The position numbers and the translations under genes were made by a program. Shown here one piece after another: positions 1-64,000 of a stretch of 64,000 nt of DNA. The notes under the pieces were generated by a model. It saw only the letters and a list, made by a program, of their open reading frames with translations, did not search any database and was not told the origin of the DNA. Numbering within the stretch: position 1 is the stretch's first letter; each line of letters starts with the position of its first letter. This DNA is from Mizuhopecten yessoensis (lineage: Eukaryota): NCBI RefSeq assembly GCF_002113885.1, contig NW_018406060.1, positions 1 to 64,000 of the forward strand, written 5' to 3'.

Positions 1-256
1 TTTGTAATATATAAAGGACATGTAATGGTTTAATGGTATCTGTATTTCAAGAGTATGACATAAGACCGGTATTTCACACTCGTAGAAATATCAGCATATT
101 CTGTTATACTCGTGAAAAAAATGGAACTCAACGAGAAAGCCATTGAATTTTCTATTATTACATTTTTCAGTAAGATGACAAAGGTATTGCCTCCCAAAAA
201 AGTGCAGTAATTAGTAGCATAGTATTTGACGCCAGGTTTTAAAGAAACCGTGCTTT

Positions 257-1254
257 NNNNNNNNNNNNNNNNNNNNNNNNNNNNNNNNNNNNNNNNNNNN
301 NNNNNNNNNNNNNNNNNNNNNNNNNNNNNNNNNNNNNNNNNNNNNNNNNNNNNNNNNNNNNNNNNNNNNNNNNNNNNNNNNNNNNNNNNNNNNNNNNNNN
401 NNNNNNNNNNNNNNNNNNNNNNNNNNNNNNNNNNNNNNNNNNNNNNNNNNNNNNNNNNNNNNNNNNNNNNNNNNNNNNNNNNNNNNNNNNNNNNNNNNNN
501 NNNNNNNNNNNNNNNNNNNNNNNNNNNNNNNNNNNNNNNNNNNNNNNNNNNNNNNNNNNNNNNNNNNNNNNNNNNNNNNNNNNNNNNNNNNNNNNNNNNN
601 NNNNNNNNNNNNNNNNNNNNNNNNNNNNNNNNNNNNNNNNNNNNNNNNNNNNNNNNNNNNNNNNNNNNNNNNNNNNNNNNNNNNNNNNNNNNNNNNNNNN
701 NNNNNNNNNNNNNNNNNNNNNNNNNNNNNNNNNNNNNNNNNNNNNNNNNNNNNNNNNNNNNNNNNNNNNNNNNNNNNNNNNNNNNNNNNNNNNNNNNNNN
801 NNNNNNNNNNNNNNNNNNNNNNNNNNNNNNNNNNNNNNNNNNNNNNNNNNNNNNNNNNNNNNNNNNNNNNNNNNNNNNNNNNNNNNNNNNNNNNNNNNNN
901 NNNNNNNNNNNNNNNNNNNNNNNNNNNNNNNNNNNNNNNNNNNNNNNNNNNNNNNNNNNNNNNNNNNNNNNNNNNNNNNNNNNNNNNNNNNNNNNNNNNN
1001 NNNNNNNNNNNNNNNNNNNNNNNNNNNNNNNNNNNNNNNNNNNNNNNNNNNNNNNNNNNNNNNNNNNNNNNNNNNNNNNNNNNNNNNNNNNNNNNNNNNN
1101 NNNNNNNNNNNNNNNNNNNNNNNNNNNNNNNNNNNNNNNNNNNNNNNNNNNNNNNNNNNNNNNNNNNNNNNNNNNNNNNNNNNNNNNNNNNNNNNNNNNN
1201 NNNNNNNNNNNNNNNNNNNNNNNNNNNNNNNNNNNNNNNNNNNNNNNNNNNNNN
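257..1254. other. Assembly gap (N run); further gaps at 1412-1493 and 59708-60023, single-N contig joins at 19910, 28642, 39056
   Basis: Runs of n seen directly in the sequence. Confidence 0.99.
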
Positions 1255-1493
1255 CGTCGGATAGTAAAATGAGTTGGTCTTAGTGACAAAACAAGTGAAG
1301 AAATTAAAAGCTTTACAGTTTATAAATTTTGTCTGACAACACAACTCATTTCATCAAGCCCTCAACATGACCAAAACATTTCTTTAAACAGCCACGTTAT
1401 GTGCTTATTTCNNNNNNNNNNNNNNNNNNNNNNNNNNNNNNNNNNNNNNNNNNNNNNNNNNNNNNNNNNNNNNNNNNNNNNNNNNNNNNNNNN

Positions 1494-2565
1494 GTATGAT
1501 TTACCAGCAAAATAATATCAATTGCAACATTAATATTGTAGTTTATATAGCAAAGAACATCAAAACAACTATCTTATACCGGGAATTTTTCGGTGCAGGC
1601 TAATTTTCGCCTTTTTCGCCCTCTGTAATGAGGTCGAATTAATATAAGTAGATACAAAGCATTCATAGTAATTTAAAGTGAAAGGCGAACACAAGGCGAA
1701 AATGTATTTCATTGTTGGAGGGCAAGAGATGACTGGGCGAAAATTTCCCGGTATACAGTACCTATTCTACCGTCGCTTCATCTGCATCTAAAACTGAAAC
1801 TCTACGGCTTTGGATGCAGTGAATAGAAAGTATCATTCTGACTGGACAGTGACAAATGTGATATCTTAACATGTAATGTTCAGGATATGAGTATTTGTTA
1901 AATTGATCATTATCAATATTACAGTTTTGTTGAGGTGAATATGTAGTTATATGGAACTGAGATTTTGATACTGACCGAGACAAACTGCTAGAAAAATCGA
2001 AAATATATTTCTGTGATATGATGAACACAACCATAGATTGTCTTACGAAACAAACGCAAGGCAATCAGAGTTGTCTTCCTTGCCATAACGAGATTTGCAC
2101 TAAGAGCGTAAAGACATCTTTAAAGTTGAGCACCATGAGATGAAACACAAAAACCTCTTCTTGATAAGAATTTCCTCAAAATGGACTCAATGAAACCATT
2201 TGTTTCTGTTATCCTGGTTATCATTGTCTACGAGTTTGTATTTTATCCAATTTTACATAATGCATTAACAAGCTTTGACCCACTTCAATCTTCTTCAACA
2301 GCATTAGTTAGTATGTTTTTATTAAAATATTGACAAATTTATTAAATTGTTTTAAAATATCTCGAATAATGAAAATATTGTAATAAATATTATTAGCTAC
2401 AACAAACATTTAAATACAGACTTAGCTTTTTTTCTTTACTTTCTTGCCTTGACTTGTTACAAGCTCCGGTGTCTCGTGTCAAATAAGCCATACTTTGACT
2501 TAATTCTTGATATAAATACTTGACATTAATATCAAGATACAAACAAAAAATCTAATAATTGGGAA
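1494..2565 (+). repeat. Segmental duplication, paralogous to ~42137-43225 (also 1-256 ~ 41876-42068 and 1255-1411 ~ 41321-41478)
   Basis: Long collinear near-identity by eye, e.g. gatttaccagcaaaataatatcaattgcaac and gtatacagtacctattctaccgtcgcttcatctgcatctaaaa occur in both places. Confidence 0.95.
1575..1760. mobile_element. MITE-like element with ~18-bp terminal inverted repeats (second copy ~42218-42409)
   Basis: tataccgggaatttttcg ... cgaaaatttcccggtata (1 mismatch), internal ttttcgcc/ggcgaaaa inverted motifs, no coding capacity. Confidence 0.65.
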
Positions 2566-3519
2566 ACCTATAGTGTTAAAGTATATCTATATTTTATCGG
2601 GACTCGAACTCAAACCTAAGGAGATGTTATACAACACCAGGGAAAAGTGCGTCACAAATTACAATGTTCGGGTTTATATTTACAACCTATACTAGTATAA
2701 CTGCTGACGATAGAGTTGTTCATCCCTACTCTATTGATTCTCTATGGTAAATGTTATATACCTTTTGAGGAACATTGTTTTAACCTCTTTATTTTGATTT
2801 GAAGTCAAAAGTGCTAACAATCCTTCCTTTACAGCTCCTCATAGTAATATTATAATAATACGTTATTCGAATCAGAACTCACGACCTCACGACGTTACAC
2901 ACATACGTGATGCACCTTCAAACTCTGGTACTAGATACAGTGTGTCAAATAGTGAATTACACTGGATTATCTCCAAGGACTCATCGGTGACGCTAGGGGC
3001 CAAAAGTTGGGAATCCAAATTGTCTAGACAACTGTAGAAACAGAGGGACAGGTGCGTAAAACACCGTTGGTTATGAATTTCTTTATTTGTGGGAGTACTG
3101 ATTAATTTCAAATTTCAAATTAAATAATAAAAAGTGTGTATATCATGAACCGTTCCACTTCTCAAAAGAGATAACTGTGGCCATCAAGGTTACAGCAAAC
3201 CTTGGGGACTAAAATGTCCACCAGCAGAAACTACCACCTTGTATCTTGAAAGATGAACGAAACACACATACACGTGATTCAATTTTAAGATTTTTAAATA
3301 GATACAGTAGGTCAAAAATGAATGACCCTGCATAAGACAGATATCGTATTTTTTTGGTACTGTAATGTAGTGTGCATTTCATTTGCTGTTAACAACATTA
3401 TTAAAATCACAATGTCTTTGCAGTAGCAGATGTCAATAATTATGTAGAAACAATTAATATCAAATAGGAAGGGTAGCCGCAAGTAGTAATCTAGGTATGT
3501 ATTACATGCATCTAAAACA

Positions 3520-3665
3520 GTTAAAGATAACACACAATATCAGCCTAGGGTTCAACAGTCTGGCCCACGGCGAAGACAAGGTCAGGAAGATACAAACATA
3601 ACTAGCAATGTCTACCTGTAAACACCTGGAAGTTTAAACTGGAAGAGACCTGAAGCATAACAGGT
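3520..3665 (+). promoter_or_regulatory. Putative promoter/non-coding first exon module A of TRIM-like gene 1; splice donor cag|gtatgt at 3663/3664
   Basis: Motif tacctgtaaacacctggaag...actggaagag...cag|gtatgttt recurs upstream of paralogues (4908-4966, 8159-8205, 15197-15256, 32698-32757, and on the minus strand near 24130-24192 and 24880-24905). Exon status is inferred. Confidence 0.55.
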
Positions 3666-4814
3666 ATGTTTGTAATGTGTTACTGTTGTTGGTGGAGGTG
3701 TTGATTTCGTACTACTTACATGATACAATATATCCATGTCTGACATTAGCAAAAATATATTTTATAGACACAAACAATGTTATAACTTACATATATTGGC
3801 CATATATTGTGACTGGGTGGTATACAAATCAAAAGTAGATCAGGCCGGCAGGTACAAAGATAAAACAGATAACACAGTTACTGCTCATACAATATAACAT
3901 TTACTCTGTAAGCATACTAGTGAGAATTACCTGAATTATGTTGTACTCAAGAATAGTCGAAAGGAAACATTCAAAAGATTTGCACTTATTTACATAATGC
4001 AATGTGATTAACAACAGCGTAATTAACCATACCATTCGTTTCATGGGAACCTTGATAATTCGTTCATGGATTTTCAATGCACACTATCAATGAAAATATG
4101 TAGCTATATCATTACTACGTGGTAAGTAGGGAACCGTTGAATATCAAGTGTTGACTAAAACATGAAACATTCGTTTCCAGCATGAGTCACAGTTAAAGCT
4201 AACACAAACTATCTACCTGGCGTACAAAAGGCAAGATTTCGGACATTTTACAACATGCAAATCAAGGATACGTGCATACAAAGAAACTTTTGCTAAAATA
4301 AGCGGTGCATCTCTTTGTCGTTTCTCTGTCTTTACAGACTCGTGTCTTGCACATTCAGCACATAGTTCACAAGCCTATTTAAAAATTGTCTAATATATGT
4401 TTTTTAGATTCTTAGAGTAACTTGACTCAGTAAGTTTTTAAGTCTTTTTCAAAAATATGTCTCAGTTTTCGTTCACGCTCATATATGATACATGTGATTT
4501 AAAAACAAAACTTTTTTTTATAAAATACGAATTATTTCAAATGTATGTATTGTCTTATTGAAATATATATATATTAAGACTTTCTCCAAACTCAGATTCA
4601 CAGTTCATTAATTTTGTGCACACACTAACGCCCCCATTTAAGGTATCTAAAGCAGTCCTTTTTTAAAAAATAATCTCAACAAGTGCTTATTTGCGATTCC
4701 GAATTTTTACCCTTTTAATAATTATCAGTCCATATTTAATCGTAGAAGATATAAAGGACCTCTCATATACTGTTGAATGAAGTACTGACTAGGCAGATCC
4801 AGCATGTGTCACAA

Positions 4815-4966
4815 ATAAAAGATAACATGCAATGTCAAACTAGGGTACAAAGGGTAGGGACAAGACAAAGGCAAGTTCAGGTAGATACAAAGTAACTATG
4901 TCTCTTTACCTGTAAGCATGTGGAAGCTTTAACTGGAAGAGAGGGGGACACTACATCAATAAAGGT
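4815..4966 (+). promoter_or_regulatory. Putative promoter/non-coding first exon module B (tandem duplicate of module A); donor aag|gtttgt at 4964/4965
   Basis: ~3520-4170 and ~4815-5450 align; both contain ataacttaca(t)rtattggccatatattgtgactgggtggtataca. Confidence 0.5.
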
Positions 4967-5720
4967 TTGTTTGTAATTTATTGTTGGTGGTGTTCATGTT
5001 CATAATGTATTATTTATGTGTGAGATATATTCAATGATAACAACATTGCTATAACTTACATGTATTGGCCATATATTGTGACTGGGTGGTATACAAGTCC
5101 GAAATACATCTGGGCAGGTACACAGATAAAGCAGATAGCACAGTTATTGATGCAATTCGGTCATCATACAATTTATTTAATTTGTAAGCTTACTAGTGAA
5201 CTTACCTCTTTTATTTTGCACGTGACGGTAACGAACAGGAAAAGTTCTGAAGATTTTCACTTATTTACGTATGCGATGTTATTAACAACAGCGTAATACC
5301 AAATAACATAATTTGTATGCACACCTTGTCCACCCGCTCAGCGATTCTGAGTGCACATTATTCAATGAATATATGTAGCTGTATAATTACTACAGGGTAA
5401 GTTGAAAATTATTAAATACCAAGTGTTCATTTCAACGTTAAACGTTCAGTATATATAATTTCCTTCAAAAGTTGTGATGATGTAATTACTTACTTTTTAA
5501 TTTCGTTACAGAAATCATGCTGATAACTCACAGTAAGCTGATCATCACAGTAAGGATTATAGACTAAAGGTGATCCCTGTATTAAGAAACGTCAGTAACC
5601 ATCACAGGCTGTGAGGCCCACGTCATTTGTGTATTATGAGAGGCCAGTAACATTCAGTAGGTGGAATCTCACCCATCGCATGTCTGTTAACATATATAGA
5701 TAATGCTAAAACTAGCAAAA

Positions 5721-7304
5721 ATGGCAGAAAAGGCGATTTCTTTCTATAAAGGACAGATAGTGGTTCGCAGCCAGGATCAAACTAGATGTGTACACCACAA
5801 AAGCGAGATCTTGGATTGGTTTTGTGAGACATGTTATGACGTCATATGTGCCAAATGTGTGTCCACTTCACACAAAGGTCATGACAATATCCTACTTAGT
5901 GAAGTTACTCTCGACAACAAACGTAAGATAAAATCATTCATAAATGAAACGGAGCAAAAAGAGCTGATTGGAATTCAACAGGAAATCATTTCAACACAGC
6001 ACAGTCTGGATGAAGACTTGAACCATTTCGAGAGTGTAGCGGAAGAAGTAAAAGAGCAAGGGGAGAAACTTAAGAAGGATATTGATGTTTTGATATCAGA
6101 AACACTATCTCGGTTGAAACATCTAGAAGAAGAAAATACTAAACTGCTCACCAGTTACAGCACTGAACTTGAGAAAATACTAGCAGACCTAAAGGAACAA
6201 CTAACACACTGTAAGGAAACTCTTCAGACAGGCACAGATATCCAGGTGTTTAACCTTTCAAAAGGACTTCAGACAAATATCACCTTACCTGAAAAACCAA
6301 AGTTAGGTTCTGCCAAATTCACCCCAAACAACAGAAGGAATATAATCTTGAAGGAGGCATTTGGAAAAGTTTCCCTGAGACCATCGGAACAGTCTCAGTC
6401 CACTACCGGCCCTGACCAGTCAGATGAAACATCAGTTGATGATAACCCGCTACCTTCCGGACATCAACAATCAGTTAAAGGGAGCACTGACACAGGTCAA
6501 TACCAGAAGAGGGTTCTTCCTCCTCAGATTAAGATTATATCAGAATGGGAATCGCCATGTCGAATAAATGCTATGTGTCCCAAAAGTGGTGGCGGCGTTT
6601 GGACAAGTCCCGGGTCCAAAATGACCCACCTAAACTGTCAAGGAGAGATACAGCAGGAGATAAAGAGTCCTGTCTACATCAACGATATCACTTTATCCCC
6701 TACTACACACAACCTCTGGGCATGTTCTTCAGGTAAACTGACCCGCAGATTCAAAACAAAGGATAAACCCCGATGTCTGTGTATTACAAGAGATGGATAT
6801 ATTCTTGTGGGAACAAAACACAGAATTACCGAGTACACTCCAGAAGGGAAGCCCGGTATCGCCACCAAAACATATTTGTTCAAGAAACCGAAGGTACGTT
6901 CACCACAGAGTATATCACAATGTCCAATCAATGACAATGTCGCTGTCGTTGATAGAGATGATGCAGATGATGGTGGCAAGGACAAACCAACAGTCATAGT
7001 GCTGGACAGACAACTACAGCAGTTATACAGGTATGGAGAATCACAACATTACAGCGGATCTATGTCTCTAGCTTTTCGTCCCTGGGATGTAACGTACGAC
7101 AGTCTAGGGTTGCTGGTGATAGCTGACCTTGCCAACAAAGGCCTACATCTGCTGAGTGGCGATGGACAATACCTGCGACTGTTATATACTGACCTAGCAT
7201 GTCCCTTGGCTGTATTGGTAGACACGGAGGGAGTTCTGTGGGCGGTGTTTGGTTTATCTAACACTGATCAAAAGGTGAAACGTCTACAGTACACAAGTGT
7301 TTGA
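5721..7304 (+). CDS. RING-less TRIM-like protein (B-box2, coiled coil, NHL-like beta-propeller), copy 1, ~527 aa
   Basis: B-box2 motif CVHHKSEILDWFCETCYDVICAKCVSTSHKGH; heptad-rich helical region; NHL-like blades (PWDVTYDSLGLLVIADLANKGLHLLSGDGQYL). Start placed at MAEKA, which aligns with the paralogue starts (in-frame ATG also at 5703). Putative acceptor ttcgttacag at 5511. Confidence 0.9.
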   Translation: MAEKAISFYKGQIVVRSQDQTRCVHHKSEILDWFCETCYDVICAKCVSTSHKGHDNILLSEVTLDNKRKIKSFINETEQKELIGIQQEIISTQHSLDEDLNHFESVAEEVKEQGEKLKKDIDVLISETLSRLKHLEEENTKLLTSYSTELEKILADLKEQLTHCKETLQTGTDIQVFNLSKGLQTNITLPEKPKLGSAKFTPNNRRNIILKEAFGKVSLRPSEQSQSTTGPDQSDETSVDDNPLPSGHQQSVKGSTDTGQYQKRVLPPQIKIISEWESPCRINAMCPKSGGGVWTSPGSKMTHLNCQGEIQQEIKSPVYINDITLSPTTHNLWACSSGKLTRRFKTKDKPRCLCITRDGYILVGTKHRITEYTPEGKPGIATKTYLFKKPKVRSPQSISQCPINDNVAVVDRDDADDGGKDKPTVIVLDRQLQQLYRYGESQHYSGSMSLAFRPWDVTYDSLGLLVIADLANKGLHLLSGDGQYLRLLYTDLACPLAVLVDTEGVLWAVFGLSNTDQKVKRLQYTSV

Positions 7305-8390
7305 AGCAGACTATATTTGTTATTACATTTACGAGTAGTACAAAGGTCGAACATTATCAACTCAAGTGTCGCATTAAACAATTAGTTCCTCTATATTTGA
7401 AAGAATTAGTTAAATTATCCTGCAAATACTGTCTTTAATGATGTGATAACTAACATTAACACTTCCCAACGAAGTTTTGTTATGATTTTGAATGAAAAGA
7501 TAAATAATAACAATCTATGACCTTTAAATTTTGACATATATAAGTGTATACATATATTGGTAATCAATCGATTGGATAAATCAAGTATAATTACTTGGTA
7601 TCAATTCAACCCATTCTCTCCTTTTGTCGAATTCCATCTGTTTCAAAGTATAATTCAAACCATGTAAATCGTCTATTAATATTGTTGTATTTCCCACATT
7701 CCCGAAGGGCAATTGAACCTATGCTATGCCGTGGCGCAGAATCTGTCGTCTGATACCTTTTCTTTGAACAACCTGTTTTTCCTAAATAACGGAAAGGCTT
7801 TGGCTTTGTAGAATTTGATTAACTACCGAAACTAAATCTATTTTTTATTCCGTGCTTATATTAAGTTTGTTATGCCACAGTTCTTCAGAACATCTTTGTT
7901 AAATAACCAATAAAAAGAACTTTTCATACATAATAAATAGCTAGCAAGAAATAGGTGGTATCCCATTGTGAAAGACAACGGTGTACACATCAGGGGCTTG
8001 TTGCCTTACAATGCTGTAGATAAGTATATAAGGGTAACATTGAGGACAGGGAAGTAGAGCTAAATCAACTGTGCAAACAACTTCTTTTATAAAGCATTAA
8101 GGTACATGTAGGTACATGTATAACTTTGGCCGGGTAAACACAGATGGCCAGATATGTGTACCTGTAATCACCTGGCAGAGAAGACAAACTTTCTGCATTA
8201 CAGTTATGTTGATAATTTGTTGCTATTGCTGGTGATGGTGTTTTGCTTTTGTGTGAAATGTATTCATGCTAATTTTATCAATGAAACCATACGCGTTTTG
8301 CCGGGAAATCGTACAAGTACAGGGGGGCATCTTGGTAGAGAAAAACAAGGCACAAACTGTAAGGAAAGTCTAAAATGAATATAGGAAGGT

Positions 8391-9481
8391 TTTTAGGTCA
8401 CCTGAGCTTTAGCTCAATTGACCTATTGCTATCCGTCTTCGTGCGTCGTCGTCCGTCGTCCGTCGTGCGACGTCCGTTAACATTTTACATTTTCAACTTA
8501 GGCTGAAATACTGGCAAAGGGATTTCATTAATATTTCATGGGAAGGTTACTGACCACTCCCTGAACAAGTGTTGTTATTTTTCGGGTCGATCAGAAATCC
8601 AATATGAACTGAAACTTTGTAGGAATAATCGACTCAAGGTCCTGACAAAGTGTTGTTATTTTTGGGTCGATCAGAAATCAAATATGGCCGCCACGGCCGC
8701 CATTTTGAAAACTATTTCAAACTTAAAGTCAAGTTCTGCTAGGCCGATTGAACTGACAATTGGTTGGAATGATCGACTCATGATCCTGACAAAGCGTTGT
8801 TATTTTTCGGGTCTATCAAAAATCCAATATTGCTGCCACAGCCGCCATTTTGAAAAACTATTTCAAAATTAAAGTCAAGTTCTGCTAGGCCGATTGAACT
8901 GACACTTGGTTGGAATGATCGACTCATGATCCTGACAAAGCGTTGTTATTTTTCGGGTCTATCAGAAATCCAATATGGGCGCCACGGCCGCCATTTTGAA
9001 AAACTATTTCAAAATTAAAGTCAAGTTCTGCTAGGACGATTGAACTGACACTTGGTTGGAATGATCGACTCATGATCCTGACAAAGCGTTGTTGTTTTTC
9101 GGGTCTATCAGAAATCCAATATTGCTGCCCCAGCCGCCATTTTGAAAAACTATTTCAAACTTAAAGTCAAGTTCTGCTAGGCCGATTGAACTGACACTTG
9201 GTAGGAATGATCGACTCATGGTCCTGACAAAGTTTTGTTATTTTTCAGGTCGATCAGAAACAGAATTTGGCTGCCATGGCCGCTATTTTGAAAATACCTA
9301 TTTCAAAGTTCTTATAGGCCGATCTAACTGAAAATCGGTCTAGGAATGATCAGCTCATGGTCCTGACAAACTTAAGTTAACGTTATACTTAACATTTTTT
9401 ACTCAAATTGGTACATATTTTAACAACAAAAATAAATACTGTAGGAATCAGGTGACCGTTAAGGCCCATGGGCCTCTTGTT
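8391..9481 (+). mobile_element. Non-autonomous Helentron-associated element (HINE/DINE-1/pearl-like) with internal ~146-bp tandem repeats
   Basis: 5' ttttaggtcacctga, (cgtc) microsatellite, ~5 tandem units (ccgccattttg at 8697, 8842, 8988, 9134), 3' tcaggtgacc plus palindrome aggcccatgggcct and cttgtt. Empty site in paralogous DNA near 32940-32985. Confidence 0.85.
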
Positions 9482-10404
9482 GTAGAATGAGTTTTGAGTC
9501 CTATAAACAACTTGAGTCATTTAAGGACGTACCGTCTTGTGTGTAATTTATATGTGCGTGTTGGTGGGTGCGTGTTTAATATTTGTCTCGCTGTAATTAC
9601 GCTTATAACCTTCTTCGCTTGGGTAAACAAACTACACCAAGGCCAAAAGCAAGGTATAACAAAAAGAAACATTAGAAAATGAAAAACAAATAATTACAAA
9701 AGAAATAACAAATCCGGAATGTTGCAATAGAAAATATATTTCATATTTGTCGGATTTCATTCCCAAGATTAAGGGCTCAAACATCCAATTATGCAGGAGG
9801 CACAGAAGTCATGTGATGTATTAGAAGGTGGCAGACAAAATAATTACAGACGCAAGGTACATTTGAATAAATACACATGGATAGGAACACGTTTTTGCCG
9901 TAATTCATCTATTAAACAATTGTTATGTTTCCATTATTAGCATGCTCCGTTTTTCCCTATGATGATATCCTCGTGATATTTCTTGTATAATTTTGTATTT
10001 GAAGGTGGCCAAAGGATATTATAAACATAAATGATCATGAATTGTTTAACCATTTATGTTTTTTTTGTATTTTGTAGCTTGTAAACAGCTTGATATTTTT
10101 CAATGATAATACGTAGTTTTATCATTACTTAACTGTGGGAAAGTTGATGCGGGTAGCTGCACTGTCTTAAATGGAAGTAATTCTACTAACGCGCATCTAC
10201 TTTTTACCAGTTATTTCTAGACGGTAAGTCGAGAACTATGCATGTCCAGTGTCAATGTCGTATTAAACTACCAAAGTTCCTTTGAAAGTAAAAAAATCAG
10301 TGTAAACAGTTGGGAGCAAACTTGACTTGTTATATAGTGCATTATGTAGTGCACACGTGGTGAACAAGGTAGTGTACTAGACAAGACATTGTAATGCGCT
10401 CCCG

Positions 10405-10702
10405 TGCGCTACAGTGTTAACTCTAGTGCACTACGGTGTAAACTCCAGCGCACAACAGTGTTAACTCAAGTGAACTACGGTGTTAACTCCAGCGCACTAC
10501 GGTGTTAACTCCATCGCACTACGGTGTTAACTCAAGTGTACTACGGTGTTAACTCAAGTGCACTATGGTGTTAACTCCATCGCACAAAGGTGTTAACTCA
10601 AGTGTGCTACGGTGTTAAATCCAGTGCACTACTGTGATAACTCAATCTATGGTGTTAACTCCAGTGCACAACTGTGATAACTCAAGTGTACTACGGTGTT
10701 TA
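10405..10702. repeat. Minisatellite, ~22-bp unit (actacggtgttaactc[a/c]agtgc), ~13 copies
   Basis: Directly visible tandem array. Confidence 0.9.
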
Positions 10703-11155
10703 CGCTAGTTTAATAGACTGAAGTACAAATTTAGGTCATTGTTTGGGAAATAAAGGCAAAATGTATTATATGATAATTGAATGAGCAGAGATAAAATATC
10801 AATTGACTATCGCATAATTTTTCTGATTTTTCAAAATTTCATTTTGATATGTTTAAACAGGATAAATTGTATTCTATTATAGGTGATTGTAAAACACTAA
10901 TAGTCATTTGTTTAATTTCAAACGAAAGCAGTTTTATACTGAAGTATGTGTTAATTATGTGAGATTGTTAATCCAAAGTTGTCTGCCTTTAGGAAACCTT
11001 AACAGAGATAGGTCTTACATGTACCTGGTAAGGACAAATAATAGTAAAAGTAATCATGATAATAGTGCATTGTCCCCTTTCTCTTCTCCCCATCCCCAAT
11101 ACCTTACATATCCTTCTAGTTTTGCCTTGGCCCTAGCCAGGAGGCTATGTGGCTC

Positions 11156-11370
11156 TAACGAACAATAGTTTAGGGCACCTGGTGATGGCTGACTATGCCA
11201 ACAAATGCTTCCTACTGCTGAGTGGTGATGGACAGTATCTGCGACTGCTACATACTGACATAGGCAGACCTTGGGCTTTATGTGTGGACACGTAGGAAGT
11301 CCTGTGGGCGGTGTTTGGTACATATGGCACTGCAAAAAATGTGTAACGTCTCCAGTACACAAGTGTTTAA
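11156..11370 (+). pseudogene. C-terminal remnant of a TRIM-like NHL gene (last blades) with in-frame stops; degraded upstream module at ~7980-10320
   Basis: Aligns to 3' end of paralogues (ctgctgagtggtgatggacagtatctgcgactg ... cagtacacaagtgtttaa); GAG>TAG and AAA>TAA changes; upstream donor mutated to cag|ttatgt at 8203. Confidence 0.85.
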
Positions 11371-12659
11371 ATCATACCCTACATGTTGTCACAATTATGT
11401 GTAGTATATAAGTGAAACACTACCAATAGATGTGATTCATTACACAGGTAGTCCATAACTAATAAATGCTTTATAGCACAAACTGTTAGCATGAGAAGTT
11501 CATTATCGTGAGTTGTTAGTACACGAATACTGAAGAAGTTAAGAACGACTTAGAGAAACGATCCCACAACATAAGAATGGATTTTCTCAGAACGTCTGCT
11601 TGCGCCAGGTGACGTCCTGAACTGGAAATAGTATCCCCACAAAGATGATTCGCGTCAGAAAATAATCCGTCATATAGAAAATTGTTATAAAGTTATAAAA
11701 AAATATTGTGATTGTAGCAACACCAGAGTAAACGTGCATATGGAAAAGCCAATGGCGATAATATTGTTAAGAAATATCTTTTTACATAGTTTTAAGATTC
11801 ATGGTATTCCTCTGCGGATATCTTCTGCTTGCTTACGTTAGTCTCAGATCGAGGATCTCAATGATCATTAAACCTGTATTTATGTTAAGTATGGTATTTA
11901 GTTTTGTTTTAACATATGGGGAAATATATAAGGTTGAAGAATATGGATGAAAAACAGTATTTTTGATAATCTATAAGTATCATCCTAGATTTTCCTGCTA
12001 TTAATGATGTAATAATTCAAATTATAATTACCCAATCAAAGTTAAATAATAAATATTTGCTAATATATTTAAAGATATGAAAAATAATATCATGCTTTGA
12101 CCTTACTAATTTAGTTTGGTAATAGGAGATACCAGTTATCTAACTCATAAAGATGTACAATGCTATTTATTCAAACTCACAAGGTTAGCATATATCATAT
12201 TTGAGGAAATTTCAATCGATTTGATAAATCTATCTTAATCATTTGGTATTGATTGAATTAATTCTCTGTCTTCAATGAATTGCATATGTTACAAAGTATA
12301 AACGTTTTTTAAACTCACCTTTTCTCAAGTGGTCTTATGCTATGCTGTGGTGCGTATCTGTCGTCCGTCAGGACATGTCACTGGTAGCTTCCTTGGATAA
12401 GTTAAGTTTTAGAATTAAAATGACATCGACCTACATGCACTTTACAGGTCAGAGGGGTCAGGTTCAGTTGTGGAATCGAACAACGTACAACGTTACACGA
12501 TGTGCAGTGTTTTACACGGCGCGCTGAATGGAATTTAAAGGACCTCTACATATTATTAGCTTTGCCAGATTTCCTTTACGATTACCAATTCAGTTTAAAG
12601 TACTTTCAGCTTAGTTTTTAAAATAACGTGCACGTAGAAGATAAGAAGTGCCTGAATAC

Positions 12660-13727
12660 AGCTGTTGTTGTTGTTGCTCAACCGTCGTCGTCATCAGCCA
12701 GGTCCATCCATCGTCGAGGGTTTCAACCCCTAACCTGGAACTCTCTCCGGATGGTGGGTCAGCTGGGGTGATCATTCCCTACTCTCCGACAGTTGGCTTC
12801 CAGCTACTGTCTCCTCTCTGCATCCACAGCCATCGTGATGCCCGTTCTGCTTCGTTCCACATCTCTCTCATTGCCGTCTTCCTTACTCCTCCCGTAATAC
12901 CGATGGCTCCGAGTATCCTCCAGCACGAGTGGGCCGGGAATCCTCTGCAGCCTACTTCCACAGGATAGTTCCCTGCCTGCCAGCCTTTTCTGCCACACTC
13001 CTCTGTCAGTTCCGCATACTTGCTCTTCTTCCGTTCGTGCGCTGAGTCACACCTTGTCTCCCACGGCACAGTCAGTTCCACTATCACCAGGTTCTTCTTG
13101 CTCGGTGATAACAACACGATGTCTGGTCGTAGTGTTGTCTCCAGGATCTCCGGAAAAAACAATTTCCTCCCTCCAAGATCCACACGTATCACCCAGTCTC
13201 CTGCACCTCCAAGAATACCCAGGTTGTCAGTCCTTGCTGTTCCCGATGGTGTATGTCCTTCTCTGTGTAACCGAATTAACGTTGGTCCCCTTTGTATTTC
13301 ATGTGTTTTTTTCTTCCTTTCCCTCTCAAGTGTGTGAGTAAGTTGCCTTAACACCTGGTCATGTCTCCAAGTGTATCGGCCCTGTGTTAGCGCTACCTAG
13401 CAGGAAGAGAGAATGTGTTCCAGATTCGGGTCTTCCACATTGGTGGGATCTTCCACCAATCCCTATCTGTGAAGATTTGTCGGTGTTGGAAGCACATCAT
13501 AAACAGCCCTGGGAATTAACTGTAGCTGCCATGGTGTGTATCTCCAGATCTCTGCCCATGTCATCTTCTTCTCTTCCGTCTCCCATTGGGTCCATGCCCT
13601 TGACTTCCAATCTTCACTGCTTTCACCTTCCTTGTATCCTCTTCCTGTTGCCTGATCTCTCCCTGCACTTGCTTTCTCCTTTCTGCTGCATTAGTATATT
13701 TCCATCTCGCCGACTGCCCTCTTCCTA
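12660..13727 (-). mobile_element. 3' fragment of a HERO-like (restriction-like endonuclease) non-LTR retrotransposon
   Basis: ORF 12779-13354 has RPDIVL...ELTVPWE...AHERKKSKY and PVEVGCRGF motifs; upstream GRYTWRHDQVL; (AAC)n tail at ~12663-12676. Confidence 0.85.
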
Positions 13728-13730
13728 ATC

Positions 13731-13804
13731 CTAATAATATAATAATACACAACATTTATATAGCGCCCTATATAATTTGTAAAATTACTCTAAAGCGCTT
13801 TACA
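13731..13804 (-). mobile_element. 3' tail of an L2-type LINE or SINE
   Basis: Minus strand reads tgtaaagcgctttagag...gggcgctatataaatg...(tatta)n, a typical L2/SINE terminus. Confidence 0.5.
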
Positions 13805-13834
13805 ACATACGATAAACCCCATTTCAAAAACCCT

Positions 13835-13964
13835 TTGATATCACATATGTTATCAGGAACGTTGATATCACATATGTTATCAGGAACGTTGATATCACAT
13901 ATGTTATCAGGAACGTTGAAATCTCATATGTTATCAGGAACGTTGATATCACATATGTTATCAG
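13835..13964. repeat. 27-bp minisatellite (ttgatatcacatatgttatcaggaacg), ~4.8 copies
   Basis: Directly visible; explains the spurious ISHMLSGTL repeat ORF. Confidence 0.95.
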
Positions 13965-15159
13965 AAGGTACATATCGCGACCGAGAAAACAAAAATACAA
14001 TAATATGCGTATACATGTATACTTAAACATATTTCTATCATAACATTAATATCCACTTTTTACTAATCTTCTCTCAGCATTTGTGCAATCACATCAAAGT
14101 ATAACGTACCTAAGTCCTATTATCGTTTGTTTTTTCAGTACTTTGATTAATTGATTTATTTTGAAATCGATCCTTATGAACAATAACACCCAGGTGCTTG
14201 CTATTGTGACTTGCTGTTAGAGGCCATTGGGAGGATATCTCCGGATCTCTGACTGGCGAATATTGTGATCATGTAGGTGTTGATGTTATCATCAAATGAT
14301 ATGTGCGAGGACTCTGCACAATATTAAAATCGTACAATGCATGTGAAAAAGGTCGCGAGTCCACGTGGCCATTGGGCTTTTGTTAAACATATTTCAATAT
14401 TCTAACTACTTGTACAAGCTGATCTTTCTATCTTTATTTTATTAAAAATCGTGTTTTCGGTGTTTTCTAAACGACCTAAATAGACACATGTAAAATAACG
14501 CATATAGACAAGGTCACGTATCCAGGTAAACATAGCCACTTTGTATCTGTACCTGGACTGTAGTTTTCCCCACCCAGGGCACTTACGTAACTCGTCAAGG
14601 TGTGAAAATCCAGGTGAAGGGGAGCTATAGACCAACACGAAAGCATACATGTATAACAAATACTTAACGTCCAGCTGTGTTTTTATAACGGTCACACGGT
14701 ATCACGTATCAACTCTCTTTGCAAGGCACAGAGCAGATATATTTTTATGTGTAAGAGATACAAACAAAAAACTCTTTTTTAATCTCAAGATATAAATATC
14801 AAACAAGTATAATATATCGATCATACGTCTTAAACACAAACACTATGAAGAGGTTTCAGAGAAACAACACTGTTTTGGTGTGTGCGGTGAGTCATGTCCT
14901 GAACAACTGATAATAGTCCTGTAAAACAGGAGGGCTAATCAATAGGACAAGGTGTCTTTACATGTATGTGGAGCAACACACACACACATACACACATATA
15001 TAAGTGGTTTGCTGTCACGATCTACCTTTACATTGCTGTTTGTAATTATATATGGCGAGCACTATGAACAAGGAAGTAGAATTAATGTCAACTGTATAAG
15101 CACCTCTTATATCATATTACTTCACACACAAAGCACTGTGATCGCTTCATACGTCTTAG

Positions 15160-15256
15160 CGTTGGCCAGGTAAATACACCGGTAACTAGGACTCTCTACC
15201 TGTAAACACATGGAAGCTTCGACTGGAAGAGCAGACAAACCAACAGTATTACAGGT
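15160..15256 (+). promoter_or_regulatory. Putative first exon module upstream of the 16973 pseudogene; donor cag|gtatgt at 15254/15255
   Basis: Paralogous to 32660-32757; putative acceptor ttttgttacag at ~16817. Confidence 0.5.
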
Positions 15257-16348
15257 ATGTTTACAATTTGTTAATGTTGTTGGTTGTGCTGTAATACTTT
15301 ATGTGTGGAATGAATTCTTATCTCACTTCAAACAATGTTTTAAACTTCATCTAATGACACTTTATGTGTTTGACGGTAAAGTATTCAAGTACAAGGGACA
15401 TCTGGGTAGAAAGAAAGTGTATAATAAATCTAGGTAGGCTTGGTCAAACGCGTTTAATTTTAGCTATTCTATAAACAACTGAGGCCATTTAAGGACATGC
15501 CTCCATCTGATGTGTATAATGTGTGTGTGTGTGTTGGGAAGCATTATGTTTGGGTATTTCCTTCCCTATGACCTTTTTCGCTTGGATAAATACACTTCAC
15601 CAAGGCCAAATTGAGGCATTGCCAAGAGAAATGTGAGGAAATGAAATATTTTGCAAGAAAGAGGATCAAATATAGATGTAGATACGAAAAGTTTCAATGG
15701 ATAGAAGAAAAATGTTGTTCGCTTTGTTTCCCAATATAAAAGACAACACATACACATATATTGCCACAATCTTCCTCTACATTGTTGTTCTTTACGGCAT
15801 GTATGTGTATTGCCTTCATGTGATCACACGCTAATAACCTTCTTCGCTTGGTTAAACACACAACACCAAGGCCAAAATACGAGGTATTGCCAGGAGACGT
15901 ATTAGAAAATGAGAAGTAGTTAGAAAGAGGGGAATATATAGATCGGTAATGTTACAATGGATAGAAACAAAAGGTTTGTCGCTTTTGTTTCCCAAAATAA
16001 AAGGCACACATATCAAACTATGAAGGAAATATTTTGACGACTGCACACGCCGAGTAAATTTAAATAAATATACATGAGTCATTGCCGTAACTCAATGTAC
16101 ACTCCGGTTTTTATTTCTGTTACAAGCCTGGTTAGATTATCCTGCATGTTTTTTTTTCGTAACCAAGTGATACATGTAATATAAAATCCCTTAATGCTAA
16201 TAAATCATTCAACAATCTTCAATAAAACCATGTTAGTTTATTCATGTTCGGTGAATTATGTATCTTGTCAACAGCAGTAAATCATTAAACGAAAATACGT
16301 AGTTTTAGTATTACAGCACTTGAGATAAGTTGATGTGGATAACTACAC

Positions 16349-16648
16349 TTACTAACCTCCAAGATGGCGGAAAAACAGATGTGGAGTTTCATGACTCAAA
16401 AAAAACAATATTTCCGTGTTGACAAATGACAGCTTATTTAGATATGAACATATCTTAAATCGACTACCGTATTGTGATTTGTGTAATTTTAATGTTGACA
16501 AATGCAGTTATCAACGCTTCAAAAGTTGCATTTGATATCTTTCGTGCAATTTCAGTTTCTGTGTGTCTGAAAATGGTCCGTCAAATATGATGATTTACAT
16601 GAAATAAAAGTTGCCGTTTATGAATTGCGCCATCTTGATTGCAAGTAA
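16349..16648. mobile_element. Degenerate MITE-like insertion in putative intron (paralogous copy 33297-33645)
   Basis: Imperfect inverted ends ttactaacctccaagatggcg / cgccatcttgattgcaagtaa; interior absent from the third paralogous site at ~10150-10190. Confidence 0.5.
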
Positions 16649-16972
16649 ATGTAGCTACGGGCGTCAACTTTTCACCAGCGATTACTAGAGAACTTTACAT
16701 GTCCAGTGTCAAGGTCTATAAAACTAATCACAATCTTCTGAAGATTAAATGTTCAGTGCATACACATTTGGGATATTTGGGATAATTTAATGACATCGTT
16801 TCTATTTTTGTTACAGAAAATTCACAGAAAGCTTATAATCACAGTTGGGAGTAAAGCCTAAAGATAGTCATTTTATCACATAAGTTTCATAACGTTCCGT
16901 TTCTTTTGTCTTGACATATATATAGCATAATGATAGTAATGTAATGCAATACCTCAGTAATAGTGTAGTGAA

Positions 16973-17893
16973 ATGGCAGAAAAGGCGATTTCTTTCTATA
17001 AAGGCCAGATAGTGGTTCGCGGCACGGATCAAACTACATGCATGCACCACAAAGGCGAGACTTTGGATTGGTTTTGTGAGACATGTTATGAGGTCATATG
17101 TGCCAAATGTGCGTCCAATTCACACAAAGGTAATGACAATATCCTACTAAGCGAAATTACTCCCGACAACAAACGTAAGATAAAATCATTTATAAATAAA
17201 ATCGAGAATACAGATTTAATTGAAATTCAACTGGGAATCAGTTCATCGCAGCAGAGTCTGGATGATGACTTAAACAATTTCAAGAGTATAGCAGAGGAAG
17301 TAAAAAAGCAAGGGGAGAAACTTAAGGAGGATATTGATGTTTTGATAGCGGAAACACTTTCTCAGGTGAAACATTTAGAAGAAGAAAATACTAAACTTCT
17401 CACCAGTTTCAAGTCTGAACTCGATAAAAAAAACAATCAGACCTAAAGGAACAACTGAGACACTGTAAGGAAACTCTTCAGACAGGCACAGATATCCAGG
17501 TGTTTGACCTTTCAAAAGGACTTCAAACAAACATCAACTTACCTGAAAAACCAAAGTTGGTTCTGCGGCTGCATCCCAAACAACAGAAGGAATACAATCC
17601 TGAAGGAGGCATTTGGAAAAGTTTCCTTGAGACCATCGAACAGTCTCAGTCCTCTACCGGCCCTGACCAGTCAGATGAAACATCAGTTGATGATAACCCG
17701 CTACCTTCCGGACATCAACAATCAATTAAAGGGGGCACAGGCACAGGCACAGGCACAGGTCACGCGACAGTTATATACTGATATAGACCTACCCTTTGTT
17801 GTATGTGTTGACACGGAGGGAGTTCTGTGGGCGGTGTTTGGTTTATCCAACATTGATCAAAAGGTTAAACGTCTACAGTACACAAGTGTTTAA
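16973..17893 (+). pseudogene. TRIM-like copy 2: frameshifted, with ~700-bp deletion of most of the propeller; first ORF (16973-17446) encodes B-box + partial coiled coil, 157 aa
   Basis: Frameshift at A-run ~17426-17433, further indels at ~17556 and ~17637; junction (ggcaca)4 ggtcac|gcgacagttatatactgat at ~17764 joins the linker to the last blade. Confidence 0.9.
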
Positions 17894-18734
17894 ATAAGAC
17901 CATATTTGCGTTTACGTGTAGTACATAGGTTAAACTTTACCAAGTCATGTGACACATACAACAAATGTCGCATCAAACAATAAGTTTCTATATATTGGTA
18001 AGAATGAGTAAACGTTTCCAGCAAATACTGTCTTTAATGATGGGATGATTAACATAATAATTACCCAACGACGTCAATCAAAAATGGTTTTGTAAATATA
18101 TTTATGAAAAGAAAAATAACAACAATCTATGACCTTACCTTTTCAGTATTGAGATATATAAGTATATACATATATTCGTAATAATAATACCAATTATTTA
18201 ACTCCTTAATATCCACAATGCTATATATATCCAAACTTGCGTATATATTCTATCTAAGGAAATATCAATCTATCGGATAAATCAATTATAATCACTTGGT
18301 ATCAATTAAGTCCAACTTTATTTTCTTCGAATTCGAACTGTTACTAAGAATTATTCAAAACATGTTATCAATATTGTTTTATATCTCATATACTCGAAAG
18401 GCAATTGAACCGTGGATCAGAGTATGTCGTTCGTTGACGTTTCATTTAAACAACCTTTTTTCTTTTCCGAAAAGGCATAGGGTCAGCATATGTCACTGGT
18501 AGCTCCCCTGGATAAGCGAGGTTTGTGAAAAAATGACTTCGACCCAGAATGACCAACTAGCCTCGGATTATTACATTTGGCCAGTAGTCATCGTTGGATG
18601 AAGAACTACAACGGTAGCTATATTGAATGATCTTGTTGTGTTGAAATAATTAAACCAGTAATTTTGAGCAACCAATAACTAAAGCCACTTACAGGTAATA
18701 CTATTCGTACGTAGCTTAAGTAAGCCCGTTTAAG

Positions 18735-19069
18735 AATAATAATAATAATACTTCGAGGTTCTTATATATTGCTTTATCACAACCTAGTTCGTAGGTTGTC
18801 TCAAAGCGGTTCACAAATTATGATCCGTGGTTATAGGGCTTTTGCAACAAGACAATATCTTTCTCAACTCCCTGGGATGCATACCGCCGGAGCTGCCATT
18901 TCGGCGCTAACAGCTAGCATTCAACAATTCTAGCGCTGCCCAACAACGGACTCATATACAGCTGAGTAGATTGGAGCAAGCGGAGTAAAGTATCTTGCTC
19001 AAAGGTACAACGCAGTGCCGTGCCGTTTGGTCACGAGCCCGGCGTCCTACCACTAGCCTCCGTGCCTCC
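18735..19069 (-). mobile_element. tRNA-derived SINE with L2-like tail (copies at 27991-28326 and 28643-28956)
   Basis: Minus-strand head ggaggcacggaggctagtggtaggacgcc (A-box-like; B-box appears deleted), conserved-domain-like ttgagcaagatacttta...tcagctgtata, (tat)n tail; empty site at ~36840. Confidence 0.75.
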
Positions 19070-20579
19070 TAAATATTTGACATTTGGCCACTTTTGAGGT
19101 TACAAGTATGATATTAATATCAGGTGAGCGGTGAGGTCGCATTGGGACTCTTTATTCAATATTCATAACTGTGATGTCAATACAACAGAATTAATTATGC
19201 TATACTGATTTTTATTTTGTTTAAATGTTATTGTTTTAGAAAAAAGCCCACATCTTTTAAATCTGTTCAAATTGAAATTGATCAAATATAGATAGTTTAA
19301 TATACAATTTTATACTACAAATCAAAATTTTAAGCATTTTTAAATATTTTAAAAGTTCTATAATGTCTATATTTCCCCTTTCTTATATGAAACCAGTATA
19401 ATATTCAGTCACGTAGTCGAAAATCATCGCTACTGGCACGAATAACATTATTTTAAAGCGAATCTTGTATTACTGAATATAGATTTGTTACATTCATAAA
19501 AAACAAGCCATTTATTTGAAGCAATTTACGCTTTACTTTAAGGAGACAGATGAAAGGAAAATGACCAAGCCAGATAACGACAATAATTCCATGTAAATAG
19601 ATTATTTTTTGAATGATAAAATTAATAATAAATACTCAGACATTAATGTTTTTAAAGTAATTCCTTGCAGTTGATTAAAGTTTATTTCCACCGCCGTTAC
19701 AGAGTAGCACTTAGAAAGATTAACAGTAATGTAACTAAGGTGACGGAACCCGTCTGTATCAACACACACGCGTCTATGACAACGGCCGTAGCAACGCGAA
19801 AAAACCAACCGTCTTTTATGAGAAATCATGCCTTGTACAACTATACCATAATTAGTAAGGTGATTTAAAAGTAGTAATTAATAACTGTCATACAGGTCAA
19901 GTGTCAACANTTCATTTCACCGCTTCATGAAATCGACCATTTCAATAAAGAATTATGATATTTGAATTTATTGTTAATTTGTGTAAGTCATGATACACAA
20001 ACCATGGTTTAAGATAGATTTAGAGTCTCTAAATGAATGTCTAGATTAATATTGTACTAGCAAACCGATAATGCCATATCAATTTCAGACTTGACATTGG
20101 GGAAGATTTAGATTCAAAATTTAAAAGAATAATCTTAAACTGAAATGAGTATCAAATAATTCAAAGACATTATTTAAATGTGAAAAGTCAAAAAAATAAT
20201 AAGTGTAAATAAAAACTTAATGCGGGTGAAATATGAACAAAGAATATGATACAGACGTAGACTTTGAATTTTGTTTGATTTTGTCGATTTGTTAGACATT
20301 TTGAGATGATGTGTTCCGGAAAGATTATCGTTTTCTAGATCTGCTTTGTCGTTGAAACTTGACTTGTATGACATGTATTAATTAATAGTTTTAAATATTC
20401 TTACTAATTATAGTATATTCGTTTAGGTAACAAAGCCAATTGAAGATACACATCTTTTCTATTGGATATTTTAGTTACTTTAGCGCTAGCGATACTCACT
20501 TTGGCAGGACAACAGTCAATACTGAAGAGGGGGTGACCATTAAAACTTTCCTACTGAAATAACGAGTAAGACCCCGTTA

Positions 20580-21265
20580 CCCCGTTGCTGCTTGAATTCT
20601 GCGATGCATAGATTTGATAAGATACTTTATTTATGTCATAGGGATGTTCTGCCACTCTTCCAGAAGGGCATGGAGCAGTGCGGTTAGAATCTCTGGTGGA
20701 TTGTGGCGCGTTCGAATGCGTCGATCCAACATGTCCACACGTGTTCTATTGGCATGAGGTCGCGACTGTATTTTGACCAAGGTAACGTGTCGACATTGTT
20801 TGGCGAAAATAGTCCATTGCACGTAAAACGTCACATGGCACCGAGAGGTTTTAGAATAACGTCAATTTACAGTTGAGCTGCCAATTGCCTTCAATGACGA
20901 CTAAGGTTTTTTTCTGTTGCATAAAAAACACGTTTGGACGGTATCGCATGAGCCATTGGAGACTGACGTCACGTAGAAGACGCGTTTCAGGGGCATCCCC
21001 ACTGCAACGCGACGCGACTTAATGCCGTAGAGACGGGTCAGCACAGTATCTCGGCTTATTCTAGGTATATCGTGTATCGGAACCACGTGCTAATCGGGCT
21101 ATGTATTGAAGTCTCGCGGACACAAGAACGCGTAGTGTGACATATTCAATTACCGTGTATTAATGGTGAATATGTATGATACCATACTGTTCAACACAGC
21201 TAACATTAATATTATAGATTATGGACATTTAAGGGGGTTGTGTATCCTTTGCGTGTCAGTGTATA
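20580..21265 (-). mobile_element. Highly degenerate Tc1/mariner transposon remnant
   Basis: Translated fragments DMLDRRIRTRHNPP..L..ALLEEWQNIP and ISRDTVLTRL resemble Tc1 transposase; Tc1-like end ...tttgcgtgtcagtg|ta at ~21247-21263. Confidence 0.65.
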
Positions 21266-21529
21266 AATCCATATATGACTCTATATAAGAAAGCTATCAG
21301 CCTAATATGATGACAATTTCGGATCTTCAGAAGAGGTCGTATGACGCTTGTAACACATTTGACCCCTGGCAAAGCTCACTTGACAATCGGGAAGGTGAGC
21401 TTATAAACAATTTCAAGCGAGGACATAAGTGGAATTCTACTTTGTGATAGATGAAATATATGAAAATGTGTTCAGTTGATGTAAAATAACTATAATAAAT
21501 TCATATTACCAATTGGTATTGATTATGCA

Positions 21530-21910
21530 CTACATAATCTGACATGTAATAGATGGGTGTGAATTATACATTACTCAATCCAACATGTGACAAAAAGGTG
21601 TAGATTGTACACCACACAATCTGACATGAAACAAATGGTTGTGGATTATACATTACAAAATATATCCTATATCAAATGGATTATACACTAAAAATCTGTC
21701 AAATAGCAAGTGGACGTGAATTAAACATTAAACAATCCGATATGTGACAAATAGGTATGGACTATACATAATACAATCAGACATTTAACGGATGGGTATG
21801 GATTATGCATTACAGAATCTGTCATTTCACAAATCAGTTTTTATAATACACTACAAAATCTGTTATATAACAAATGGGGATGGAGTATACACTACACAAT
21901 CCGACATAGT
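21530..21910. repeat. Degenerate ~41-bp tandem repeat, ~9 copies
   Basis: Recurring cacaatctgacatg...aaatgggtgtggattatacatta. Confidence 0.75.
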
Positions 21911-22063
21911 AAGCTATCCTTGAACTTTCCATTCTCGACTGTTTCAATTCTATACAAACAATGTTATCATTGTTTCGTTTCGTTCACAAGTTTTACGTTT
22001 TATTACATACATGTAGCCTGGTAATGCTTGGCGTTTGTACTACATAAACAAAGAGAGTTGTAT

Positions 22064-23532
22064 TTAAACATTGTGTACTGTAGTCATTTTACTGTTTGAT
22101 ACGACAAACCGCCCACAGAACTCCCTCCGTGTCTACACATATAGTCCAAGGCCTGTTTTTGTCAGTATGTGGCAGTCGCAGGTATTGGTCATCACCATTC
22201 AAGAGATGGAGGCAGCAGTTAGCAAAGTCAGAAATCACCAGGAATCCTAGACTGTCATACTTTACATCCCAGGATCGATGTTTCCATAACTAAATAATTC
22301 CTGAAGCTTTCTGTCCAGCACTATAACTTCTCTGTTTTCTTTTCCACCATTACCTGTCCGATCTTCATCAACTACGGCGATATTGTTGTTGAGGGGACAC
22401 TGTGCTTTTCTTAATGGTGAACACACCATCGGTTTCCAGAAAAAATATGTTTTGGTGGCGATAACGGGCTTCCCTTTCAGAGTGTATTCGGCGATTCTGT
22501 GTTTTGTTCCCACAAGTATATGTTCATCTCTTGTAACACAGAGACATCGGGGTACATCCTTTGTTTTGAATCTGCGGGTCAGTTCACCTGATATCAGCTC
22601 CATGACACTGTTATCCGACGTAGAACATACCCAGAGGTTGTGTGTAGTAGGGGAAAAACTGATATCTTCGATGTGAACAAGACTCTTTATCTCCTGTTGT
22701 ATCTCTCCTTGACTGTTTAGGGTGGTCACTTTGAATCCGCAATCTGTCCACACGCCACCACCAATTTTGAGACACATAGCATTTATTTGACATGTAGATT
22801 CCCATTCTGATAAAATCTTTATCTGAGGAAGAAGGATTTTCTCTCGGTCTTGACCTGTGCCTGTGCTCCATTTATCTGATTGCTTATGTCGGATGAAACT
22901 TTTCCAAATGCCTCCTTCATGATCATATTCCTCCTGTTGTTTGGGATGAAGTCGGCAAAACCTAAAGTTGGTTTTTCAGGTGTGATGATGTTTGTCTGGA
23001 GTCCTTTTGAAAGGTCAAACACCTGGATATCTGTGCCCGTCTGAAGAGTTTCCTTGCAGTGGTTAAGTTGTTCTTTTAGGTCTGCGAGGTTTTCTCGAGT
23101 TCAGTCTTATAACTAGTGAGGACTCTTCTAAATGTTTCAACTGAGAAACTGTTTCCGCTATCAAAACATCAATATTCTCCTTTAGTTTTCCCCCTTGCTT
23201 TTTACCTCTTCCGCTACTCTCTCAAAATGGTTCAAGTTTTCATCCAGATTGTGCTGTGAAGAATTGATTTCCTGTTGAATTTCAATTAGCGCGTTTTGCT
23301 CCGTTTTATTTATGAATGTTTGTATCTTACGTTTGTTGTTAGGTGTAACTTCACTCAGTAAGACAATATCATGACCTTTGTGTGAAGTGGACACACATTT
23401 GGCACATATGACGTCATCACATGTCTCACAAAACCAATCCAAAGTCTCACTTTTGTGGTGTACACATGTAGTTTGATCCTAGCCGCGAACCACTATCTGT
23501 CCTTTGTAGAAAGAAATCGCATTTTCTGCCAT
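22064..23532 (-). pseudogene. TRIM-like copy 3 (inverted), multiply disrupted
   Basis: ATG at 23532 (MAENAISFYKGQ); CAG>TAG at 23479-23481; frameshifts split the protein into ORFs 23182-23442, 22819-23022, 22262-22777; deletions in linker and late blades. Confidence 0.92.
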
Positions 23533-23591
23533 TTCAGCTAGTTATTTCTAAGGCAGGACATCAACCAATTAGTTTTATCTATATATCATTA

Positions 23592-23664
23592 CAAAGTAAG
23601 TCACAAATTTTGAAGGAAATTATAAATACTGAACGTTTCACGTTTCATTGAACACTTGGTATTT
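23592..23664. repeat. Left arm of a perfect 73-bp inverted repeat (right arm 25238-25310)
   Basis: Reverse complement compared base by base: aaataccaagtgttcaatgaaacgtgaaacgttcagtatttataatttccttcaaaatttgtgacttactttg. Confidence 0.92.
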
Positions 23665-25237
23665 AATGATTTTCAGCTTACCCTATAGTAATAATACAGC
23701 TACATATTTTCTTTAAATGATATGCGTTCAGTATCAATGAACGGTTGGACAAGATGCGCATACAAAATGTTATATTGTATTAAGCTGTTAGTAATAACAT
23801 CGCATTTGTAAATAAGTGAAAATCTTTGCCTGTTCGTTTCCCTCAAGTGCAATATAATGGAGGTAATTTCACTAGTAAGCTTACAAATTAAATATCATAT
23901 TATATGATGACCAAATTGCAGCAGTAACTGTGCTATCTGCTTTATCTGTGTACTTGCCCAGATGTGTTTTGGACTTGTATACCACCCAGTCACAATATAT
24001 GGCCAATATACGTAAGTTATAGCAATGTTGTTATCAATAGAATATAATTCTGTTAAGGTGAGAATTGAATATATCTCACACATCAATAATACATTATGAA
24101 CATGAACACCGCCAACAATAAATTACAAACAAACCTTTATTGATGTAGTTTCCCCCTTTCTACTAGTTAAAGCTTTCACATGCTTACAGGTAAAGAGACA
24201 TAGTTACTTTGTATCTACCTGAACTTGCCATTGCCTTGTCCCTATCTTTGTACCCTAGTTTGACATAGCATGCTATCTTTTATTTGTGACACATGCTGGA
24301 TCTGCCTGGTCAGTAACCTCATTCAACAGTATATGAGAGGTCCTTTATATCTTCTACGATTAAAAAAGTGTTGTTGTTTTTTTGGGTCAATATTTCAGTT
24401 CAGATAGAAATAAAAGAAAACGGGTTTTAAAACAGACATACTAATGCGAACTGGAAAATAATATCAGTGTCCTCTATTTTATGAACAACACTCGCCTTGT
24501 AGAAAAGCAACATTAACAAAAACAAAAAGGATATTGACAAGAATTCACATGTATCATACATGAGCGTGAGAGACCTATTTGAAAAAGACTTAAAAGCTTA
24601 ATGAGTCAAGATACTTTGAGAATCTATAAAACATATATTAGACCATTTTTAAATAGGCTTGTGAACTATGGGATGAATGTGCAAGACACGAGGCTGTAAA
24701 GACAGAGAAACGACAAAGAAATGCTACGCTTATTTTAGCAAAAGTTTCTTTGTAAGCTCGTATCCTTGATTTGCATGTTGTAAAATGTCCGAAATCTTGC
24801 CTTTTGTAAGCCAGGTAGATATTGTGTGTTATCTTTAACTGTGACCCATGCTGGAAACGAAAGGTCCCTTTCAGTTTAAAAGTTCATGTGTTTACAGGTA
24901 GACATTCCTAGTTATCTTGGTATCTTCCGGACCTTGTCTTCGCCGTGGTCGAGTCTGTTGAATTCTAGGTTGATATTGTGTGTTATCTTTACTTGTTTAA
25001 GATGCATGTAATTCATACCTAGACTGCTACTTGCGGCTACTCTTCCTATGTGATGTAAATCATTTCTTCATAATTGATGACATATGATACTGCAAAGACA
25101 TTGTGATTTGAATAATGTGGGTTACAGCAAATGAAATTCACAATTTTTCCAACCTACATTTACTTAAGAGTTTCGAATATGTCAAGCACACTACATTACA
25201 GCACCAAAAAATTACGATATCTGTCTTATGCAGTGTA
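23665..25237 (-). promoter_or_regulatory. Inverted copy of the gene-1 upstream region (~3335-5415), carrying module B and an internally deleted module A
   Basis: Reverse-complement matches, e.g. 24330-24360 vs 4738-4770, 24660-24860 vs 4170-4375, 25185-25232 vs 3330-3375. Confidence 0.85.
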
Positions 25238-25563
25238 AAATACCAAGTGTTCAATGAAACGTGAAACGTTCAGTATTTATAATTTCCTTCAAAATTTGTG
25301 ACTTACTTTGCAATTTTGTTACAGAATCCATGCTGATAACTCACAGTAAGCTGATCATCACAGAAGGGATTATAGACTAAAGATGATCCCTGTATCAAGA
25401 AAGGTCAGTAACATTCACTTGCCGGGATGTGAGGCCCCCGTCATTTGTGTATTACGAGAGGTCAGTAACATTCACTAGGTGGGGTTTCCCCCATCGCCTG
25501 TCTGTTAGCATATATAGATAATACTAATTGGTTGATGTCCTGCCTAAGAAATAACTAGCTGAA

Positions 25564-27171
25564 ATGGCAGAAAAGGCGATTTCTTTCTATAAAGGACAGA
25601 TAGCGGTTCGCGGCCAGGATCAAACCAAATGTGTACACCACAAAGGCGAGTCTTTGGATTGGTTTTGTGAGACATGTTATGACGTCATATGTGCCAAATG
25701 TGTGTCCACTTCACACAAAGGTCATGACAATATCCTACTTAGCGAAGCTACTCCCGACAACAAACGTAAGATAAAATCATTTATATATGAAACGGAGCAA
25801 AAAGAGCTGGTTGAAATTCAACTAAAAATCAGTTCAACACAGCATAGTCTGGATGAACACTTGAACCATTTCAAGAGTGTAGCAGAAGAAGTAAAAATGC
25901 AAGGGGAGAAACTTAAGGAGGATATTGATGTTTTGATAGCGGAAACACTAGCTCAGGTGAAACATTTAGAAGTAGAAAATACTAAACTGCTCACCAGTTA
26001 CAAGAATGAACTCGAGAAAAAACTAGCAGACCTAAAGGAACAACTGAAACATTGTAAGGAAACTCTTCAGACAGGCACAGATATCCAGGTGTTTGACCTT
26101 TCAAAAGGACTTCAGACAAACATCATCTTACCTGAAAAACCAAAGTTAGGTTCTGGCGACTTCACCCCAAACAACAGAAGGAATACAATCCTGAAGGAGG
26201 CATTTGGAAAACTTTCCCTGAGACCATCGGAACAGTCTCAGTCCTCCACTGGCCCTGACCAGTCAGATGAAACACCAGTTGATGATAACCCGCTACCTTC
26301 CGGACATCAACAATCAGTTAAACGGAGCACAGACACAGATAAAGACCCGGAGAAGGCCCTTCTTCCTCAGATTAAGATTATATCAGAATGGTCTCCAGAT
26401 ATGATTACCAAAATATGTCCAAAACATGGTGGCGGCGTGTGGACAAGTGACGGGTACAAAGGGATCCACCTAAACAGTCAAGGAGAGATACAGCAGGAGA
26501 TAAAGAGTCCTGTCTACATCTCATATATCACTTTATCCCCTACTACACACAACCTCTGGGCATGTTCTACTTCAGATAAGAGTGTCTTGGAGCTGACATC
26601 AGGTAAACTGACCCGCAGATTCAAAACAAAGGATAAACCCCGATGTCTGTGTATTACAAGAGATGAACATATTCTTGTGGGAACAAAACATAAAATTACC
26701 GAATACACTCCGGAAGGGAATCCCGGTATCGGCACCAAAACATATTTGTTGAAGAAACCGATGGTGTGTTCACCACAGAGTATATCACAATGTCCAATCA
26801 ATGACAATGTCGCTGTCGTTGATAGCGATCTTACAGATGATGGTGGTCAGGACAATCCAGCAGTCATAGTGTTAGACAGAAAACTTAAGGAGATATACAG
26901 GTATAAAGAATCACAACATTACAGCGGATCTACGTCTCTACTTTTCCCCTATGATGTAACATACGACAGTCTAGGATTCCTGGTAATAGCTGACTTCGCC
27001 AACAGAGGCATACATCTGCTGAGTGGTGATGGACAATATCTGCGACAGTTATATACTGATATAGACCTACCCTTTGTTGTATGTGTTGACACGGAGGGAG
27101 TTCTGTGGGCGGTGTTTGGTTTATCCAACACTAATCAAAAGGTTAAACGTCTACAGTACACAAGTGTTTAA
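25564..27171 (+). CDS. RING-less TRIM-like protein (B-box2, coiled coil, NHL-like propeller), copy 4, 535 aa
   Basis: Intact ORF, same domain motifs, closely similar to copy 1; putative acceptors ttttgttacag (25324) and ctgcctaag (~25548). Confidence 0.9.
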   Translation: MAEKAISFYKGQIAVRGQDQTKCVHHKGESLDWFCETCYDVICAKCVSTSHKGHDNILLSEATPDNKRKIKSFIYETEQKELVEIQLKISSTQHSLDEHLNHFKSVAEEVKMQGEKLKEDIDVLIAETLAQVKHLEVENTKLLTSYKNELEKKLADLKEQLKHCKETLQTGTDIQVFDLSKGLQTNIILPEKPKLGSGDFTPNNRRNTILKEAFGKLSLRPSEQSQSSTGPDQSDETPVDDNPLPSGHQQSVKRSTDTDKDPEKALLPQIKIISEWSPDMITKICPKHGGGVWTSDGYKGIHLNSQGEIQQEIKSPVYISYITLSPTTHNLWACSTSDKSVLELTSGKLTRRFKTKDKPRCLCITRDEHILVGTKHKITEYTPEGNPGIGTKTYLLKKPMVCSPQSISQCPINDNVAVVDSDLTDDGGQDNPAVIVLDRKLKEIYRYKESQHYSGSTSLLFPYDVTYDSLGFLVIADFANRGIHLLSGDGQYLRQLYTDIDLPFVVCVDTEGVLWAVFGLSNTNQKVKRLQYTSV

Positions 27172-29789
27172 ATAAAGCCATATTTGCGTTTACGTGTAGT
27201 ACATAGGTTAAACTTTACCAAGTCATGTGACACATACAACAAATGTCGCATCAAACAATTAGTTTCTATATATTGGTAAGAATGAGTAAACGTTTCCAGC
27301 AAATACTGTCTTTAATGAAGTGATGATTTACATTATAATTTCCCAACGACGTCAATCACAAATGGTTTTGTTAATATATTTATGAAAAGAAAAATAATAA
27401 CAATCTATGACCTTACCTTTTCAGTATTGAGATATATAAGTATGTACATATAGTCGTAATAATAATACCAATTATATCCAAACTTGCGTATATATTCTAT
27501 CTAAGGAAATCTCAATCCATTAGATAAATCAATTATAATCACTTGGTAATAATTAAGTCCAATATTGATTTTCTTCGAATTCAAACTGTTACAAAGTATT
27601 ATTCAAAACATGTTATCAATATTGTTTTATATCTCACATACTCGAAGGGCAATTGGACCTAGGTTATGCCGTGGCGCAGAGTTTGTCGTCCGTTGACGTT
27701 TCATTTAAACAATCTTTTTCTAAATACCGGAAAGGCATAGGGTCAGCATATGTCACTGGTAGTTCCCTGGGATAAGCGAAGTTTGTGAAAAATTGACTTC
27801 GACCCAGAATGACCAACTAGCCTCGGATTATGACATTTGGCCAGTAGTCATCGTTGGATGAAGAACTACACCGCTGGCTATATTGAATGATCTTGTTGTG
27901 CTGAAATAATTAAACCAGTAATTTTTAACAACCAATAATTATCGCCACTTATAGGTAATAATATTCGTACGTAGCTTAATTAAGTCCGTTTAATAATAAT
28001 AATAATTCGAGGTTCTTATATACTGCTTTAACACAACCTAGTTAGTAGGTTGTCTCAAAGCGGTTAAAAAATTATGATCCGTGGTTATAGGGCTTTTGCA
28101 ATCACAGCCAATATCTTTCTCAACTCCCTGGGGTGCATACCGTCGGAGCTGCCATTTCGGCGCTAACAGCTAGCATTCAACAATTCTAGCGCTGCCCAAC
28201 CACGGACTCATATACAGCTGAGTTGATTGGAGCAAGCGGAGTAAACTATTTTGCTCAAAGGTACAACACAGTGCCGTGCCGTTCGGTCACGAGCCCGGCG
28301 TCCTACCACTTGACTTCCGTGCCTCCTAAATATTTGACATTTGGCCACTTTTGAGGTTACAAGTATGATATTAATATCAGGTGAGCGGTGAGGTCGCATT
28401 GGGACTTTTTTTCAATATGCATAACTTTGATGTCAATACAACAGAATTAATTATGCTATACTGATTTTTATTTTGTTTAAATGCTATTGTTTTAGAAAAA
28501 AACACCTCTTTTAAATCTGTTCAAATTGAAATTGATCAAATATAGATAGTTTCATATACAATTTTATACTACAAATCAAAATTTAAAGCATTAATAAATA
28601 TTTTAAAAGTTCTATTATGTCTATATTTCCCCTTTCTTATTNGGTTCTTATATACTGCTTTAACACAACCTAGTTAGTAGGTTGTCTCAAAGCGGTTCAA
28701 AAATTATGATCCGTGGTTATAGGGCTTTTGCAACCAGCCAATATCTTTCTCAACTCCTTGGGGTGCATACCGTCGGAGCTGCCATTTCGGCGCTAACAGC
28801 TAGCATTCAACAATTCTAGCGCTGCCCAACCACGGACTCATATACAGCTGAGTTGATTGGAGCAAGCGGAGTAAACTATTTTGCTCAAAGGTACAACACA
28901 GTGCCGTGCCGTTCGGTCACGAGCCCGGCGTCCTACCACTTGACTTCCGTGCCTCCTAAATATTTGACATTTGGCCACTTTTGAGGTTACAAGTATGATA
29001 TTAATATCAGGTGAGCGGTGAGGTCGCATTGGGACTTTTTTTCAATATTCATAACTGTGATGTCAATACAACAGAATTAATTATACTGTACTGATTTTTA
29101 TTTTGTTTAAATGCTATTGTTTTAGAAAAAAACACCTCTTTTAAATCTGTTCAAATTGAAATTGATCAAATATAGATAGTTTCATATACAATTTTATACT
29201 ACAAATCAAAATTTAAAGCATTAATAAATATTTTAAAAGTTCTATTATGTCTATATTTCCCCTTTCTTATTTGATACCAGTATAATACTCCGTCACGTAG
29301 TGGAAAACCATCGCTACTGGCACGAAGAACACTATTTTAAAGCGAATCTTGTATTACTGAAGATAGATTTGTTACATTCATAGAAAACAAGCCATTTATT
29401 TGAAGCAATTTACGCTTTACTTTAAGAAGACGGATGAAAGGAAACTGACCAAGCCAGGTAACGACAATATTTCCATGTAAATAGATTATTTTTTGAATGA
29501 TAAAATTAATAATAAATACTCAGACATTAATGTTTTTAAAGTAATTTCTTGCAGTTGATTAAAGTTTATTTCCACCGCCGTTACAGAGTAGCACTTAGAA
29601 AGATTAACATTAATGTAACTAAGGTGACGGAACCCGTCTGTATCAACACACCCGCGTCTATGACAACGGCCGTAGCAACGCGAAAAACAACCGTCTTTTA
29701 TGAGACATCATGCCTTGCACAACTATACCATAATTAGTAAGATGATTTAAAAGTAGTAATTAATAACTGTCATACAGGTCAAGTGTCAA
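27043..29789 (+). repeat. Segmental duplication with 17765-19909 (3' end and 3' flank of TRIM-like gene)
   Basis: Near-identical collinear sequence including the SINE; the shorter copy ends at the N at 19910. Confidence 0.92.
28011..29271 (+). repeat. ~630-bp direct duplication split by a single N at 28642 (probable false duplication)
   Basis: 28011-28641 ~ 28643-29271; the paralogous region at ~18757-19387 is single copy. Confidence 0.9.
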
Positions 29790-31208
29790 CGATAAAGCAC
29801 AAGACACCAATATTTCCGGAACACATGGTCTTGAAGTGTCTAACAAATCTAAACAAATCAAACAACATTCTAGGTCTACGTTTGTACCATACACAAGATA
29901 CGGGTATAAACAAGTAATCTTAATTAAATCATTCTGTATTGATATGGCCGATTTCATGAAGTGGTTAAATGAGTTAAACTGAAGACAAATTCATCAGTAA
30001 CAGCTTACAGTCACAAATTCAGTCAACAAACCTAACAAACTGCTCTTGAAACTATACCATAACTTCTGGAAACGTGTTATAAACCCTTACCAGTTGTATT
30101 CAAACCTCTCGAATGCAACGCCTATAATATCTGAGTAAGTCCTTTACGACGTCTCTATCGCTATATGAAATCAATAGCCTTTAATATCTTTCCTATGCAA
30201 ATCTTCATAATATTCTGTTAATATTCTCCGTTGAAATTCGAAGTCAGAACATGAAGACTGTAACATATCATTGGGGTACGAGCTCAAGACCTGTTGAACG
30301 TGAGTCATTCACTCCTGAAATATAAGCTGTAGTTGTTTTATAAGAACTCGCTAACTGCTTGATGTTTATCCTGTTTTTTATCGTGCGGGTAGTCCTTGTC
30401 TACGTTGAAATTAGGATCGTGTAGAGCTTTATCAGGTACCGAAACTTAGTCTAGTTATAATTATTCTGTCAACTTTATTTAGTTTTGTTCTGTCAAAGTA
30501 CTTCAAGATCGGTTTGTTAGATAACCAATACAAATAACGCTTTATACATTTCACACAACACTCCTTTCTCGTTTGGGTTTCGTTTCACAATTGATATTTT
30601 ATTTTGTTGGTTCGAAAGAAGCTATAAATAAGAAATATACATATATAACTTTACACATAAACAACAAATATATCTTTCACACCATCACACATACGTTTTC
30701 CCGGTGATAAAGTTCAGTTTTTCGTCGCGCTGTGAATGATAATAAAAATACTTAACGCGACGCACTCACCAGGATGCTGTGAACAAAGGACTTCTTCCAA
30801 TGTAAGTTGAAAGTACAGTATGCAGTCGGTTGTGTGTCGGATAAGAGTCAATTTAAAACACAAGTTAAATGGTCAAGCAAGTGCTGCGATTGGTCAGTTG
30901 ACTGAATAACAACTCTCACCAATCGATTTAGTAACGAACATGCAACACACAAAACGAGTACGCCAAAATACCAACACAATCAATGACGTCACAAACATGT
31001 GTACTTTCAGGTAAAATATACACACGAACTCTTACGTGTATCTATCTATATATATATATCGAACACAAAATAAACATTGTGTTACATACATAATAGAAAG
31101 CGTAACATAGAAATGTCTGGTTTCCAAATGTGAAAGATAATTGCGTACATATCAAGGGTTTGTTGTCACAATCTGTCCCTACCTGGCAGTAGATAAGTCT
31201 TATATATA

Positions 31209-32570
31209 CTAGCGGAAAAAAGAAACTGTGCATGCCTAAAATGTGTTATAAAAATAAATGTGTATGACGTAGAACAACAAGGTTTTCAGGGACCGTTTGC
31301 CTGAATGCAAGCATGGCAACGTCGACGCATGGAGCCTATCAGACGGTTCAAGAATGCTTGTAGGATGGCATTCCAGATCTGTACCACCACTGCAGCCAAA
31401 TCAGCCAACGTCACCGGTTGATTAGGTAATGCCCGTAATCTGCGCTTCATTTCATCCCAGACGTGTTCAATGGGCGACAGATCGGGGGATACAGCAGGCC
31501 AGGGCAACACGTCAACGTTCTGCTGGGCCAGAAAGTCCATAGCAACACGAGCTGTGTGTGGCCAGGCGTTGTCCTGCTGTAGCGTAATGTGACGTTGCTG
31601 CCCTTGCACGAATGGAACGACGTGAGTCCGGAGGATCTCGTCACGGTAACGTAGCGCGTTCAAATTCCAGTTAACACCCACTAGAGGCGTTCTCCCGTTG
31701 GCTGTGATGCCGCCCCAAATCATAACATAAAAAAAGAACGTCGTTGTACCACACACGCGCCACGGAAACGTTCTCCAACGAGACGATACATTCTGGAACG
31801 GCCGTCACTACTATCAAGGTGGACTCGCGACTCGTCCGTAAACAAAATGCCTGCCAAATCCCGTCGAGTAAATCGCAGATGCCTTCTGCACCAGTCCAGA
31901 CGTGCTACACGATGACGTGGCAGAAGAACTGGGCGGATTGCAGGACGTCGCGGACGGATAGCTCGTTCACGCAATCGGTTCCGTACAGTTCTCGGGCTTA
32001 TTGGTAGCAACCCAGGGATTGTTCGTGCAGTCAAACTTGCCGTTTGGAAGCGATTTCTCAAATGGACAAGCCAAATATGGTTGTCCTGTTGACGTGACGT
32101 CACACGTGGACGTCCCGCACGAGGTCGATCGCCGACGTGGCTGTTGATGTCGTCTCCACAAATCCCGGATGTGTTTCGATGGACATGAAAACGTGTAGAG
32201 ACAACGGCTTGGCCCATACCAGCTTGAAGCATACCAATAATCCGGAGGCGGTCATTTTCATTGAGCCTCGGCATAGCATTAATCACAAATTAAAAAGTTA
32301 TAATGCTGTTTTTACTGTTCACTGGTCTCAACAGAGTGACCCAACAGTTGAAAAATAAACTTTCATTGTCGAATTGGATGGCTGGACGAGAAAAACGTGC
32401 AAACTGGTCAACGCCTATAGAGAGCAAACTGCACGGGAAAAACTGTCAATGACACACGGATAGTATGTATGTGTCATACTCGGTCATGTGTGTGAAATTT
32501 CATGTATATACAGTTGGTAATACATGTTCTATAACAATTCTCCGCATGCACAGTTTCTTTTTTCCGCTAG
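31209..32570 (-). mobile_element. Full-length Tc1-family (DD34E) DNA transposon with frameshifted transposase (~32274-31286)
   Basis: Perfect 27-bp TIRs ctagcggaaaaaagaaactgtgcatgc, TA flanks; motifs GRPR, LFTDESR, QQDNAWPH, SPDLSPIEHVW with 34 residues between D and E; frameshift at ~31725-31740. Confidence 0.95.
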
Positions 32571-32659
32571 TATAAGTTGCATTGAGACCAAAGAAGTAGA
32601 GTTAAGTCAACTGTGCAAAAAGCTGCTTTTAAATAGCTTCACTGAATGTACATACGTCA

Positions 32660-32757
32660 TAACTTTGGCCGGGTAGACAGAGATGGCCAGGTTTGTCTAC
32701 CTGTAAACACCTGCAAGCCTCGACTGGAAGAGACGACAAGCCTACATCATTACAGGT
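32660..32757 (+). promoter_or_regulatory. Putative first exon module of TRIM-like copy 5; donor cag|gtatgt at 32755/32756
   Basis: Conserved module; putative acceptors ctttatag (~33808) and ttattcag (~33953). Confidence 0.55.
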
Positions 32758-33968
32758 ATGTTTATACTTTGTCATTGTTAGTGATGGTGGTGTAGTACTT
32801 ATGTGTGAAATATATTCAAATGTATTTAATTGTATTTAATGCCGCCATACGGGGAAGCGTACAAGAACAGGGGACATCTGGGCAGATTAACAAATAACGC
32901 AAAGAGTTCTAGGAAATTGTATACAAACGTTTAATGAATCTAGGTAGGATTGGTTTAACGAGTTTAGTTTTATCGTCCTATAAACAATCTAGGTCATTTA
33001 AGGATGTGCCTCCATCTGATGTGTGTAATGTATGTGTGCGTTCTGGGAAGCGGTAAGTTTGTGTATTTACCTCCATGTGATAACGCTCATAACATTTCTT
33101 GCTTGGGTAAACACACTACCCCGAGGCAAAAAGCGGGGTATTGCCAGAGAAGTGTTAGGAAATGAAAATGAAAACTTATAGGTCCGAAATGTTGCAATGG
33201 ATAAACAAAAATGTTAGTCGCTTTTGTTTGCCAAAACAAAAAGCACACATATTTAATTAATTTATTACTTGGGATAAATTGATGTTGGAACTGCACTTAC
33301 TCACATCCAAGATGGCGCAAGGAACATATGTTGAGTTACATGACTCCAAAATTCCTGTTTCCAAGCAGCATTAGAATGACAGTAAATATAACAAACCTAG
33401 ATAAATAACAACATATCTTAAATCTATACACGTATTGAGATGTGTGTAATTTAGATATTGACATATGCATTTATCAACATCCAACGTTAGTTTTAAAAAA
33501 TCGGTATCTACTTCAAAAAACTATTCATAAAATGGAAAACGCATCAAAAACTTGCATTCAATATCTTTCATGAAATAAAGTTATTGTGTGGCTTTTGCAT
33601 AAAAATGTTGCCGTTTGTGAATTGCGCCATGGTCATTGCGAGTAACTGTAGCTACGGGCGTCAACTTTTCACCAGCGATTACAAGATAATCTTGCATGAC
33701 CAGTGTCAAGGACGTATAAGCAATTAGTATTCATCTGAAGATGAAACGTTCAGTGCATATACATTTGGGATATTTGTGATAATCAAATATCTTATAATTT
33801 CTTTATAGAATGAACGCTGAAAATTCAGAGGAAGCTGAAGACTAAAGGATGATCATTGTATCACGAGAGGTCAGTAACATTCATAGACTGGGAGGCCCCG
33901 ATTACTTGTGTAGTAACATACATATGAAATAACGATATTTTGAAATTATTCAGAAATTACCAGAACAA

Positions 33969-35384
33969 ATGGCAGAAAATGCGATTTCGTTCTATAAAGG
34001 ACAGATAGCTGTTCGCGGGAAGAGTCAAACTACATGTGTATATCACAAAAGCGAAACTTTGGACTTGTTTTGTGAGACTTGTAATGACGTCATCTGTGCC
34101 AAGTGTGTGTCCACTTCACACAAAGATCATGACACTACCCTACTACGCGAAGTTACTCCAGCCAACAAACGTAAGATCAAAACATTTATAAATGAAACGG
34201 AGCAGAAGAAGCTGATTGAAATTCAACAGGAAATCAATTCTACACAGGACAGTCTGGATAAACACTTGAACGATTCTGAGAGTGTTGCAGAAGAGGTAAG
34301 CACGCAAGGAGTGACACGTAGGGCCCTCACCAGTTACAAGACTGAACTCGGGAAAACACTTGCAAACCTTAAAGAGCAACTAAAGCAATGTAAGAAAACT
34401 CTACAGACTGGCACGGATATCCAGGTGTTTGACCTGGAAAAAGAACTTCAGACCACTAACACCTGCCTTGACAAAACATATGCAGGTTCTGCCTTATTCG
34501 TCCCATACAACAGAAGAAATGAAATCCTGGGTGCTGCATTTGAAAAAGTAACCACCCCACCATCTGGACACATGAAGATTCTATCAGAATGGAACTATCA
34601 GGGTAACATAACACCCATATGTCCCAAAAGTGGCGGTAGTGTGTGGATAAATAACATCTGCAAAGTAACCCACCTTAACAGCCAAGGAACTATGGAGCAG
34701 CAGATGCACACGTTTGGCTTGGCCAGAGATATCTCTGTATCCCCCTCTACACACAATCTATGGATATGTTGTGATTATGATAAAAATATTACGGAGCTGA
34801 TACATGCATCAGGTGTACTGAACCATGTATTCAGCACAAAGGATGAACCCCGATGTCTGTGTGTTAGAAAGGATGAACATATCCTTGTGGGAACAAAACA
34901 CAAAATCACCGAGTACACTCTAGGAGGGGAGCCCGTTATCACTACCAAAACATCATTTTTCAGAAAACCAATAGTGTGTTCACCACAGAGGATATCACAA
35001 TGCCCAATCAACTACAATGTCGCTGTAGTTGATAGAGATCAGAAAGGAGATGGTGGTAAGGACAAACCTGTAGTCATTGTGTTGGACAGACAGCTTAAGC
35101 AATTATACAGGTATGGAGAATCACAACACAACAGTGGCACTGATTTGTGGAGTTTTGATCCCTATGATGTAACGTACGACAGTTTAGGACACCTGGTGAT
35201 TGCGGACTATACAAACAAACACCTCCATCTGCTGAGTGGTGATGGACAATACCTGCGACTGCTGCATACCGACATAGACAGTCCCCGGGCTGTATGTGTT
35301 GATACGGAAGGAGTTCTTTGGGCCGTTTTGGAAGCAGTCTACAATAACGGAAATGTGAAACGTCTACAGTTCACAAATGCTTAA
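33969..35384 (+). CDS. RING-less TRIM-like protein, copy 5, 471 aa, with shortened coiled coil and no S/T/P linker
   Basis: Intact ORF with B-box2 (CVYHKSETLDLFCETCNDVICAKCVSTSHKDH) and NHL-like blades; in-frame deletions relative to copies 1, 4 and 6. Confidence 0.85.
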   Translation: MAENAISFYKGQIAVRGKSQTTCVYHKSETLDLFCETCNDVICAKCVSTSHKDHDTTLLREVTPANKRKIKTFINETEQKKLIEIQQEINSTQDSLDKHLNDSESVAEEVSTQGVTRRALTSYKTELGKTLANLKEQLKQCKKTLQTGTDIQVFDLEKELQTTNTCLDKTYAGSALFVPYNRRNEILGAAFEKVTTPPSGHMKILSEWNYQGNITPICPKSGGSVWINNICKVTHLNSQGTMEQQMHTFGLARDISVSPSTHNLWICCDYDKNITELIHASGVLNHVFSTKDEPRCLCVRKDEHILVGTKHKITEYTLGGEPVITTKTSFFRKPIVCSPQRISQCPINYNVAVVDRDQKGDGGKDKPVVIVLDRQLKQLYRYGESQHNSGTDLWSFDPYDVTYDSLGHLVIADYTNKHLHLLSGDGQYLRLLHTDIDSPRAVCVDTEGVLWAVLEAVYNNGNVKRLQFTNA

Positions 35385-35459
35385 GTCTCTTTTCTGAAGT
35401 AAATAGACTTAGCATTACTTTGACAGATGACAGACCACACATTTCGTATAAAATGAATA

Positions 35460-35584
35460 CTGCTGCACACTGACATAGAAAGTCCCCGGGTTGTATGTGT
35501 TGACACGGAGGGAGCTCTGTGGCCATTGATTGGTTAATTCGGCTCTGATCAAAAGGTGAAACGTGTATAGTGCACTATGTTTAA
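35460..35584 (+). pseudogene. Orphan duplicate of the last propeller blade/C-terminus, with stops
   Basis: Translates LLHTDIESPRVVCVDTEGALWPLIG*FGSDQKVKRV*; followed by the family-type 3' flank. Confidence 0.85.
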
Positions 35585-37207
35585 ATTAAACTCTATATTT
35601 TATCACATTTTAATGCATAGTACATATGTCAAACAGCACAAAGACTTTGATACAATACACAAGTGTCACATAAAGTAATCACTTCTTGTATATTGAAAGG
35701 AAGGAGTAAAAAGTATTCTGCAAATACTGCCCATAATAATGTGATCATTCAAATTAACATTTCCCAACCAAAGTTTATCAAAAATATCGTTCGTTAATAT
35801 ATTTTTAGAATTTACAAATAACAACATTCTATGACCTTACCTTTTCAATAAAAGACATATAAATTATATTGAATATATTGGTAATGATGTATACCGATGA
35901 TATAACTCCTTAAGATATCCAAACTTCCTAGTTTATAATATGTCATATTTGAGAAAATTTTAAATGATTGGATGAATTCATTATAATCACATGGCATTAT
36001 TCTCTGTTTTCTATGAATTCCATCAGTTATAAAGTATAATTCAAATAATTTAAATCCTCTATTAATATCGTTGTATAGCTCAAATCCTGAAATACAGGTG
36101 AACTTATGTCATGTTATGTTTGCACTGTCGCGGCGACTGTCGTCTAAAACTGTTCTTTGAAACAATTTCTTCTAAAGAACAGAAAGGCTTTGGGTCAGGA
36201 CATTTCACTCGAAGTTCCCTGGGATAAGCTAAGTTTGAGAATAAAAATGACTTCGACTTATTTGAAAGATCACAGGGTTATTAAATTCATACGAATTCTT
36301 CTGAAGAACAGAACGTGCATGATTCAAGATATTATAAATGAACCTTCCTTGGAATGAGCACAACAATGTCGCAAATAAACATCACCTTGACTTTCAATGT
36401 CACAGGGTGAAATATGTCGAAGCTTCAAACACCTTCCTCTGAAGATGTTAAAGGTCCAGAGTCATCTTATTAGCTTGTAGTTTTCGAATATATAGCACTA
36501 TTTCTTTTGTGAATTATAGTGATGTTGATATATATTTAAAGATACTGGGGTAAAGTTGTTTGAATGAATTTATTTCCATGCCCCACTTTCAAGAAGACAA
36601 AGTTCAGATGTGTTGAATACCTTACAATAAGCTCGTCTGAATTACCAACTAAGCCTCGGTATGGTGTATTTGGCCAGAAGCATACTGGGATGAAGGGCTA
36701 CCAGGTTAGTTCAAGTGAATTAGTAGACCTAATTCTTTTTAAATTAAATGATATTGTTATGTTAAAATCTATAAATCGGTTCTTTGAATAACCAAGAAAC
36801 ATAGGTAATGATATTTGTACATAGCTTAATTAAGTCCGTTACATATATTTGACCTTGGCCCACTTTTGAGGTTTAAGTATGAGATAAATGCCAGTTGAGA
36901 TATAAAGACAAATTGAGTGAATGCCAGAAAATTAGCCAAGATATAGAACGGTTTTTAATTTTTCGAATGAAAACTATTTTAAAACTATTATATTCAATCT
37001 GTAAACATTAAGTTTTTTTAATTGTAAATATTTTCATATAAAATAATTTACTACGAATCACTATTAATGCTGTGTTTCATAAATAAATATTTGAAGTCCT
37101 ATTAGGTCTTAATATTTTCTTTCTTTATGATACAAGTATATTATTATGTCAGGAAGGGGATACTCATCGCTACTGGTACAACGAAGAACTTTTAGGGTCA
37201 TGTGCAA

Positions 37208-37860
37208 TTTTTGTCTCGCCGCAACGAAGTGCAATCGAGACATAGGTGTTGCTTTTCCGGCGACGGCGGCGACGGCGTCAACATTCAGTTTTTGTGTTTA
37301 AGTTAGTTTCTCTAAAAGTATAAGTGCGTGCTACACCAACCAAAATTGCACCATACATGCATCTTAGGTCGTACATCTCAACCTATGCATCAGATGCTGG
37401 ATACAGCATACTTTTCATGGATCATTGACTTTGTCAACACTCTATCAACATTAAGTTTTTGCGTTTAAGTTAGATTCTCTGAAAGTATAAGTGCGACACC
37501 AACCAAACGTGGACCGTACATATATCTTAGGCATTACATCTCAACCCATGCGTCAAATGCTAGATGCGTCATACCTTTCATGGTCCATTGACTTTGTCAG
37601 CATCTCCATCAACATTAAGTGTTTGCGTTTAAGTTAGTTTCATAAGTGCTACATCAACCAAACGTGGACCGTAGATGCATCTTAGGTAGTACATCTCAAC
37701 CCAAGCATCAACTGCTGGATGCGGCATACCTTTCATGGTCCTTTGACTTTGTCAGCATCTCGATCAACATTAGATTTTTGCGTTTAAGTTAGTTTCTCTG
37801 ATATGTGCATTGATTGTCAAAGCGGGGCATAGGCGAGACATATCAATCCGAATGGCTTGT
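37208..37860 (+). mobile_element. Second HINE-like non-autonomous element with ~160-bp internal tandem repeats
   Basis: 5' tttttgtctcgcc, (cggcga) microsatellite, units starting tcaacatt at ~37279, 37445, 37609, 37764; subterminal inverted ggcgagaca at ~37831; ends cttgt. Confidence 0.75.
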
Positions 37861-38151
37861 ATATATATGTCACGTAACAGTCAAACATTAATATTGATCA
37901 CAAGTTAAGCTGGTGCTTCCTCTACATAACCCTTACTTCAATCTAAATCTTGCACTTGATTAGTCACATTCATATTCATTAACGTTTACCTTTAAAAGCC
38001 TGACAAATTAAACTGACAAAATAAAACAACGCGAATATTTGGATTAAAAAATATAGTCATTTTTTATTTTAAAGTTAAAGTTATTAAGATGCACACATAT
38101 ATCAATGTTCTTGTAGTAATATTTGAATGATTTTGAATATGGCTTCTTTTC

Positions 38152-39358
38152 CTTCAACTTCAACTTCAATGTTTTACTCGACAAAAACCATGTATGGTCA
38201 TCACGTCAAGGGTGACTATGTACATCCGTGCAGTGTGGAGCCTTTGTGCGGTTAAAACTATATACAATCGGAAAAGTCTATTCCACCTCTCCCCTGACTG
38301 CCGCCTTGAAGGCGTCCAGGTCCTCGATGCTGGCGACGCTGGGTGGCAGGAGGTTCCATGTTGTGATGGTGCGGGGGATAAAAGAATGTCTGTATGCGTT
38401 GGTTGCCATATGCGGAGTGTAGAGTTTGTAGGGGTGGCTGTTCCTTGTTGTTGTGACGGTGGAGTAGGTAGGATGGTAGTTGGTTGGTACTGCTATGTGG
38501 TGGTGTAGAATCTTGTGCATAAATATGATGTCCGTTATCTTGCGTCTGTGTTCCAATGTATTCCATCTGAGGTCCTTTATCATCTGTGTAGTGCTGTCAG
38601 GTTTGTTGTAGTTGAGGGGCTTTTTTAGTACGAATCTTGCTGCGTTTTTCTGTATCTGTTCTATCCTGTTGATGTGTTGGGTTGTGTGTGGATTCCAGGC
38701 TGTGGTGCTGTATTCTAGTTTTGGTCTGACAAGGCTTTTGTATGCTCTCTCTTTTACTTGTTGTGGGCAGTGTCTTAAATTCCTCTTCAAAAATCCTAGT
38801 GTTCTGTTGGCTTTGCTGATGGTGTTGTCTATGTGTGTGTTGAATTTGAAGTTGCTTGCTAATTCTACTCCTAGGTATGGGTGGTGCTCTACTATTTCTA
38901 ATGTCTGTCCCTTCATCTGGTAGTTGTAGTGTTGTGTTGTATTCTTGTTGGTGGCTTGCATAATGGCATATTTATTCACGTTAAACTCCATCTGCCAGGT
39001 GTCTGCCCATTGACACAGTGTGTTGAGGTCGCGTTGTAGTTTCTCGTGGTCTTCANTATCTGTCAAAAAGTTGCCAATCCATTTCTGTGTGGTCCCCTGT
39101 ATCCCGTAGTGGTGTAGTTTTGATGAGAGTCGTTGGTGTGCGACTTTGTCGAATGCCTTGGCGAAGTCTAGAATTGCAATGTCTACTTGTGTCTTGTTGT
39201 TGTTGATGTGCTGAGTGATGTCGTCTGTGGTGAGGAATAGTTGTGATTCGCAGGAGCGTTTTCTTCGGAAGCCGTGTTGATTTTCGTGTAGTATGTTCTG
39301 TCTGTCTAGGTGGTCCATTATCTGCGAAACTATGATGTGTTCTAGCATCTTTGAGGGT
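38152..39358 (-). mobile_element. 5'-truncated CR1/L2-group LINE (reverse transcriptase 3' part), middle lost in a contig join
   Basis: NQHGFRRKRSCESQL, LDFAKAFDKV, WQMEFNVNK, YLGV, SFIPRTITTWNLLP motifs; (ttgaag)n tail; N at 39056 replaces the QG/YADD region. Confidence 0.9.
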
Positions 39359-41280
39359 ACTCATGCGTTACACATCCTTGCATCCGCATACCATATTATT
39401 CAATGAAGCCTCACACACGAAGTTCTGAGAAGATCCCTCTACATCTTTCGGCATAACTGTTTACGCAAAGGAAAGTTCCGTGTGAGCCGAGGGAAAGTTG
39501 CTAAGCCGACAGATTGAATATTTGCTTCTTGCAAGATGTTATTACTGCTTATATCGTAGCATATATACATATTTCCGAATGTATCCAACAGTTGACAAGG
39601 GCAACGAAAACTCAAATACCCATTTTTGTTATTCATGATGTGACACTCATCAATCATCTTAATTCAATTTATTTTTATTTTGTAAAATCAATAATAGTTG
39701 AACAATTGATTGATTCCTTCCTGGTGCTTCTGTCCATTCAATAAAGTGCCGTGCACGAGCCAATTCCAGAAAGAAAGAAGTCTTCTATAACTCAGGATAA
39801 TATTGTTTTTCTATCGTGCTATTTTGATTCCAACCGAAAATTTCTGCAGTAAATCGTCTTTATCCCTCTTCAGGATAGTCTTTTATAGCCCTCTTTGAAA
39901 TTTATTTTCATAATACAAATGTTACTGAAATGTCCACTTAAAGATGTTTATTATCAAACAACGATGTTTCTAAACTAAAGTCAGGATCCGATCCTTTCAA
40001 AATTTGTTACAGATTATGTCATCATGGAAGGACAAAGATGACACTTAGAGTGCAATAACTTTCAAACGCATTTCTAAAATAACAATATGCGGTTTATACC
40101 CAACATAAAACATGAATTTCTAAGTCTTTTTCATGTAAAATGTTAAATTCAATTTTCAAAACCGTGAAGAAGTTGAAGTTGGGGAACATTAGAAAAAAAA
40201 CCGATTGTGCATAATGTGTCAATGAATTCCAACTACTAAGGAAAATGTTGTAAAGTAGAACTGCGTTGGAATGTTCAAAACACGTAATTCTTGAGTCATT
40301 GTGGTATTTGAAGTCGTAACGATTTCCACCCAAATAATAGAGGTAATTTAAGTTATCCACGGTTTAAATGTTTGAAACGTAATATAATACTGGGAGTTTT
40401 CTTCGTTTTTGCCTCGATTAAAAATAGATAATAAACTTGCTTCAGTAAATAAATCATCGGTAATGGCATACGCGAAATGTCTTGTTGTAATACATGTACA
40501 TGTAGCTTCTCCTTGGACACTCTCTGTCTGTACATGCCCATGTCTTGCTCAATCATCCAATAAATCGCACGCTTATTTAAAATAAATAGTTTTGATAGAA
40601 TCTTATAGTATCTTGTAGTATTTCAGTCTTTTTAAGACCAGTGTAGACGTTTTTGTGTAAGGTCATTATCGTTCCTTTTTGTTCCATTGTCACTGTCGTG
40701 GTGATCGCTTTGAGAATGTGTCATAATTTATGGTTTGATCTAAACTGACAAGGCGCGTCAAGTCGATAACACAGAGGACAATTACCCTTTCGGAAAATAG
40801 TGTTCTATTATGTCTTAAAACACAATAAAGTTAAAAGGTATCTGTGTTTGTCTTTCCTTTGTTCCTATCCTATTTTTCCGAATATTTTTGTTTTTAGTTT
40901 AATTTACGGTTTTGTACATGTAGTAAGGTAATCTTTTGATTTCTTCAAACATGACAACACCCGTCTCAATTTGAATTAAAAAACTCATAAATGATTGCGA
41001 TGATTATTAAAGATTTCTTCCCCGATATCAAAAGTTCTTGAAATTAATATGACTTCTGAAGTTTTTGAGGTTTTTGTTATAAACATTATAAAATCATTAA
41101 ATGAAAGATTCAAATCACTGTTAAAATCAATGGTTTGTGTATTAGGATACATAGTCTTATTAGAATCGGGCAGTTGTAATAGCAGATATTTGTTTGTGTA
41201 TTTATTTAAAAATTGGTATATTTAAAAAAAGTTATGATAGACTTACACAAGCTCTAGGTATCAACAGCTGTAAGACACTC

Positions 41281-41311
<31 letters not shown>

Positions 41312-41320
41312 GTTTGTTTA

Positions 41321-43225
41321 CGTCGGATAGTAAAATGAGTTGGTATTAGTGACAAAACAACTGAAGAAATTAAAAGCTTCACAGTTTATAAATTTTGTCT
41401 GCACAACACAACTAATTTCATCAAGCCCTCAAAATGACCAAAACATTTCTTTAAACAGCCACGTTATGTGCTTATTTCGGAATTTGAACTTGCATCCGCT
41501 TTCTTAATACATACCAGTCAATCTTCACGTGTAAGAGAAAAAAATCTCTCTTCCTTACTCTCGAGATATAAATAACAAACAAGGATAATATATCGATCTT
41601 CCTCTTCAACAAATCCACTATGAAGAGGTTTCAGAGAAACATTTTCTATGTGCGCGGTTAGGCATGTCCTACTGATAATAGTCCTTTAAATCCCACAAGT
41701 ACCTTTATAGGCGACAATGTCACTTTCTCAAAGTGTAACTTCCAATAACTGAACCCGGATTCCTACCGCTTGAATTAATGGGAAATACCACCTGTGTATT
41801 ACAGAAGTAACAAGTAATTAGAAAGTTGACTCATGTAATATATACCCATTTCATCATTTCCGATTTTGCTAAAACTTTGTAATATATAAAGGACATGTAA
41901 TGGTTTAATGGTATCTGTATACTCGTGAAAAAAATGGAACTCAAAGAGAAAGCCATTGAATTTCTCTTATTACATTTTTCAGTAAGATGACAAAAGTATT
42001 GCCTCCCAAAAAAGTTCAGTAAGTAGTAGCATAGTATTTGACGCCAGGTTTTAAAGAAACCGTGCTTTGCACAAGTTCTGGGCGTAATTTTAAATAAGTT
42101 ACTCCACGCAAAACTGCCTTTTGCAGCTACTATCTGATATGATTTACCAGCAAAATAATATCAATTGCAACATTAATACTGTAGTTTATATAGCAAAGAA
42201 CATCAAAACAACTACCTTATACCGGGAATTTTTCGCTGCAGGCTAATTTTCGCCTTTTTCGCCTTCTGTAATGAGGTCGAATTAATATAAGTAGATAACA
42301 AAGCATTCATAGTAATTTAAAGTGAAAGGCGACATTAACACAGGGCGAAAATGTATTTCTTTGCTAGAGGGCAAAAGATAACTGGGCAAAAATTTCCCGG
42401 TATACAGTACCTATTCTACCGTCGCTTCATCTGCATCTAAAAATCTACGGCTTTGGATGCAGTGAATAGAAAGTATCATTCTGACTGGACAGTGACAAAC
42501 GTGGTATCTTAACATGTAATGTTCAGGATATGAGTATTTGTTAAGTTGATAATTATCAATATTACAGTTTTGTTGAAGTGAATATGTAGTTATATGGAAC
42601 TGAGATTTTGATACTGACCGAAACAAACTGCTAGAAAAAATAAAAACAATCTGTGATATGATAAACACAACCATAGAATGTCTTACGAAACGAGCGCTAG
42701 GCAATCAGAGTTGTCTACCTTGCCATAACGAGATTTGCACTAAGGGCATAAAGATATATTCAAAGTTGAGAACACAGACCATGAGATGAAACACAAAAAC
42801 CTCTTCTTGATAAGAAATATTCCACTGTTTATAAAAAATGGAGTCTATGAAACCACTTGTTTCCGTTTTCCTGGTTATCGTTGTCTACATGTTTGTATTT
42901 TGTCTATTTTGACATGGTACATTAACCAGATTTATCCCAATTTAACCCACTTAAACAGCAAATATTAGTATGTTTTCATTAAAATATTGACAAATTTATT
43001 AAATTGTTTTAAAACATCTCGAATAATGAAAATATTGTCGTGAATATTATCAATTACAACAAACATTTTAATACAGACTTAGCCTTTTTCTTTACTTTCA
43101 TGCCTTGACTTGTTACAAGTTCCGGTGTCTCGTGTCAAAAGAGCCAGAATCTGATTTAATTCTCGAGATAAATACTTGACATCACTATCGAGATACAAAC
43201 AATCAACTAATATTTTAGAAACCTG
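41321..43225 (+). repeat. Duplicated block matching the far-upstream region of gene 1; 41530-41690 also matches 14750-14925
   Basis: See 1494-2565; shared cactatgaagaggtttcagagaaaca with ~14841-14866. Confidence 0.9.
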
Positions 43226-43306
43226 TTAGTTGTTATATTAAAAACCGGAAGGTAATACTAAACCTCTTCTAGGAACACAATAAGTCATAAATCGCTAAAA
43301 TAGTTA

Positions 43307-43526
43307 AGGATTAACTTGCATATCTTTTTCATGTTATGGAGCTATAACACAAAAAACCGGGGTGTATTCTCATCATAAACCGCCATAACATGAAAAATAT
43401 ATTCAAGTATAACACAAAAAACCGGAGTGTACTCTCATCATAAACCGCTTCGCGTTTTATTTAGACTACACTCCGTTTTTTGTGTTATATCTCCATAACA
43501 TGAAAAACATATTCAAGTTAATCCTT
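43307..43526. repeat. Long imperfect palindrome (~60-bp arms) within a probable non-autonomous DNA element (~43240-43725)
   Basis: aggattaacttgcatatctttttcatgttatggagctataacacaaaaaaccgg / ccgttttttgtgttatatctccataacatgaaaaacatattcaagttaatcct, with an internal ~40-bp direct duplication. Confidence 0.8.
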
Positions 43527-46500
43527 ATAATTTAATCTACTATACACAATCCCTGTGGAAATCCACTTTTATTGATGGACTCTTTTCTCTTAGAAATTAT
43601 TGCGCTGCTGTATCAGCCAATCAAAAGCGACGTTAAAAACGGCGACGTCATTTTTTTACGTTATGGGATGATCAAATACATTTTTAAGCCAATGAAAATG
43701 CTTGTTACAAGCAAGATTAAATTATTGTTGTATAACTCCTAGTTACCCACAAGAAATGTATTTTACAACCTTTTTTTGTCATGATTCAAACCCGACCCCG
43801 CTAGAAAGTAAGTAATCTTTACAGTAGTTTTGAAAATATTCGTGTAATAAAGCCTACTGTCCGAATTTATATCTCAGGAGAGTAAGTCCTAAATGGTTTT
43901 GAAAATAATCTGGAATGTCCTATATACATTAAACCACCTTCTTTTTGCGTGTAATTAATTTAACTTTGACCGTTAGTTAAATTGACCAATATGTGTACTT
44001 GAATTATCGATTAAGAGGACTCTATTTTAATGATTAGTGATTATGTGAAGTTCTATAATTCGCAAAACATTTTTAATTCGCGAATTATTAAATTTGCGAA
44101 TAAGTATATTGTCATTTAACTCAGTATTCCCTCTGGGATATAATCATGTATTACCGCTAGTTCGTTATTTGACAATAGTTAAGAACATTACTCCAAATGA
44201 TTTCAAAGTTTATATTTATTTATACACAATACTATTATTATAGGAGCCTAAAGATATAAAAGTTTATACAATAAGATAAATAATTATCAATATTTTTATA
44301 TTATTTTTGATAATTATGGTGTTTTTTAGAGTGGAGTGAGATTGACAAAGAGATGCCGACCACACCATAAAAAGCATGAACAGACTTTTAAAGGGAGCCA
44401 GAATGCAAAGTTATAAAATACCAGTTTAACATAATAAGACTCATTTTTAAGGGTGGGACGTAAAATAATATAGAGTACACAAGTAAATGGCATCAGTGAA
44501 ACATTCAAAAAAGTGTAATTACCCATGAATAAGTGTGTGGATCAGATTATGTTTCTAAAGAACAACATTAGCGTCTCTGAGTTTGAGTAGAAATACTTGT
44601 ATCCATTTTTTATTCTGACCGATGTTTTCAATAAAATATTTTTATTCATGTCAAAATGTATGCAATTCCTTCGTTAATATGATCGGAACTTGAAGTACTT
44701 GAGTAAACTATCGTGTTGATTAATATATATGAAGCGTAAATTCGTTCTAAATAGATTATTGCTAAAGAAATCTATATCTGGTATTTCTGTTTGATTACAA
44801 AATTGACCAATTAATTGGTTACTAGATCGGAAGATGTTTCGAGTCACCTATTAGTATATTGTCCGGTGTGAGACTTTAATAGTAGTAGACTAATTTGCGT
44901 CTTCTCCCTAGATATCCCCCTCAAATTAGCATTTTATATATATATACTGTATATATATATATACGAGTTCTTGCTATTTTTGCAAGCAAAACTAACATGT
45001 ATATATATATATTCCAGCATGTTGATAATAGTTGGGGATTAAATCTCCTAAACCAAATAGTGTTCTCTAGTATAGGGCTCTCAACACCTCATTAACTTTC
45101 ATACACTATCCGTTTGTAAATTTATTTGACGTCATGTTATTATCTTTTTTCTTAAATCATTTATTAAAATCTGTTGGTGCTTATGTGTTTCACCTTCACC
45201 AGACTCACCATAAATCCAGCTCCTCGCTATCAAAAGCCCAATATAGCAGTAGGTGGCTTGGAGCAGGTGAAGAACACATGTATACTGCTATACAAAGTTG
45301 TAATAATTGAACTGTAATACATAAAATAAAAATTGCAACATCATTAAACATATACTATCGTTTTTAAATCCATTTAACGTTTAACTTTCCCTCTACTTTT
45401 CCATTTATTCTGATAACCGTGTTGCGCTCCCTCAAAAAGGGGGGTAACTACGTAGCGTGTTCCTTGCCGGAAGTTACAGCCCAAGCTATGTGTACATACG
45501 TGGAGGGAACAGGACATTCCGTGTTAGAAGTAGGTATCTTTTCTTCTAATTATTAAACCAGCATTTAATGCTTGCTTAAAAACAAATTTTAGATATGAGT
45601 TCTTGCTATTTTTCGGGTTTGTTTAAGCAATTCAACATGTATAATTGTACTTCTTGTTGTAACGATTAAAAATCGATGTAGAGCATATTAACACGATTCC
45701 ATTAAGACGCAATGTCATAAACATTTTATATGATTTAAAATCCAATTTCGACAGGACAAAATTTAAAGCTGATCAGTGAAACATTACTTTGTGTAGTTTA
45801 GGGCTGCTCTATGGCCAAACACAGAGAACCAAGAAGAATTATAACTATTAACTGTGTTGACTATAGCTTGATATGTTATTATCTCACACACAGAGTATTA
45901 GAGTAGCGATAATCGTTAATACAAAGGCAGTCACTCCTGTCTTCGTGTAAACATTAGGAATAGTAAAATGGACAAGAAAAATAATTTAAACAAAATTTGA
46001 AAATATTATATATTGTTGTAATTGTTATTGTGTGAGACTAATTCATATCTAACTTTGTGTGACATAAACAGGGTTTTGCGTGGTAATAAACAAGTCTCAG
46101 GCACATACAAGTAGGATATATTGTATATAAATGCCAATACAAATGCCAATACTGTGCAATGGAACAAAGACTTCGCTATCTTAACAATTAGTTTAGCATA
46201 ACCAGTTTCTGTTACATAAAGAGTCACATTTATTTCCCTTAGTGTTACAAAAACTATATCTGTAAAATTGTAACGATTGCAAATCACACTGGTCGCTTAA
46301 TAGAATTCAAAAATAGAAAATAAACATAACATTGCATATGTGGGATAGTGAACATCAATCATGATAAGTCCTATATGAATAAATATCTTGAACCGCTGGT
46401 AACTCCGATATGCGCTGAACATTTTCAAAATAAAAAGTAATTTGAAGTAAAGAACAGATGAATCTTAAGCATGAAGGTCATATGATAGGACTATCATGTT

Positions 46501-46658
46501 TATCTGAACGCCAAAATGGTGTATGTGTGTGAAAGGTATAATTTTGTGATTTTTAATAATGTTATAATCTTATTCATAGGATGAATGCTGATCAATAAGG
46601 ATGAACAGTATTTCATCATGAGATAGCGGCTTTCACCAGGTGAGTGTCCCCATCACAA

Positions 46659-48299
46659 ATGGCAGAAAAGGCTTCCTCTTTCTACAAGGGACAGATAGCT
46701 GTCCGTGACCTGGGTCGGACGACATGCACACACCACAAAGGAAATATTTTAGACTGGGTTTGTGAGACATGCTGTGATGCAATATGTGCTAAGTGTGTAT
46801 CGTCTTTACACAAGGGCCATGACATCGTTCACCTGAGCGAAACTACTGCTGACAACAAACGGAAGATAAAAATATTCATTGATGAAGTCGGCCAGAAAGA
46901 GTTGAGACAAATTCAACAGGAAATAATTTCTACCCGGGAAAGTCTTGAAAATGATTTGAGTCATTTTGAGAGTGTGAGAAGAGAAATGAAAGAGCAAGGT
47001 GAAACACTAAAGGAATATATTGATGTTTTGATGGCCCGAACGCTTTCTCACATTAAACAACTAGAAGATGAAAATGCTAACCTTCTCAAGAATTACAGGA
47101 TAGATCTCGAACAGAAACTTGCTGAACTAAAGGACCAACTGAAACATTGTAATGAAGCCCTTAAAACTGGCACAGATATCCAGGTGTTTGACTTTGTCTT
47201 TAGACTACAGACCAACATTACACTACATGCAGCACCCATCCTTGCTTCCGCCGTGTTCAGCCCTAATGTCAAGAGCAAAGTAATGCTGGAGCAGGCATAT
47301 GGAAAAGTAATCGTTGACAAATCTGGACAAAGTGAAGATCAGTCTACATGTCAACAGGATATCGACTCTGACCAATCACAAGAAACACCAGATCATCAAG
47401 TTCAAGTTCCTCCACTGCAACAATCCAAGAAGGAGAGTCCACAGATGAAAATCAATCAGCTACCACTGTCCGCACTTCTGGCACAGAGTACAGTGCTTTC
47501 AGAATCGATAGTTTCTTCGGAAATTGAGTCTATCTGCCCAACTTGTAATGATGGTGCATGGACGAGTGGACGGATAAGTAACATTGTGACACACCTGACC
47601 AGTCAAGGAGGCGTACATCAGAAGATACAGAGTCATGTTCCGGTTACAGATATCTGTATTTCCCCCTCTACACACAACCTCTGGGCATGCTCTAACAAAG
47701 AATACAATGTCATGGAGTTGACATTAGGTACACTGATCAGTAGGTTCAAAACCACAGATGAACCTAGATGTCTGTGTGTTACTAAAGATGACTGTGTCCT
47801 TGTTGGGTCAAAACACAAAATCACTGAGTACACTAAGGAAGGGAAGAAAGGCCTCGTCAGCAGAACATACCTGTATTTCATGTGGAATCCATTGCTAAAG
47901 TCACCATGGCGGATGTCACAATGTCCAGTCAGCAAGAATATTGCAGCAGTTGACATGGATCTGGCAGATGATGGCGGTAAGGGAGAACCAGCTGTTATAG
48001 TCCTGAACAAACGTCTAAAAGAATTATTCAGGTATGGACGACCAAACCACATCATCAAGTGTGAATCAGGAAAGTTTTGTGCCGCGGATGTAGCTTACGA
48101 TAGCTTGGGACAGCTGGTGATTGCTGACACTGTCAACAGCCTACACCTACTTAGCGGTGATGGACAGTACCTGCGAATGCTGCATACGGACATAGCAAGG
48201 CCATGGGTTCTTTGTGTGGACAGGGAAGGAGTTCTGTGGGCAGGGTTTGGCAGATTCAGAGTTGAGAAAGTGAAACGCCTACTGTACACCAATTTTTAA
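46659..48299 (+). CDS. RING-less TRIM-like protein, copy 6 (most divergent), ~546 aa
   Basis: Intact ORF from ATG 46659 (MAEKASSFYKGQ); B-box2 CTHHKGNILDWVCETCCDAICAKCVSSLHKGH; Q/S/P-rich linker; NHL-like blades; putative acceptor ttattcatag at 46579. Confidence 0.9.
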   Translation: MAEKASSFYKGQIAVRDLGRTTCTHHKGNILDWVCETCCDAICAKCVSSLHKGHDIVHLSETTADNKRKIKIFIDEVGQKELRQIQQEIISTRESLENDLSHFESVRREMKEQGETLKEYIDVLMARTLSHIKQLEDENANLLKNYRIDLEQKLAELKDQLKHCNEALKTGTDIQVFDFVFRLQTNITLHAAPILASAVFSPNVKSKVMLEQAYGKVIVDKSGQSEDQSTCQQDIDSDQSQETPDHQVQVPPLQQSKKESPQMKINQLPLSALLAQSTVLSESIVSSEIESICPTCNDGAWTSGRISNIVTHLTSQGGVHQKIQSHVPVTDICISPSTHNLWACSNKEYNVMELTLGTLISRFKTTDEPRCLCVTKDDCVLVGSKHKITEYTKEGKKGLVSRTYLYFMWNPLLKSPWRMSQCPVSKNIAAVDMDLADDGGKGEPAVIVLNKRLKELFRYGRPNHIIKCESGKFCAADVAYDSLGQLVIADTVNSLHLLSGDGQYLRMLHTDIARPWVLCVDREGVLWAGFGRFRVEKVKRLLYTNF

Positions 48300-48624
48300 A
48301 TCAAGACACGTGACACATCGTAACAATCGTACAACTACTGTATAACTGTCCCATGATTTGGATGGGAAGACGGATATGTCAGGAACATATACCATGTCAG
48401 AGAAGAAAGTATGTAATCCCTATAGTGTTATTTTTACGGTAAATGATAATTGTGTAGTTACTGAATGAGTTCAAAACAGATAGTTTGACGGATCTAACGT
48501 TAGAAGAATATCGCCAACAGAATGGTCTAACGTTACAATGGTGTGTTTAAACTTAGGCATATATGTCAATATACCTTTTTGGTATATAATTTATCTCATT
48601 TATCATCACGATAACTGAATGAAC

Positions 48625-48750
48625 CGACGCCACGGGTTTTCCGGTTTCCTTCCACAGTAAGACCTCGCTCGTTTACATCGGGACCAAAAAGAGTGATAAA
48701 TATGAGTTAATAACTAATTTCATAATTATTGAAAAATCAATAAAGTTAGC
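48625..48750 (+). mobile_element. SINE 3' fragment (related sequence at ~51340-51790)
   Basis: gggttttccggtttccttccacag...gagtgataaatatgagttaataact...aataaagtt resembles V-domain-type SINE bodies; similar text at 51400-51495. Confidence 0.45.
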
Positions 48751-51496
48751 ATAAATACTTTATAGGAGATTATATTGCCCACATAATGTAATCAGTATAG
48801 TGTCTTTGGGATTATTTGGTAATTGTGTATGGTTTAAATGTCACAGCTGTATATTTAGGAAGGGTAAGACTTCAAAACACCAATTTACATCTATCATTTA
48901 AAAAATCACCCTTGTAAAAAGAAGTTAGGTGGTGTGATTATATTAAACCAAAACTAATTCCGGATAATTTTGTCTTGATTAAAATTATATACGAAATTAA
49001 ATGTATACGATTATTGCTATATAATTAAAGATTATTACACTTTTTTCAGGGTTTGTCGTGAGAACCAATTTCTCTTTGAGAGTACGTGGATAGAATTGAA
49101 AGGCCATCGTAGGTGGAATCGAGATTTTATCCAGGAGCTAGATTCTGACATTCTGACATTTTCCCCTTTTTTTATTGCTTACGCGGATCACCTTTGTGCG
49201 GATACTTTTCCTGGTTTAGAACGCCGCCTGGCGCGAGTAGACGTTTGAGAAAATGAATTCCCAAATGGGAAAATCCATTCTGAAGTTGTTCTCAAGTCGT
49301 TCTCAACTTCTTGAGTATTCTAATACTGACAACACATGATAATGAATTTATCATGCCACCGTTTATATAAGATAGTACATTTTGTAGTGCATAGCGATGA
49401 TGAAGAGCTTTACCATGTGCGATTTACAGATTGATTTACTTATTCTTTGATATCTAATCATCTCATTTACTCTTATTCCCTTTCATACATTGTAGAGATT
49501 TATTTTTACCAAGAAAATATTTTGTGAAGTTTCTGTTAATTGTGAACGACCTGTTCGTCTACTTTTGAATGGAATATTTAGAGAGATGTAGCCTGGTGGA
49601 CCAGGAATGTCAATAAGACCATAAAGTCCGAATGCAAACAAAAAATGAAAAGAAATCAATATTTTTTTGATCGACTGAAACTAAAAACAAAGCATATACA
49701 TTTCCCTTTGATCGACTTTTGTCTTTTGGTGAGGTATCTTAAACTTGATGATGTCATAGCATGCTATATAGTATAAATTAGTGACCTCCAGTTATTTAAA
49801 TTTTGTCCGTGTGATCTCAACTACTCGATAAATCTAAAACATTTACAAAATAAGACGAGGTAAAATTACTAAAATATATCAGAGTATTTCCCCTTTGATC
49901 ACCAGGATAGGGTAGTGAAGTATTATAAGGAAATGAGGAGAGAACATTTATACCAGAGTATGAAAAGACTTCCTTAAGAGACCGGCTTTAGTAATGCATA
50001 CAAATATCAATAACATTTATCATACGCACATTTCCCCATTTTAGTTCTAAGTCATGTCATATCTTCATTGTTTTTAAATGGCGACAAAAGAGTATGCTGG
50101 TATAGATATATTGTATATATATACACCGATCACATTAAGTCATTAAAGACACTTCTAAGTTGTAAAAAGCGCACAAAGCGTAATGGAACAAGTGTTGGTA
50201 ATGAATAGGTATGTATTATTAATACTTGTATTCTTGTATTTTAAGAAGTGTATGTAAATTTCTGAAATGCATAGGACCATAATTATAAAGGTTTCAAATT
50301 GAAGTTTTCACTTTAAACCAATAACAAAAAAAAATGTTTAGCTGATATTATATAATGACGACACAATCTATATTTTATATCTATGATATGAAAGTATAGG
50401 CGTCATAACGATTGTTTATGATATATTTTGTAACTAAATTTACATAATCTCACTTAAGTGGGTAAATCGATTACAACCAATCTTGAAGGTCTTAATTGAT
50501 CTGCTATGTATTTTATGTATTCCATCTGCTTCAACGTACATTTTAATCCCTTAAAACCATCTTGGCTTGCCTATGAAACTCCCTTAATACATTACAAATA
50601 AACACCTAAAGACAGCTCAAGTACCGGGACACCTATAGTCTTGTTCTTCCTGAAATGTTTAAGAGTTTTTTATGTTAACATTCCCTTTTTTCATATTTAT
50701 AATGTATCTTTTTTAAAACGTTTAATTTAAAAATACTAAATAGAATCAACTCGTTAGCAATAATTATTACCAGGATCATCTACTGTTGAACATCACGTTA
50801 TAGAAAAGCCTAACAAAGATACATTAGAACGTAACTCATGCGTTATAAAACGATTTTTGTCAAAAGTTGATAATAACATCAGAAGCGAATGTACCGGTTT
50901 AGCAAGCTATAGCCAGGACCTGTTTAAGTCGGAGTCACGCTCCATGGATTTCGAACATAAATAGGTTTAATATCAGTCCTGTTATCGTCTAGAACATGTT
51001 TATAGTTTAATAGACTGCCGAGATAACCCTACATACGCCATAAATGTCAGCTGTTCAGGCTAAATGACAGTTAATGTGTATGTGAGGATTGTCTTATACC
51101 CATAAAAATCGTCTGCTTCGTTTTCTAGCTTACTTTCATACAACATAAAAATGGGTTTGAGATAATGATATTTCGAACTATATACTCGCTTATCATAAAA
51201 TAAAGCTTGCGTGTTTACATACAATCAAAATATTCAAGGGAAAGATTTGAATAAAAAAAAAAGTTGATAATAAATTCTACATAATTAAAGTTGTTTGATG
51301 TGTTATATTTGTTTTAACATATACACATTATTTTGTATTCTTGTTCAGGCGTAAGAAGTCACCTGTCCGACCTCGGGGGCTTTTCAGGCACTACGGTGAT
51401 CGGATTTTTTCCATGTATTCCGGTTAAGTTCCACATTCATCTCAATCTGTGCTTCAATCTGTGCCAACAAGAATGATAAATATAAGTTTAAAACTG

Positions 51497-51769
51497 GGTC
51501 CAAAAATCATGAAACCATTCTCGCGCTCAAGCATGGATTTTGTTCTCAAGCCCTATTTGTTCTGGTTATGAATTGATAAAAAACAGTTCTCATTTTGTCA
51601 ATGACTTGGAACAAAATTGAAATAACTTGAAGCCAAATACGGTTTTCAATGTCTATATTTGTTATGTGTTTTCTTTTTGTTCGTTTTGCATGATTATTGA
51701 GTTACAATAAAATTGGTTTGAGCACAGAATCCGTGCTTGAGCATGATAACCGTTTTATGGATACTGGCC
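51497..51769. mobile_element. PIF/Harbinger-like MITE with CTG target duplication
   Basis: ~50-bp imperfect TIRs ggtccaaaaatcatgaaaccattctcgcgctcaagcatggatt / aatccgtgcttgagcatgataaccgttttatggatactggcc, flanked by ctg on both sides; lone related end at ~62407-62438. Confidence 0.7.
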
Positions 51770-53099
51770 CTGGTCTCATAATTGCTGTATCGAAACAGGC
51801 CTTTAAGAAATATCATTTGTTAACTCCGTCTTAATACGAACTGTATCGCACCAGAAGACTCGGTACATTTCTTTGTTTATTGTACTTACAACTCCGACAT
51901 TAGTAAACAAAATTTCGAAAGAAATAAAACGACTATACAATTGTATGATTAATATATGTTATATCTTTATATCTTTAATTAACGGTAACTTCCCAAAATA
52001 ACACCGGATCCTTGCAAACGTGTGTTTGTAGGATACGAATTACTAAAAATTGGTATATTGCAAAAGGCAGACAATATCACATTGTCAAATAAAGACTAAT
52101 GTGAACATATATTCGCGATAATTTTCATACCACAAACATTTCCACTTTTACAGTATATTGATGTTATCTTATGTTGGCTAGACACTATTGCGGTGCCGAA
52201 ATAACCAAACATCTTTCCCTGGGCATTTTTGCACCTTAGTCGGAACACAACGGGATCCACAATGGTAATGTCCGCCGACGATTGGCCTTTGGATACAATC
52301 TTCTCTTAAATCCAATTCAAACTGGAGCTCCTTTTAGCTCTCTTGACAAGTCGCTTGACTTATCTTTTCAGTAATATACCGATCACTTCCAGTTTTTTGG
52401 GTATCGCCTTCACTCATGAAGCCGGATGAAGTGGTCTTAGATTTTTACGCCTTTCTCGATTTCTTCCTCTCCTTCTCCTTGGTCACTCTCAGCACCTGAT
52501 GATGCTCCCATGTGCAGAGGCCTTGGGTGATTGATGTCTAGCAACTAATTAACACGTGGTTACAAAGCTTTCGTCTTCAACACAAAACATCCCCGAGTCT
52601 GCGATCATTTTTCACATGTTAAAACAGTAACTGACTTACTAAGGTATCATAGACGGATTCTAAAAGCAATGTTAGGTGGCGTGTTGAATAATGTCATGTA
52701 GCCCTGTGTGATCCCGCTTACGTGCTAGAATCATCCTGAGTAGCTTGGTATTCACCACTTTCTGCTAATACGTGTCGACTTACTCATTGTATGTCATGGG
52801 TCACATCAATCGTCCTGCCGGAACTGCTATATCATTTCACAGATACACAGATATTATTCTGACTGCAGGACTTTAAAAAAATCCTCTGCTGTCAGCTCAA
52901 AACGGTTTAAACAAATTCTGACAAGAGCATGGACATTTGAATAACATTAATCATTAATATTTGAGGTGAAAGGGAAATTATACATATATTCCCAATTAGA
53001 GTAATTAGTGTTCACAACATTAATTTGATAATTAATTATCAGAAAGTATATTTAGTTCATATATTTAACTACGGGTGGATAATAAAATTGGTTCCCTAT

Positions 53100-53290
53100 A
53101 GTTATAGAGTATCGGTTTGTTTCTCCAGTGATGGTATAGGCAATCTTCGAAAGATTTGATAGTTCTTGATGGCATTACCTCAAATGACAGGCTGTTCCAG
53201 ATGTCAACAGTTCTGCGACAAAATGAATTCATCATCATGTTAAGGCGCGTTTTATCATTGAAAAGTTTATATTCCTGACCCCTTGCTACA
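53100..53290 (-). mobile_element. Degenerate CR1-group LINE 3' end
   Basis: Minus strand translates SFCRRTVDIWNSLS...TIKSFEDCL, like CR1 ORF2 C-termini. Confidence 0.55.
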
Positions 53291-53334
53291 TTCTGCAGGA
53301 ATATCGTTCGGAAAAGCCCGATTTTCTTTAAAGT

Positions 53335-53897
53335 TCTCCATTTTCTCTCTTCAAGCAGTCCAGTATTTCCTCCTTTCTTTATATAATCTTAAGCAGGAGC
53401 CATTAGATCCGTAACAGCTTTGGACACTTCGTATATATCTTACTTGGCATCCCATTTGTCCATGGCACGGTTGAAGCTCTTGCCTCTTATGCTTGTTCCG
53501 TTTCATCTTGGGGCTTCTCAGTTAGTTCAACTTCTTACAGTCTCTCTCATGGTCCTAGGGGTTCTTAATGGTGCTAAACCTCGTGATTCTCACCTAAATG
53601 TCGTTCAAACTCCTCTCTAATGAATTCAAGTCGTTCTGGTCCTCTTCCATCAAGAACTGCTGCTGTAAACGGATACGGGTTTTGCTTCAAATGGTTTCTA
53701 TTCCCTTTCTTCTGTCTCCTTGCTTTCGCACTCCTCTTCCTACTATGTAAACCTTTCAGTTGGTTCAACTCGATTTTCTTTATCTCATTGGGCTTTCTAA
53801 ACCAATAGGTCAACTCTGTTGCCTTCTTTATGATGGTTTGGAAGTCCAATTCCCTTGAATTCGTTAGAAACATCAAAGCTGGTTTCTTGTTCTTCAT
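53335..53897 (-). mobile_element. Degenerate HERO-like retrotransposon fragment (region N-terminal to the RT core)
   Basis: NPYPFTAAVL...REEFERHLGENH and YTKCPKLLRI*WLLLKII*RK resemble the HERO pre-RT region from memory; many stops. Confidence 0.55.
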
Positions 53898-55574
53898 AGC
53901 ATGTCACAAACCTCTATTTCCCTACCAAGTTCAATATTGCAATTGGCGATGAAATATTCAGCAAAATAAACTCCCAGTTAAGAAAAGCAGTTGAAAAAAT
54001 ATTGTCGTTAACTTTGCTGCGAATTGGCGATGATAAGAAGGGCGTAATATACGTACATGACTGGTGCATTTTATGGCATTTCGCTCCTAAAAGGAGATAT
54101 TAAATACGGCGAATTGTCAAAAACTACCGCTTTTTCGCTGCAAAAAAATAACGTTATAGCACAAATCAGCCACCATAGAAATATTACAGACAGGTATCGT
54201 CTGATCCTCTCAGTTAGCCACCGTGCCAATGCTCCTGTTCATATCCTGTTCCTTTTCAAATTGTCTGACATAAAAAGATGAAAATGCTCTGTCTGTCTCT
54301 CTGTCTGTTGTTTTCCCTGTCTGTCTGTATGTCTGTCTGTCTTTTTTAAATCTAACAAGAGTATTTTATCGTATCGTGTCATTCAGTAGAAAAGTCTGCT
54401 TCAAGACAATTTGATCCAGCGAGTCAATAATCAGTTTACGTATCTCGGGGATCAAGATCGATGACATGGCAATTTACTTAAGATGAAATACAAAATGTAC
54501 TTTGATCGATTAATATAGTGTATATGTTTTATGAGCCAAGTCGGTTCAAGATAACCTTCAAATTATTCTTCAGAAGTCGTAAACAATTTACCCACTTTTA
54601 GTTTTGTACGCGAGGCAGCCAAGGTCATGTCTATGTTTACCAGCGACACGGATGAGATCACGGAATGGAACACGGAATGGCTCCGAAATATCAACTTCAC
54701 AAAGCGGAGACGTCATACTTAATGGTCGTCTTCAATACTTGCCCACTTGCGCAGAACGAGATGTTTGGCGCTTCATTGAATACAGCAATCTAAAATCACA
54801 TCAAGTCTTTCAGGTTTTTATTTCTTTTGAAATATCACCACCTTTTTGAAAACAAACTGAACGAACAGGTTTTGGAGCCCACGTGGCAAGATGTCCGACA
54901 CCTGCCTAGCTCGTAGATAAATTATACAATGTATGCAAACACGCTGTGCCGAATAAACAGTGGCATATGCAAATAAGGGAAATGCTTACAAAGCGTAGAA
55001 ATTAAATCGAGTAGCAGTAAATTATACCAGGTATATTTGACATCAGGCAGGGACATAGTAATAAATATCCTTGGGGGGGGGGGGGGGGGGGCTTTAATTG
55101 GTTTGTTGTACTATATGTATCAAGGTCGAGTTTAATGTTGTTGTATTGATGATAAGTCATCACATCTTAAATGAGATGACACGTTGTTACGACAATGTAA
55201 GGACGGCAAGTGGCAGTTCTTAACATTAAGATAATGTAGCACTTTTCTGTCATTCTTAGAATGCACAAACATATGATTTTGATGCTTATAAATTCATTGT
55301 TTGCATTCATTTTTAATAGATTAAAAACAAACATCGTTCCATAGTTAAGCTGTTTCTAGTTTCGTTAAAGCAAATAACAAAAAGAAATTAAAGGAATACT
55401 TTAAATTATTGGTATTTATTAGTTATAAAAAAGTTTTAATTCAAACACACACATTTTTTAATTTAAGATGACCAAAACGAGGACCTCAACTTGATCAAAC
55501 AGAAAATTAATAAAATAGAAGGGTAAATTACCGAAGACAATATTAAGAAGGGAACACCAAACAAACTTTAAGTG

Positions 55575-55629
55575 AAGAAGAAGAAGAAGAAGAAGAAGAA
55601 GAAGAAGAAGAAGAAGAAGAAGAAGAAGA
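55575..55629. repeat. (GAA)~18 microsatellite; poly-G tract at ~55073-55091
   Basis: Directly visible. Confidence 0.97.
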
Positions 55630-56356
55630 AAGCTCAAAACTGAATTTGATTTAGTGAGTGAGTGATTTAAAACCAAATACAAATCAAGAAGTCCATCAAT
55701 CGACAATATCAACTCTGTGTCGTTTGTTTGATAAGACAAGAAGAGAATAACAGCCCAGTGCACGTGCCTATCTTAGCTTAGGTTTAACTAAAACCCTCAG
55801 TTAAAATGCTGACCTTACACCCCTCAACATTGATAAGCTAAGTATTGCGTCTCTTCAACTTCAATCAAATACAAAAAAGGTTTATTACATAAAGGGAAAT
55901 TTTAAGGAGATATATGGGTTTTCGGAAGCCATATCTGTTAATCAAAGATTTTCAATCAAATAAATCATATTTTAGTATGACACATTAAACAAAACTGTAG
56001 TTAGTTATCGAAAAGTCATGCTCCTAACTGCTTTCTTTTACGTTGTATAATCTTACAAAATTATATGGAAAAAAATAAGTCCTTATATAGTAAATGGAAT
56101 TGGCTGATGGCTTAATATTAGAGCCTACACTTGTTGCCAGATCCCTAACATTACATTCTGTATAATATTATATTATGTACTGCATATTTGTAAATAAAAT
56201 ATTGTTTAACCCAGTAAATGGAATACTACATTAATGGTCTGGAAAATGACAGAGAAAATCATTTCACATCGGGTATTTATCAAAATTGAGCAACAGATGT
56301 GCAACGATCGAGCTTAGGGTGGTACTGTGTGACGTCAGCAGGTTGTAATCTTCGCT

Positions 56357-57010
56357 TTAAAGTGATCACACCCGATGCACTTTAAATAGAATACACTTTA
56401 ACTGATTGCTTGTAATTTTCCGCTCTGAAATTATTCAATTAACGTTCCAAAACACACCATTTCTGTCGGTTTCATCCAATCTGTAATCAATTTTGACGTC
56501 AAAAAAACGTGAAATGGCGTCATATGGCCTACGGTCCAGATAATTTCTGCAGTGCATCCTCCCATAATCCTCCACAACCGGAAGTGGAAGCAATACAGAA
56601 GATGCTCTCCAGCAATGTTCGTGAGACAGTACTATAGATATTATGGCAGTTTACCAAACTCAATCTCCAAGTTAGGTGTCTGGAGTATTGTCAATGAAAC
56701 CCTGGTGTTCCAATCAATATTTCGCTGATACAGAACTTGCGTGGAGTCTGTCTCGCGTATATGCGTAGTAGCAGCTGCAATAGTGACAGGGCTGATGGAG
56801 AGGCCAAATTTTACGCACGTTTTGAAGTTAATATCATTTGATTCTTCACCCGGGAACTGTACGTATTATAAAGAGTGACATACAAACGGCTGGCTTCCAA
56901 ACAGCTGATTTCTTATATGGATATAGGCTTCAACTAGGCTTCAACTAGCAGAAATCAAGTGTGTAAGTTGGACCAAATGGCGGGATTGCATGGTTAGCGT
57001 GTTCACTTAA
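56357..57010. mobile_element. Possible non-autonomous Kolobok-like DNA element (TTAA flanks)
   Basis: ttaa-agtgatcacac ... gcgtgttcac-ttaa imperfect short inverted ends; non-coding interior. Confidence 0.35.
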
Positions 57011-58015
57011 CAATTAATTTCTTTGTGTAGCATCTATACTTGTTTTGCGTGTGAAATTAGATAAGAATGATTTTTTTGTATTGGAAGACTGGATCGAACC
57101 AAACAGGGCTACGATGACATACTCGCGCTACGTGTTTGATATGTTGTGCCAACATAAAACGGTGAGCGTGGTGATACTCAAATGCTCGGGAAATAGTTTT
57201 ATTTGTGTGGAATCGTCCAAGGAAACGAGGCTTCTCGATTCACTCCAGCCGACGGCACGTGGTCATTGATTCAAAACTCGAGATGGATTATTAAACTTAC
57301 ATCAGTTGCTTCAGTGAAAATTACATACTGGAATTTTAAAATATCTGTTTATTAATCTGGGTTTTTTTCTTGTGTTGATATATGCATAAATGTAACAAAC
57401 GTCTAGGAGTCAAGTCATGCTGGGTGTATCTGTAAACAAAAAATAGTCAAATATAGAAATATACGGAAATATTTATCAGCTCCACAGTGTATTAGAACAC
57501 ACCACTCCATGTGACACGTGAATATGCTATGAGCGTCTAATATAAGCGAGCATACAGGTAACTAACCACTTAAATCAAGGTGAGTTCTGTCGGCGTATAC
57601 ATGTGCCGTTTAACCTCCAGGTTAGATATGGATATTATACCACACTGTGTACACAAGTTCATTGAATATAACTAAGTAACATTAGGGTCTGACCGGACGT
57701 CAGACACCATTGATTAGGCCACCGGCTGGACACTCGGCTTACCGATGACGTGAAGTGATATTGTCCCACTGTCGACATCGAGCGATCATATGTACTTGGG
57801 CACGTATAGATATAGTATATATAGATATAGACAGAGCGTTTTAAATTTATCACAACGGAGCGAGTGAGGCACCCACTCACTGTATATCTGATATAGTCGA
57901 CAGAATTGTATACCATGTATACCATGTAGTTATCAATTTACATGGACACTTCAGTGTATCGCTTCGTTCGGTATGGAGGCATTTGGGCCGCGGCAGTTTA
58001 GTGTAGTGCTGTGAC

Positions 58016-58981
58016 ATGGCGAGGGAAGATGGGACATTACAGTTGTATGATGTAAGCGTCGGGGGAAAACCGGTGGATTATTCCCCCGCTTTCAAGCACA
58101 ACCATGAAGAGTATGAAAAGTCTCGTGAAATCACGCAGTTCCCGGACACGTTCCCGTGCGGGCACGTGCTTTGTCACCAATGCGTGCGTCGGTACGTCGC
58201 GCGATATCCTCTGTCTGCCTGGTGCTGTCCTCTTTGTGATCGGGAATTGTTCCATAACAACAACCAGGGTGAAACCACCGTCTCATCACATAGAGACGAG
58301 GAAGACGAATCTCTACTTGTAAATTTGGACGAAATAGTTCAAAAATTTAATGGTATAAATCATTCAATTCGTCGGATAAAGACAGAGGAAGTACAGGCCA
58401 GGAGCGTGGGGGTCACGTACAGCGCATGCCCGTGCGACATGTGCGGCCACGAGCATGGTAAGCTTAACGTCATACAGGAATATAATTGTCTTAAAGTTGA
58501 ACACAATCGACCATCAATATCAGACAGACGCTTCTGTCGTCTTGCCAACAGTACAGTCGTAACAACATTTCACAGCAAGATCAACTCCGCATGCGTGTGC
58601 GTGCCGTGCACGTTCCGCGAGATCCAAGATCATCCTGATCGGTATTACGCCCTCACGGAGGGCACGAGTTACTACGAAGATAATTCGAATGACTCAAACT
58701 ACGCCCTCGCGGAAGTAGGCAAGTTACTGACTCGGCATATTACGCCAGTTAAGGCCTTGCAGGGCAAAAACATGATTGAAATCGAACACAATATCCGTAT
58801 CAGTGAGAGAGGCGATTGGTTTGACTTCCGGGACACCTCGGAACAGATCAAACGAACAATAGGATCACAAGAGAAAAACTTGGTGAAGATCGCCAGGAAA
58901 CGGATAGAGGACACTGGACATCTATATCACGTGCAGGAAACTAACAGTGTGGATTACGGGGCTGGGGAAACGGTCGTGTGA
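58016..58981 (+). CDS. Zinc-finger protein with partial RING-HC and degenerate B-box-like motifs (divergent TRIM N-terminus-like), 321 aa
   Basis: 966-bp ORF, GC-richer than flanks, good start context gacATGG; PCGHVLCHQCV-x11-CCPLC matches the last six RING-HC ligands; later CPCDMCGHEH and CVCVPC...H; helical C-terminal part. Confidence 0.7.
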   Translation: MAREDGTLQLYDVSVGGKPVDYSPAFKHNHEEYEKSREITQFPDTFPCGHVLCHQCVRRYVARYPLSAWCCPLCDRELFHNNNQGETTVSSHRDEEDESLLVNLDEIVQKFNGINHSIRRIKTEEVQARSVGVTYSACPCDMCGHEHGKLNVIQEYNCLKVEHNRPSISDRRFCRLANSTVVTTFHSKINSACVCVPCTFREIQDHPDRYYALTEGTSYYEDNSNDSNYALAEVGKLLTRHITPVKALQGKNMIEIEHNIRISERGDWFDFRDTSEQIKRTIGSQEKNLVKIARKRIEDTGHLYHVQETNSVDYGAGETVV

Positions 58982-61134
58982 AGAAAGCGTTTTTGTTTTG
59001 TTTTCCGGGGTAGACCCGAAGGAAATGTGTAATAATTTTCTGTCCTGGGACGAAACACGTTTATGAAAAGAGTGATCTGGTTTTTTTTCCAAATGAATGT
59101 GGTGAAAGATGACGAAATATGGATTACTGCTGATTCGGATATACTGGTGAATGTAAATTGTACAGTATGTACAGTATACGTGTCTGTGTTTCTGATGCAT
59201 TGTGGGACATTTCCTTCCTTTTCTACATCAACTTCATTGTCTCTAAACGTCTAAACGTGTGTTGTTTTCATCCCTAGAACTCCTACGAGGCTTTTGACCA
59301 AAAACATAACTATACTGCATTAAGACTCGTCGAACTGATGAATCACGTGATCAAGTAAAACTAAAAAATCGGTTTGTCGCCGGGCATTGATGGTTCCGAC
59401 ACAAATATCATGTGAACGATGAACAAGGTATGAATCTCGTTTAACACGTTATTGGAAAATTAAATTAATTTAACTGAATGTTACTACAGAAAAGGTGCTA
59501 TATACATAAACTTGCTGATTTGTGGCAGGTGTATGTACGTGAGATGATTTGTTATGGTGACTTACCTGTGTAATACGGTAAAGTTTACGGATTTGATATG
59601 GTGGTGCTATGGAATACATTTACTATTAATGTTGGTGACGAGAAGGTTGGTATTTAGCAGCCAGAACACGGATTTTTACATTGTCTTACACATGCCCCTC
59701 CCCCCCCNNNNNNNNNNNNNNNNNNNNNNNNNNNNNNNNNNNNNNNNNNNNNNNNNNNNNNNNNNNNNNNNNNNNNNNNNNNNNNNNNNNNNNNNNNNNN
59801 NNNNNNNNNNNNNNNNNNNNNNNNNNNNNNNNNNNNNNNNNNNNNNNNNNNNNNNNNNNNNNNNNNNNNNNNNNNNNNNNNNNNNNNNNNNNNNNNNNNN
59901 NNNNNNNNNNNNNNNNNNNNNNNNNNNNNNNNNNNNNNNNNNNNNNNNNNNNNNNNNNNNNNNNNNNNNNNNNNNNNNNNNNNNNNNNNNNNNNNNNNNN
60001 NNNNNNNNNNNNNNNNNNNNNNNCCCCCCCCCCCCCCCCCCCCCCCAACATTTTTTTTAATTTGTCGTAAATCTGATACACGGTACTATGATATTTCTTT
60101 AATCAAGAAACGATTAGTTCTTGAATACATTCCTGAATAGTGAAATTTCATTTATTAACGATTTTTGTTTTATTAAATTCATTAAAAATATCTATTTTTC
60201 TTCAGTAAACTATTTTTGGTGTTAAGGATCACATCCGGGTAAATGAAATTCACAGAACGTGCTCCATTCAGACACTCGGCGCTCCTTGAGTTTTTCATAA
60301 GACAACTGTCAAAATGTGTAGAGTTTACAGTAATATGCCAAATCAATACTAAACATTCTGTTTTCTCGATAATGTCGGTGCTTTCGTTTCCGAACCATAC
60401 CGGATCGAATTATTTTGGCATTTAAAAATAAATTATGAAAATTCAGTACATGATGTGTCAGATTCTCTAAAATTTTGAATATGAATGATGGAGGAACGCT
60501 CAGATATGTGTAACTTTACTAGATATTGAAGATTGGGAGATTACTCTTTTATTTATTGTAATCCTCATGTGCCGTGGAGTTTTGTCATTCCAGGTTTCCG
60601 TAATCCGGATATGTAGCTTATATTACGTTTTTCGTTTAGATATTCATGTAAATTTGATAATTAATTTTGAACGGCCTTATTTGAAAACTTTATTATGTTC
60701 ACAGCCTGCTACAAAATCAGATAAACTGCTGCAGTACTGTTTGCATGTTATGTACATGTAATTAAAATTATCAGATTTTATCAAACTCCAATCGGGTTTC
60801 GAATCATGCTACCATTGCGCTTTGTTGGCTTTGGCTTACAACGCTTTACTTTGTTTAGATACGGAAGTCGCCACAATTCGGCGGGAGTTTGTTAAAGATA
60901 GAGTGACGCTAACGACTTTCCATATTTATATGGAACGAACTGTTTAAATTGGAGATATAACCGTTATTGAAGGCTAGATTTATTACAAAATCGACGTATA
61001 ATATGTAGACTATTTCTTAACCTATAACTTATTTAAGGACAAATGTCTTGAAATCCATTTTATTTCGACCACAGGTACTGATCACAGTTTGTTTACTCCC
61101 GGGTTGCTACTTACATGCATCAACTATTGACTTC

Positions 61135-61295
61135 TATTGAGGTGATTATGTCTATATCTGAACCAGGAAAAGTGATATTGACCGAGACGAAAATGTGGTC
61201 ATATATGGACCTAAGAACTTTGTATTAACCAAGATTTCGCCTCTGTAAATATCACTTCTTCAGGTTCATATAACTACATATTCAATGAAATAAAA
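61135..61295. repeat. Imperfect palindromic element
   Basis: tgaaccaggaaaagtgatatt ... aatatcacttcttcaggttca inverted arms. Confidence 0.5.
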
Positions 61296-62482
61296 GTCTT
61301 CAATTGTTATATTAGATTCTAAATCATCATTTAATCATAAAATAATACGGAACGTATGAAAAACATTCAGAGAAATAGTTTTTTCGGGCAGAGAGTATTG
61401 TGACGTTACAACTAAAATGCCGTCATAAAATTAATACTGTCATGCTGTTTCTAAAAATAGTTACACCTAGTCAATATCATATGTCATTGATCTCCACGTG
61501 ATTATCATTCAACAAATTAGAATGTATGAAATAGTGTGTCAGTTCCTATATGCACATGCATATATAGCAACCCATAGGAAAGAAAACGAAATGGTGACCA
61601 GTAACTATGATTTGACCAGTGTTATATACTTTTTTTAATTTATATGTGTAGACAAACAGAGTTATCGAACTTAGTTTGTTTGCTTTCACTTCCTGTCTGG
61701 TTTGCTGACGCAAACTTACAATGGAATTGATAAAATCAAAACCAGGTTTCATAGTATCATAGGACGCTTTTCAATATTTATCTCTTGTTTGTGTTTGTCT
61801 TTGCATAATAGTCAATAATTTGTGCATTTCAAGTGAACGAATGTGTATGTATTGCTGTAAAAATAATAATCTTCTTTTTTTACTTGTTTGGAGTAATTTA
61901 CTTCATTAATTCTTCAATAGTCTATTGCCTGGCTAATTTATGCAATAAACACTTTTACAATCTAAACATGTTATGGCAGTTTTGTATATAAGTACATGTA
62001 TTGATACATGTTTTGACTCGATGTTAAAACCAGCTGAAAGTACATGTTGTTTGACATAACAGTCAGCTATATTAACATTTTAGACTGAAGTGTATACAAT
62101 TGTGCATTGTGTACGGCGCGCCGTAGACAATGCCATCTTACCGACAATCAATGGACTATGTGTGTAAACGTGTTAGTTCAAAAATGGTTTATTAATTTTT
62201 TACGCCATCCCTGGACTGAATATGACCAACACCACTAGCCAATTCTCTTGAACAAAGTTTTCATTTAAAAACCCTGCTCCGCTGCAGTGTGTTTTCCCCT
62301 ATACACAGTTACCTCCCCTAAATGTAGCACAGTTTGTCTAGGCCACTTCCGTTGACCGGGTAGCTCTTGATTAGCTAGAGAGATATAATAACAATCTTAA
62401 GTGCAGGGTCCGTATTCATGAAACCATTCTCATGCTCAATTTCTTTTTTCTAGTTATAACTTAATCAATAAGTTAATCTTAA

Positions 62483-63435
62483 TCTACAACCCCGAGACAA
62501 CCAACCAAGTAAGCTACTGCCCCGGGACAACCAACCAAGTAAACTACAACCCCGAGACAACAAACCAAGTAAGCTCTACAACCCCGAGACAACAAACCAA
62601 GCAAGCTACAGCCCCGAGACAACCAACCAAGTAAGCTACAACCCCCAGACAACCAACTAAGTAAGCTCTACAACCCCGAGACAGCTATCCAAGCAAGATA
62701 TCAGACCCTAACAAATCAGCCCAGTAATCTACAACTTCGGCGAGTCGAACAACCAATATACCGACCCAGACAACTGAACAAGCAGGCTTCAACCTTAAAC
62801 AACCAACTATGCAAGATATAAGACCCTTACTAGCCAGCTACGACCGCTTAAACAAACCAAGCTACAACTGGTCAAGCAAGCAACAACTCCAGAAAACCAA
62901 CAAAGCAAGATGAGCAACCGTTACCAGCCATTTAAGTAGACAACAGCCACAAACAACCAACAAAGCAAGTTGTGAACACAGACAACGAATCAAGTCATCT
63001 ACAACCAAAAATAACCAACAAAGCTATAACAAAGCAAGCTAGAAACCAAAGACAACCAACCAATCAAACCACAACCAAAAATATACCAACCAAGTTACAA
63101 CCAAACACAACCAACCATAAAACATACAACCACAGACAACCAGTCAAGCGCACTACAACCAAAAACACCTAACAAAGCTACAAACAAAGACAATATACCA
63201 ACCAAGTGACAACCAAAAAACCTACAACCACCGACAACCAGTCAAGCGCACTACAACCAAAAACAACTAACAAAGCTACAAACAAAGACAATATACCAAC
63301 CAAGTGACAACCAAAAAACCTACAACCACCGACAACCAGCCAAGCAAGAGACAACTCTGCCAGCCAACGAAACAAGCTACAATCCCAGTCAATCAATCGC
63401 AAACAAACGATACAACCTAGCCAGTCAATCAATCA
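62483..63435. repeat. A/C-rich compound tandem array: ~30-bp unit x7 (62483-62700), degenerate middle, 98-bp unit x2 (~63135-63340)
   Basis: ctacaaccccgagacaaccaaccaagtaag units; gacaaccag recurs at 63135, 63233, 63331. Confidence 0.9.
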
Positions 63436-64000
63436 AGCTGCAATGTTACATCTCAATATTAGACTATGCAGTGTATGACAGGGGAAAGTGTATACGTGTG
63501 TACTATTTAACTAGTAATGAGTGTCTGTGTGTATTAGCAAATGAGTATGATCGGTAGAACACCTTGTAATAGTAGTTATTGAATTATATTCTTCAACCTA
63601 AAAGGCTTTTATATTTGAAACCCAATCTATACTCTACTTAAAGCTAAATACTATTACAAATTCCTCTCTTTAAACCCGGTCTTAAAATTGACAGCTGTTA
63701 AATGGTTATGTGTATAATTTAATGTGTTTGTAATTTAATCTCTAAATATTTTATCTTTGTTTATTCATGTAAGTAGTTTTATTTCATTAAAAAAGTTAAA
63801 GTGACTAATAGACCCATTTTAGGTGTATACGTACTGGCTATTAAGTTTCATGTTCATAATATATTTTACAGTGTAAATGAATACGGTTCTTGTAATAGAA
63901 AGAACCAATTTCAAGCTGCACCACGTAATTTCGGAACAGTTCGCTTCAGAAGCAATGTTGAACCTTGTCATTGTGTGCTTTAGTCTATATACCAATAATG

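What the first reader, a model, noticed from the sequence alone, without database searches (positions are those of the whole stretch)
6541..7300. Paralogue differences cluster in predicted top-face loops of the propeller
Copies 1 and 4 are nearly identical over long stretches, yet differ in multi-residue patches around the start of blades: ESPCRINAMCP / SPDMITKICP / NYQGNITPICP / VSSEIESICP; YINDI / YISYI / LARDI / PVTDI; LAFRPWDV / LLFPYDV / WSFDPYDV / KFCAADV; LACPLAV / IDLPFVV / IDSPRAV / IARPWVL; also TSPGSKM / TSDGYKG / INNICKV. In NHL propellers residues around the x-P-x-x-I/V motif form the ligand-binding face (established for Brat and LIN-41). Inference: diversifying selection on a binding surface.
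Basis: partly seen in the sequence, partly recalled or inferred. Interest (0 to 1): 0.72.

Follow-up and report, generated by a model that had tools for sequence, protein, structure and literature searches.

The report
Scallop NHL propeller genes, hypervariable binding face
A tandem family of scallop genes encodes RING-less B-box/coiled-coil/NHL-propeller proteins whose amino-acid differences are concentrated, by positive selection, in the loops of one face of the propeller, the pattern expected of a diversified set of intracellular recognition proteins.

Summary
The window (Yesso scallop, Mizuhopecten yessoensis or a very close relative) carries a tandem array of single-coding-exon B-box + coiled-coil + six-bladed NHL propeller genes. 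Four are intact (5703, 25564, 33969, 46644) and at least four are decayed.

All quoted peptide patches exist. All lie in the D-to-A or B-to-C loops, which by blade topology share one ("top") face.

- **Enrichment:** amino-acid differences are about 3-fold enriched in top loops. Synonymous differences are not.
- **Site models (my own GY94 code):** neutrality is rejected for nine paralogues (M2a vs M1a 2dlnL 38.5; M8 vs M8a 37.8; omega about 3-4 at 9-12% of codons), and for the four window copies alone (24.5).
- **Robustness:** the signal survives dropping copy 1, gap-free columns and per-blade trees.
- **Control:** the B-box/coiled-coil region gives no signal.
- **Location:** 23 of 30 candidate sites are in top loops and 4 more sit at the top ends of strands.
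- **Replication:** an independent subfamily repeats the result (41.4; 13 of 30 sites shared).

It lacks a blade-2 strand, and frameshift and C49Y alleles were seen.

The ligand is unknown. This scan already noted the same phenomenon on another piece of this genome (s1-519437).

The parts
5703..7304 (+). c1: intact ORF of 533 aa (B-box, coiled coil, linker, NHL propeller). The conserved start MAEKA is at 5721.
   Evidence: ORF list. Pfam zf-B_box E 2e-8. In-frame stops upstream.
5787..5885 (+). c1 B-box zinc finger (residues 29-61). A C49Y allele was seen in RNA contigs at 5848.
6519..7301 (+). c1 six-bladed NHL propeller.
   Evidence: AlphaFold pLDDT 89, pTM 0.89. The c2 model matches TRIM3/TRIM2/Thin/Brat/Lin41 NHL domains at TM 0.77-0.79.
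6552..6575 (+). Patch SPCRINAM: D6-A1 top loop and start of strand A1. Selected sites 16, 17, 19, 20 (c2-propeller numbering).
6606..6626 (+). Patch SPGSKMT: B1-C1 top hairpin. Selected sites 33-35. A P303H allele was seen at 6610.
6672..6689 (+). Patch VYINDI: D1-A2 top loop. Selected sites 55 and 57.
6726..6731 (+). Junction of a 30-nt (10-aa) deletion private to c1. It removes the B2-C2 loop and strand C of blade 2.
   Evidence: The c1 model has no C2/D2 strands.
6951..6989 (+). B4-C4 top loop (DRDDADDGGKDKP). Selected sites 160-162.
7062..7088 (+). Patch MSLAFRPWD: D4-A5 top loop. Selected sites 197 and 200.
7191..7214 (+). Patch DLACPLAV: D5-A6 top loop and start of strand A6. Site 241. 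An L498I allele was seen at 7194.
7251..7271 (+). B6-C6 top loop (GLSNTDQ). Site 258.
3664..5511 (+). 5'UTR intron of the c1 transcript (GT..AG). Exon 2 runs from 5512 to about 8416 and holds the whole coding sequence.
   Evidence: Spliced contig in run X1, an alternative donor at 4962 in X7, and contigs starting at 5510-5511 in X3 and X9.
25564..27171 (+). c2: intact paralogue of 535 aa, the closest to c1. Its propeller is identical in protein to a gene in GCA_002113885.2.
33969..35384 (+). c3: intact paralogue of 471 aa with a shorter coiled coil and linker.
46644..48299 (+). c4: intact paralogue of 551 aa as listed, the most divergent. The conserved ATG start (MAEKA) lies a few codons into the listed ORF.
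22107..23541 (-). Near full-length pseudogene copy with stops and frameshifts and its own patch variants.
16967..17890 (+). Decayed copy: N-terminal half with stops, fused to a c2-like C-terminal 42 codons.
11155..11367 (+). Fragment of the last two blades, with stops.
35460..35567 (+). Short blade-6 fragment just downstream of c3.

Best explanation
**What it is.** The interval is the C-terminal six-bladed NHL beta-propeller of one member of a tandem, birth-and-death array of RING-less B-box/coiled-coil/NHL genes in a scallop.

**What is shown.**
- After duplication, the paralogues kept the scaffold and the bottom face under purifying selection.
- The top-face loops took repeated amino-acid replacements (omega about 3-6 at about 10% of codons). 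These are the D-to-A loops carrying the S/x-P-x-x-[IV] motif, mainly the two residues after the proline, and the B-to-C hairpins.
- The same positions are hit in two separate subfamilies.
- c1 is transcribed as a spliced mRNA.

**What is inferred.**
- The top face is the ligand-binding surface, as in Brat, LIN-41 and Mei-P26.
- Each paralogue has its own specificity.
- The B-box and coiled coil dimerise or assemble the protein.
- The proteins are cytosolic, since there is no signal peptide.
- The family acts as a germline-encoded repertoire that recognises fast-evolving ligands, most plausibly viral or transposon RNA or protein.

c1 is probably drifting out of function.
For: **Fold**
- AlphaFold pLDDT 87-89 with 6 x 4 strands.
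- Foldseek matches TRIM3/TRIM2/Thin/Brat/Lin41 NHL domains at TM 0.77-0.79.
- HMM hits to TRIM71, TRIM2 and TRIM3 NHL domains.

**Selection**
- Nine paralogues: M2a-M1a 38.5, M8-M7 47.5, M8-M8a 37.8.
- Four window copies alone: 24.5. A bootstrap of 25 replicates under M1a gave a maximum of 7.4.
- Closest five: 17.3.
- Without c1: 32.6.
- Gap-free columns: 17.1. Per-blade trees sum to 37.5.
- B-box/coiled-coil control: 0.0.

**Location**
- 23 of 30 sites are in top loops, 4 at the top ends of strands and 2 in bottom loops (Fisher p 3e-8).
- Column entropy is higher in top loops than in bottom loops, and bottom loops equal strands. This also holds in proteins not used for the codon test. Spearman correlation between posterior and independent entropy is 0.50.

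**Not an age mosaic**
- Synonymous differences at codons with the same amino acid are not enriched in top loops (p 0.3-1.0).
- Patch strings are private to each copy.

**Replicate subfamily**
- 2dlnL 41.4, omega 6.1, 24 of 30 sites in top loops, 13 of 30 sites shared with the first clade against 3.3 expected.

**Literature**
- RNA binding on the NHL top surface is reported in PMC9070667 and PMC5908797.

**Transcription**
- Spliced contigs in 4 runs from 4 studies.
Against: - No ligand or function is known for any member.
- Net charge of the top loops ranges from -4 to +8. There is no uniform basic RNA-binding face as in Brat or LIN-41.
- As a whole class, top loops have omega of only 0.5-1.35 by pairwise counting.
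- Paralogues recombine: PHI p<=0.001 over the whole gene, and the N-terminal and propeller trees disagree. Recombination can inflate such tests.
- The excess of multi-nucleotide codon changes could partly reflect clustered mutation.
- 'Top face' is inferred from strand topology, not measured on coordinates.
- Blades 3-4 give no signal in the window's clade.
- c1 itself looks relaxed.
Confidence: 0.78

Rival explanations
1. Relaxed constraint only. The top loops are simply free to vary (omega about 1), and the apparent omega above 1 comes from model misfit, multi-nucleotide mutations or alignment noise in loops.
For: - Class-wide omega of top loops is 0.5-1.35.
- There is an excess of codons with 2-3 nucleotide changes.
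- Several variable loops carry indels.
- c1 is clearly relaxed.
Against: - M8 beats M8a (omega fixed at 1) by 37.8 in one clade and 41.3 in another.
- The signal survives removal of all columns within 2 positions of a gap (17.1).
- Bottom loops, equally exposed, are as conserved as strands.
- The test is calibrated under M1a simulation.
- The control domain gives 0.
Confidence: 0.1
2. Gene-conversion mosaic. Conversion homogenises most of the gene between neighbours, and the patches are older unconverted islands or short tracts copied from other paralogues. Site models are then misled by recombination.
For: - PHI p<=0.001 for the whole gene.
- The N-terminal tree pairs c2 with My_P4, while the propeller tree does not.
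- Identical runs of 111 and 89 nt occur between c1 and c2.
- One c2 patch is shared with the truncated copy at 17765-17890.
Against: - PHI is not significant within the propeller (0.07 and 0.12).
- Synonymous divergence at unchanged codons is not higher in the patches.
- Patch strings are otherwise unique in about 170 kb of array sequence.
- Separate trees per blade pair keep the signal.
- Even under this reading, keeping patches unconverted would need selection for diversity.
Confidence: 0.08
3. For the copy at 6541-7300 only: c1 is a transcribed gene on its way to becoming a pseudogene, so its private differences are mostly neutral decay rather than adaptation.
For: - A 10-aa deletion removes strand C of blade 2, and the model lacks the C2/D2 strands.
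- A frameshift allele at 5728 appears in two runs, and a C49Y allele at a B-box zinc ligand in two others.
- Six replacement polymorphisms against two silent ones.
- The c1 branch has omega 1.47 in the N-terminal domain against 0.31 background (p 0.012).
Against: - The reference ORF is intact and the propeller model is still confident (pLDDT 89).
- The c1 propeller branch omega of 0.97 is not significantly above background.
- The c1 patch SPCRINAM resembles those of My_P3 and My_P4, so it is inherited rather than decayed.
- This reading does not touch the family-wide result, which holds without c1.
Confidence: 0.55

Closest known systems
TRIM-NHL proteins (Brat, LIN-41/TRIM71, Mei-P26, TRIM2/3, Thin/TRIM32)
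   Same: - B-box, coiled coil and a C-terminal six-bladed NHL propeller closed by an N-terminal 'velcro' strand.
- These are the best structural matches (TM 0.77-0.79) and also give sequence hits.
- In these proteins the top surface binds the ligand, RNA (PMC9070667, PMC5908797).
   Different: - No RING and no filamin domain.
- The coding sequence is a single exon.
- The genes sit in lineage-specific tandem arrays with pseudogenes.
- Only 12-15% identity to those NHL domains.
- Top-loop charge is not uniformly basic.
- The top face is hypervariable rather than conserved.
TRIM5alpha and fish finTRIM/btr (B30.2/SPRY variable loops under positive selection)
   Same: B-box/coiled-coil scaffold, tandem lineage-specific expansion, and positive selection focused on surface loops of the C-terminal recognition domain. 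This comparison rests on my own knowledge of those families. Related papers were listed (PMC3845644, PMC3137616) but I did not read them.
   Different: The recognition domain is an NHL propeller rather than SPRY, there is no RING, and no antiviral activity has been shown.
Fungal NLR WD40 propellers (het-d/het-e, Podospora)
   Same: A beta-propeller whose ligand-face positions, a few per blade, evolve under diversifying selection within a paralogous family. These papers were listed (PMC1805685, PMC12222747) but only their abstracts were seen.
   Different: WD40 rather than NHL, and an NLR architecture. Diversity there is generated by repeat shuffling, which was not seen here.

Membership tests
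TRIM-NHL (class VII tripartite motif proteins) | N-terminal RING finger | tested here: not met
   No RING hit in Pfam for any of the four proteins. In-frame stops lie upstream of the ATG within the transcribed exon of c1 and before the c2 ATG.
TRIM-NHL (class VII tripartite motif proteins) | B-box zinc finger | tested here: met
   PF00643 with E 1e-9 to 9e-7 and 29.5-38.6 bits, against a cutoff of 24.1, in all four.
TRIM-NHL (class VII tripartite motif proteins) | Coiled coil after the B-box | tested here: inconclusive
   Only weak sub-threshold hits to helical and coiled-coil families over residues about 65-200. No dedicated coiled-coil prediction or fold was run.
TRIM-NHL (class VII tripartite motif proteins) | C-terminal six-bladed NHL propeller | tested here: met
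   AlphaFold gives 24 strands in 6 blades, pLDDT 87. Foldseek top hits are NHL domains at TM 0.77-0.79. phmmer hits TRIM71, TRIM3 and TRIM2 NHL at E 3e-8 to 9e-7. The Pfam NHL repeat reaches its cutoff only in c3 (21.7 against 20).
RNA-binding NHL domains (Brat / LIN-41 type) | Strongly basic top surface that contacts RNA | tested here: inconclusive
   Net charge of top-loop residues varies from -4 to +8 among 20 family members. No electrostatic surface could be computed and no binding data exist.
Gene families under pervasive diversifying selection (site-model criterion) | A codon class with omega above 1 that fits significantly better than nearly neutral models | tested here: met
   M2a-M1a 38.5, M8-M7 47.5, M8-M8a 37.8. 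Replicated in a second subfamily at 41.4. Null calibration. Control domain 0.0.
Gene families under pervasive diversifying selection (site-model criterion) | Signal not explained by recombination | tested here: met
   PHI within the propeller gives p 0.07 and 0.12. Per-partition trees sum to 37.5. A full GARD screen was not possible.
Restriction-factor-like TRIM repertoires (TRIM5 / finTRIM pattern) | Selected sites lie on the surface loops of the recognition domain, in a tandem lineage-specific expansion | tested here: met
   23 of 30 sites are in top loops. The array has 4 intact and at least 4 decayed copies. Relatives were found only in pectinid scallops.
Restriction-factor-like TRIM repertoires (TRIM5 / finTRIM pattern) | Demonstrated antiviral or pathogen-binding activity | not testable with these tools
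   No functional data. Literature searches found no study of this family.

The most novel reading that the evidence does not exclude
Pectinid scallops, and perhaps bivalves more widely, hold a germline-encoded repertoire of cytosolic, RING-less B-box/coiled-coil/NHL receptors. In these, the top face of an NHL propeller serves as a hypervariable recognition surface for viral or transposon RNA or protein, with about two positions per blade plus the B-C hairpins varying. This would be an NHL-based counterpart of TRIM5/finTRIM SPRY loops or fungal NLR WD40 faces.
Probability: 0.4. Interest if true: 0.7.

Novelty: new variant of a known kind. Interest (0 to 1): 0.52.

Why it matters
Diversifying selection on the recognition domain of expanded TRIM-like families is well known for SPRY/B30.2 domains in vertebrates. 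NHL propellers, by contrast, are known as conserved RNA-binding modules of developmental regulators.

A family in which the NHL top face is the hypervariable element would show that this fold can also be used as a diversified recognition surface. It would also point to a candidate intracellular recognition system in bivalves, which lack adaptive immunity and suffer viral mass mortalities.

The selected positions are few and regularly placed (P+1/P+2 of the S-P-x-x-I motif and the B-C hairpins). This gives a direct design for loop-swap and binding experiments.

Tried and rejected
- **Adjacency test.** A permutation test on adjacent differing residues was weak for most pairs (p 0.02-0.18). I used codon-level multi-hit and run-length tests instead.
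- **Pairwise NG86 omega by structural class** stayed at or below about 1.3 and was not decisive.
- **3D mapping.** Model coordinates are not exposed, so face assignment rests on strand topology. Residue-level mapping onto Brat or LIN-41 RNA contacts was not attempted, because no referenced sequences with the authors' numbering were available.
- **Standard software.** PAML and HyPhy are absent, so I wrote the site models myself. Two bootstrap attempts timed out. A sequential one gave 25 replicates.
- **Micro-conversion donors.** None were found in the window plus five loci. The rest of the genome could not be searched.
- **Rfam** found no RNA family in the window.
- **Literature.** Five searches found nothing on NHL positive selection in molluscs. 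One apparent lead matched only 'Trimmomatic'.
- **The large representative protein search** was not used, as the operators advised.

Full report
**What is in the window.** Four long ORFs on the + strand (5703-7304, 25564-27171, 33969-35384, 46644-48299) encode proteins of 471-551 aa that align end to end. I call them c1 to c4.

A tblastn of these proteins against the window finds further decayed copies:
- a near full-length pseudogene on the minus strand (22107-23541), with stops and frameshifts;
- a truncated copy (16967-17890);
- two C-terminal fragments (11155-11367 and 35460-35567).

Each intact protein has a B-box zinc finger above Pfam's cutoff. This is followed by a helical stretch with only weak coiled-coil-type hits, a low-complexity linker, and a C-terminal domain with weak NHL-repeat hits. 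No RING finger is present. For c1 and c2, in-frame stops lie just upstream of the start codon. The N-termini (MAEKAISFYKGQ...) show no signal peptide.

The closest database proteins are all from pectinid scallops, mostly Mizuhopecten yessoensis, named 'uncharacterized' or 'TRIM71-like'. Parts of the window are 99.8-99.9% identical to the M. yessoensis assembly GCA_002113885.2. The window is therefore that species or a very close relative.

The phrase 'copies 1 and 4 are nearly identical' fits c1 versus c2 if the decayed copies are counted (83% amino-acid and about 90% nucleotide identity). It does not fit c1 versus c4 (56%).

In the c1-c2 nucleotide alignment, long identical stretches alternate with short blocks in which neighbouring codons differ at several positions. 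Three tests show this exceeds chance:
- 18 codons carry two or three differences, against 10.1 expected (p 0.0016).
- The longest identical runs are 111 and 89 nt, against an expected maximum of 54 (p 0.002).
- Amino-acid differences are enriched in D-A/B-C loops (below).

A simple test on adjacency of differing residues is weak (p 0.10).

**The fold and the faces.** I aligned the propeller segments of 20 family members and predicted the c2 domain. The model has pLDDT 87, pTM 0.87 and 24 strands, that is six four-stranded blades. The N-terminal strand completes blade 6.

Foldseek's best matches are the NHL domains of TRIM3, TRIM2, Thin, Brat, Lin41 and Mei-P26 (TM 0.77-0.79, 12-15% identity). 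Sequence search hits designed NHL 'Pizza' proteins, TRIM71, TRIM3 and TRIM2.

In a four-stranded antiparallel blade, the D-to-A and B-to-C connections lie on one face, by convention the top. The A-to-B and C-to-D connections lie on the other. This gives 83 top-loop codons, 53 bottom-loop codons and 125 strand codons.

Published structures place RNA binding by Brat, Lin41 and Mei-P26 on the top surface of the NHL domain (PMC9070667; PMC5908797).

**Where the differences fall.** For every close pair, amino-acid differences are about three times more frequent in top loops than elsewhere (odds ratios 2.7-3.8, p 1e-5 to 3e-3). They are also more frequent there than in bottom loops.

Synonymous differences at codons that keep the same amino acid show no such enrichment (p 0.3-1.0). 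The patches are therefore not simply older DNA.

Column entropy over the family is much higher in top loops than in bottom loops or strands. Bottom loops are no more variable than strands. This also holds in eleven proteins that were not used in the codon analysis.

**Codon models.** PAML and HyPhy are not installed, so I wrote GY94 site models (F3x4, all branch lengths optimised). I fetched the DNA of five M. yessoensis paralogues.

Results for 272 propeller codons and nine paralogues:
- M2a beats M1a by 2dlnL 38.5 (p 4e-9).
- M8 beats M7 by 47.5.
- M8 beats M8a by 37.8.
- Omega is 3.6 at 8.5% of codons (M2a), or 2.9 at 12% (M8).

Robustness checks:

| Data set | M2a-M1a 2dlnL |
|---|---|
| Four window copies alone | 24.5 |
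| Closest five | 17.3 |
| B-box/coiled-coil control | 0.0 |
| Without c1 | 32.6 |
| Columns at least 3 positions from any gap | 17.1 |
| Blades 1-2, own tree | 27.7 |
| Blades 3-4, own tree | 1.5 |
| Blades 5-6, own tree | 8.4 |

A parametric bootstrap under M1a for the four-copy set gave a maximum of 7.4 in 25 replicates, with 4% above 5.99. The home-made test is therefore not inflated.

The PHI test finds recombination over the whole gene (p<=0.001), in line with discordant N-terminal and propeller trees. It is not significant inside the propeller (p 0.07 and 0.12).

**Where the selected sites are.** All sites with posterior above 0.95 are in top loops. In c2-propeller numbering these are 17, 34, 55, 73 and 200.

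Of the 30 sites above 0.5 under M8 (Fisher p 3e-8):
- 23 are in top loops;
- 4 are the first or second residue of an A or C strand, that is its top end;
- 2 are in bottom loops;
- 1 is in the N-terminal tail.

In the D-to-A loops the hits sit mainly at P+1 and P+2 of the proline motif. In blades 1 and 2 they also sit at P+4 and P+5.

**Replication.** I fetched five further M. yessoensis paralogues from other contigs. They belong to a subfamily only 40-45% identical to the window's copies.
- M2a beats M1a by 41.4 (p 1e-9), with omega 6.1 at 12% of codons.
- 24 of 30 candidate sites are in top loops (p 1e-8).
- 13 of the 30 coincide with sites of the first clade, where 3.3 are expected.
- In this subfamily blades 3 and 4 take part as well.

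My analysis was made before I saw it and agrees with it.

c1 is transcribed:
- A 2,959-nt contig in one run joins an upstream exon to 5512-8416 across a GT..AG intron (3664-5511).
- A second run shows another donor site.
- Two more runs, one on record as RNA-Seq, have contigs that start at the acceptor.

But c1 looks relaxed:
- It alone lacks 10 residues, the B2-C2 loop and strand C of blade 2. Its model, still confident (pLDDT 89), has no C2 or D2 strand.
- Contigs from two runs carry a 1-nt deletion at 5728 that breaks the frame at codon 9.
- Contigs from two other runs carry C49Y at a zinc ligand of the B-box.
- Six of eight coding variants are replacements.
- The c1 branch has omega 1.47 in the N-terminal domain against 0.31 elsewhere (p 0.012).

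Some of c1's private differences are therefore likely neutral. Its D6-A1 patch (SPCRINAM), however, resembles those of two other paralogues and is inherited.

**Rivals.**
- *Relaxation alone* is contradicted by the M8a tests and by the conserved bottom loops.
- *A conversion mosaic* is contradicted by the even synonymous divergence, the private patch strings and the per-partition tests. Conversion between domains does occur.
- *Clustered multi-nucleotide mutation* may add to the signal and could not be modelled.

**What it does.** This part is inference. The scaffold is that of TRIM-NHL proteins, where the coiled coil dimerises and the NHL top face binds the target.

Here the RING is missing, so any ubiquitin-ligase activity would need a partner. 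Top-loop charge ranges from -4 to +8 among members, so the ligands need not be RNA.

The family combines tandem birth-and-death, pseudogenes, probable null alleles and focused positive selection on one face. That pattern matches recognition proteins engaged with fast-evolving partners such as viruses or mobile elements.

**Novelty.** I found no paper on this family or on positive selection in NHL domains of molluscs. The principle is known from TRIM5alpha and finTRIM SPRY loops and from fungal NLR WD40 propellers. The use of the NHL top face in a RING-less family is a new variant of that kind.

Noticed in passing
L002:18150-19850 versus window 25564-27171: The GCA_002113885.2 counterpart of c2 has an identical propeller protein. 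It carries an in-frame 31-aa tandem duplication spanning the end of the B-box and the start of the coiled coil, giving 566 aa instead of 535. This could be an allelic variant or an assembly artefact.
   Followed up: partly
window 8284-9000: Just past the c1 3'UTR, RNA-run contigs pile up to depths of thousands to 74,000, with many short pieces, loose ends and internal joints. This looks like a dispersed, highly transcribed repeat. Rfam finds no known RNA family there.
   Followed up: partly
window 5703-6300 versus 6519-7301, compared with L001 and L002: The N-terminal (B-box/coiled-coil) and propeller trees disagree. c2 pairs with My_P4 in the N-terminal part but not in the propeller, and PHI is significant only across the whole gene. 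The paralogues exchange whole domains.
   Followed up: partly
window 35460-35567; 17765-17890; 11155-11367; L002:19903-20241: Short copies of the last one or two propeller blades lie just downstream of intact or decayed genes, for example 76 nt after the c3 stop. These are recurrent partial 3' duplications in the array.
   Followed up: no
window 38278-39348 (-): An ORF with a reverse-transcriptase domain (RVT_1, E 2e-13) lies between c3 and c4. It is a retroelement remnant inside the array and contains a single N.
   Followed up: partly
window 58016-58981 (+): A 321-aa ORF has a sub-threshold RING-finger match (C3HC4, E 1e-3, below cutoff) at residues 31-76. It may be a separate small RING protein gene next to a RING-less array.
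   Followed up: partly
window 23592-25310: Another first-stage note (s1-507927) reports a 73-bp perfect inverted repeat between the head-to-head pseudogene (22107-23541, -) and c2. I did not examine it.
   Followed up: no

Follow-up and report, generated by a model that had tools for sequence, protein, structure and literature searches.

The window analysed here, a stretch of 64 kb from the Yesso scallop (Mizuhopecten yessoensis NW_018406060.1, positions 1–64,000), contains an array of genes coding for proteins with a B-box, a coiled coil and an NHL propeller. Units were mapped by tblastn of the four long open reading frames against the window. This reproduced the inventory of the initial annotation, with four open copies, two disrupted copies (psi1 and psi2) and two fragments, and likewise the inversion that it had described (Table 1).

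Table 1. Family members and neighbouring features in the window
Feature	Position	Strand	Description
Copy A	5721–7304	+	Open, 527 aa counted from the conserved Met; B-box2/coiled-coil/NHL
Fragment 1	11155–11367	+	Final ~71 codons of a copy; two stops
psi1	16973–17893	+	Broken; frame 2>1>2, stops, codons ~254–493 missing internally
psi2	23532–22047	-	Broken, inverted; three frames with stops; head-to-head with B
Spacer between psi2 and B	23588–25314		Flanked by a 77-nt, 99% inverted repeat (23588–23664 / 25238–25314)
Copy B	25564–27171	+	Full-length, 535 aa
Tc1/mariner-type transposase remnant (DDE_3 + HTH_Tnp_Tc3_2)	31286–32286	-	Between B and C
Copy C	33969–35384	+	Open, 471 aa
Fragment 2	35460–35582	+	Final ~40 codons of another copy; one stop; immediately 3' of the C stop
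Reverse-transcriptase ORF fragment (retroelement remnant)	38278–39348	-	Between C and D
Copy D	46659–48299	+	Full-length, 546 aa; most divergent copy
321-aa RING-like gene	58016–58981	+	Conserved, single-copy; downstream synteny anchor, not a family member

Copies A and B share 81% of their amino acids, and the other pairs among A–D 44–57%. The inverted arms of psi2 and B are 82–89% identical, and the 3' flank of psi1 (17764–19386) matches that of B at 91% identity. A chimeric origin of psi1 is unneeded, B being closest to both of its halves. The chimerism proposed in the initial annotation is nevertheless real at the level of the family: on scaffold C1568, the sister copy E resembles B over nucleotides 1–800 (94–98% nucleotide identity) and A over nucleotides 900–1600 (92–97%). 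The in-frame deletions reported there are present in two copies. Copy A has lost ~10 aa in propeller blade 2, which retains two of four strands in the model (22 strands in total instead of 24). In copy C, 23 aa are missing from the coiled coil and ~40 aa from the linker. These deletions probably damage the fold. B and D would then be the sole copies in the window that look fully sound; A and C, open yet apparently damaged in structure, indicate that the array is partly decaying.

The domain architecture first read from the sequence is backed by Pfam, PDB profile searches, AlphaFold modelling and Foldseek. In the AlphaFold model of copy B, a B-box2 (residues 20–60) is followed by a single helix of the TRIM coiled-coil type (residues 64–170, ~107 residues, seen in both structure models), two short hairpins, an acidic disordered linker (residues 225–267) and a propeller (residues 270–535) with 24 strands in six blades and a pLDDT of ~90. 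The B-box profile PF00643 matches all four open copies (E 1e-9 to 9e-7), and these copies and psi2 alike keep the eight zinc ligands of the B-box2 (C-x2-H-x8-C-x2-C-x4-C-x2-C-x4-H-x2-H) intact. Each protein has one B-box, with a second one absent from both the Pfam matches and the model, and no filamin/Ig domain is matched by Pfam in copies A–D. Single-sequence Pfam matches to NHL repeats are weak; PDB profiles match the NHL domains of TRIM71, TRIM3 and TRIM2 with E~1e-18, and also the B-box–coiled-coil structures of TRIM5 and TRIM28. All of the 16 top Foldseek matches are TRIM-NHL domains (TM-score by target 0.52–0.76), the best being those of TRIM3, TRIM2, Thin, Brat, Lin41 and Mei-P26 (0.72–0.76). 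An exact-sequence look-up of copy B, in a resource that may omit this genome's own records, returned no record.

The absence of a RING, a central point of the initial annotation, stands. Pfam finds no RING in copies A–D, and the C3HC4 pattern occurs in none of the six frames of the window. Contigs of sequencing runs X2–X4 span 25319–28000, including the ATG of B, without splicing, and 12 nt before that ATG the frame is closed by a TAA. All 26 sampled paralogues begin with a Met and ~20 aa, directly followed by the B-box, leaving no room for a RING. RefSeq-named relatives and the single-exon family gene of Pecten maximus give solely B-box and NHL matches in Pfam. In copies B, C and D as well as in psi1 and psi2, an AG-type acceptor-like motif precedes the ATG by ~14 nt. 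For B, it raised the possibility of an upstream RING exon, which was rejected given the unspliced X2 and X4 contigs and the in-frame TAA. Nor is the 321-aa RING-like open reading frame an exon of the array genes that could supply the RING, given its downstream position, its single copy and its conservation in P. maximus as a separate single-exon gene. Because the RING is missing, the array proteins may be adaptors rather than E3 ligases, as far as their sequence can tell.

Expression was examined for copy B. This copy and its 3' flank are covered by contigs from three studies, assembled from runs that were guessed to be RNA, and the 2.8 kb to its left is uncovered. Copy B thus appears to be transcribed, and the objection that the copies could be silent would be countered for this one copy. 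The contig starts at 25319 and 25324 were not retained as a transcription start, because they fall where the 77-nt inverted repeat ends. A de Bruijn contig would be interrupted by such a repeat, and contigs do break at this one.

How many copies the haploid array has, and in what order, is insecure, since the scaffold was joined across gaps (single Ns at 19910, 28642 and 39056), with every open copy on a different contig, and twins of some units exist on C1568. Positions 19911–25010 of the window, which hold psi2, are repeated at the end of C1568 with 99.9% identity, and positions 25305–27612 recur in small N-bounded contigs of that scaffold with 98–99.8% identity. An overlap of 630 bp is present on both sides of the N at 28642, and the interval 7.8–17.7 kb of the window is collinear with C1568:450–462 kb. 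From these features it could be argued that the short-read scaffold holds several units as alternative haplotypes or has placed their contigs twice, and that the true haploid array is much smaller. This explanation is rather unlikely for the array as a whole. The collinear blocks are just 85–93% identical, as between any two units; copy A is 90% identical to its collinear partner, and 92% and 91% to copies F and E, respectively. Furthermore, copies A–D are separated from one another by dS values of 0.15–1.0, and the form of B that lacks the C1568 duplication is present in contigs of independent studies. Some collapse in a better assembly, named in the initial annotation as a refuting outcome, is likely for psi2 and B with their C1568 twins and unlikely for A–D relative to each other.

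Comparison with P. maximus gives the array a history. In that species, one family gene (LOC117327086) is flanked by calponin and the conserved 321-aa gene; in M. yessoensis, the same calponin-to-321-aa interval is occupied by the array, spread over two scaffolds, and copy D is the positional counterpart of LOC117327086. Synonymous divergence amounts to dS 0.12–0.21 among A, B, E and F, ~0.5 to C and ~0.9–1.0 to D, compared with 0.75 for a neighbouring orthologous gene between the two scallops. Most array copies are younger than the Mizuhopecten/Pecten split. In the tree, A, B, E and F group together (support 99), and C with one further copy joins them next (support 100). The birth-and-death turnover anticipated from the sequence is thereby borne out, with one gene at the P. 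maximus locus against an array whose dS values lie mostly below that of the neighbour. On balance, it seems probable that the window covers the right-hand portion of an array that arose in the Yesso scallop by lineage-specific tandem expansion of an intronless, RING-less, TRIM-NHL-like gene. The ancestral locus held one gene between calponin and the 321-aa gene, a state kept in P. maximus. The M. yessoensis gene was then duplicated repeatedly, inverted and partly destroyed, with recombination between the N-terminal module and the propeller. In a search of the whole genome, 813 candidates came up at first look and no fewer than 90 matches were scored for the family; a second, word-index protein search with the family alignment yielded only two further short proteins.

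Sequence change among the copies is concentrated on one side of the propeller. One face is far more variable than the other: variable sites amount to 54% on this face, 22% on the opposite face and 29% in the strands (p=1e-4). The variable face consists of the loops between strands D–A and B–C, which correspond to the conventional top face, an assignment made from the register of the NHL motif and the lengths of the loops rather than from coordinates. An identical face bias would result if constraint on long loops were relaxed.

Purifying selection acts on the B-box, the coiled coil and the propeller core, with ω values of 0.4–0.5 in the B-box, coiled coil, strands and other face, and confidence intervals that exclude 1. 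The variable face evolves at a roughly neutral rate or faster. Its ω in this array is 1.00 (CI 0.76–1.38) and rises to 1.3–1.4 (CI about 0.95–2.1), a borderline value, at sites defined independently in another clade; in these loops dS is elevated as well, and recombination violates the single-tree assumption of the substitution counts. Pairwise dN/dS, by domain and by face, gave no value significantly above 1. Diversifying selection in this array is therefore only suggestive.

Given such values, the array could be a by-product of a duplication-prone region, most copies becoming pseudogenes and the variable face reflecting weak loop constraint. Neutral decay of this kind would account for a face with ω indistinguishable from neutrality, for an overall ω of 0.56–0.70 among young copies and for the lack of an excess at the same sites in the C4580 cluster (ω 0.6–0.7). 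It would also fit the two broken units out of eight, the two others that are fragments and the damaging deletions in A and C. This explanation is unlikely, since ω is significantly below 1 outside the variable face, and the same face reaches ω 2.29 (CI 1.62–3.40) in a sister clade of the family. In addition, identical hot positions recur in three independent clades (rho 0.38–0.50), and copy B appears to be expressed.

Among known systems, the best profile and fold matches of the array proteins are the TRIM-NHL proteins of class C-VII (TRIM2, TRIM3, TRIM71/LIN-41 and TRIM32), which have the same order of B-box2, coiled coil and C-terminal six-bladed NHL propeller; RefSeq labels relatives ‘TRIM71-like’ or ‘TRIM2-like’. 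The array proteins differ from this class by the absence of RING and filamin/Ig domains, by their single B-box and by their intronless coding sequence. A filamin/Ig domain between coiled coil and NHL is present in TRIM2, TRIM3 and TRIM71 and absent in TRIM32 and Brat. Whereas TRIM-NHL orthologues are few and conserved, the scallop family comprises hundreds of fast-evolving copies.

The RING-less B-box/coiled-coil/NHL architecture is shared with Drosophila Brat and Caenorhabditis elegans NCL-1, translational repressors in which the top face of the propeller does the work, not ubiquitin ligation. This likeness raises the possibility that the scallop copies are RNA regulators of the conserved type, binding mRNA motifs on the top face and repressing translation in development, as Brat and LIN-41 do. 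The nearest solved folds are indeed the RNA-binding NHL domains of Brat, Lin41/TRIM71 and Mei-P26, and Brat likewise does without a RING. A role of this kind is nonetheless quite improbable. No part of the protein is less conserved than the putative binding face, which is hypervariable in the scallop array, unlike in Brat. Propeller net charge ranges from -3 to +6 among young paralogues, so that no single ligand class is indicated. Copy number, unlike that of conserved developmental regulators, changes from one to many between two scallop genera. Brat itself, a conserved developmental gene present in single copy, encodes two B-boxes, whereas the array proteins have one B-box and at least 90 paralogues; their profile match to Brat (E-value 2e-6) is weaker than that to TRIM71, TRIM2 and TRIM3 (1e-18). 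Judged by sequence, with neither two B-boxes nor one-to-one orthology, they fall outside the Brat/NCL-1 orthologue group.

Another parallel is provided by the mammalian TRIM5alpha clusters and the teleost finTRIM/btr genes, likewise tandem birth-and-death TRIM arrays, in which a constant B-box/coiled-coil scaffold is combined with change on surface loops of the C-terminal recognition domain. The B-box–coiled-coil part of the array proteins matches TRIM5 structures. In the scallop, an NHL propeller takes the place of B30.2/SPRY as the recognition domain, the RING is lacking and selection in the array is only borderline. By homology with TRIM proteins, the products of a lineage-specific expansion as outlined above would form dimers, presumably cytosolic and antiparallel, presenting two propellers whose variable top faces may bind differing ligands, protein or RNA. 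Having no RING, they could not recruit an E2 themselves and might work through sequestration, through assembly driven by the B-box, or in partnership with TRIM-NHL paralogues that do carry a RING. It is plausible that they make up a varied set of binding proteins inside the cell, and an immune role is one possibility.

It is tempting to go further and to suppose that scallops encode in their germline a diversified repertoire of such dimers for intracellular recognition, the NHL-based analogue of the B30.2 systems of TRIM5 and finTRIM. This proposal is tentative, possible more than probable. New specificities would come from tandem duplication, from point changes on the top face, at about two positions in the loops of each blade, and from recombination that joins N-terminal scaffolds to other propellers. 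For output, the dimers would depend on TRIM-NHL paralogues with a RING, acting in trans, or on assembly driven by the B-box.

Few gene groups of farmed bivalves are as expanded, or as strongly associated with disease, as the TRIM-like genes, which are usually read as generic E3 ligases. The present locus records the history of one such expansion, from one gene in Pecten to an array in Mizuhopecten, dated by a neighbouring orthologue. The expanded subfamily is devoid of the ligase domain, and change is focused on one face of the NHL propeller. TRIM-like expansions have been reported in oysters and mussels, and an expansion of a B-box orthogroup in bivalves is documented (PMC8382680). In oysters, many TRIM2/3-, TRIM45- and TRIM71-like transcripts differ between disease-tolerant and disease-sensitive animals and respond to OsHV-1 (PMC9892467 and papers cited therein). 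These papers regard TRIMs as RING E3 ligases and contain no RING-less NHL subfamily, face-specific variability or locus history. A search of the openly accessible literature for a RING-less NHL expansion in molluscs found none, and no scallop data. If the face-specific change is adaptive, it would amount to a recognition system whose fold has so far been known chiefly for conserved binding of RNA or protein, and the variable loops would offer concrete positions for tests of ligand specificity and of association with disease resistance.

The array of B-box, coiled-coil and NHL-propeller genes in this window is real and represents an unusual variant of a known protein kind. Its initial annotation is correct to the coordinates: tblastn, with the four long B-box-bearing ORFs of the window as queries, recovers four open and two broken copies (psi1 and psi2), two fragments, an inversion and in-frame deletions. 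The window covers the opening 64 kb of scaffold C2733, in a 988-Mb genome of 82,659 contigs, and has a GC content of 31-42%; among named proteins, its nearest matches come from Mizuhopecten yessoensis. Runs of N occupy 257-1254, 1412-1493 and 59708-60023, and single Ns at 19910, 28642 and 39056 break the sequence up into separate contigs. psi2 and B form inverted arms of 82-89% complementarity around a 1.6-kb spacer, which is flanked by a 77-nt inverted repeat (99%). In X1, one of the sequencing runs searched for contigs, a single contig joins 23588 to 25315 on opposite strands; the 77-nt repeat may have produced this junction as a graph artefact, or the junction may represent an inverted form. 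A direct repeat of 1.1 kb (88% identity) lies upstream of both A and D and occurs again at 428577-429353 of scaffold C1568; it probably belongs to the duplication unit or to a transposon.

Family pieces and neighbouring features of the window
Feature	Position	Strand	State	Method
Copy A	5721-7304		open copy, B-box ORF	tblastn
Copy B	25564-27171		open copy, B-box ORF	tblastn
Copy C	33969-35384		open copy, B-box ORF	tblastn
Copy D	46659-48299		open copy, B-box ORF	tblastn
psi1	16973-17893		two frame changes, stops, codons ~254-493 absent	tblastn
psi2	23532-22047	minus	three frames, stops; head-to-head with B	tblastn
Fragment	11155-11367		last 71 codons of a copy, with stops	tblastn
Fragment	35460-35582		last ~40 codons of a copy, with stops	tblastn
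Tc1/mariner transposase remnant	31286-32286		between copies	
Reverse-transcriptase fragment	38278-39348		between copies	
77-nt inverted repeat	23588-23664 / 25238-25314			
1.1-kb direct repeat	1495-2569 / 42138-43224			
321-aa ORF	58016-58981	+		

For B, an AlphaFold2 model drawing on 19 homologues reaches a mean pLDDT of 77.5 (~90 in the propeller). It comprises a B-box (residues 20-60), a single continuous helix (64-170), an acidic disordered linker (225-267, pI ~4.3) and a propeller (270-535) of 24 strands in six blades of four. Its top Foldseek matches in the PDB are the NHL domains of TRIM3, TRIM2, Thin, Brat, Lin41/TRIM71 and Mei-P26, with TM-scores by target of 0.72-0.76. The alignment profile matches the TRIM71, TRIM3 and TRIM2 NHL domains (E~1e-18) and also the B-box-coiled-coil structures of TRIM5 and TRIM28. 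A-D and psi2 all keep an intact set of zinc ligands in the type-2 B-box arrangement. Inspection of the N-termini reveals nothing like a signal peptide, and so, as far as sequence can tell, the proteins should be intracellular. Only B and D fit the family consensus over their full length. Copy A misses ~10 residues of blade 2, which in its model keeps two of four strands with local pLDDT falling to 76-79; copy C misses ~40 linker residues and 23 coiled-coil residues, the latter not a whole number of heptads. The C-terminus of A (7293-7301), B (27160-27168), E (a sister copy on C1568), F (another close copy) and many dispersed paralogues reads Y-[T/S]-S-V, resembling a class-I PDZ ligand, the accessibility of which is doubtful since only three residues follow the last strand. 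The C4580 cluster, another clade of the family, ends in T-S-D.

The proteins lack a RING. No RING family of Pfam scores in A-D, and the C3HC4 pattern is absent from every frame of the 64-kb window. Addition of a RING exon by upstream splicing would have changed this picture, and for B no such exon was found: an in-frame TAA lies 12 nt upstream of the ATG, and contigs of runs X2 and X4 extend unspliced from 25319/25324 through the ATG into the ORF, with no difference from the window. A genome-wide sample of 26 paralogues is uniform in this respect: every longest ORF begins with Met and about 20 residues, followed by the B-box. RefSeq-derived relatives, some named 'TRIM71-like', have B-box and NHL matches only in Pfam, and the counterpart in Pecten maximus, a single 1866-nt exon, has a B-box match only.

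Variation is concentrated on one face of the propeller. The 24 model strands were numbered and the loops divided by face; from NHL motif register and loop lengths rather than from coordinates, the odd-to-even loops would be the D-to-A and B-to-C loops of the conventional top face. In Brat and LIN-41, this face binds ligands. Among the young copies A, B, E and F, variable sites make up 54% of the odd-to-even loops, 22% of the loops of the other face and 29% of the strands. The difference between faces (Mann-Whitney p=1e-4) stands with 7 and with 36 sequences. Pairwise Nei-Gojobori omega on the variable face is 0.5-1.25, significant in no pair. Parsimony counts on a tree, limited by parsimony itself, by dS raised in loops and by recombination between copies, give omega on this face of 1.00 (0.76-1.38) in the local clade, 2.29 (1.62-3.40) in the dispersed clade and 0.71 in the C4580 cluster; in the B-box, coiled coil, strands and other face of the local clade, values are 0.41-0.54. 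Per-site non-synonymous counts correlate between the three clades (rho 0.38-0.50), and at sites hot in the dispersed clade local omega is 1.3-1.4 (CI about 0.95-2.1), versus 0.5 in the rest of the propeller. The scaffold is thus under purifying selection, and one propeller face has either escaped this constraint or been pushed to diverge. Part of the family shows clear positive selection; in this array it is only borderline, and the evidence for adaptive diversification at this locus is only suggestive. Net propeller charge ranges from -3 to +6 in the six copies A-F, a spread that speaks against a single conserved RNA motif.

Among known families, TRIM2/3/71/32 and the RING-less Brat/NCL-1 come nearest. 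By analogy with TRIM biology, the proteins would form antiparallel coiled-coil dimers with a B-box at either end and two propellers on flexible acidic linkers, the variable top faces of which would bind ligands. Intrinsic E2 recruitment would be absent, and output could proceed by sequestration (as with Brat), by B-box-mediated assembly (as in TRIM5) or through heteromers with RING-bearing TRIM-NHL paralogues. The evolutionary mode resembles that of TRIM5 and finTRIM clusters, with an NHL propeller where those have B30.2. Bivalve TRIM and B-box expansions linked to disease phenotypes are published (PMC8382680; PMC9892467); a literature search found no paper on a RING-less NHL subfamily of this kind.

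Chimerism, proposed in the initial annotation, is supported at the family level. Over nt 1-800, which encode the B-box, coiled coil and linker, E matches B at 94-98%; over nt 900-1600 (propeller) it matches A at 92-97%. The coiled-coil part of A is nearest to F. This pattern indicates that N-terminal scaffolds and propellers were re-paired. For psi1, a chimeric origin is not needed.

The history of the locus is well resolved. In P. maximus, a calponin gene precedes the homologue P0011 by 6.4 kb and a 321-aa single-exon gene follows it at 8.7 kb; the 21.9-kb locus holds no other family copy. The calponin gene has its exon matches at C1568:397613-399005, and the first family copy of that scaffold follows 6 kb downstream; from there to its end (405167-473184) the scaffold carries at least six more units. 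The 321-aa gene (L041:20603-21568 in Pecten) is found beyond D with 89% amino acid identity, dN 0.056 and dS 0.75, and the non-coding blocks between D and this gene are collinear with P. maximus. This single-copy ORF, with weak RING-type matches, places a RING-like gene under strong constraint next to the RING-less array. Hence, one ancestral gene between two conserved anchors became an array over two scaffolds. Duplication steps were dated by dS against the orthologue value of 0.75: dS is 0.12-0.21 among A, B, E and F, ~0.47-0.50 from these to C and ~0.9-1.0 to D. On these synonymous distances, most copies postdate the Mizuhopecten-Pecten split. The tree agrees, grouping A, B, E and F (support 99), then C and one C4694 copy (support 100), with D and P0011 outside and the C4580 cluster as its own clade. 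Genome-wide, the family counts at least 90 scored matches and 813 first-look candidates.

Copy number is uncertain. Window 19911-25010 (psi2 and spacer) equals C1568:468398-473184 at 99.9%, the match beginning exactly at a contig boundary; with this overlap at the end of C1568, the two scaffolds probably belong together. Window 25305-27612 (B) is found again at 98-99.8% in three small N-bounded contigs with duplicated overlaps, and 630 bp are repeated across the N at 28642 (28011-28641 versus 28643-29271, 98.6%), more like contig ends left unmerged than a true tandem repeat. Together, these near-identical recurrences suggest sequence placed twice or overlaps left unmerged. Collinearity also links window 7.8-17.7 kb with C1568:450-462 kb, here at only 85-93%, the level seen between any two units, and the collinear partner of A (90%) resembles it no more than F does (92%); paralogous segmental duplication therefore seems more likely than haplotypes. 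The suspicion that copies would collapse into alleles fails for A-D, which cannot be alleles of one another, and stands for the psi2 and B stretches, which recur at 98-99.9% on C1568. Neither the haploid number of units nor the placement of the left 19.9 kb is secure.

The array might have been untranscribed, which was checked at B. Runs X3 and X4 yield no contigs on 22001-24800 and end-to-end cover on 25324-28000, and X2 is similar. Since a DNA library should span both stretches, these runs, guessed to be RNA, behave like RNA by coverage, and B or a near-identical twin appears transcribed in three studies. That contigs begin at 25319/25324 was rejected as a sign of a transcription start, because the 77-nt inverted repeat ends at this point and the starts are therefore assembly breaks. 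Across X1-X24, runs of the same studies contain 0.00 to 0.60 of the sampled words of 22001-28000, a spread that could stem from expression differing by tissue or condition, or from presence/absence of the stretch among animals. Contigs of three or four runs diverge at 25885 and 27400, inside and behind B, into sequence unlike the window; such branches might come from another allele, from an insertion or from a close paralogue.

What the first reader, a model, noticed from the sequence alone, without database searches (positions are those of the whole stretch)
23592..25310. One promoter cassette between head-to-head paralogues, bounded by a perfect 73-bp inverted repeat: possible flippable promoter
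Seen: the ~1.57-kb interval is an inverted copy of the gene-1 upstream region and points at the dead copy 3. Intact copy 4 has only ~325 bp of correctly oriented upstream homology and no first-exon module of its own. The arms (23592-23664, 25238-25310) are identical, and the ~53 bp before each ATG differ at only 2 positions, although the two coding regions and the gene-1 equivalent are clearly more diverged. Recombination between the arms would place the module in front of copy 4, collinear with gene 1. Inference: a recent or polymorphic inversion (or local gene conversion) that could switch copy 4 on/off. Mis-oriented assembly is a real alternative.
Basis: partly seen in the sequence, partly recalled or inferred. 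Interest (0 to 1): 0.78.

Follow-up and report, generated by a model that had tools for sequence, protein, structure and literature searches.

The report
Inverted paralogue junction, not a promoter switch
The perfect 73-bp inverted repeat is real, but it is the gene-conversion-homogenised inner edge of a head-to-head duplication of two scallop B-box/NHL genes, and the intact copy is already transcribed from a leader exon 6.7 kb upstream, so no flipping promoter is needed or seen.

Summary
Arms 23592-23664 and 25238-25310 are a perfect 73-nt inverted repeat (77 nt with one mismatch). The 1.57-kb interval between them is an inverted copy of the gene-1 upstream region, collinear with dead copy 3.

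The switch reading is not supported.
- An RNA contig joins copy 4's exon 2 (from 25325, canonical AG) to an exon ending at 18613 (canonical GT). Copy 4 is therefore expressed through a 6.7-kb intron that contains copy 3 and the interval.
- The one "opposite-strand" DNA contig and the loose ends at 25242 come from a collinear paralogue, "3P", at C1568:430.6-434.3 kb. They are not a flipped allele.
- Copy 4's non-coding 25238-25563 is 96-99% like the copy 3/3P lineage. Its coding region is closer to gene 1 and the C1568:413k gene. That marks a conversion or recombination tract of about 326 bp ending near the ATG.
- No recombinase gene lies nearby.

Only k=31 contigs were available, and these cannot read orientation across a 77-bp perfect repeat. 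A rare recombination-driven inversion polymorphism therefore stays untested. This is an ordinary structure in a fast-evolving gene cluster, assembled from short reads. The scan had noted this same stretch before (s1-507927), as a first reading only.

The parts
23588..23664 (.). Left arm of the inverted repeat (perfect over 23592-23664). It is the copy 3-side copy of the segment that lies just upstream of the family's conserved 3' splice site.
   Evidence: It is 100% identical to the same segment of paralogue 3P on C1568.
25238..25314 (.). Right arm (perfect over 25238-25310). It lies directly upstream of copy 4's acceptor. It contains a TATA-like TATTTATAA (25273-25281) and the motif AAACGTTCAGT, which is shared by all five paralogues aligned. 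Position 25238 is the breakpoint where homology to the gene-1-type upstream unit begins.
   Evidence: Depth arithmetic gives no RNA coverage on 25206-25318 in X14 or X16.
23665..25237 (-). The 1.57-kb interval. It is the upstream unit of copy 3, collinear with gene-1 upstream and with 3P. Blocks: 23665-24364 (gene 1 4735-5413), 24365-24541 (no gene-1 counterpart), 24542-24861 (gene 1 4170-4500), 24862-25142 (gene 1 3371-3651), and 25143-25237, whose right-hand part (about 25186-25236) matches gene 1 3325-3375.
25029..25205 (-). Discrete low-level RNA block seen in two RNA-like runs, with zero mismatches to the window. It is a candidate first exon of the copy 3-type unit. The right edge falls at 25201/25205 in the two runs. 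A candidate minus-strand donor TAG|GTATGA at 25019/25018 is conserved in 3P and in gene 1 (GTATGT). The strand is inferred, not shown.
   Evidence: records 12 and 17, depth arithmetic; alignment.
22050..23535 (-). Copy 3, a pseudogene of the B-box/coiled-coil/NHL family. It has a stop at codon 18 and later stops and frameshifts. No RNA contigs lie on it, apart from one paralogue-derived contig on 22543-22723.
25315..25502 (+). Segment present in copy 4, gene 1 and 3P but deleted in copy 3. It holds the conserved acceptor TTGTTACAG (AG at 25323-25324) and the first part of the 5'UTR of exon 2.
25325..27171 (+). Copy 4 exon 2: 5'UTR 25325-25563 and the whole coding region 25564-27171 (535 aa; B-box, coiled coil, NHL repeats). 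It is expressed. The 3'UTR runs on beyond 27400, probably to the ATTAAA at 27909.
18581..18613 (+). 3' end of the leader exon that is spliced to copy 4's exon 2. The donor G|GTAGCT sits at 18613/18614. The start of this exon is unknown. It lies about 690 nt downstream of broken gene 2 and 36 nt before an ATTAAA, so it may be part of gene 2's 3'UTR.
18614..25324 (+). Inferred 6.7-kb intron of copy 4. It contains a scaffold gap (N at 19910), a transposon remnant, copy 3 in antisense, both repeat arms and the interval.
27841..27872 (+). Twin of the leader-exon end, downstream of copy 4, with one mismatch. Its donor GT is changed to CT, so it is not a usable donor in this assembly.

Best explanation
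The feature is the junction of an inverted (head-to-head) segmental duplication inside a tandem cluster of RING-less B-box/coiled-coil/NHL genes of a scallop.

How it arose (inferred). Copy 3 kept the family's full upstream unit, which is the 1.57-kb interval. Copy 4 was joined to it at a breakpoint at 25238 and shares with copy 3 only the last ~77 nt of intron 1, the acceptor, the 5'UTR and the gene. The perfect 73-nt arms are the inner end of a tract of about 326 bp (25238-25563) that was recently homogenised between copy 4 and the copy 3/3P lineage, by non-allelic gene conversion or recombination. The neighbouring coding sequence belongs to a different lineage.

How copy 4 is expressed. It does not depend on the interval. 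Its exon 2 is spliced to a leader exon ending at 18613, 6.7 kb upstream on the same strand (shown by one RNA contig). Copy 3, both arms and the interval then lie inside copy 4's first intron, if splicing is in cis (inferred). The promoter that feeds the leader exon is not known. It may be gene 2's own promoter, by read-through (inferred).

What the interval does. It still appears to fire weakly towards dead copy 3, seen as an RNA block at 25029-25205 (strand inferred). A proximal start inside the right arm is possible but weakly supported.
For: -: the 77-nt arm is embedded in about 1.6 kb of 75-89% inverted homology.
- the interval plus copy 3 are collinear with gene 1, and copy 4's homology starts at 25238.
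- copy 4 vs copy 3/3P is 98.7% (arm), 96.9%, 92.6% and 98.1% up to the ATG, then 78-92% in the CDS. Copy 4's CDS vs gene 1 and the C1568:413k gene is 86-98%. Copy 3's arm equals 3P's arm, 77/77.
- P(perfect run of 73 or more) is 0.0008-0.0075 at 83-87% identity.
- X16 record 18 (809 nt, 0 mismatches) lies on 25324-26100 and carries 32 extra 5' letters. X14 and X16 have no coverage of copy 3 or of 23086-24352.
- those letters match only 18583-18612 (exact) and 27843-27872 (1 mismatch) in the whole 988-Mb assembly.
- the 18.6-kb site is followed by GT, and its twin by CT. AG lies at 25323-25324.
- The 32-nt length equals the k=31 distance from the single difference between the site and its twin (my reasoning).
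- the apparent flipped junction in X13 and the loose ends at 25242 in X2 and X13 match paralogue 3P. That covers 12 of 16 substitutions, the exact 30-mer continuation, and identity to copy 4 over 25315-25363.
- two further assembled versions show the same copy 3-arm-interval junction. These are the C1568 tail (99.8%) and C1568:419299-420336 (98.4%).
- no recombinase nearby, only Tc1/mariner and reverse-transcriptase remnants.
Against: - The splice rests on one contig in one run. The other RNA-like run (X14) shows a contig that stops at 25319, 6 nt inside the intron, and no junction.
- The runs are labelled RNA only by guess. I infer RNA from exon-restricted coverage and from the GT-AG junction.
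- The linkage of 18.6 kb to 25.3 kb crosses a scaffold gap (N at 19910), and the right-hand contig has a near-identical copy at the end of scaffold C1568.
- The right junction (25143-25304) is assembled only once in the genome.
- k=31 contigs cannot tell the two orientations apart, so a second orientation in some individuals is not excluded.
- Identity of the arm among copy 3, copy 4 and 3P could partly reflect constraint (branch site, promoter element) rather than conversion.
Confidence: 0.72

Rival explanations
1. Germline inversion polymorphism by non-allelic homologous recombination. Crossing-over between the arms (or the longer imperfect repeat) occasionally flips the interval in the population. 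The copy 3-type first exon then sits in front of copy 4, as in gene 1 and 3P, and copy 4's leader or promoter usage changes.
For: - The arms were evidently in recombinational contact: a homogenised tract of about 326 bp.
- The interval seems to hold a transcribed first-exon-like block.
- The flipped product would be collinear with two natural units, gene 1 and 3P.
- A precedent exists in yeast, where homogenised inverted paralogues cause recurrent re-inversion (PMC9731477).
Against: - No read or contig needs it. The only opposite-strand joint is explained by 3P.
- Three assembled versions share one orientation at the left junction.
- 77 bp of perfect identity is short for efficient crossing-over (general knowledge).
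- Copy 4 is expressed without it.
Confidence: 0.1
2. Assembly artefact. The short-read assembler mis-oriented the interval between two identical 77-bp arms, or made a chimeric join at the right arm. In the animal the interval would then be collinear with copy 4.
For: - The genome has 82,659 contigs, with single-N gaps at 19910 and 28642 flanking this contig.
- There is a near-duplicate overlap at 28011-28641 / 28643-29271.
- The locus is assembled redundantly on C1568, with N gaps over the right arm.
- The right junction is assembled only once.
Against: - Copy 3 and the interval are both of the 3P lineage (93-97% to one collinear unit), whereas copy 4's CDS is not. The assembled orientation therefore needs one rearrangement and the opposite one needs two.
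- The left junction is contiguous, without N, in three assembled versions.
- Independent DNA run X2 carries the window-type sequence up to 25238 without a mismatch.
Confidence: 0.07
3. Constraint rather than conversion. The arm is identical in copy 3, copy 4 and 3P because it is a functional element, either a core promoter with a TATA box or the branch-site and regulatory end of intron 1. The two arms would then be two divergent proximal promoters separated by the interval.
For: - AAACGTTCAGT is invariant in five paralogues, including the distant genes 2 and 5.
- A TATA-like box lies 44-52 nt before the acceptor.
- X14's contig starts at 25319 with no leader.
- RNA coverage is zero on 25206-25318, between two transcribed blocks.
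Against: - Gene 1's arm differs at 8 positions and has an 11-nt insertion. The motif and TATA were not found by a narrow exact-pattern scan (not a sensitive search) in the more distant paralogues on C4580.
- Constraint does not explain why the adjacent 5'UTR is also of the copy 3/3P lineage.
- Copy 3 is a pseudogene, so its arm should be free to drift.
Confidence: 0.15
4. Programmed or somatic flip switch, analogous to bacterial phase variation, toggling copy 4 in individual cells.
For: Only the geometry: a promoter-like module between inverted repeats, flanked by two paralogues.
Against: - No site-specific recombinase nearby.
- Copy 4 is expressed from another leader.
- No flipped junctions were seen.
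- I know of no such mechanism in animals for short repeats of this kind (general knowledge).
Confidence: 0.01

Closest known systems
Flip/flop regions bounded by homogenised inverted paralogues (Saccharomyces chromosome XIV FF region; PMC9731477)
   Same: The inverted repeat is made of paralogous genes of a fast-evolving, frequently duplicating family. The repeat is locally homogenised by gene conversion. Geometrically, crossing-over would invert the segment in between.
   Different: The yeast repeat is about 4 kb and almost identical. Here only 73-77 nt are perfect and about 326 bp are near-identical. In yeast both orientations are documented, and here only one is seen. The yeast inversion carries 15 genes, whereas here the segment is a 1.57-kb upstream region.
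Arm-to-arm gene conversion in palindromes and inverted segmental duplications (e.g. primate sex-chromosome palindromes; PMC8327919, from the abstract)
   Same: Head-to-head gene copies whose inner parts are kept more alike than expected from their age.
   Different: The arms here are short and mostly diverged (75-89%). One copy is a pseudogene. The homogenised tract is non-coding.
Bacterial invertible promoter switches (fimS/FimBE, hin/hix; from general knowledge)
   Same: A promoter-bearing segment between short inverted repeats, lying between two alternative target genes.
   Different: No recombinase is present, no second orientation is seen, and the target gene is expressed independently. 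This is a eukaryotic locus with spliced leaders.
Conjoined or read-through transcripts, and leader exons lying downstream of the preceding tandem paralogue (general knowledge)
   Same: Copy 4's leader exon lies about 690 nt past gene 2's coding remnant. It sits 36 nt before a poly(A) signal and is spliced over 6.7 kb to the next gene's acceptor.
   Different: Whether transcription starts at gene 2's promoter or at a separate one is unknown.

Membership tests
Invertible promoter switch (phase-variation type) | Segment bounded by inverted repeats that carries a promoter | tested here: inconclusive
   The repeats are confirmed. Promoter activity in the interval is only inferred, from an RNA block at 25029-25205 of unknown strand.
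Invertible promoter switch (phase-variation type) | Both orientations coexist in DNA | tested here: inconclusive
   Only k=31 contigs were served, and both orientations give the same 31-mers across a 77-bp perfect repeat. The one opposite-strand joint is explained by paralogue 3P. Three assembled versions share the left junction.
Invertible promoter switch (phase-variation type) | Dedicated site-specific recombinase encoded nearby | tested here: not met
   The long ORFs of the window that I scanned against Pfam, beyond the B-box/NHL paralogues, gave only a Tc1/mariner transposase remnant (31286-32286), a reverse-transcriptase remnant (38278-39348) and two ORFs with no family hit. A few remaining long ORFs, near the N runs, were not scanned.
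Invertible promoter switch (phase-variation type) | Expression of the flanking gene depends on orientation | tested here: not met
   Copy 4 mRNA is present in two RNA-like runs. In one it is joined to a leader exon at 18.6 kb on the same strand.
Recombination-driven flip/flop region between homogenised inverted paralogues | Inverted repeat formed by paralogous genes | tested here: met
   Copy 3 vs copy 4: about 1.6 kb of inverted homology.
Recombination-driven flip/flop region between homogenised inverted paralogues | Repeat homogenised relative to other paralogues (gene conversion) | tested here: met
   The segment-wise identity discordance ends near the ATG. The perfect run exceeds chance.
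Recombination-driven flip/flop region between homogenised inverted paralogues | Two orientations found among individuals | not testable with these tools
TRIM-NHL-like proteins (B-box / coiled coil / NHL propeller) | B-box zinc finger | tested here: met
   PF00643, E = 2.1e-08, residues 19-55 of copy 4. Matches to TRIM3, TIF1-beta and TRIM5 B-box/coiled-coil chains.
TRIM-NHL-like proteins (B-box / coiled coil / NHL propeller) | C-terminal NHL repeats | tested here: met
   Matches to TRIM71, TRIM2, TRIM3, Thin NHL regions and Pizza designs over residues about 447-531.
TRIM-NHL-like proteins (B-box / coiled coil / NHL propeller) | N-terminal RING finger | tested here: not met
No RING hit. The protein starts 18 residues before the B-box.

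The most novel reading that the evidence does not exclude
The interval is an inversion polymorphism in scallop populations, produced by recombination between the homogenised arms. It swaps copy 4 between two leaders: the distal exon at 18.6 kb and the copy 3-type first exon in the interval. An immune-type recognition gene would then get allele-specific regulation. In the assembled orientation, the same primary transcript would also carry antisense copy 3 next to sense copy 4, and so could fold into a long hairpin RNA.
Probability: 0.08. Interest if true: 0.55.

Novelty: new member of a known kind. Interest (0 to 1): 0.2.

Why it matters
As found, it matters little. It is one more inverted duplication junction with local gene conversion in a rapidly duplicating invertebrate gene family, in a fragmented short-read assembly.

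It is useful in three ways:
- It is a caution: a promoter-like module between perfect inverted repeats in a eukaryotic paralogue cluster is not evidence of a switch.
- It improves the gene model. Copy 4 has a 6.7-kb first intron that holds a pseudogene in antisense.
- It gives a concrete locus where inversion polymorphism and pseudogene-derived hairpin RNA could be tested cheaply, if long-read or small-RNA data for this scallop are examined.

Tried and rejected
1. The look-up of encoding contigs with the copy 4 protein, meant to obtain transcript or other-assembly contigs.

2. I first read the X13 'opposite strands' joint (23588 to 25315) as possible evidence of a flipped allele. I rejected that for three reasons. 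Its substitutions match paralogue 3P at 12 of 16 sites. It has a ~7-nt insertion where 3P has 8 nt. 3P is also identical to copy 4 over the 49 nt beyond the arm.

3. I first read the loose ends after 25242 in X2 and X13 as an alternative haplotype of this locus. I rejected that because the 30-mer is exactly 3P's continuation.

4. I considered microhomology at the 25238 breakpoint as a mark of replication-based template switching. Only 1-2 nt (A/AA) are shared, so nothing can be concluded.

5. I looked for the arm motif and TATA box in ten more distant paralogues on C4580, C4694 and C5031, using narrow exact-pattern scans rather than a sensitive search. They were not found, so there is no family-wide support for a promoter element.

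6. I considered an interferon-response-type reading of GAAACGTGAAACG in the arm. The spacing does not fit the consensus as I recall it. I did not pursue it.

7. A paper search for scallop TRIM-NHL expansions gave nothing specific. A second search failed on syntax.

Full report
**Setting.** The window is the first 64 kb of scaffold C2733 of a 987.6-Mb assembly in 82,659 contigs. The size and contig count fit, from my memory only, the short-read Yesso scallop assembly.

The window holds a cluster of single-coding-exon genes for RING-less B-box/coiled-coil/NHL proteins.
- Intact copies: gene 1 (ORF 5703-7304), copy 4 (25564-27171), gene 5 (33969-35384) and one at 46644-48299.
- Broken copies: gene 2 (from 16973) and copy 3 (minus strand, 23535 down to about 22050).
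- Copy 4 has a B-box (PF00643). It also has NHL repeats like TRIM71, TRIM2 and TRIM3.

**Observation.** It is correct.
- The arms are 23588-23664 and 25238-25314, 77 nt with one mismatch at 25311. The perfect run is therefore 73 nt.
- They are not an isolated repeat. They are the inner end of about 1.6 kb of inverted homology between copy 3 and copy 4, at 75-89%.
- The interval 23665-25237 is collinear, on the minus strand, with gene-1 upstream (3371-5413, 86-90%) and runs on into copy 3. Copy 4 matches the gene-1 unit only from 25238.
- Copy 3 has a stop at codon 18. It also lacks about 190 nt (copy 4's 25315-25502) that contain the acceptor TTGTTACAG, which is conserved in the other four paralogues aligned.
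- At 83-87% background identity, a perfect run of 73 or more has P of 0.0008-0.0075.

**Why the arms are identical.** I compared segments of copy 4 with eight paralogous sequences.
- From 25238 to the ATG, copy 4 is 98.7%, 96.9%, 92.6% and 98.1% identical to 3P. 3P is a collinear, apparently intact paralogue at C1568:430628-434262. Copy 4 is 98.7% and 96.3% identical to copy 3 where copy 3 has sequence.
- From the ATG on, copy 4 is only 78-92% like copy 3/3P. It is 86-98% like gene 1 and the C1568:413k gene.
- Copy 3 itself is 91-97% like 3P throughout, and its arm is 77/77 identical to 3P's.

The 5' non-coding 326 bp of copy 4 therefore has a different history from its coding region. This points to a gene-conversion or recombination tract that ends near the ATG on one side and at the duplication breakpoint (25238) on the other. 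The breakpoint shares at most 1-2 nt with either parent sequence.

**Is copy 4 without a first exon?** No. I laid four runs on 22000-27400; all four were served as k=31 contigs.
- X14 and X16 come from different studies and behave as RNA. They cover 25319/25324-27400 without mismatch.
- X16 covers nothing at all on 22000-24895, which includes copy 3. X14 covers nothing on 22724-24352; its only coverage left of that is a short low-depth contig at 22000-22105 and one paralogue-derived contig on 22543-22723.
- X16 record 18 (809 nt) carries 32 letters in front of 25324.
- Thirty of these letters occur in the whole genome only at 18583-18612 (exact) and 27843-27872 (one mismatch).
- The first site is followed by GTAGCT. 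In the twin the GT is CT. Copy 4's side has AG at 25323-25324.

This is a canonical GT-AG junction, 18613|25325. The 32-letter length is exactly what a k=31 graph gives if the twin, which differs at 18611/27871, is also in the RNA. That in turn implies that copy 4's 3'UTR reaches at least 27870. The first poly(A) signal is ATTAAA at 27909.

By homology, the leader exon lies in what would be gene 2's 3'UTR, 36 nt before ATTAAA at 18649. Copy 4 may therefore be fed by read-through from gene 2 or by a separate start near 18.5 kb. This is not resolved. Relatives of this segment lie downstream of other paralogues.

The consequence, if splicing is in cis, is that copy 3 (antisense), both arms and the interval lie inside copy 4's first intron.

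**What the interval does.** Depth arithmetic gives three results for both RNA-like runs:
- zero coverage on about 25206-25318, which includes the right arm;
- high coverage from 25319/25324 onward;
- a discrete low block at 25029-25201 (X14) and 25049-25205 (X16), identical to the window and not to 3P, which differs at 25061.

X14 also has thin coverage down to 24491.

A plus-strand exon cannot end at 25205, because no GT follows. On the minus strand, a donor TAG|GTATGA at 25019/25018 is conserved in 3P and in gene 1. I read this block as the first exon of the copy 3-type unit, still weakly transcribed towards the dead gene. The strand is inferred.

It is not copy 4's only access to transcription. 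X14's contig starts at 25319 without a leader, and a TATA-like box lies at 25273-25281. A proximal start in the right arm is possible, but the evidence is weak.

**Is there a flipped form?** Only one contig suggested it. X13 record 4 equals the reverse complement of 24004-23588 followed by 25315-25363.
- Its substitutions match 3P at 12 of 16 sites. Its insertions fall where 3P has an 8-nt insertion.
- 3P is identical to copy 4 over 25315-25363 and diverges at 25364, exactly where the contig stops.
- The loose ends after 25242 in X2 and X13 are exactly 3P's continuation. They also carry 3P's T at 25061 and its shorter A run.

These contigs therefore come from a 3P-type collinear unit.

More fundamentally, an inversion between perfect 77-bp arms leaves every 31-mer unchanged, so contigs cannot test orientation. 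What can be said:
- The left junction (copy 3 - arm - interval) is contiguous in three assembled versions. These are the window, the C1568 tail at 99.8%, and C1568:419299-420336 at 98.4%.
- The assembled orientation is the parsimonious one, because copy 3 and the interval are both of the 3P lineage.
- The right junction is assembled only once. The other version has N gaps there.

**Recombinase.** The long ORFs I scanned beyond the paralogues gave only Tc1/mariner and reverse-transcriptase remnants or no family hit.

**Comparison.** The closest known kind is a segment between homogenised inverted paralogues, as in the yeast flip/flop region (PMC9731477). There both orientations are documented and the repeats are 4 kb long. 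Here only the homogenisation is shown.

The locus fails three of four defining features of a phase-variation-type switch. No recombinase is present, and expression does not depend on orientation. A second orientation has not been demonstrated.

**Limits.**
- Only one reads call was allowed, and it returned contigs only.
- The RNA labels are guesses by the tool.
- The splice is seen in one contig.
- The scaffold has a gap (N at 19910) between the leader exon and copy 4.

**Verdict.** The repeat is real and the switch is not supported. It is an ordinary product of duplication, inversion and gene conversion in a fast-evolving cluster. Interest is low.

Noticed in passing
window 19911-25010 vs G000:C1568:468398-473184; window 23019-27612 vs C1568:419299-424138: The locus is assembled more than once. 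The end of scaffold C1568 repeats window 19911-25010 at 99.8-99.9%, and a second version at 98-99.8% lies 50 kb upstream with N gaps over the right arm. C1568:455-464 kb is syntenic with window 13-19.9 kb at only 82-90%. These could be haplotypes assembled separately or a very recent segmental duplication.
   Followed up: partly
window 28011-28641 and 28643-29271 (single N at 28642): A 98.6% identical tandem pair flanks a one-letter gap. It looks like an unmerged contig overlap or a haplotype join rather than a real duplication. Window 18757-19908 is likewise 95% identical to 28643-29790, next to the single N at 19910.
   Followed up: no
G000:C1568:430628-434443: Paralogue 3P is a collinear unit: far upstream, first-exon-like block, intron, arm, acceptor, gene. 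It is 93-97% identical to the interval plus copy 3 and is open for at least 480 codons up to an N gap. It is the likely intact counterpart of dead copy 3. Run X13 carries a mosaic between 3P-type and window-type sequence in 23665-24004 and no window-type version there.
   Followed up: partly
window 18614-25324: If copy 4 is transcribed from the 18.6-kb leader, its primary transcript holds antisense copy 3 (75-89% complementary to exon 2 over about 1.5 kb). It also holds a perfect 77-bp stem whose right arm ends 10 nt before the acceptor. This could form a long hairpin RNA. No editing-like changes were seen in the RNA contigs, but contigs drop rare variants.
   Followed up: no
window 27841-27872: The twin of the leader-exon end, downstream of copy 4, has lost its GT donor (CT). 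The corresponding leader for the next gene downstream appears disabled in this assembly.
   Followed up: partly
window 31286-32286 (-), 38278-39348 (-), 20631-20834 (-): Transposon remnants lie between the gene copies. These are Tc1/mariner transposase pieces (HTH_Tnp_Tc3_2, DDE_3), a reverse-transcriptase fragment, and a short ORF ending ...LLEEWQNIP that looks like a mariner-type C-terminus.
   Followed up: partly
window 8605-9379, 10399-10715, 37278-37801, 62483-63398: Tandem repeat arrays with units of roughly 145, 25-45, 165 and 90-250 nt, seen in the self-BLAST. Not examined.
   Followed up: no
window 24366-24541: DNA run X2 has a contig that skips 174 nt here. This is the block of the interval with no counterpart in gene 1. 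It is probably an insertion/deletion polymorphism or a paralogue difference.
   Followed up: no
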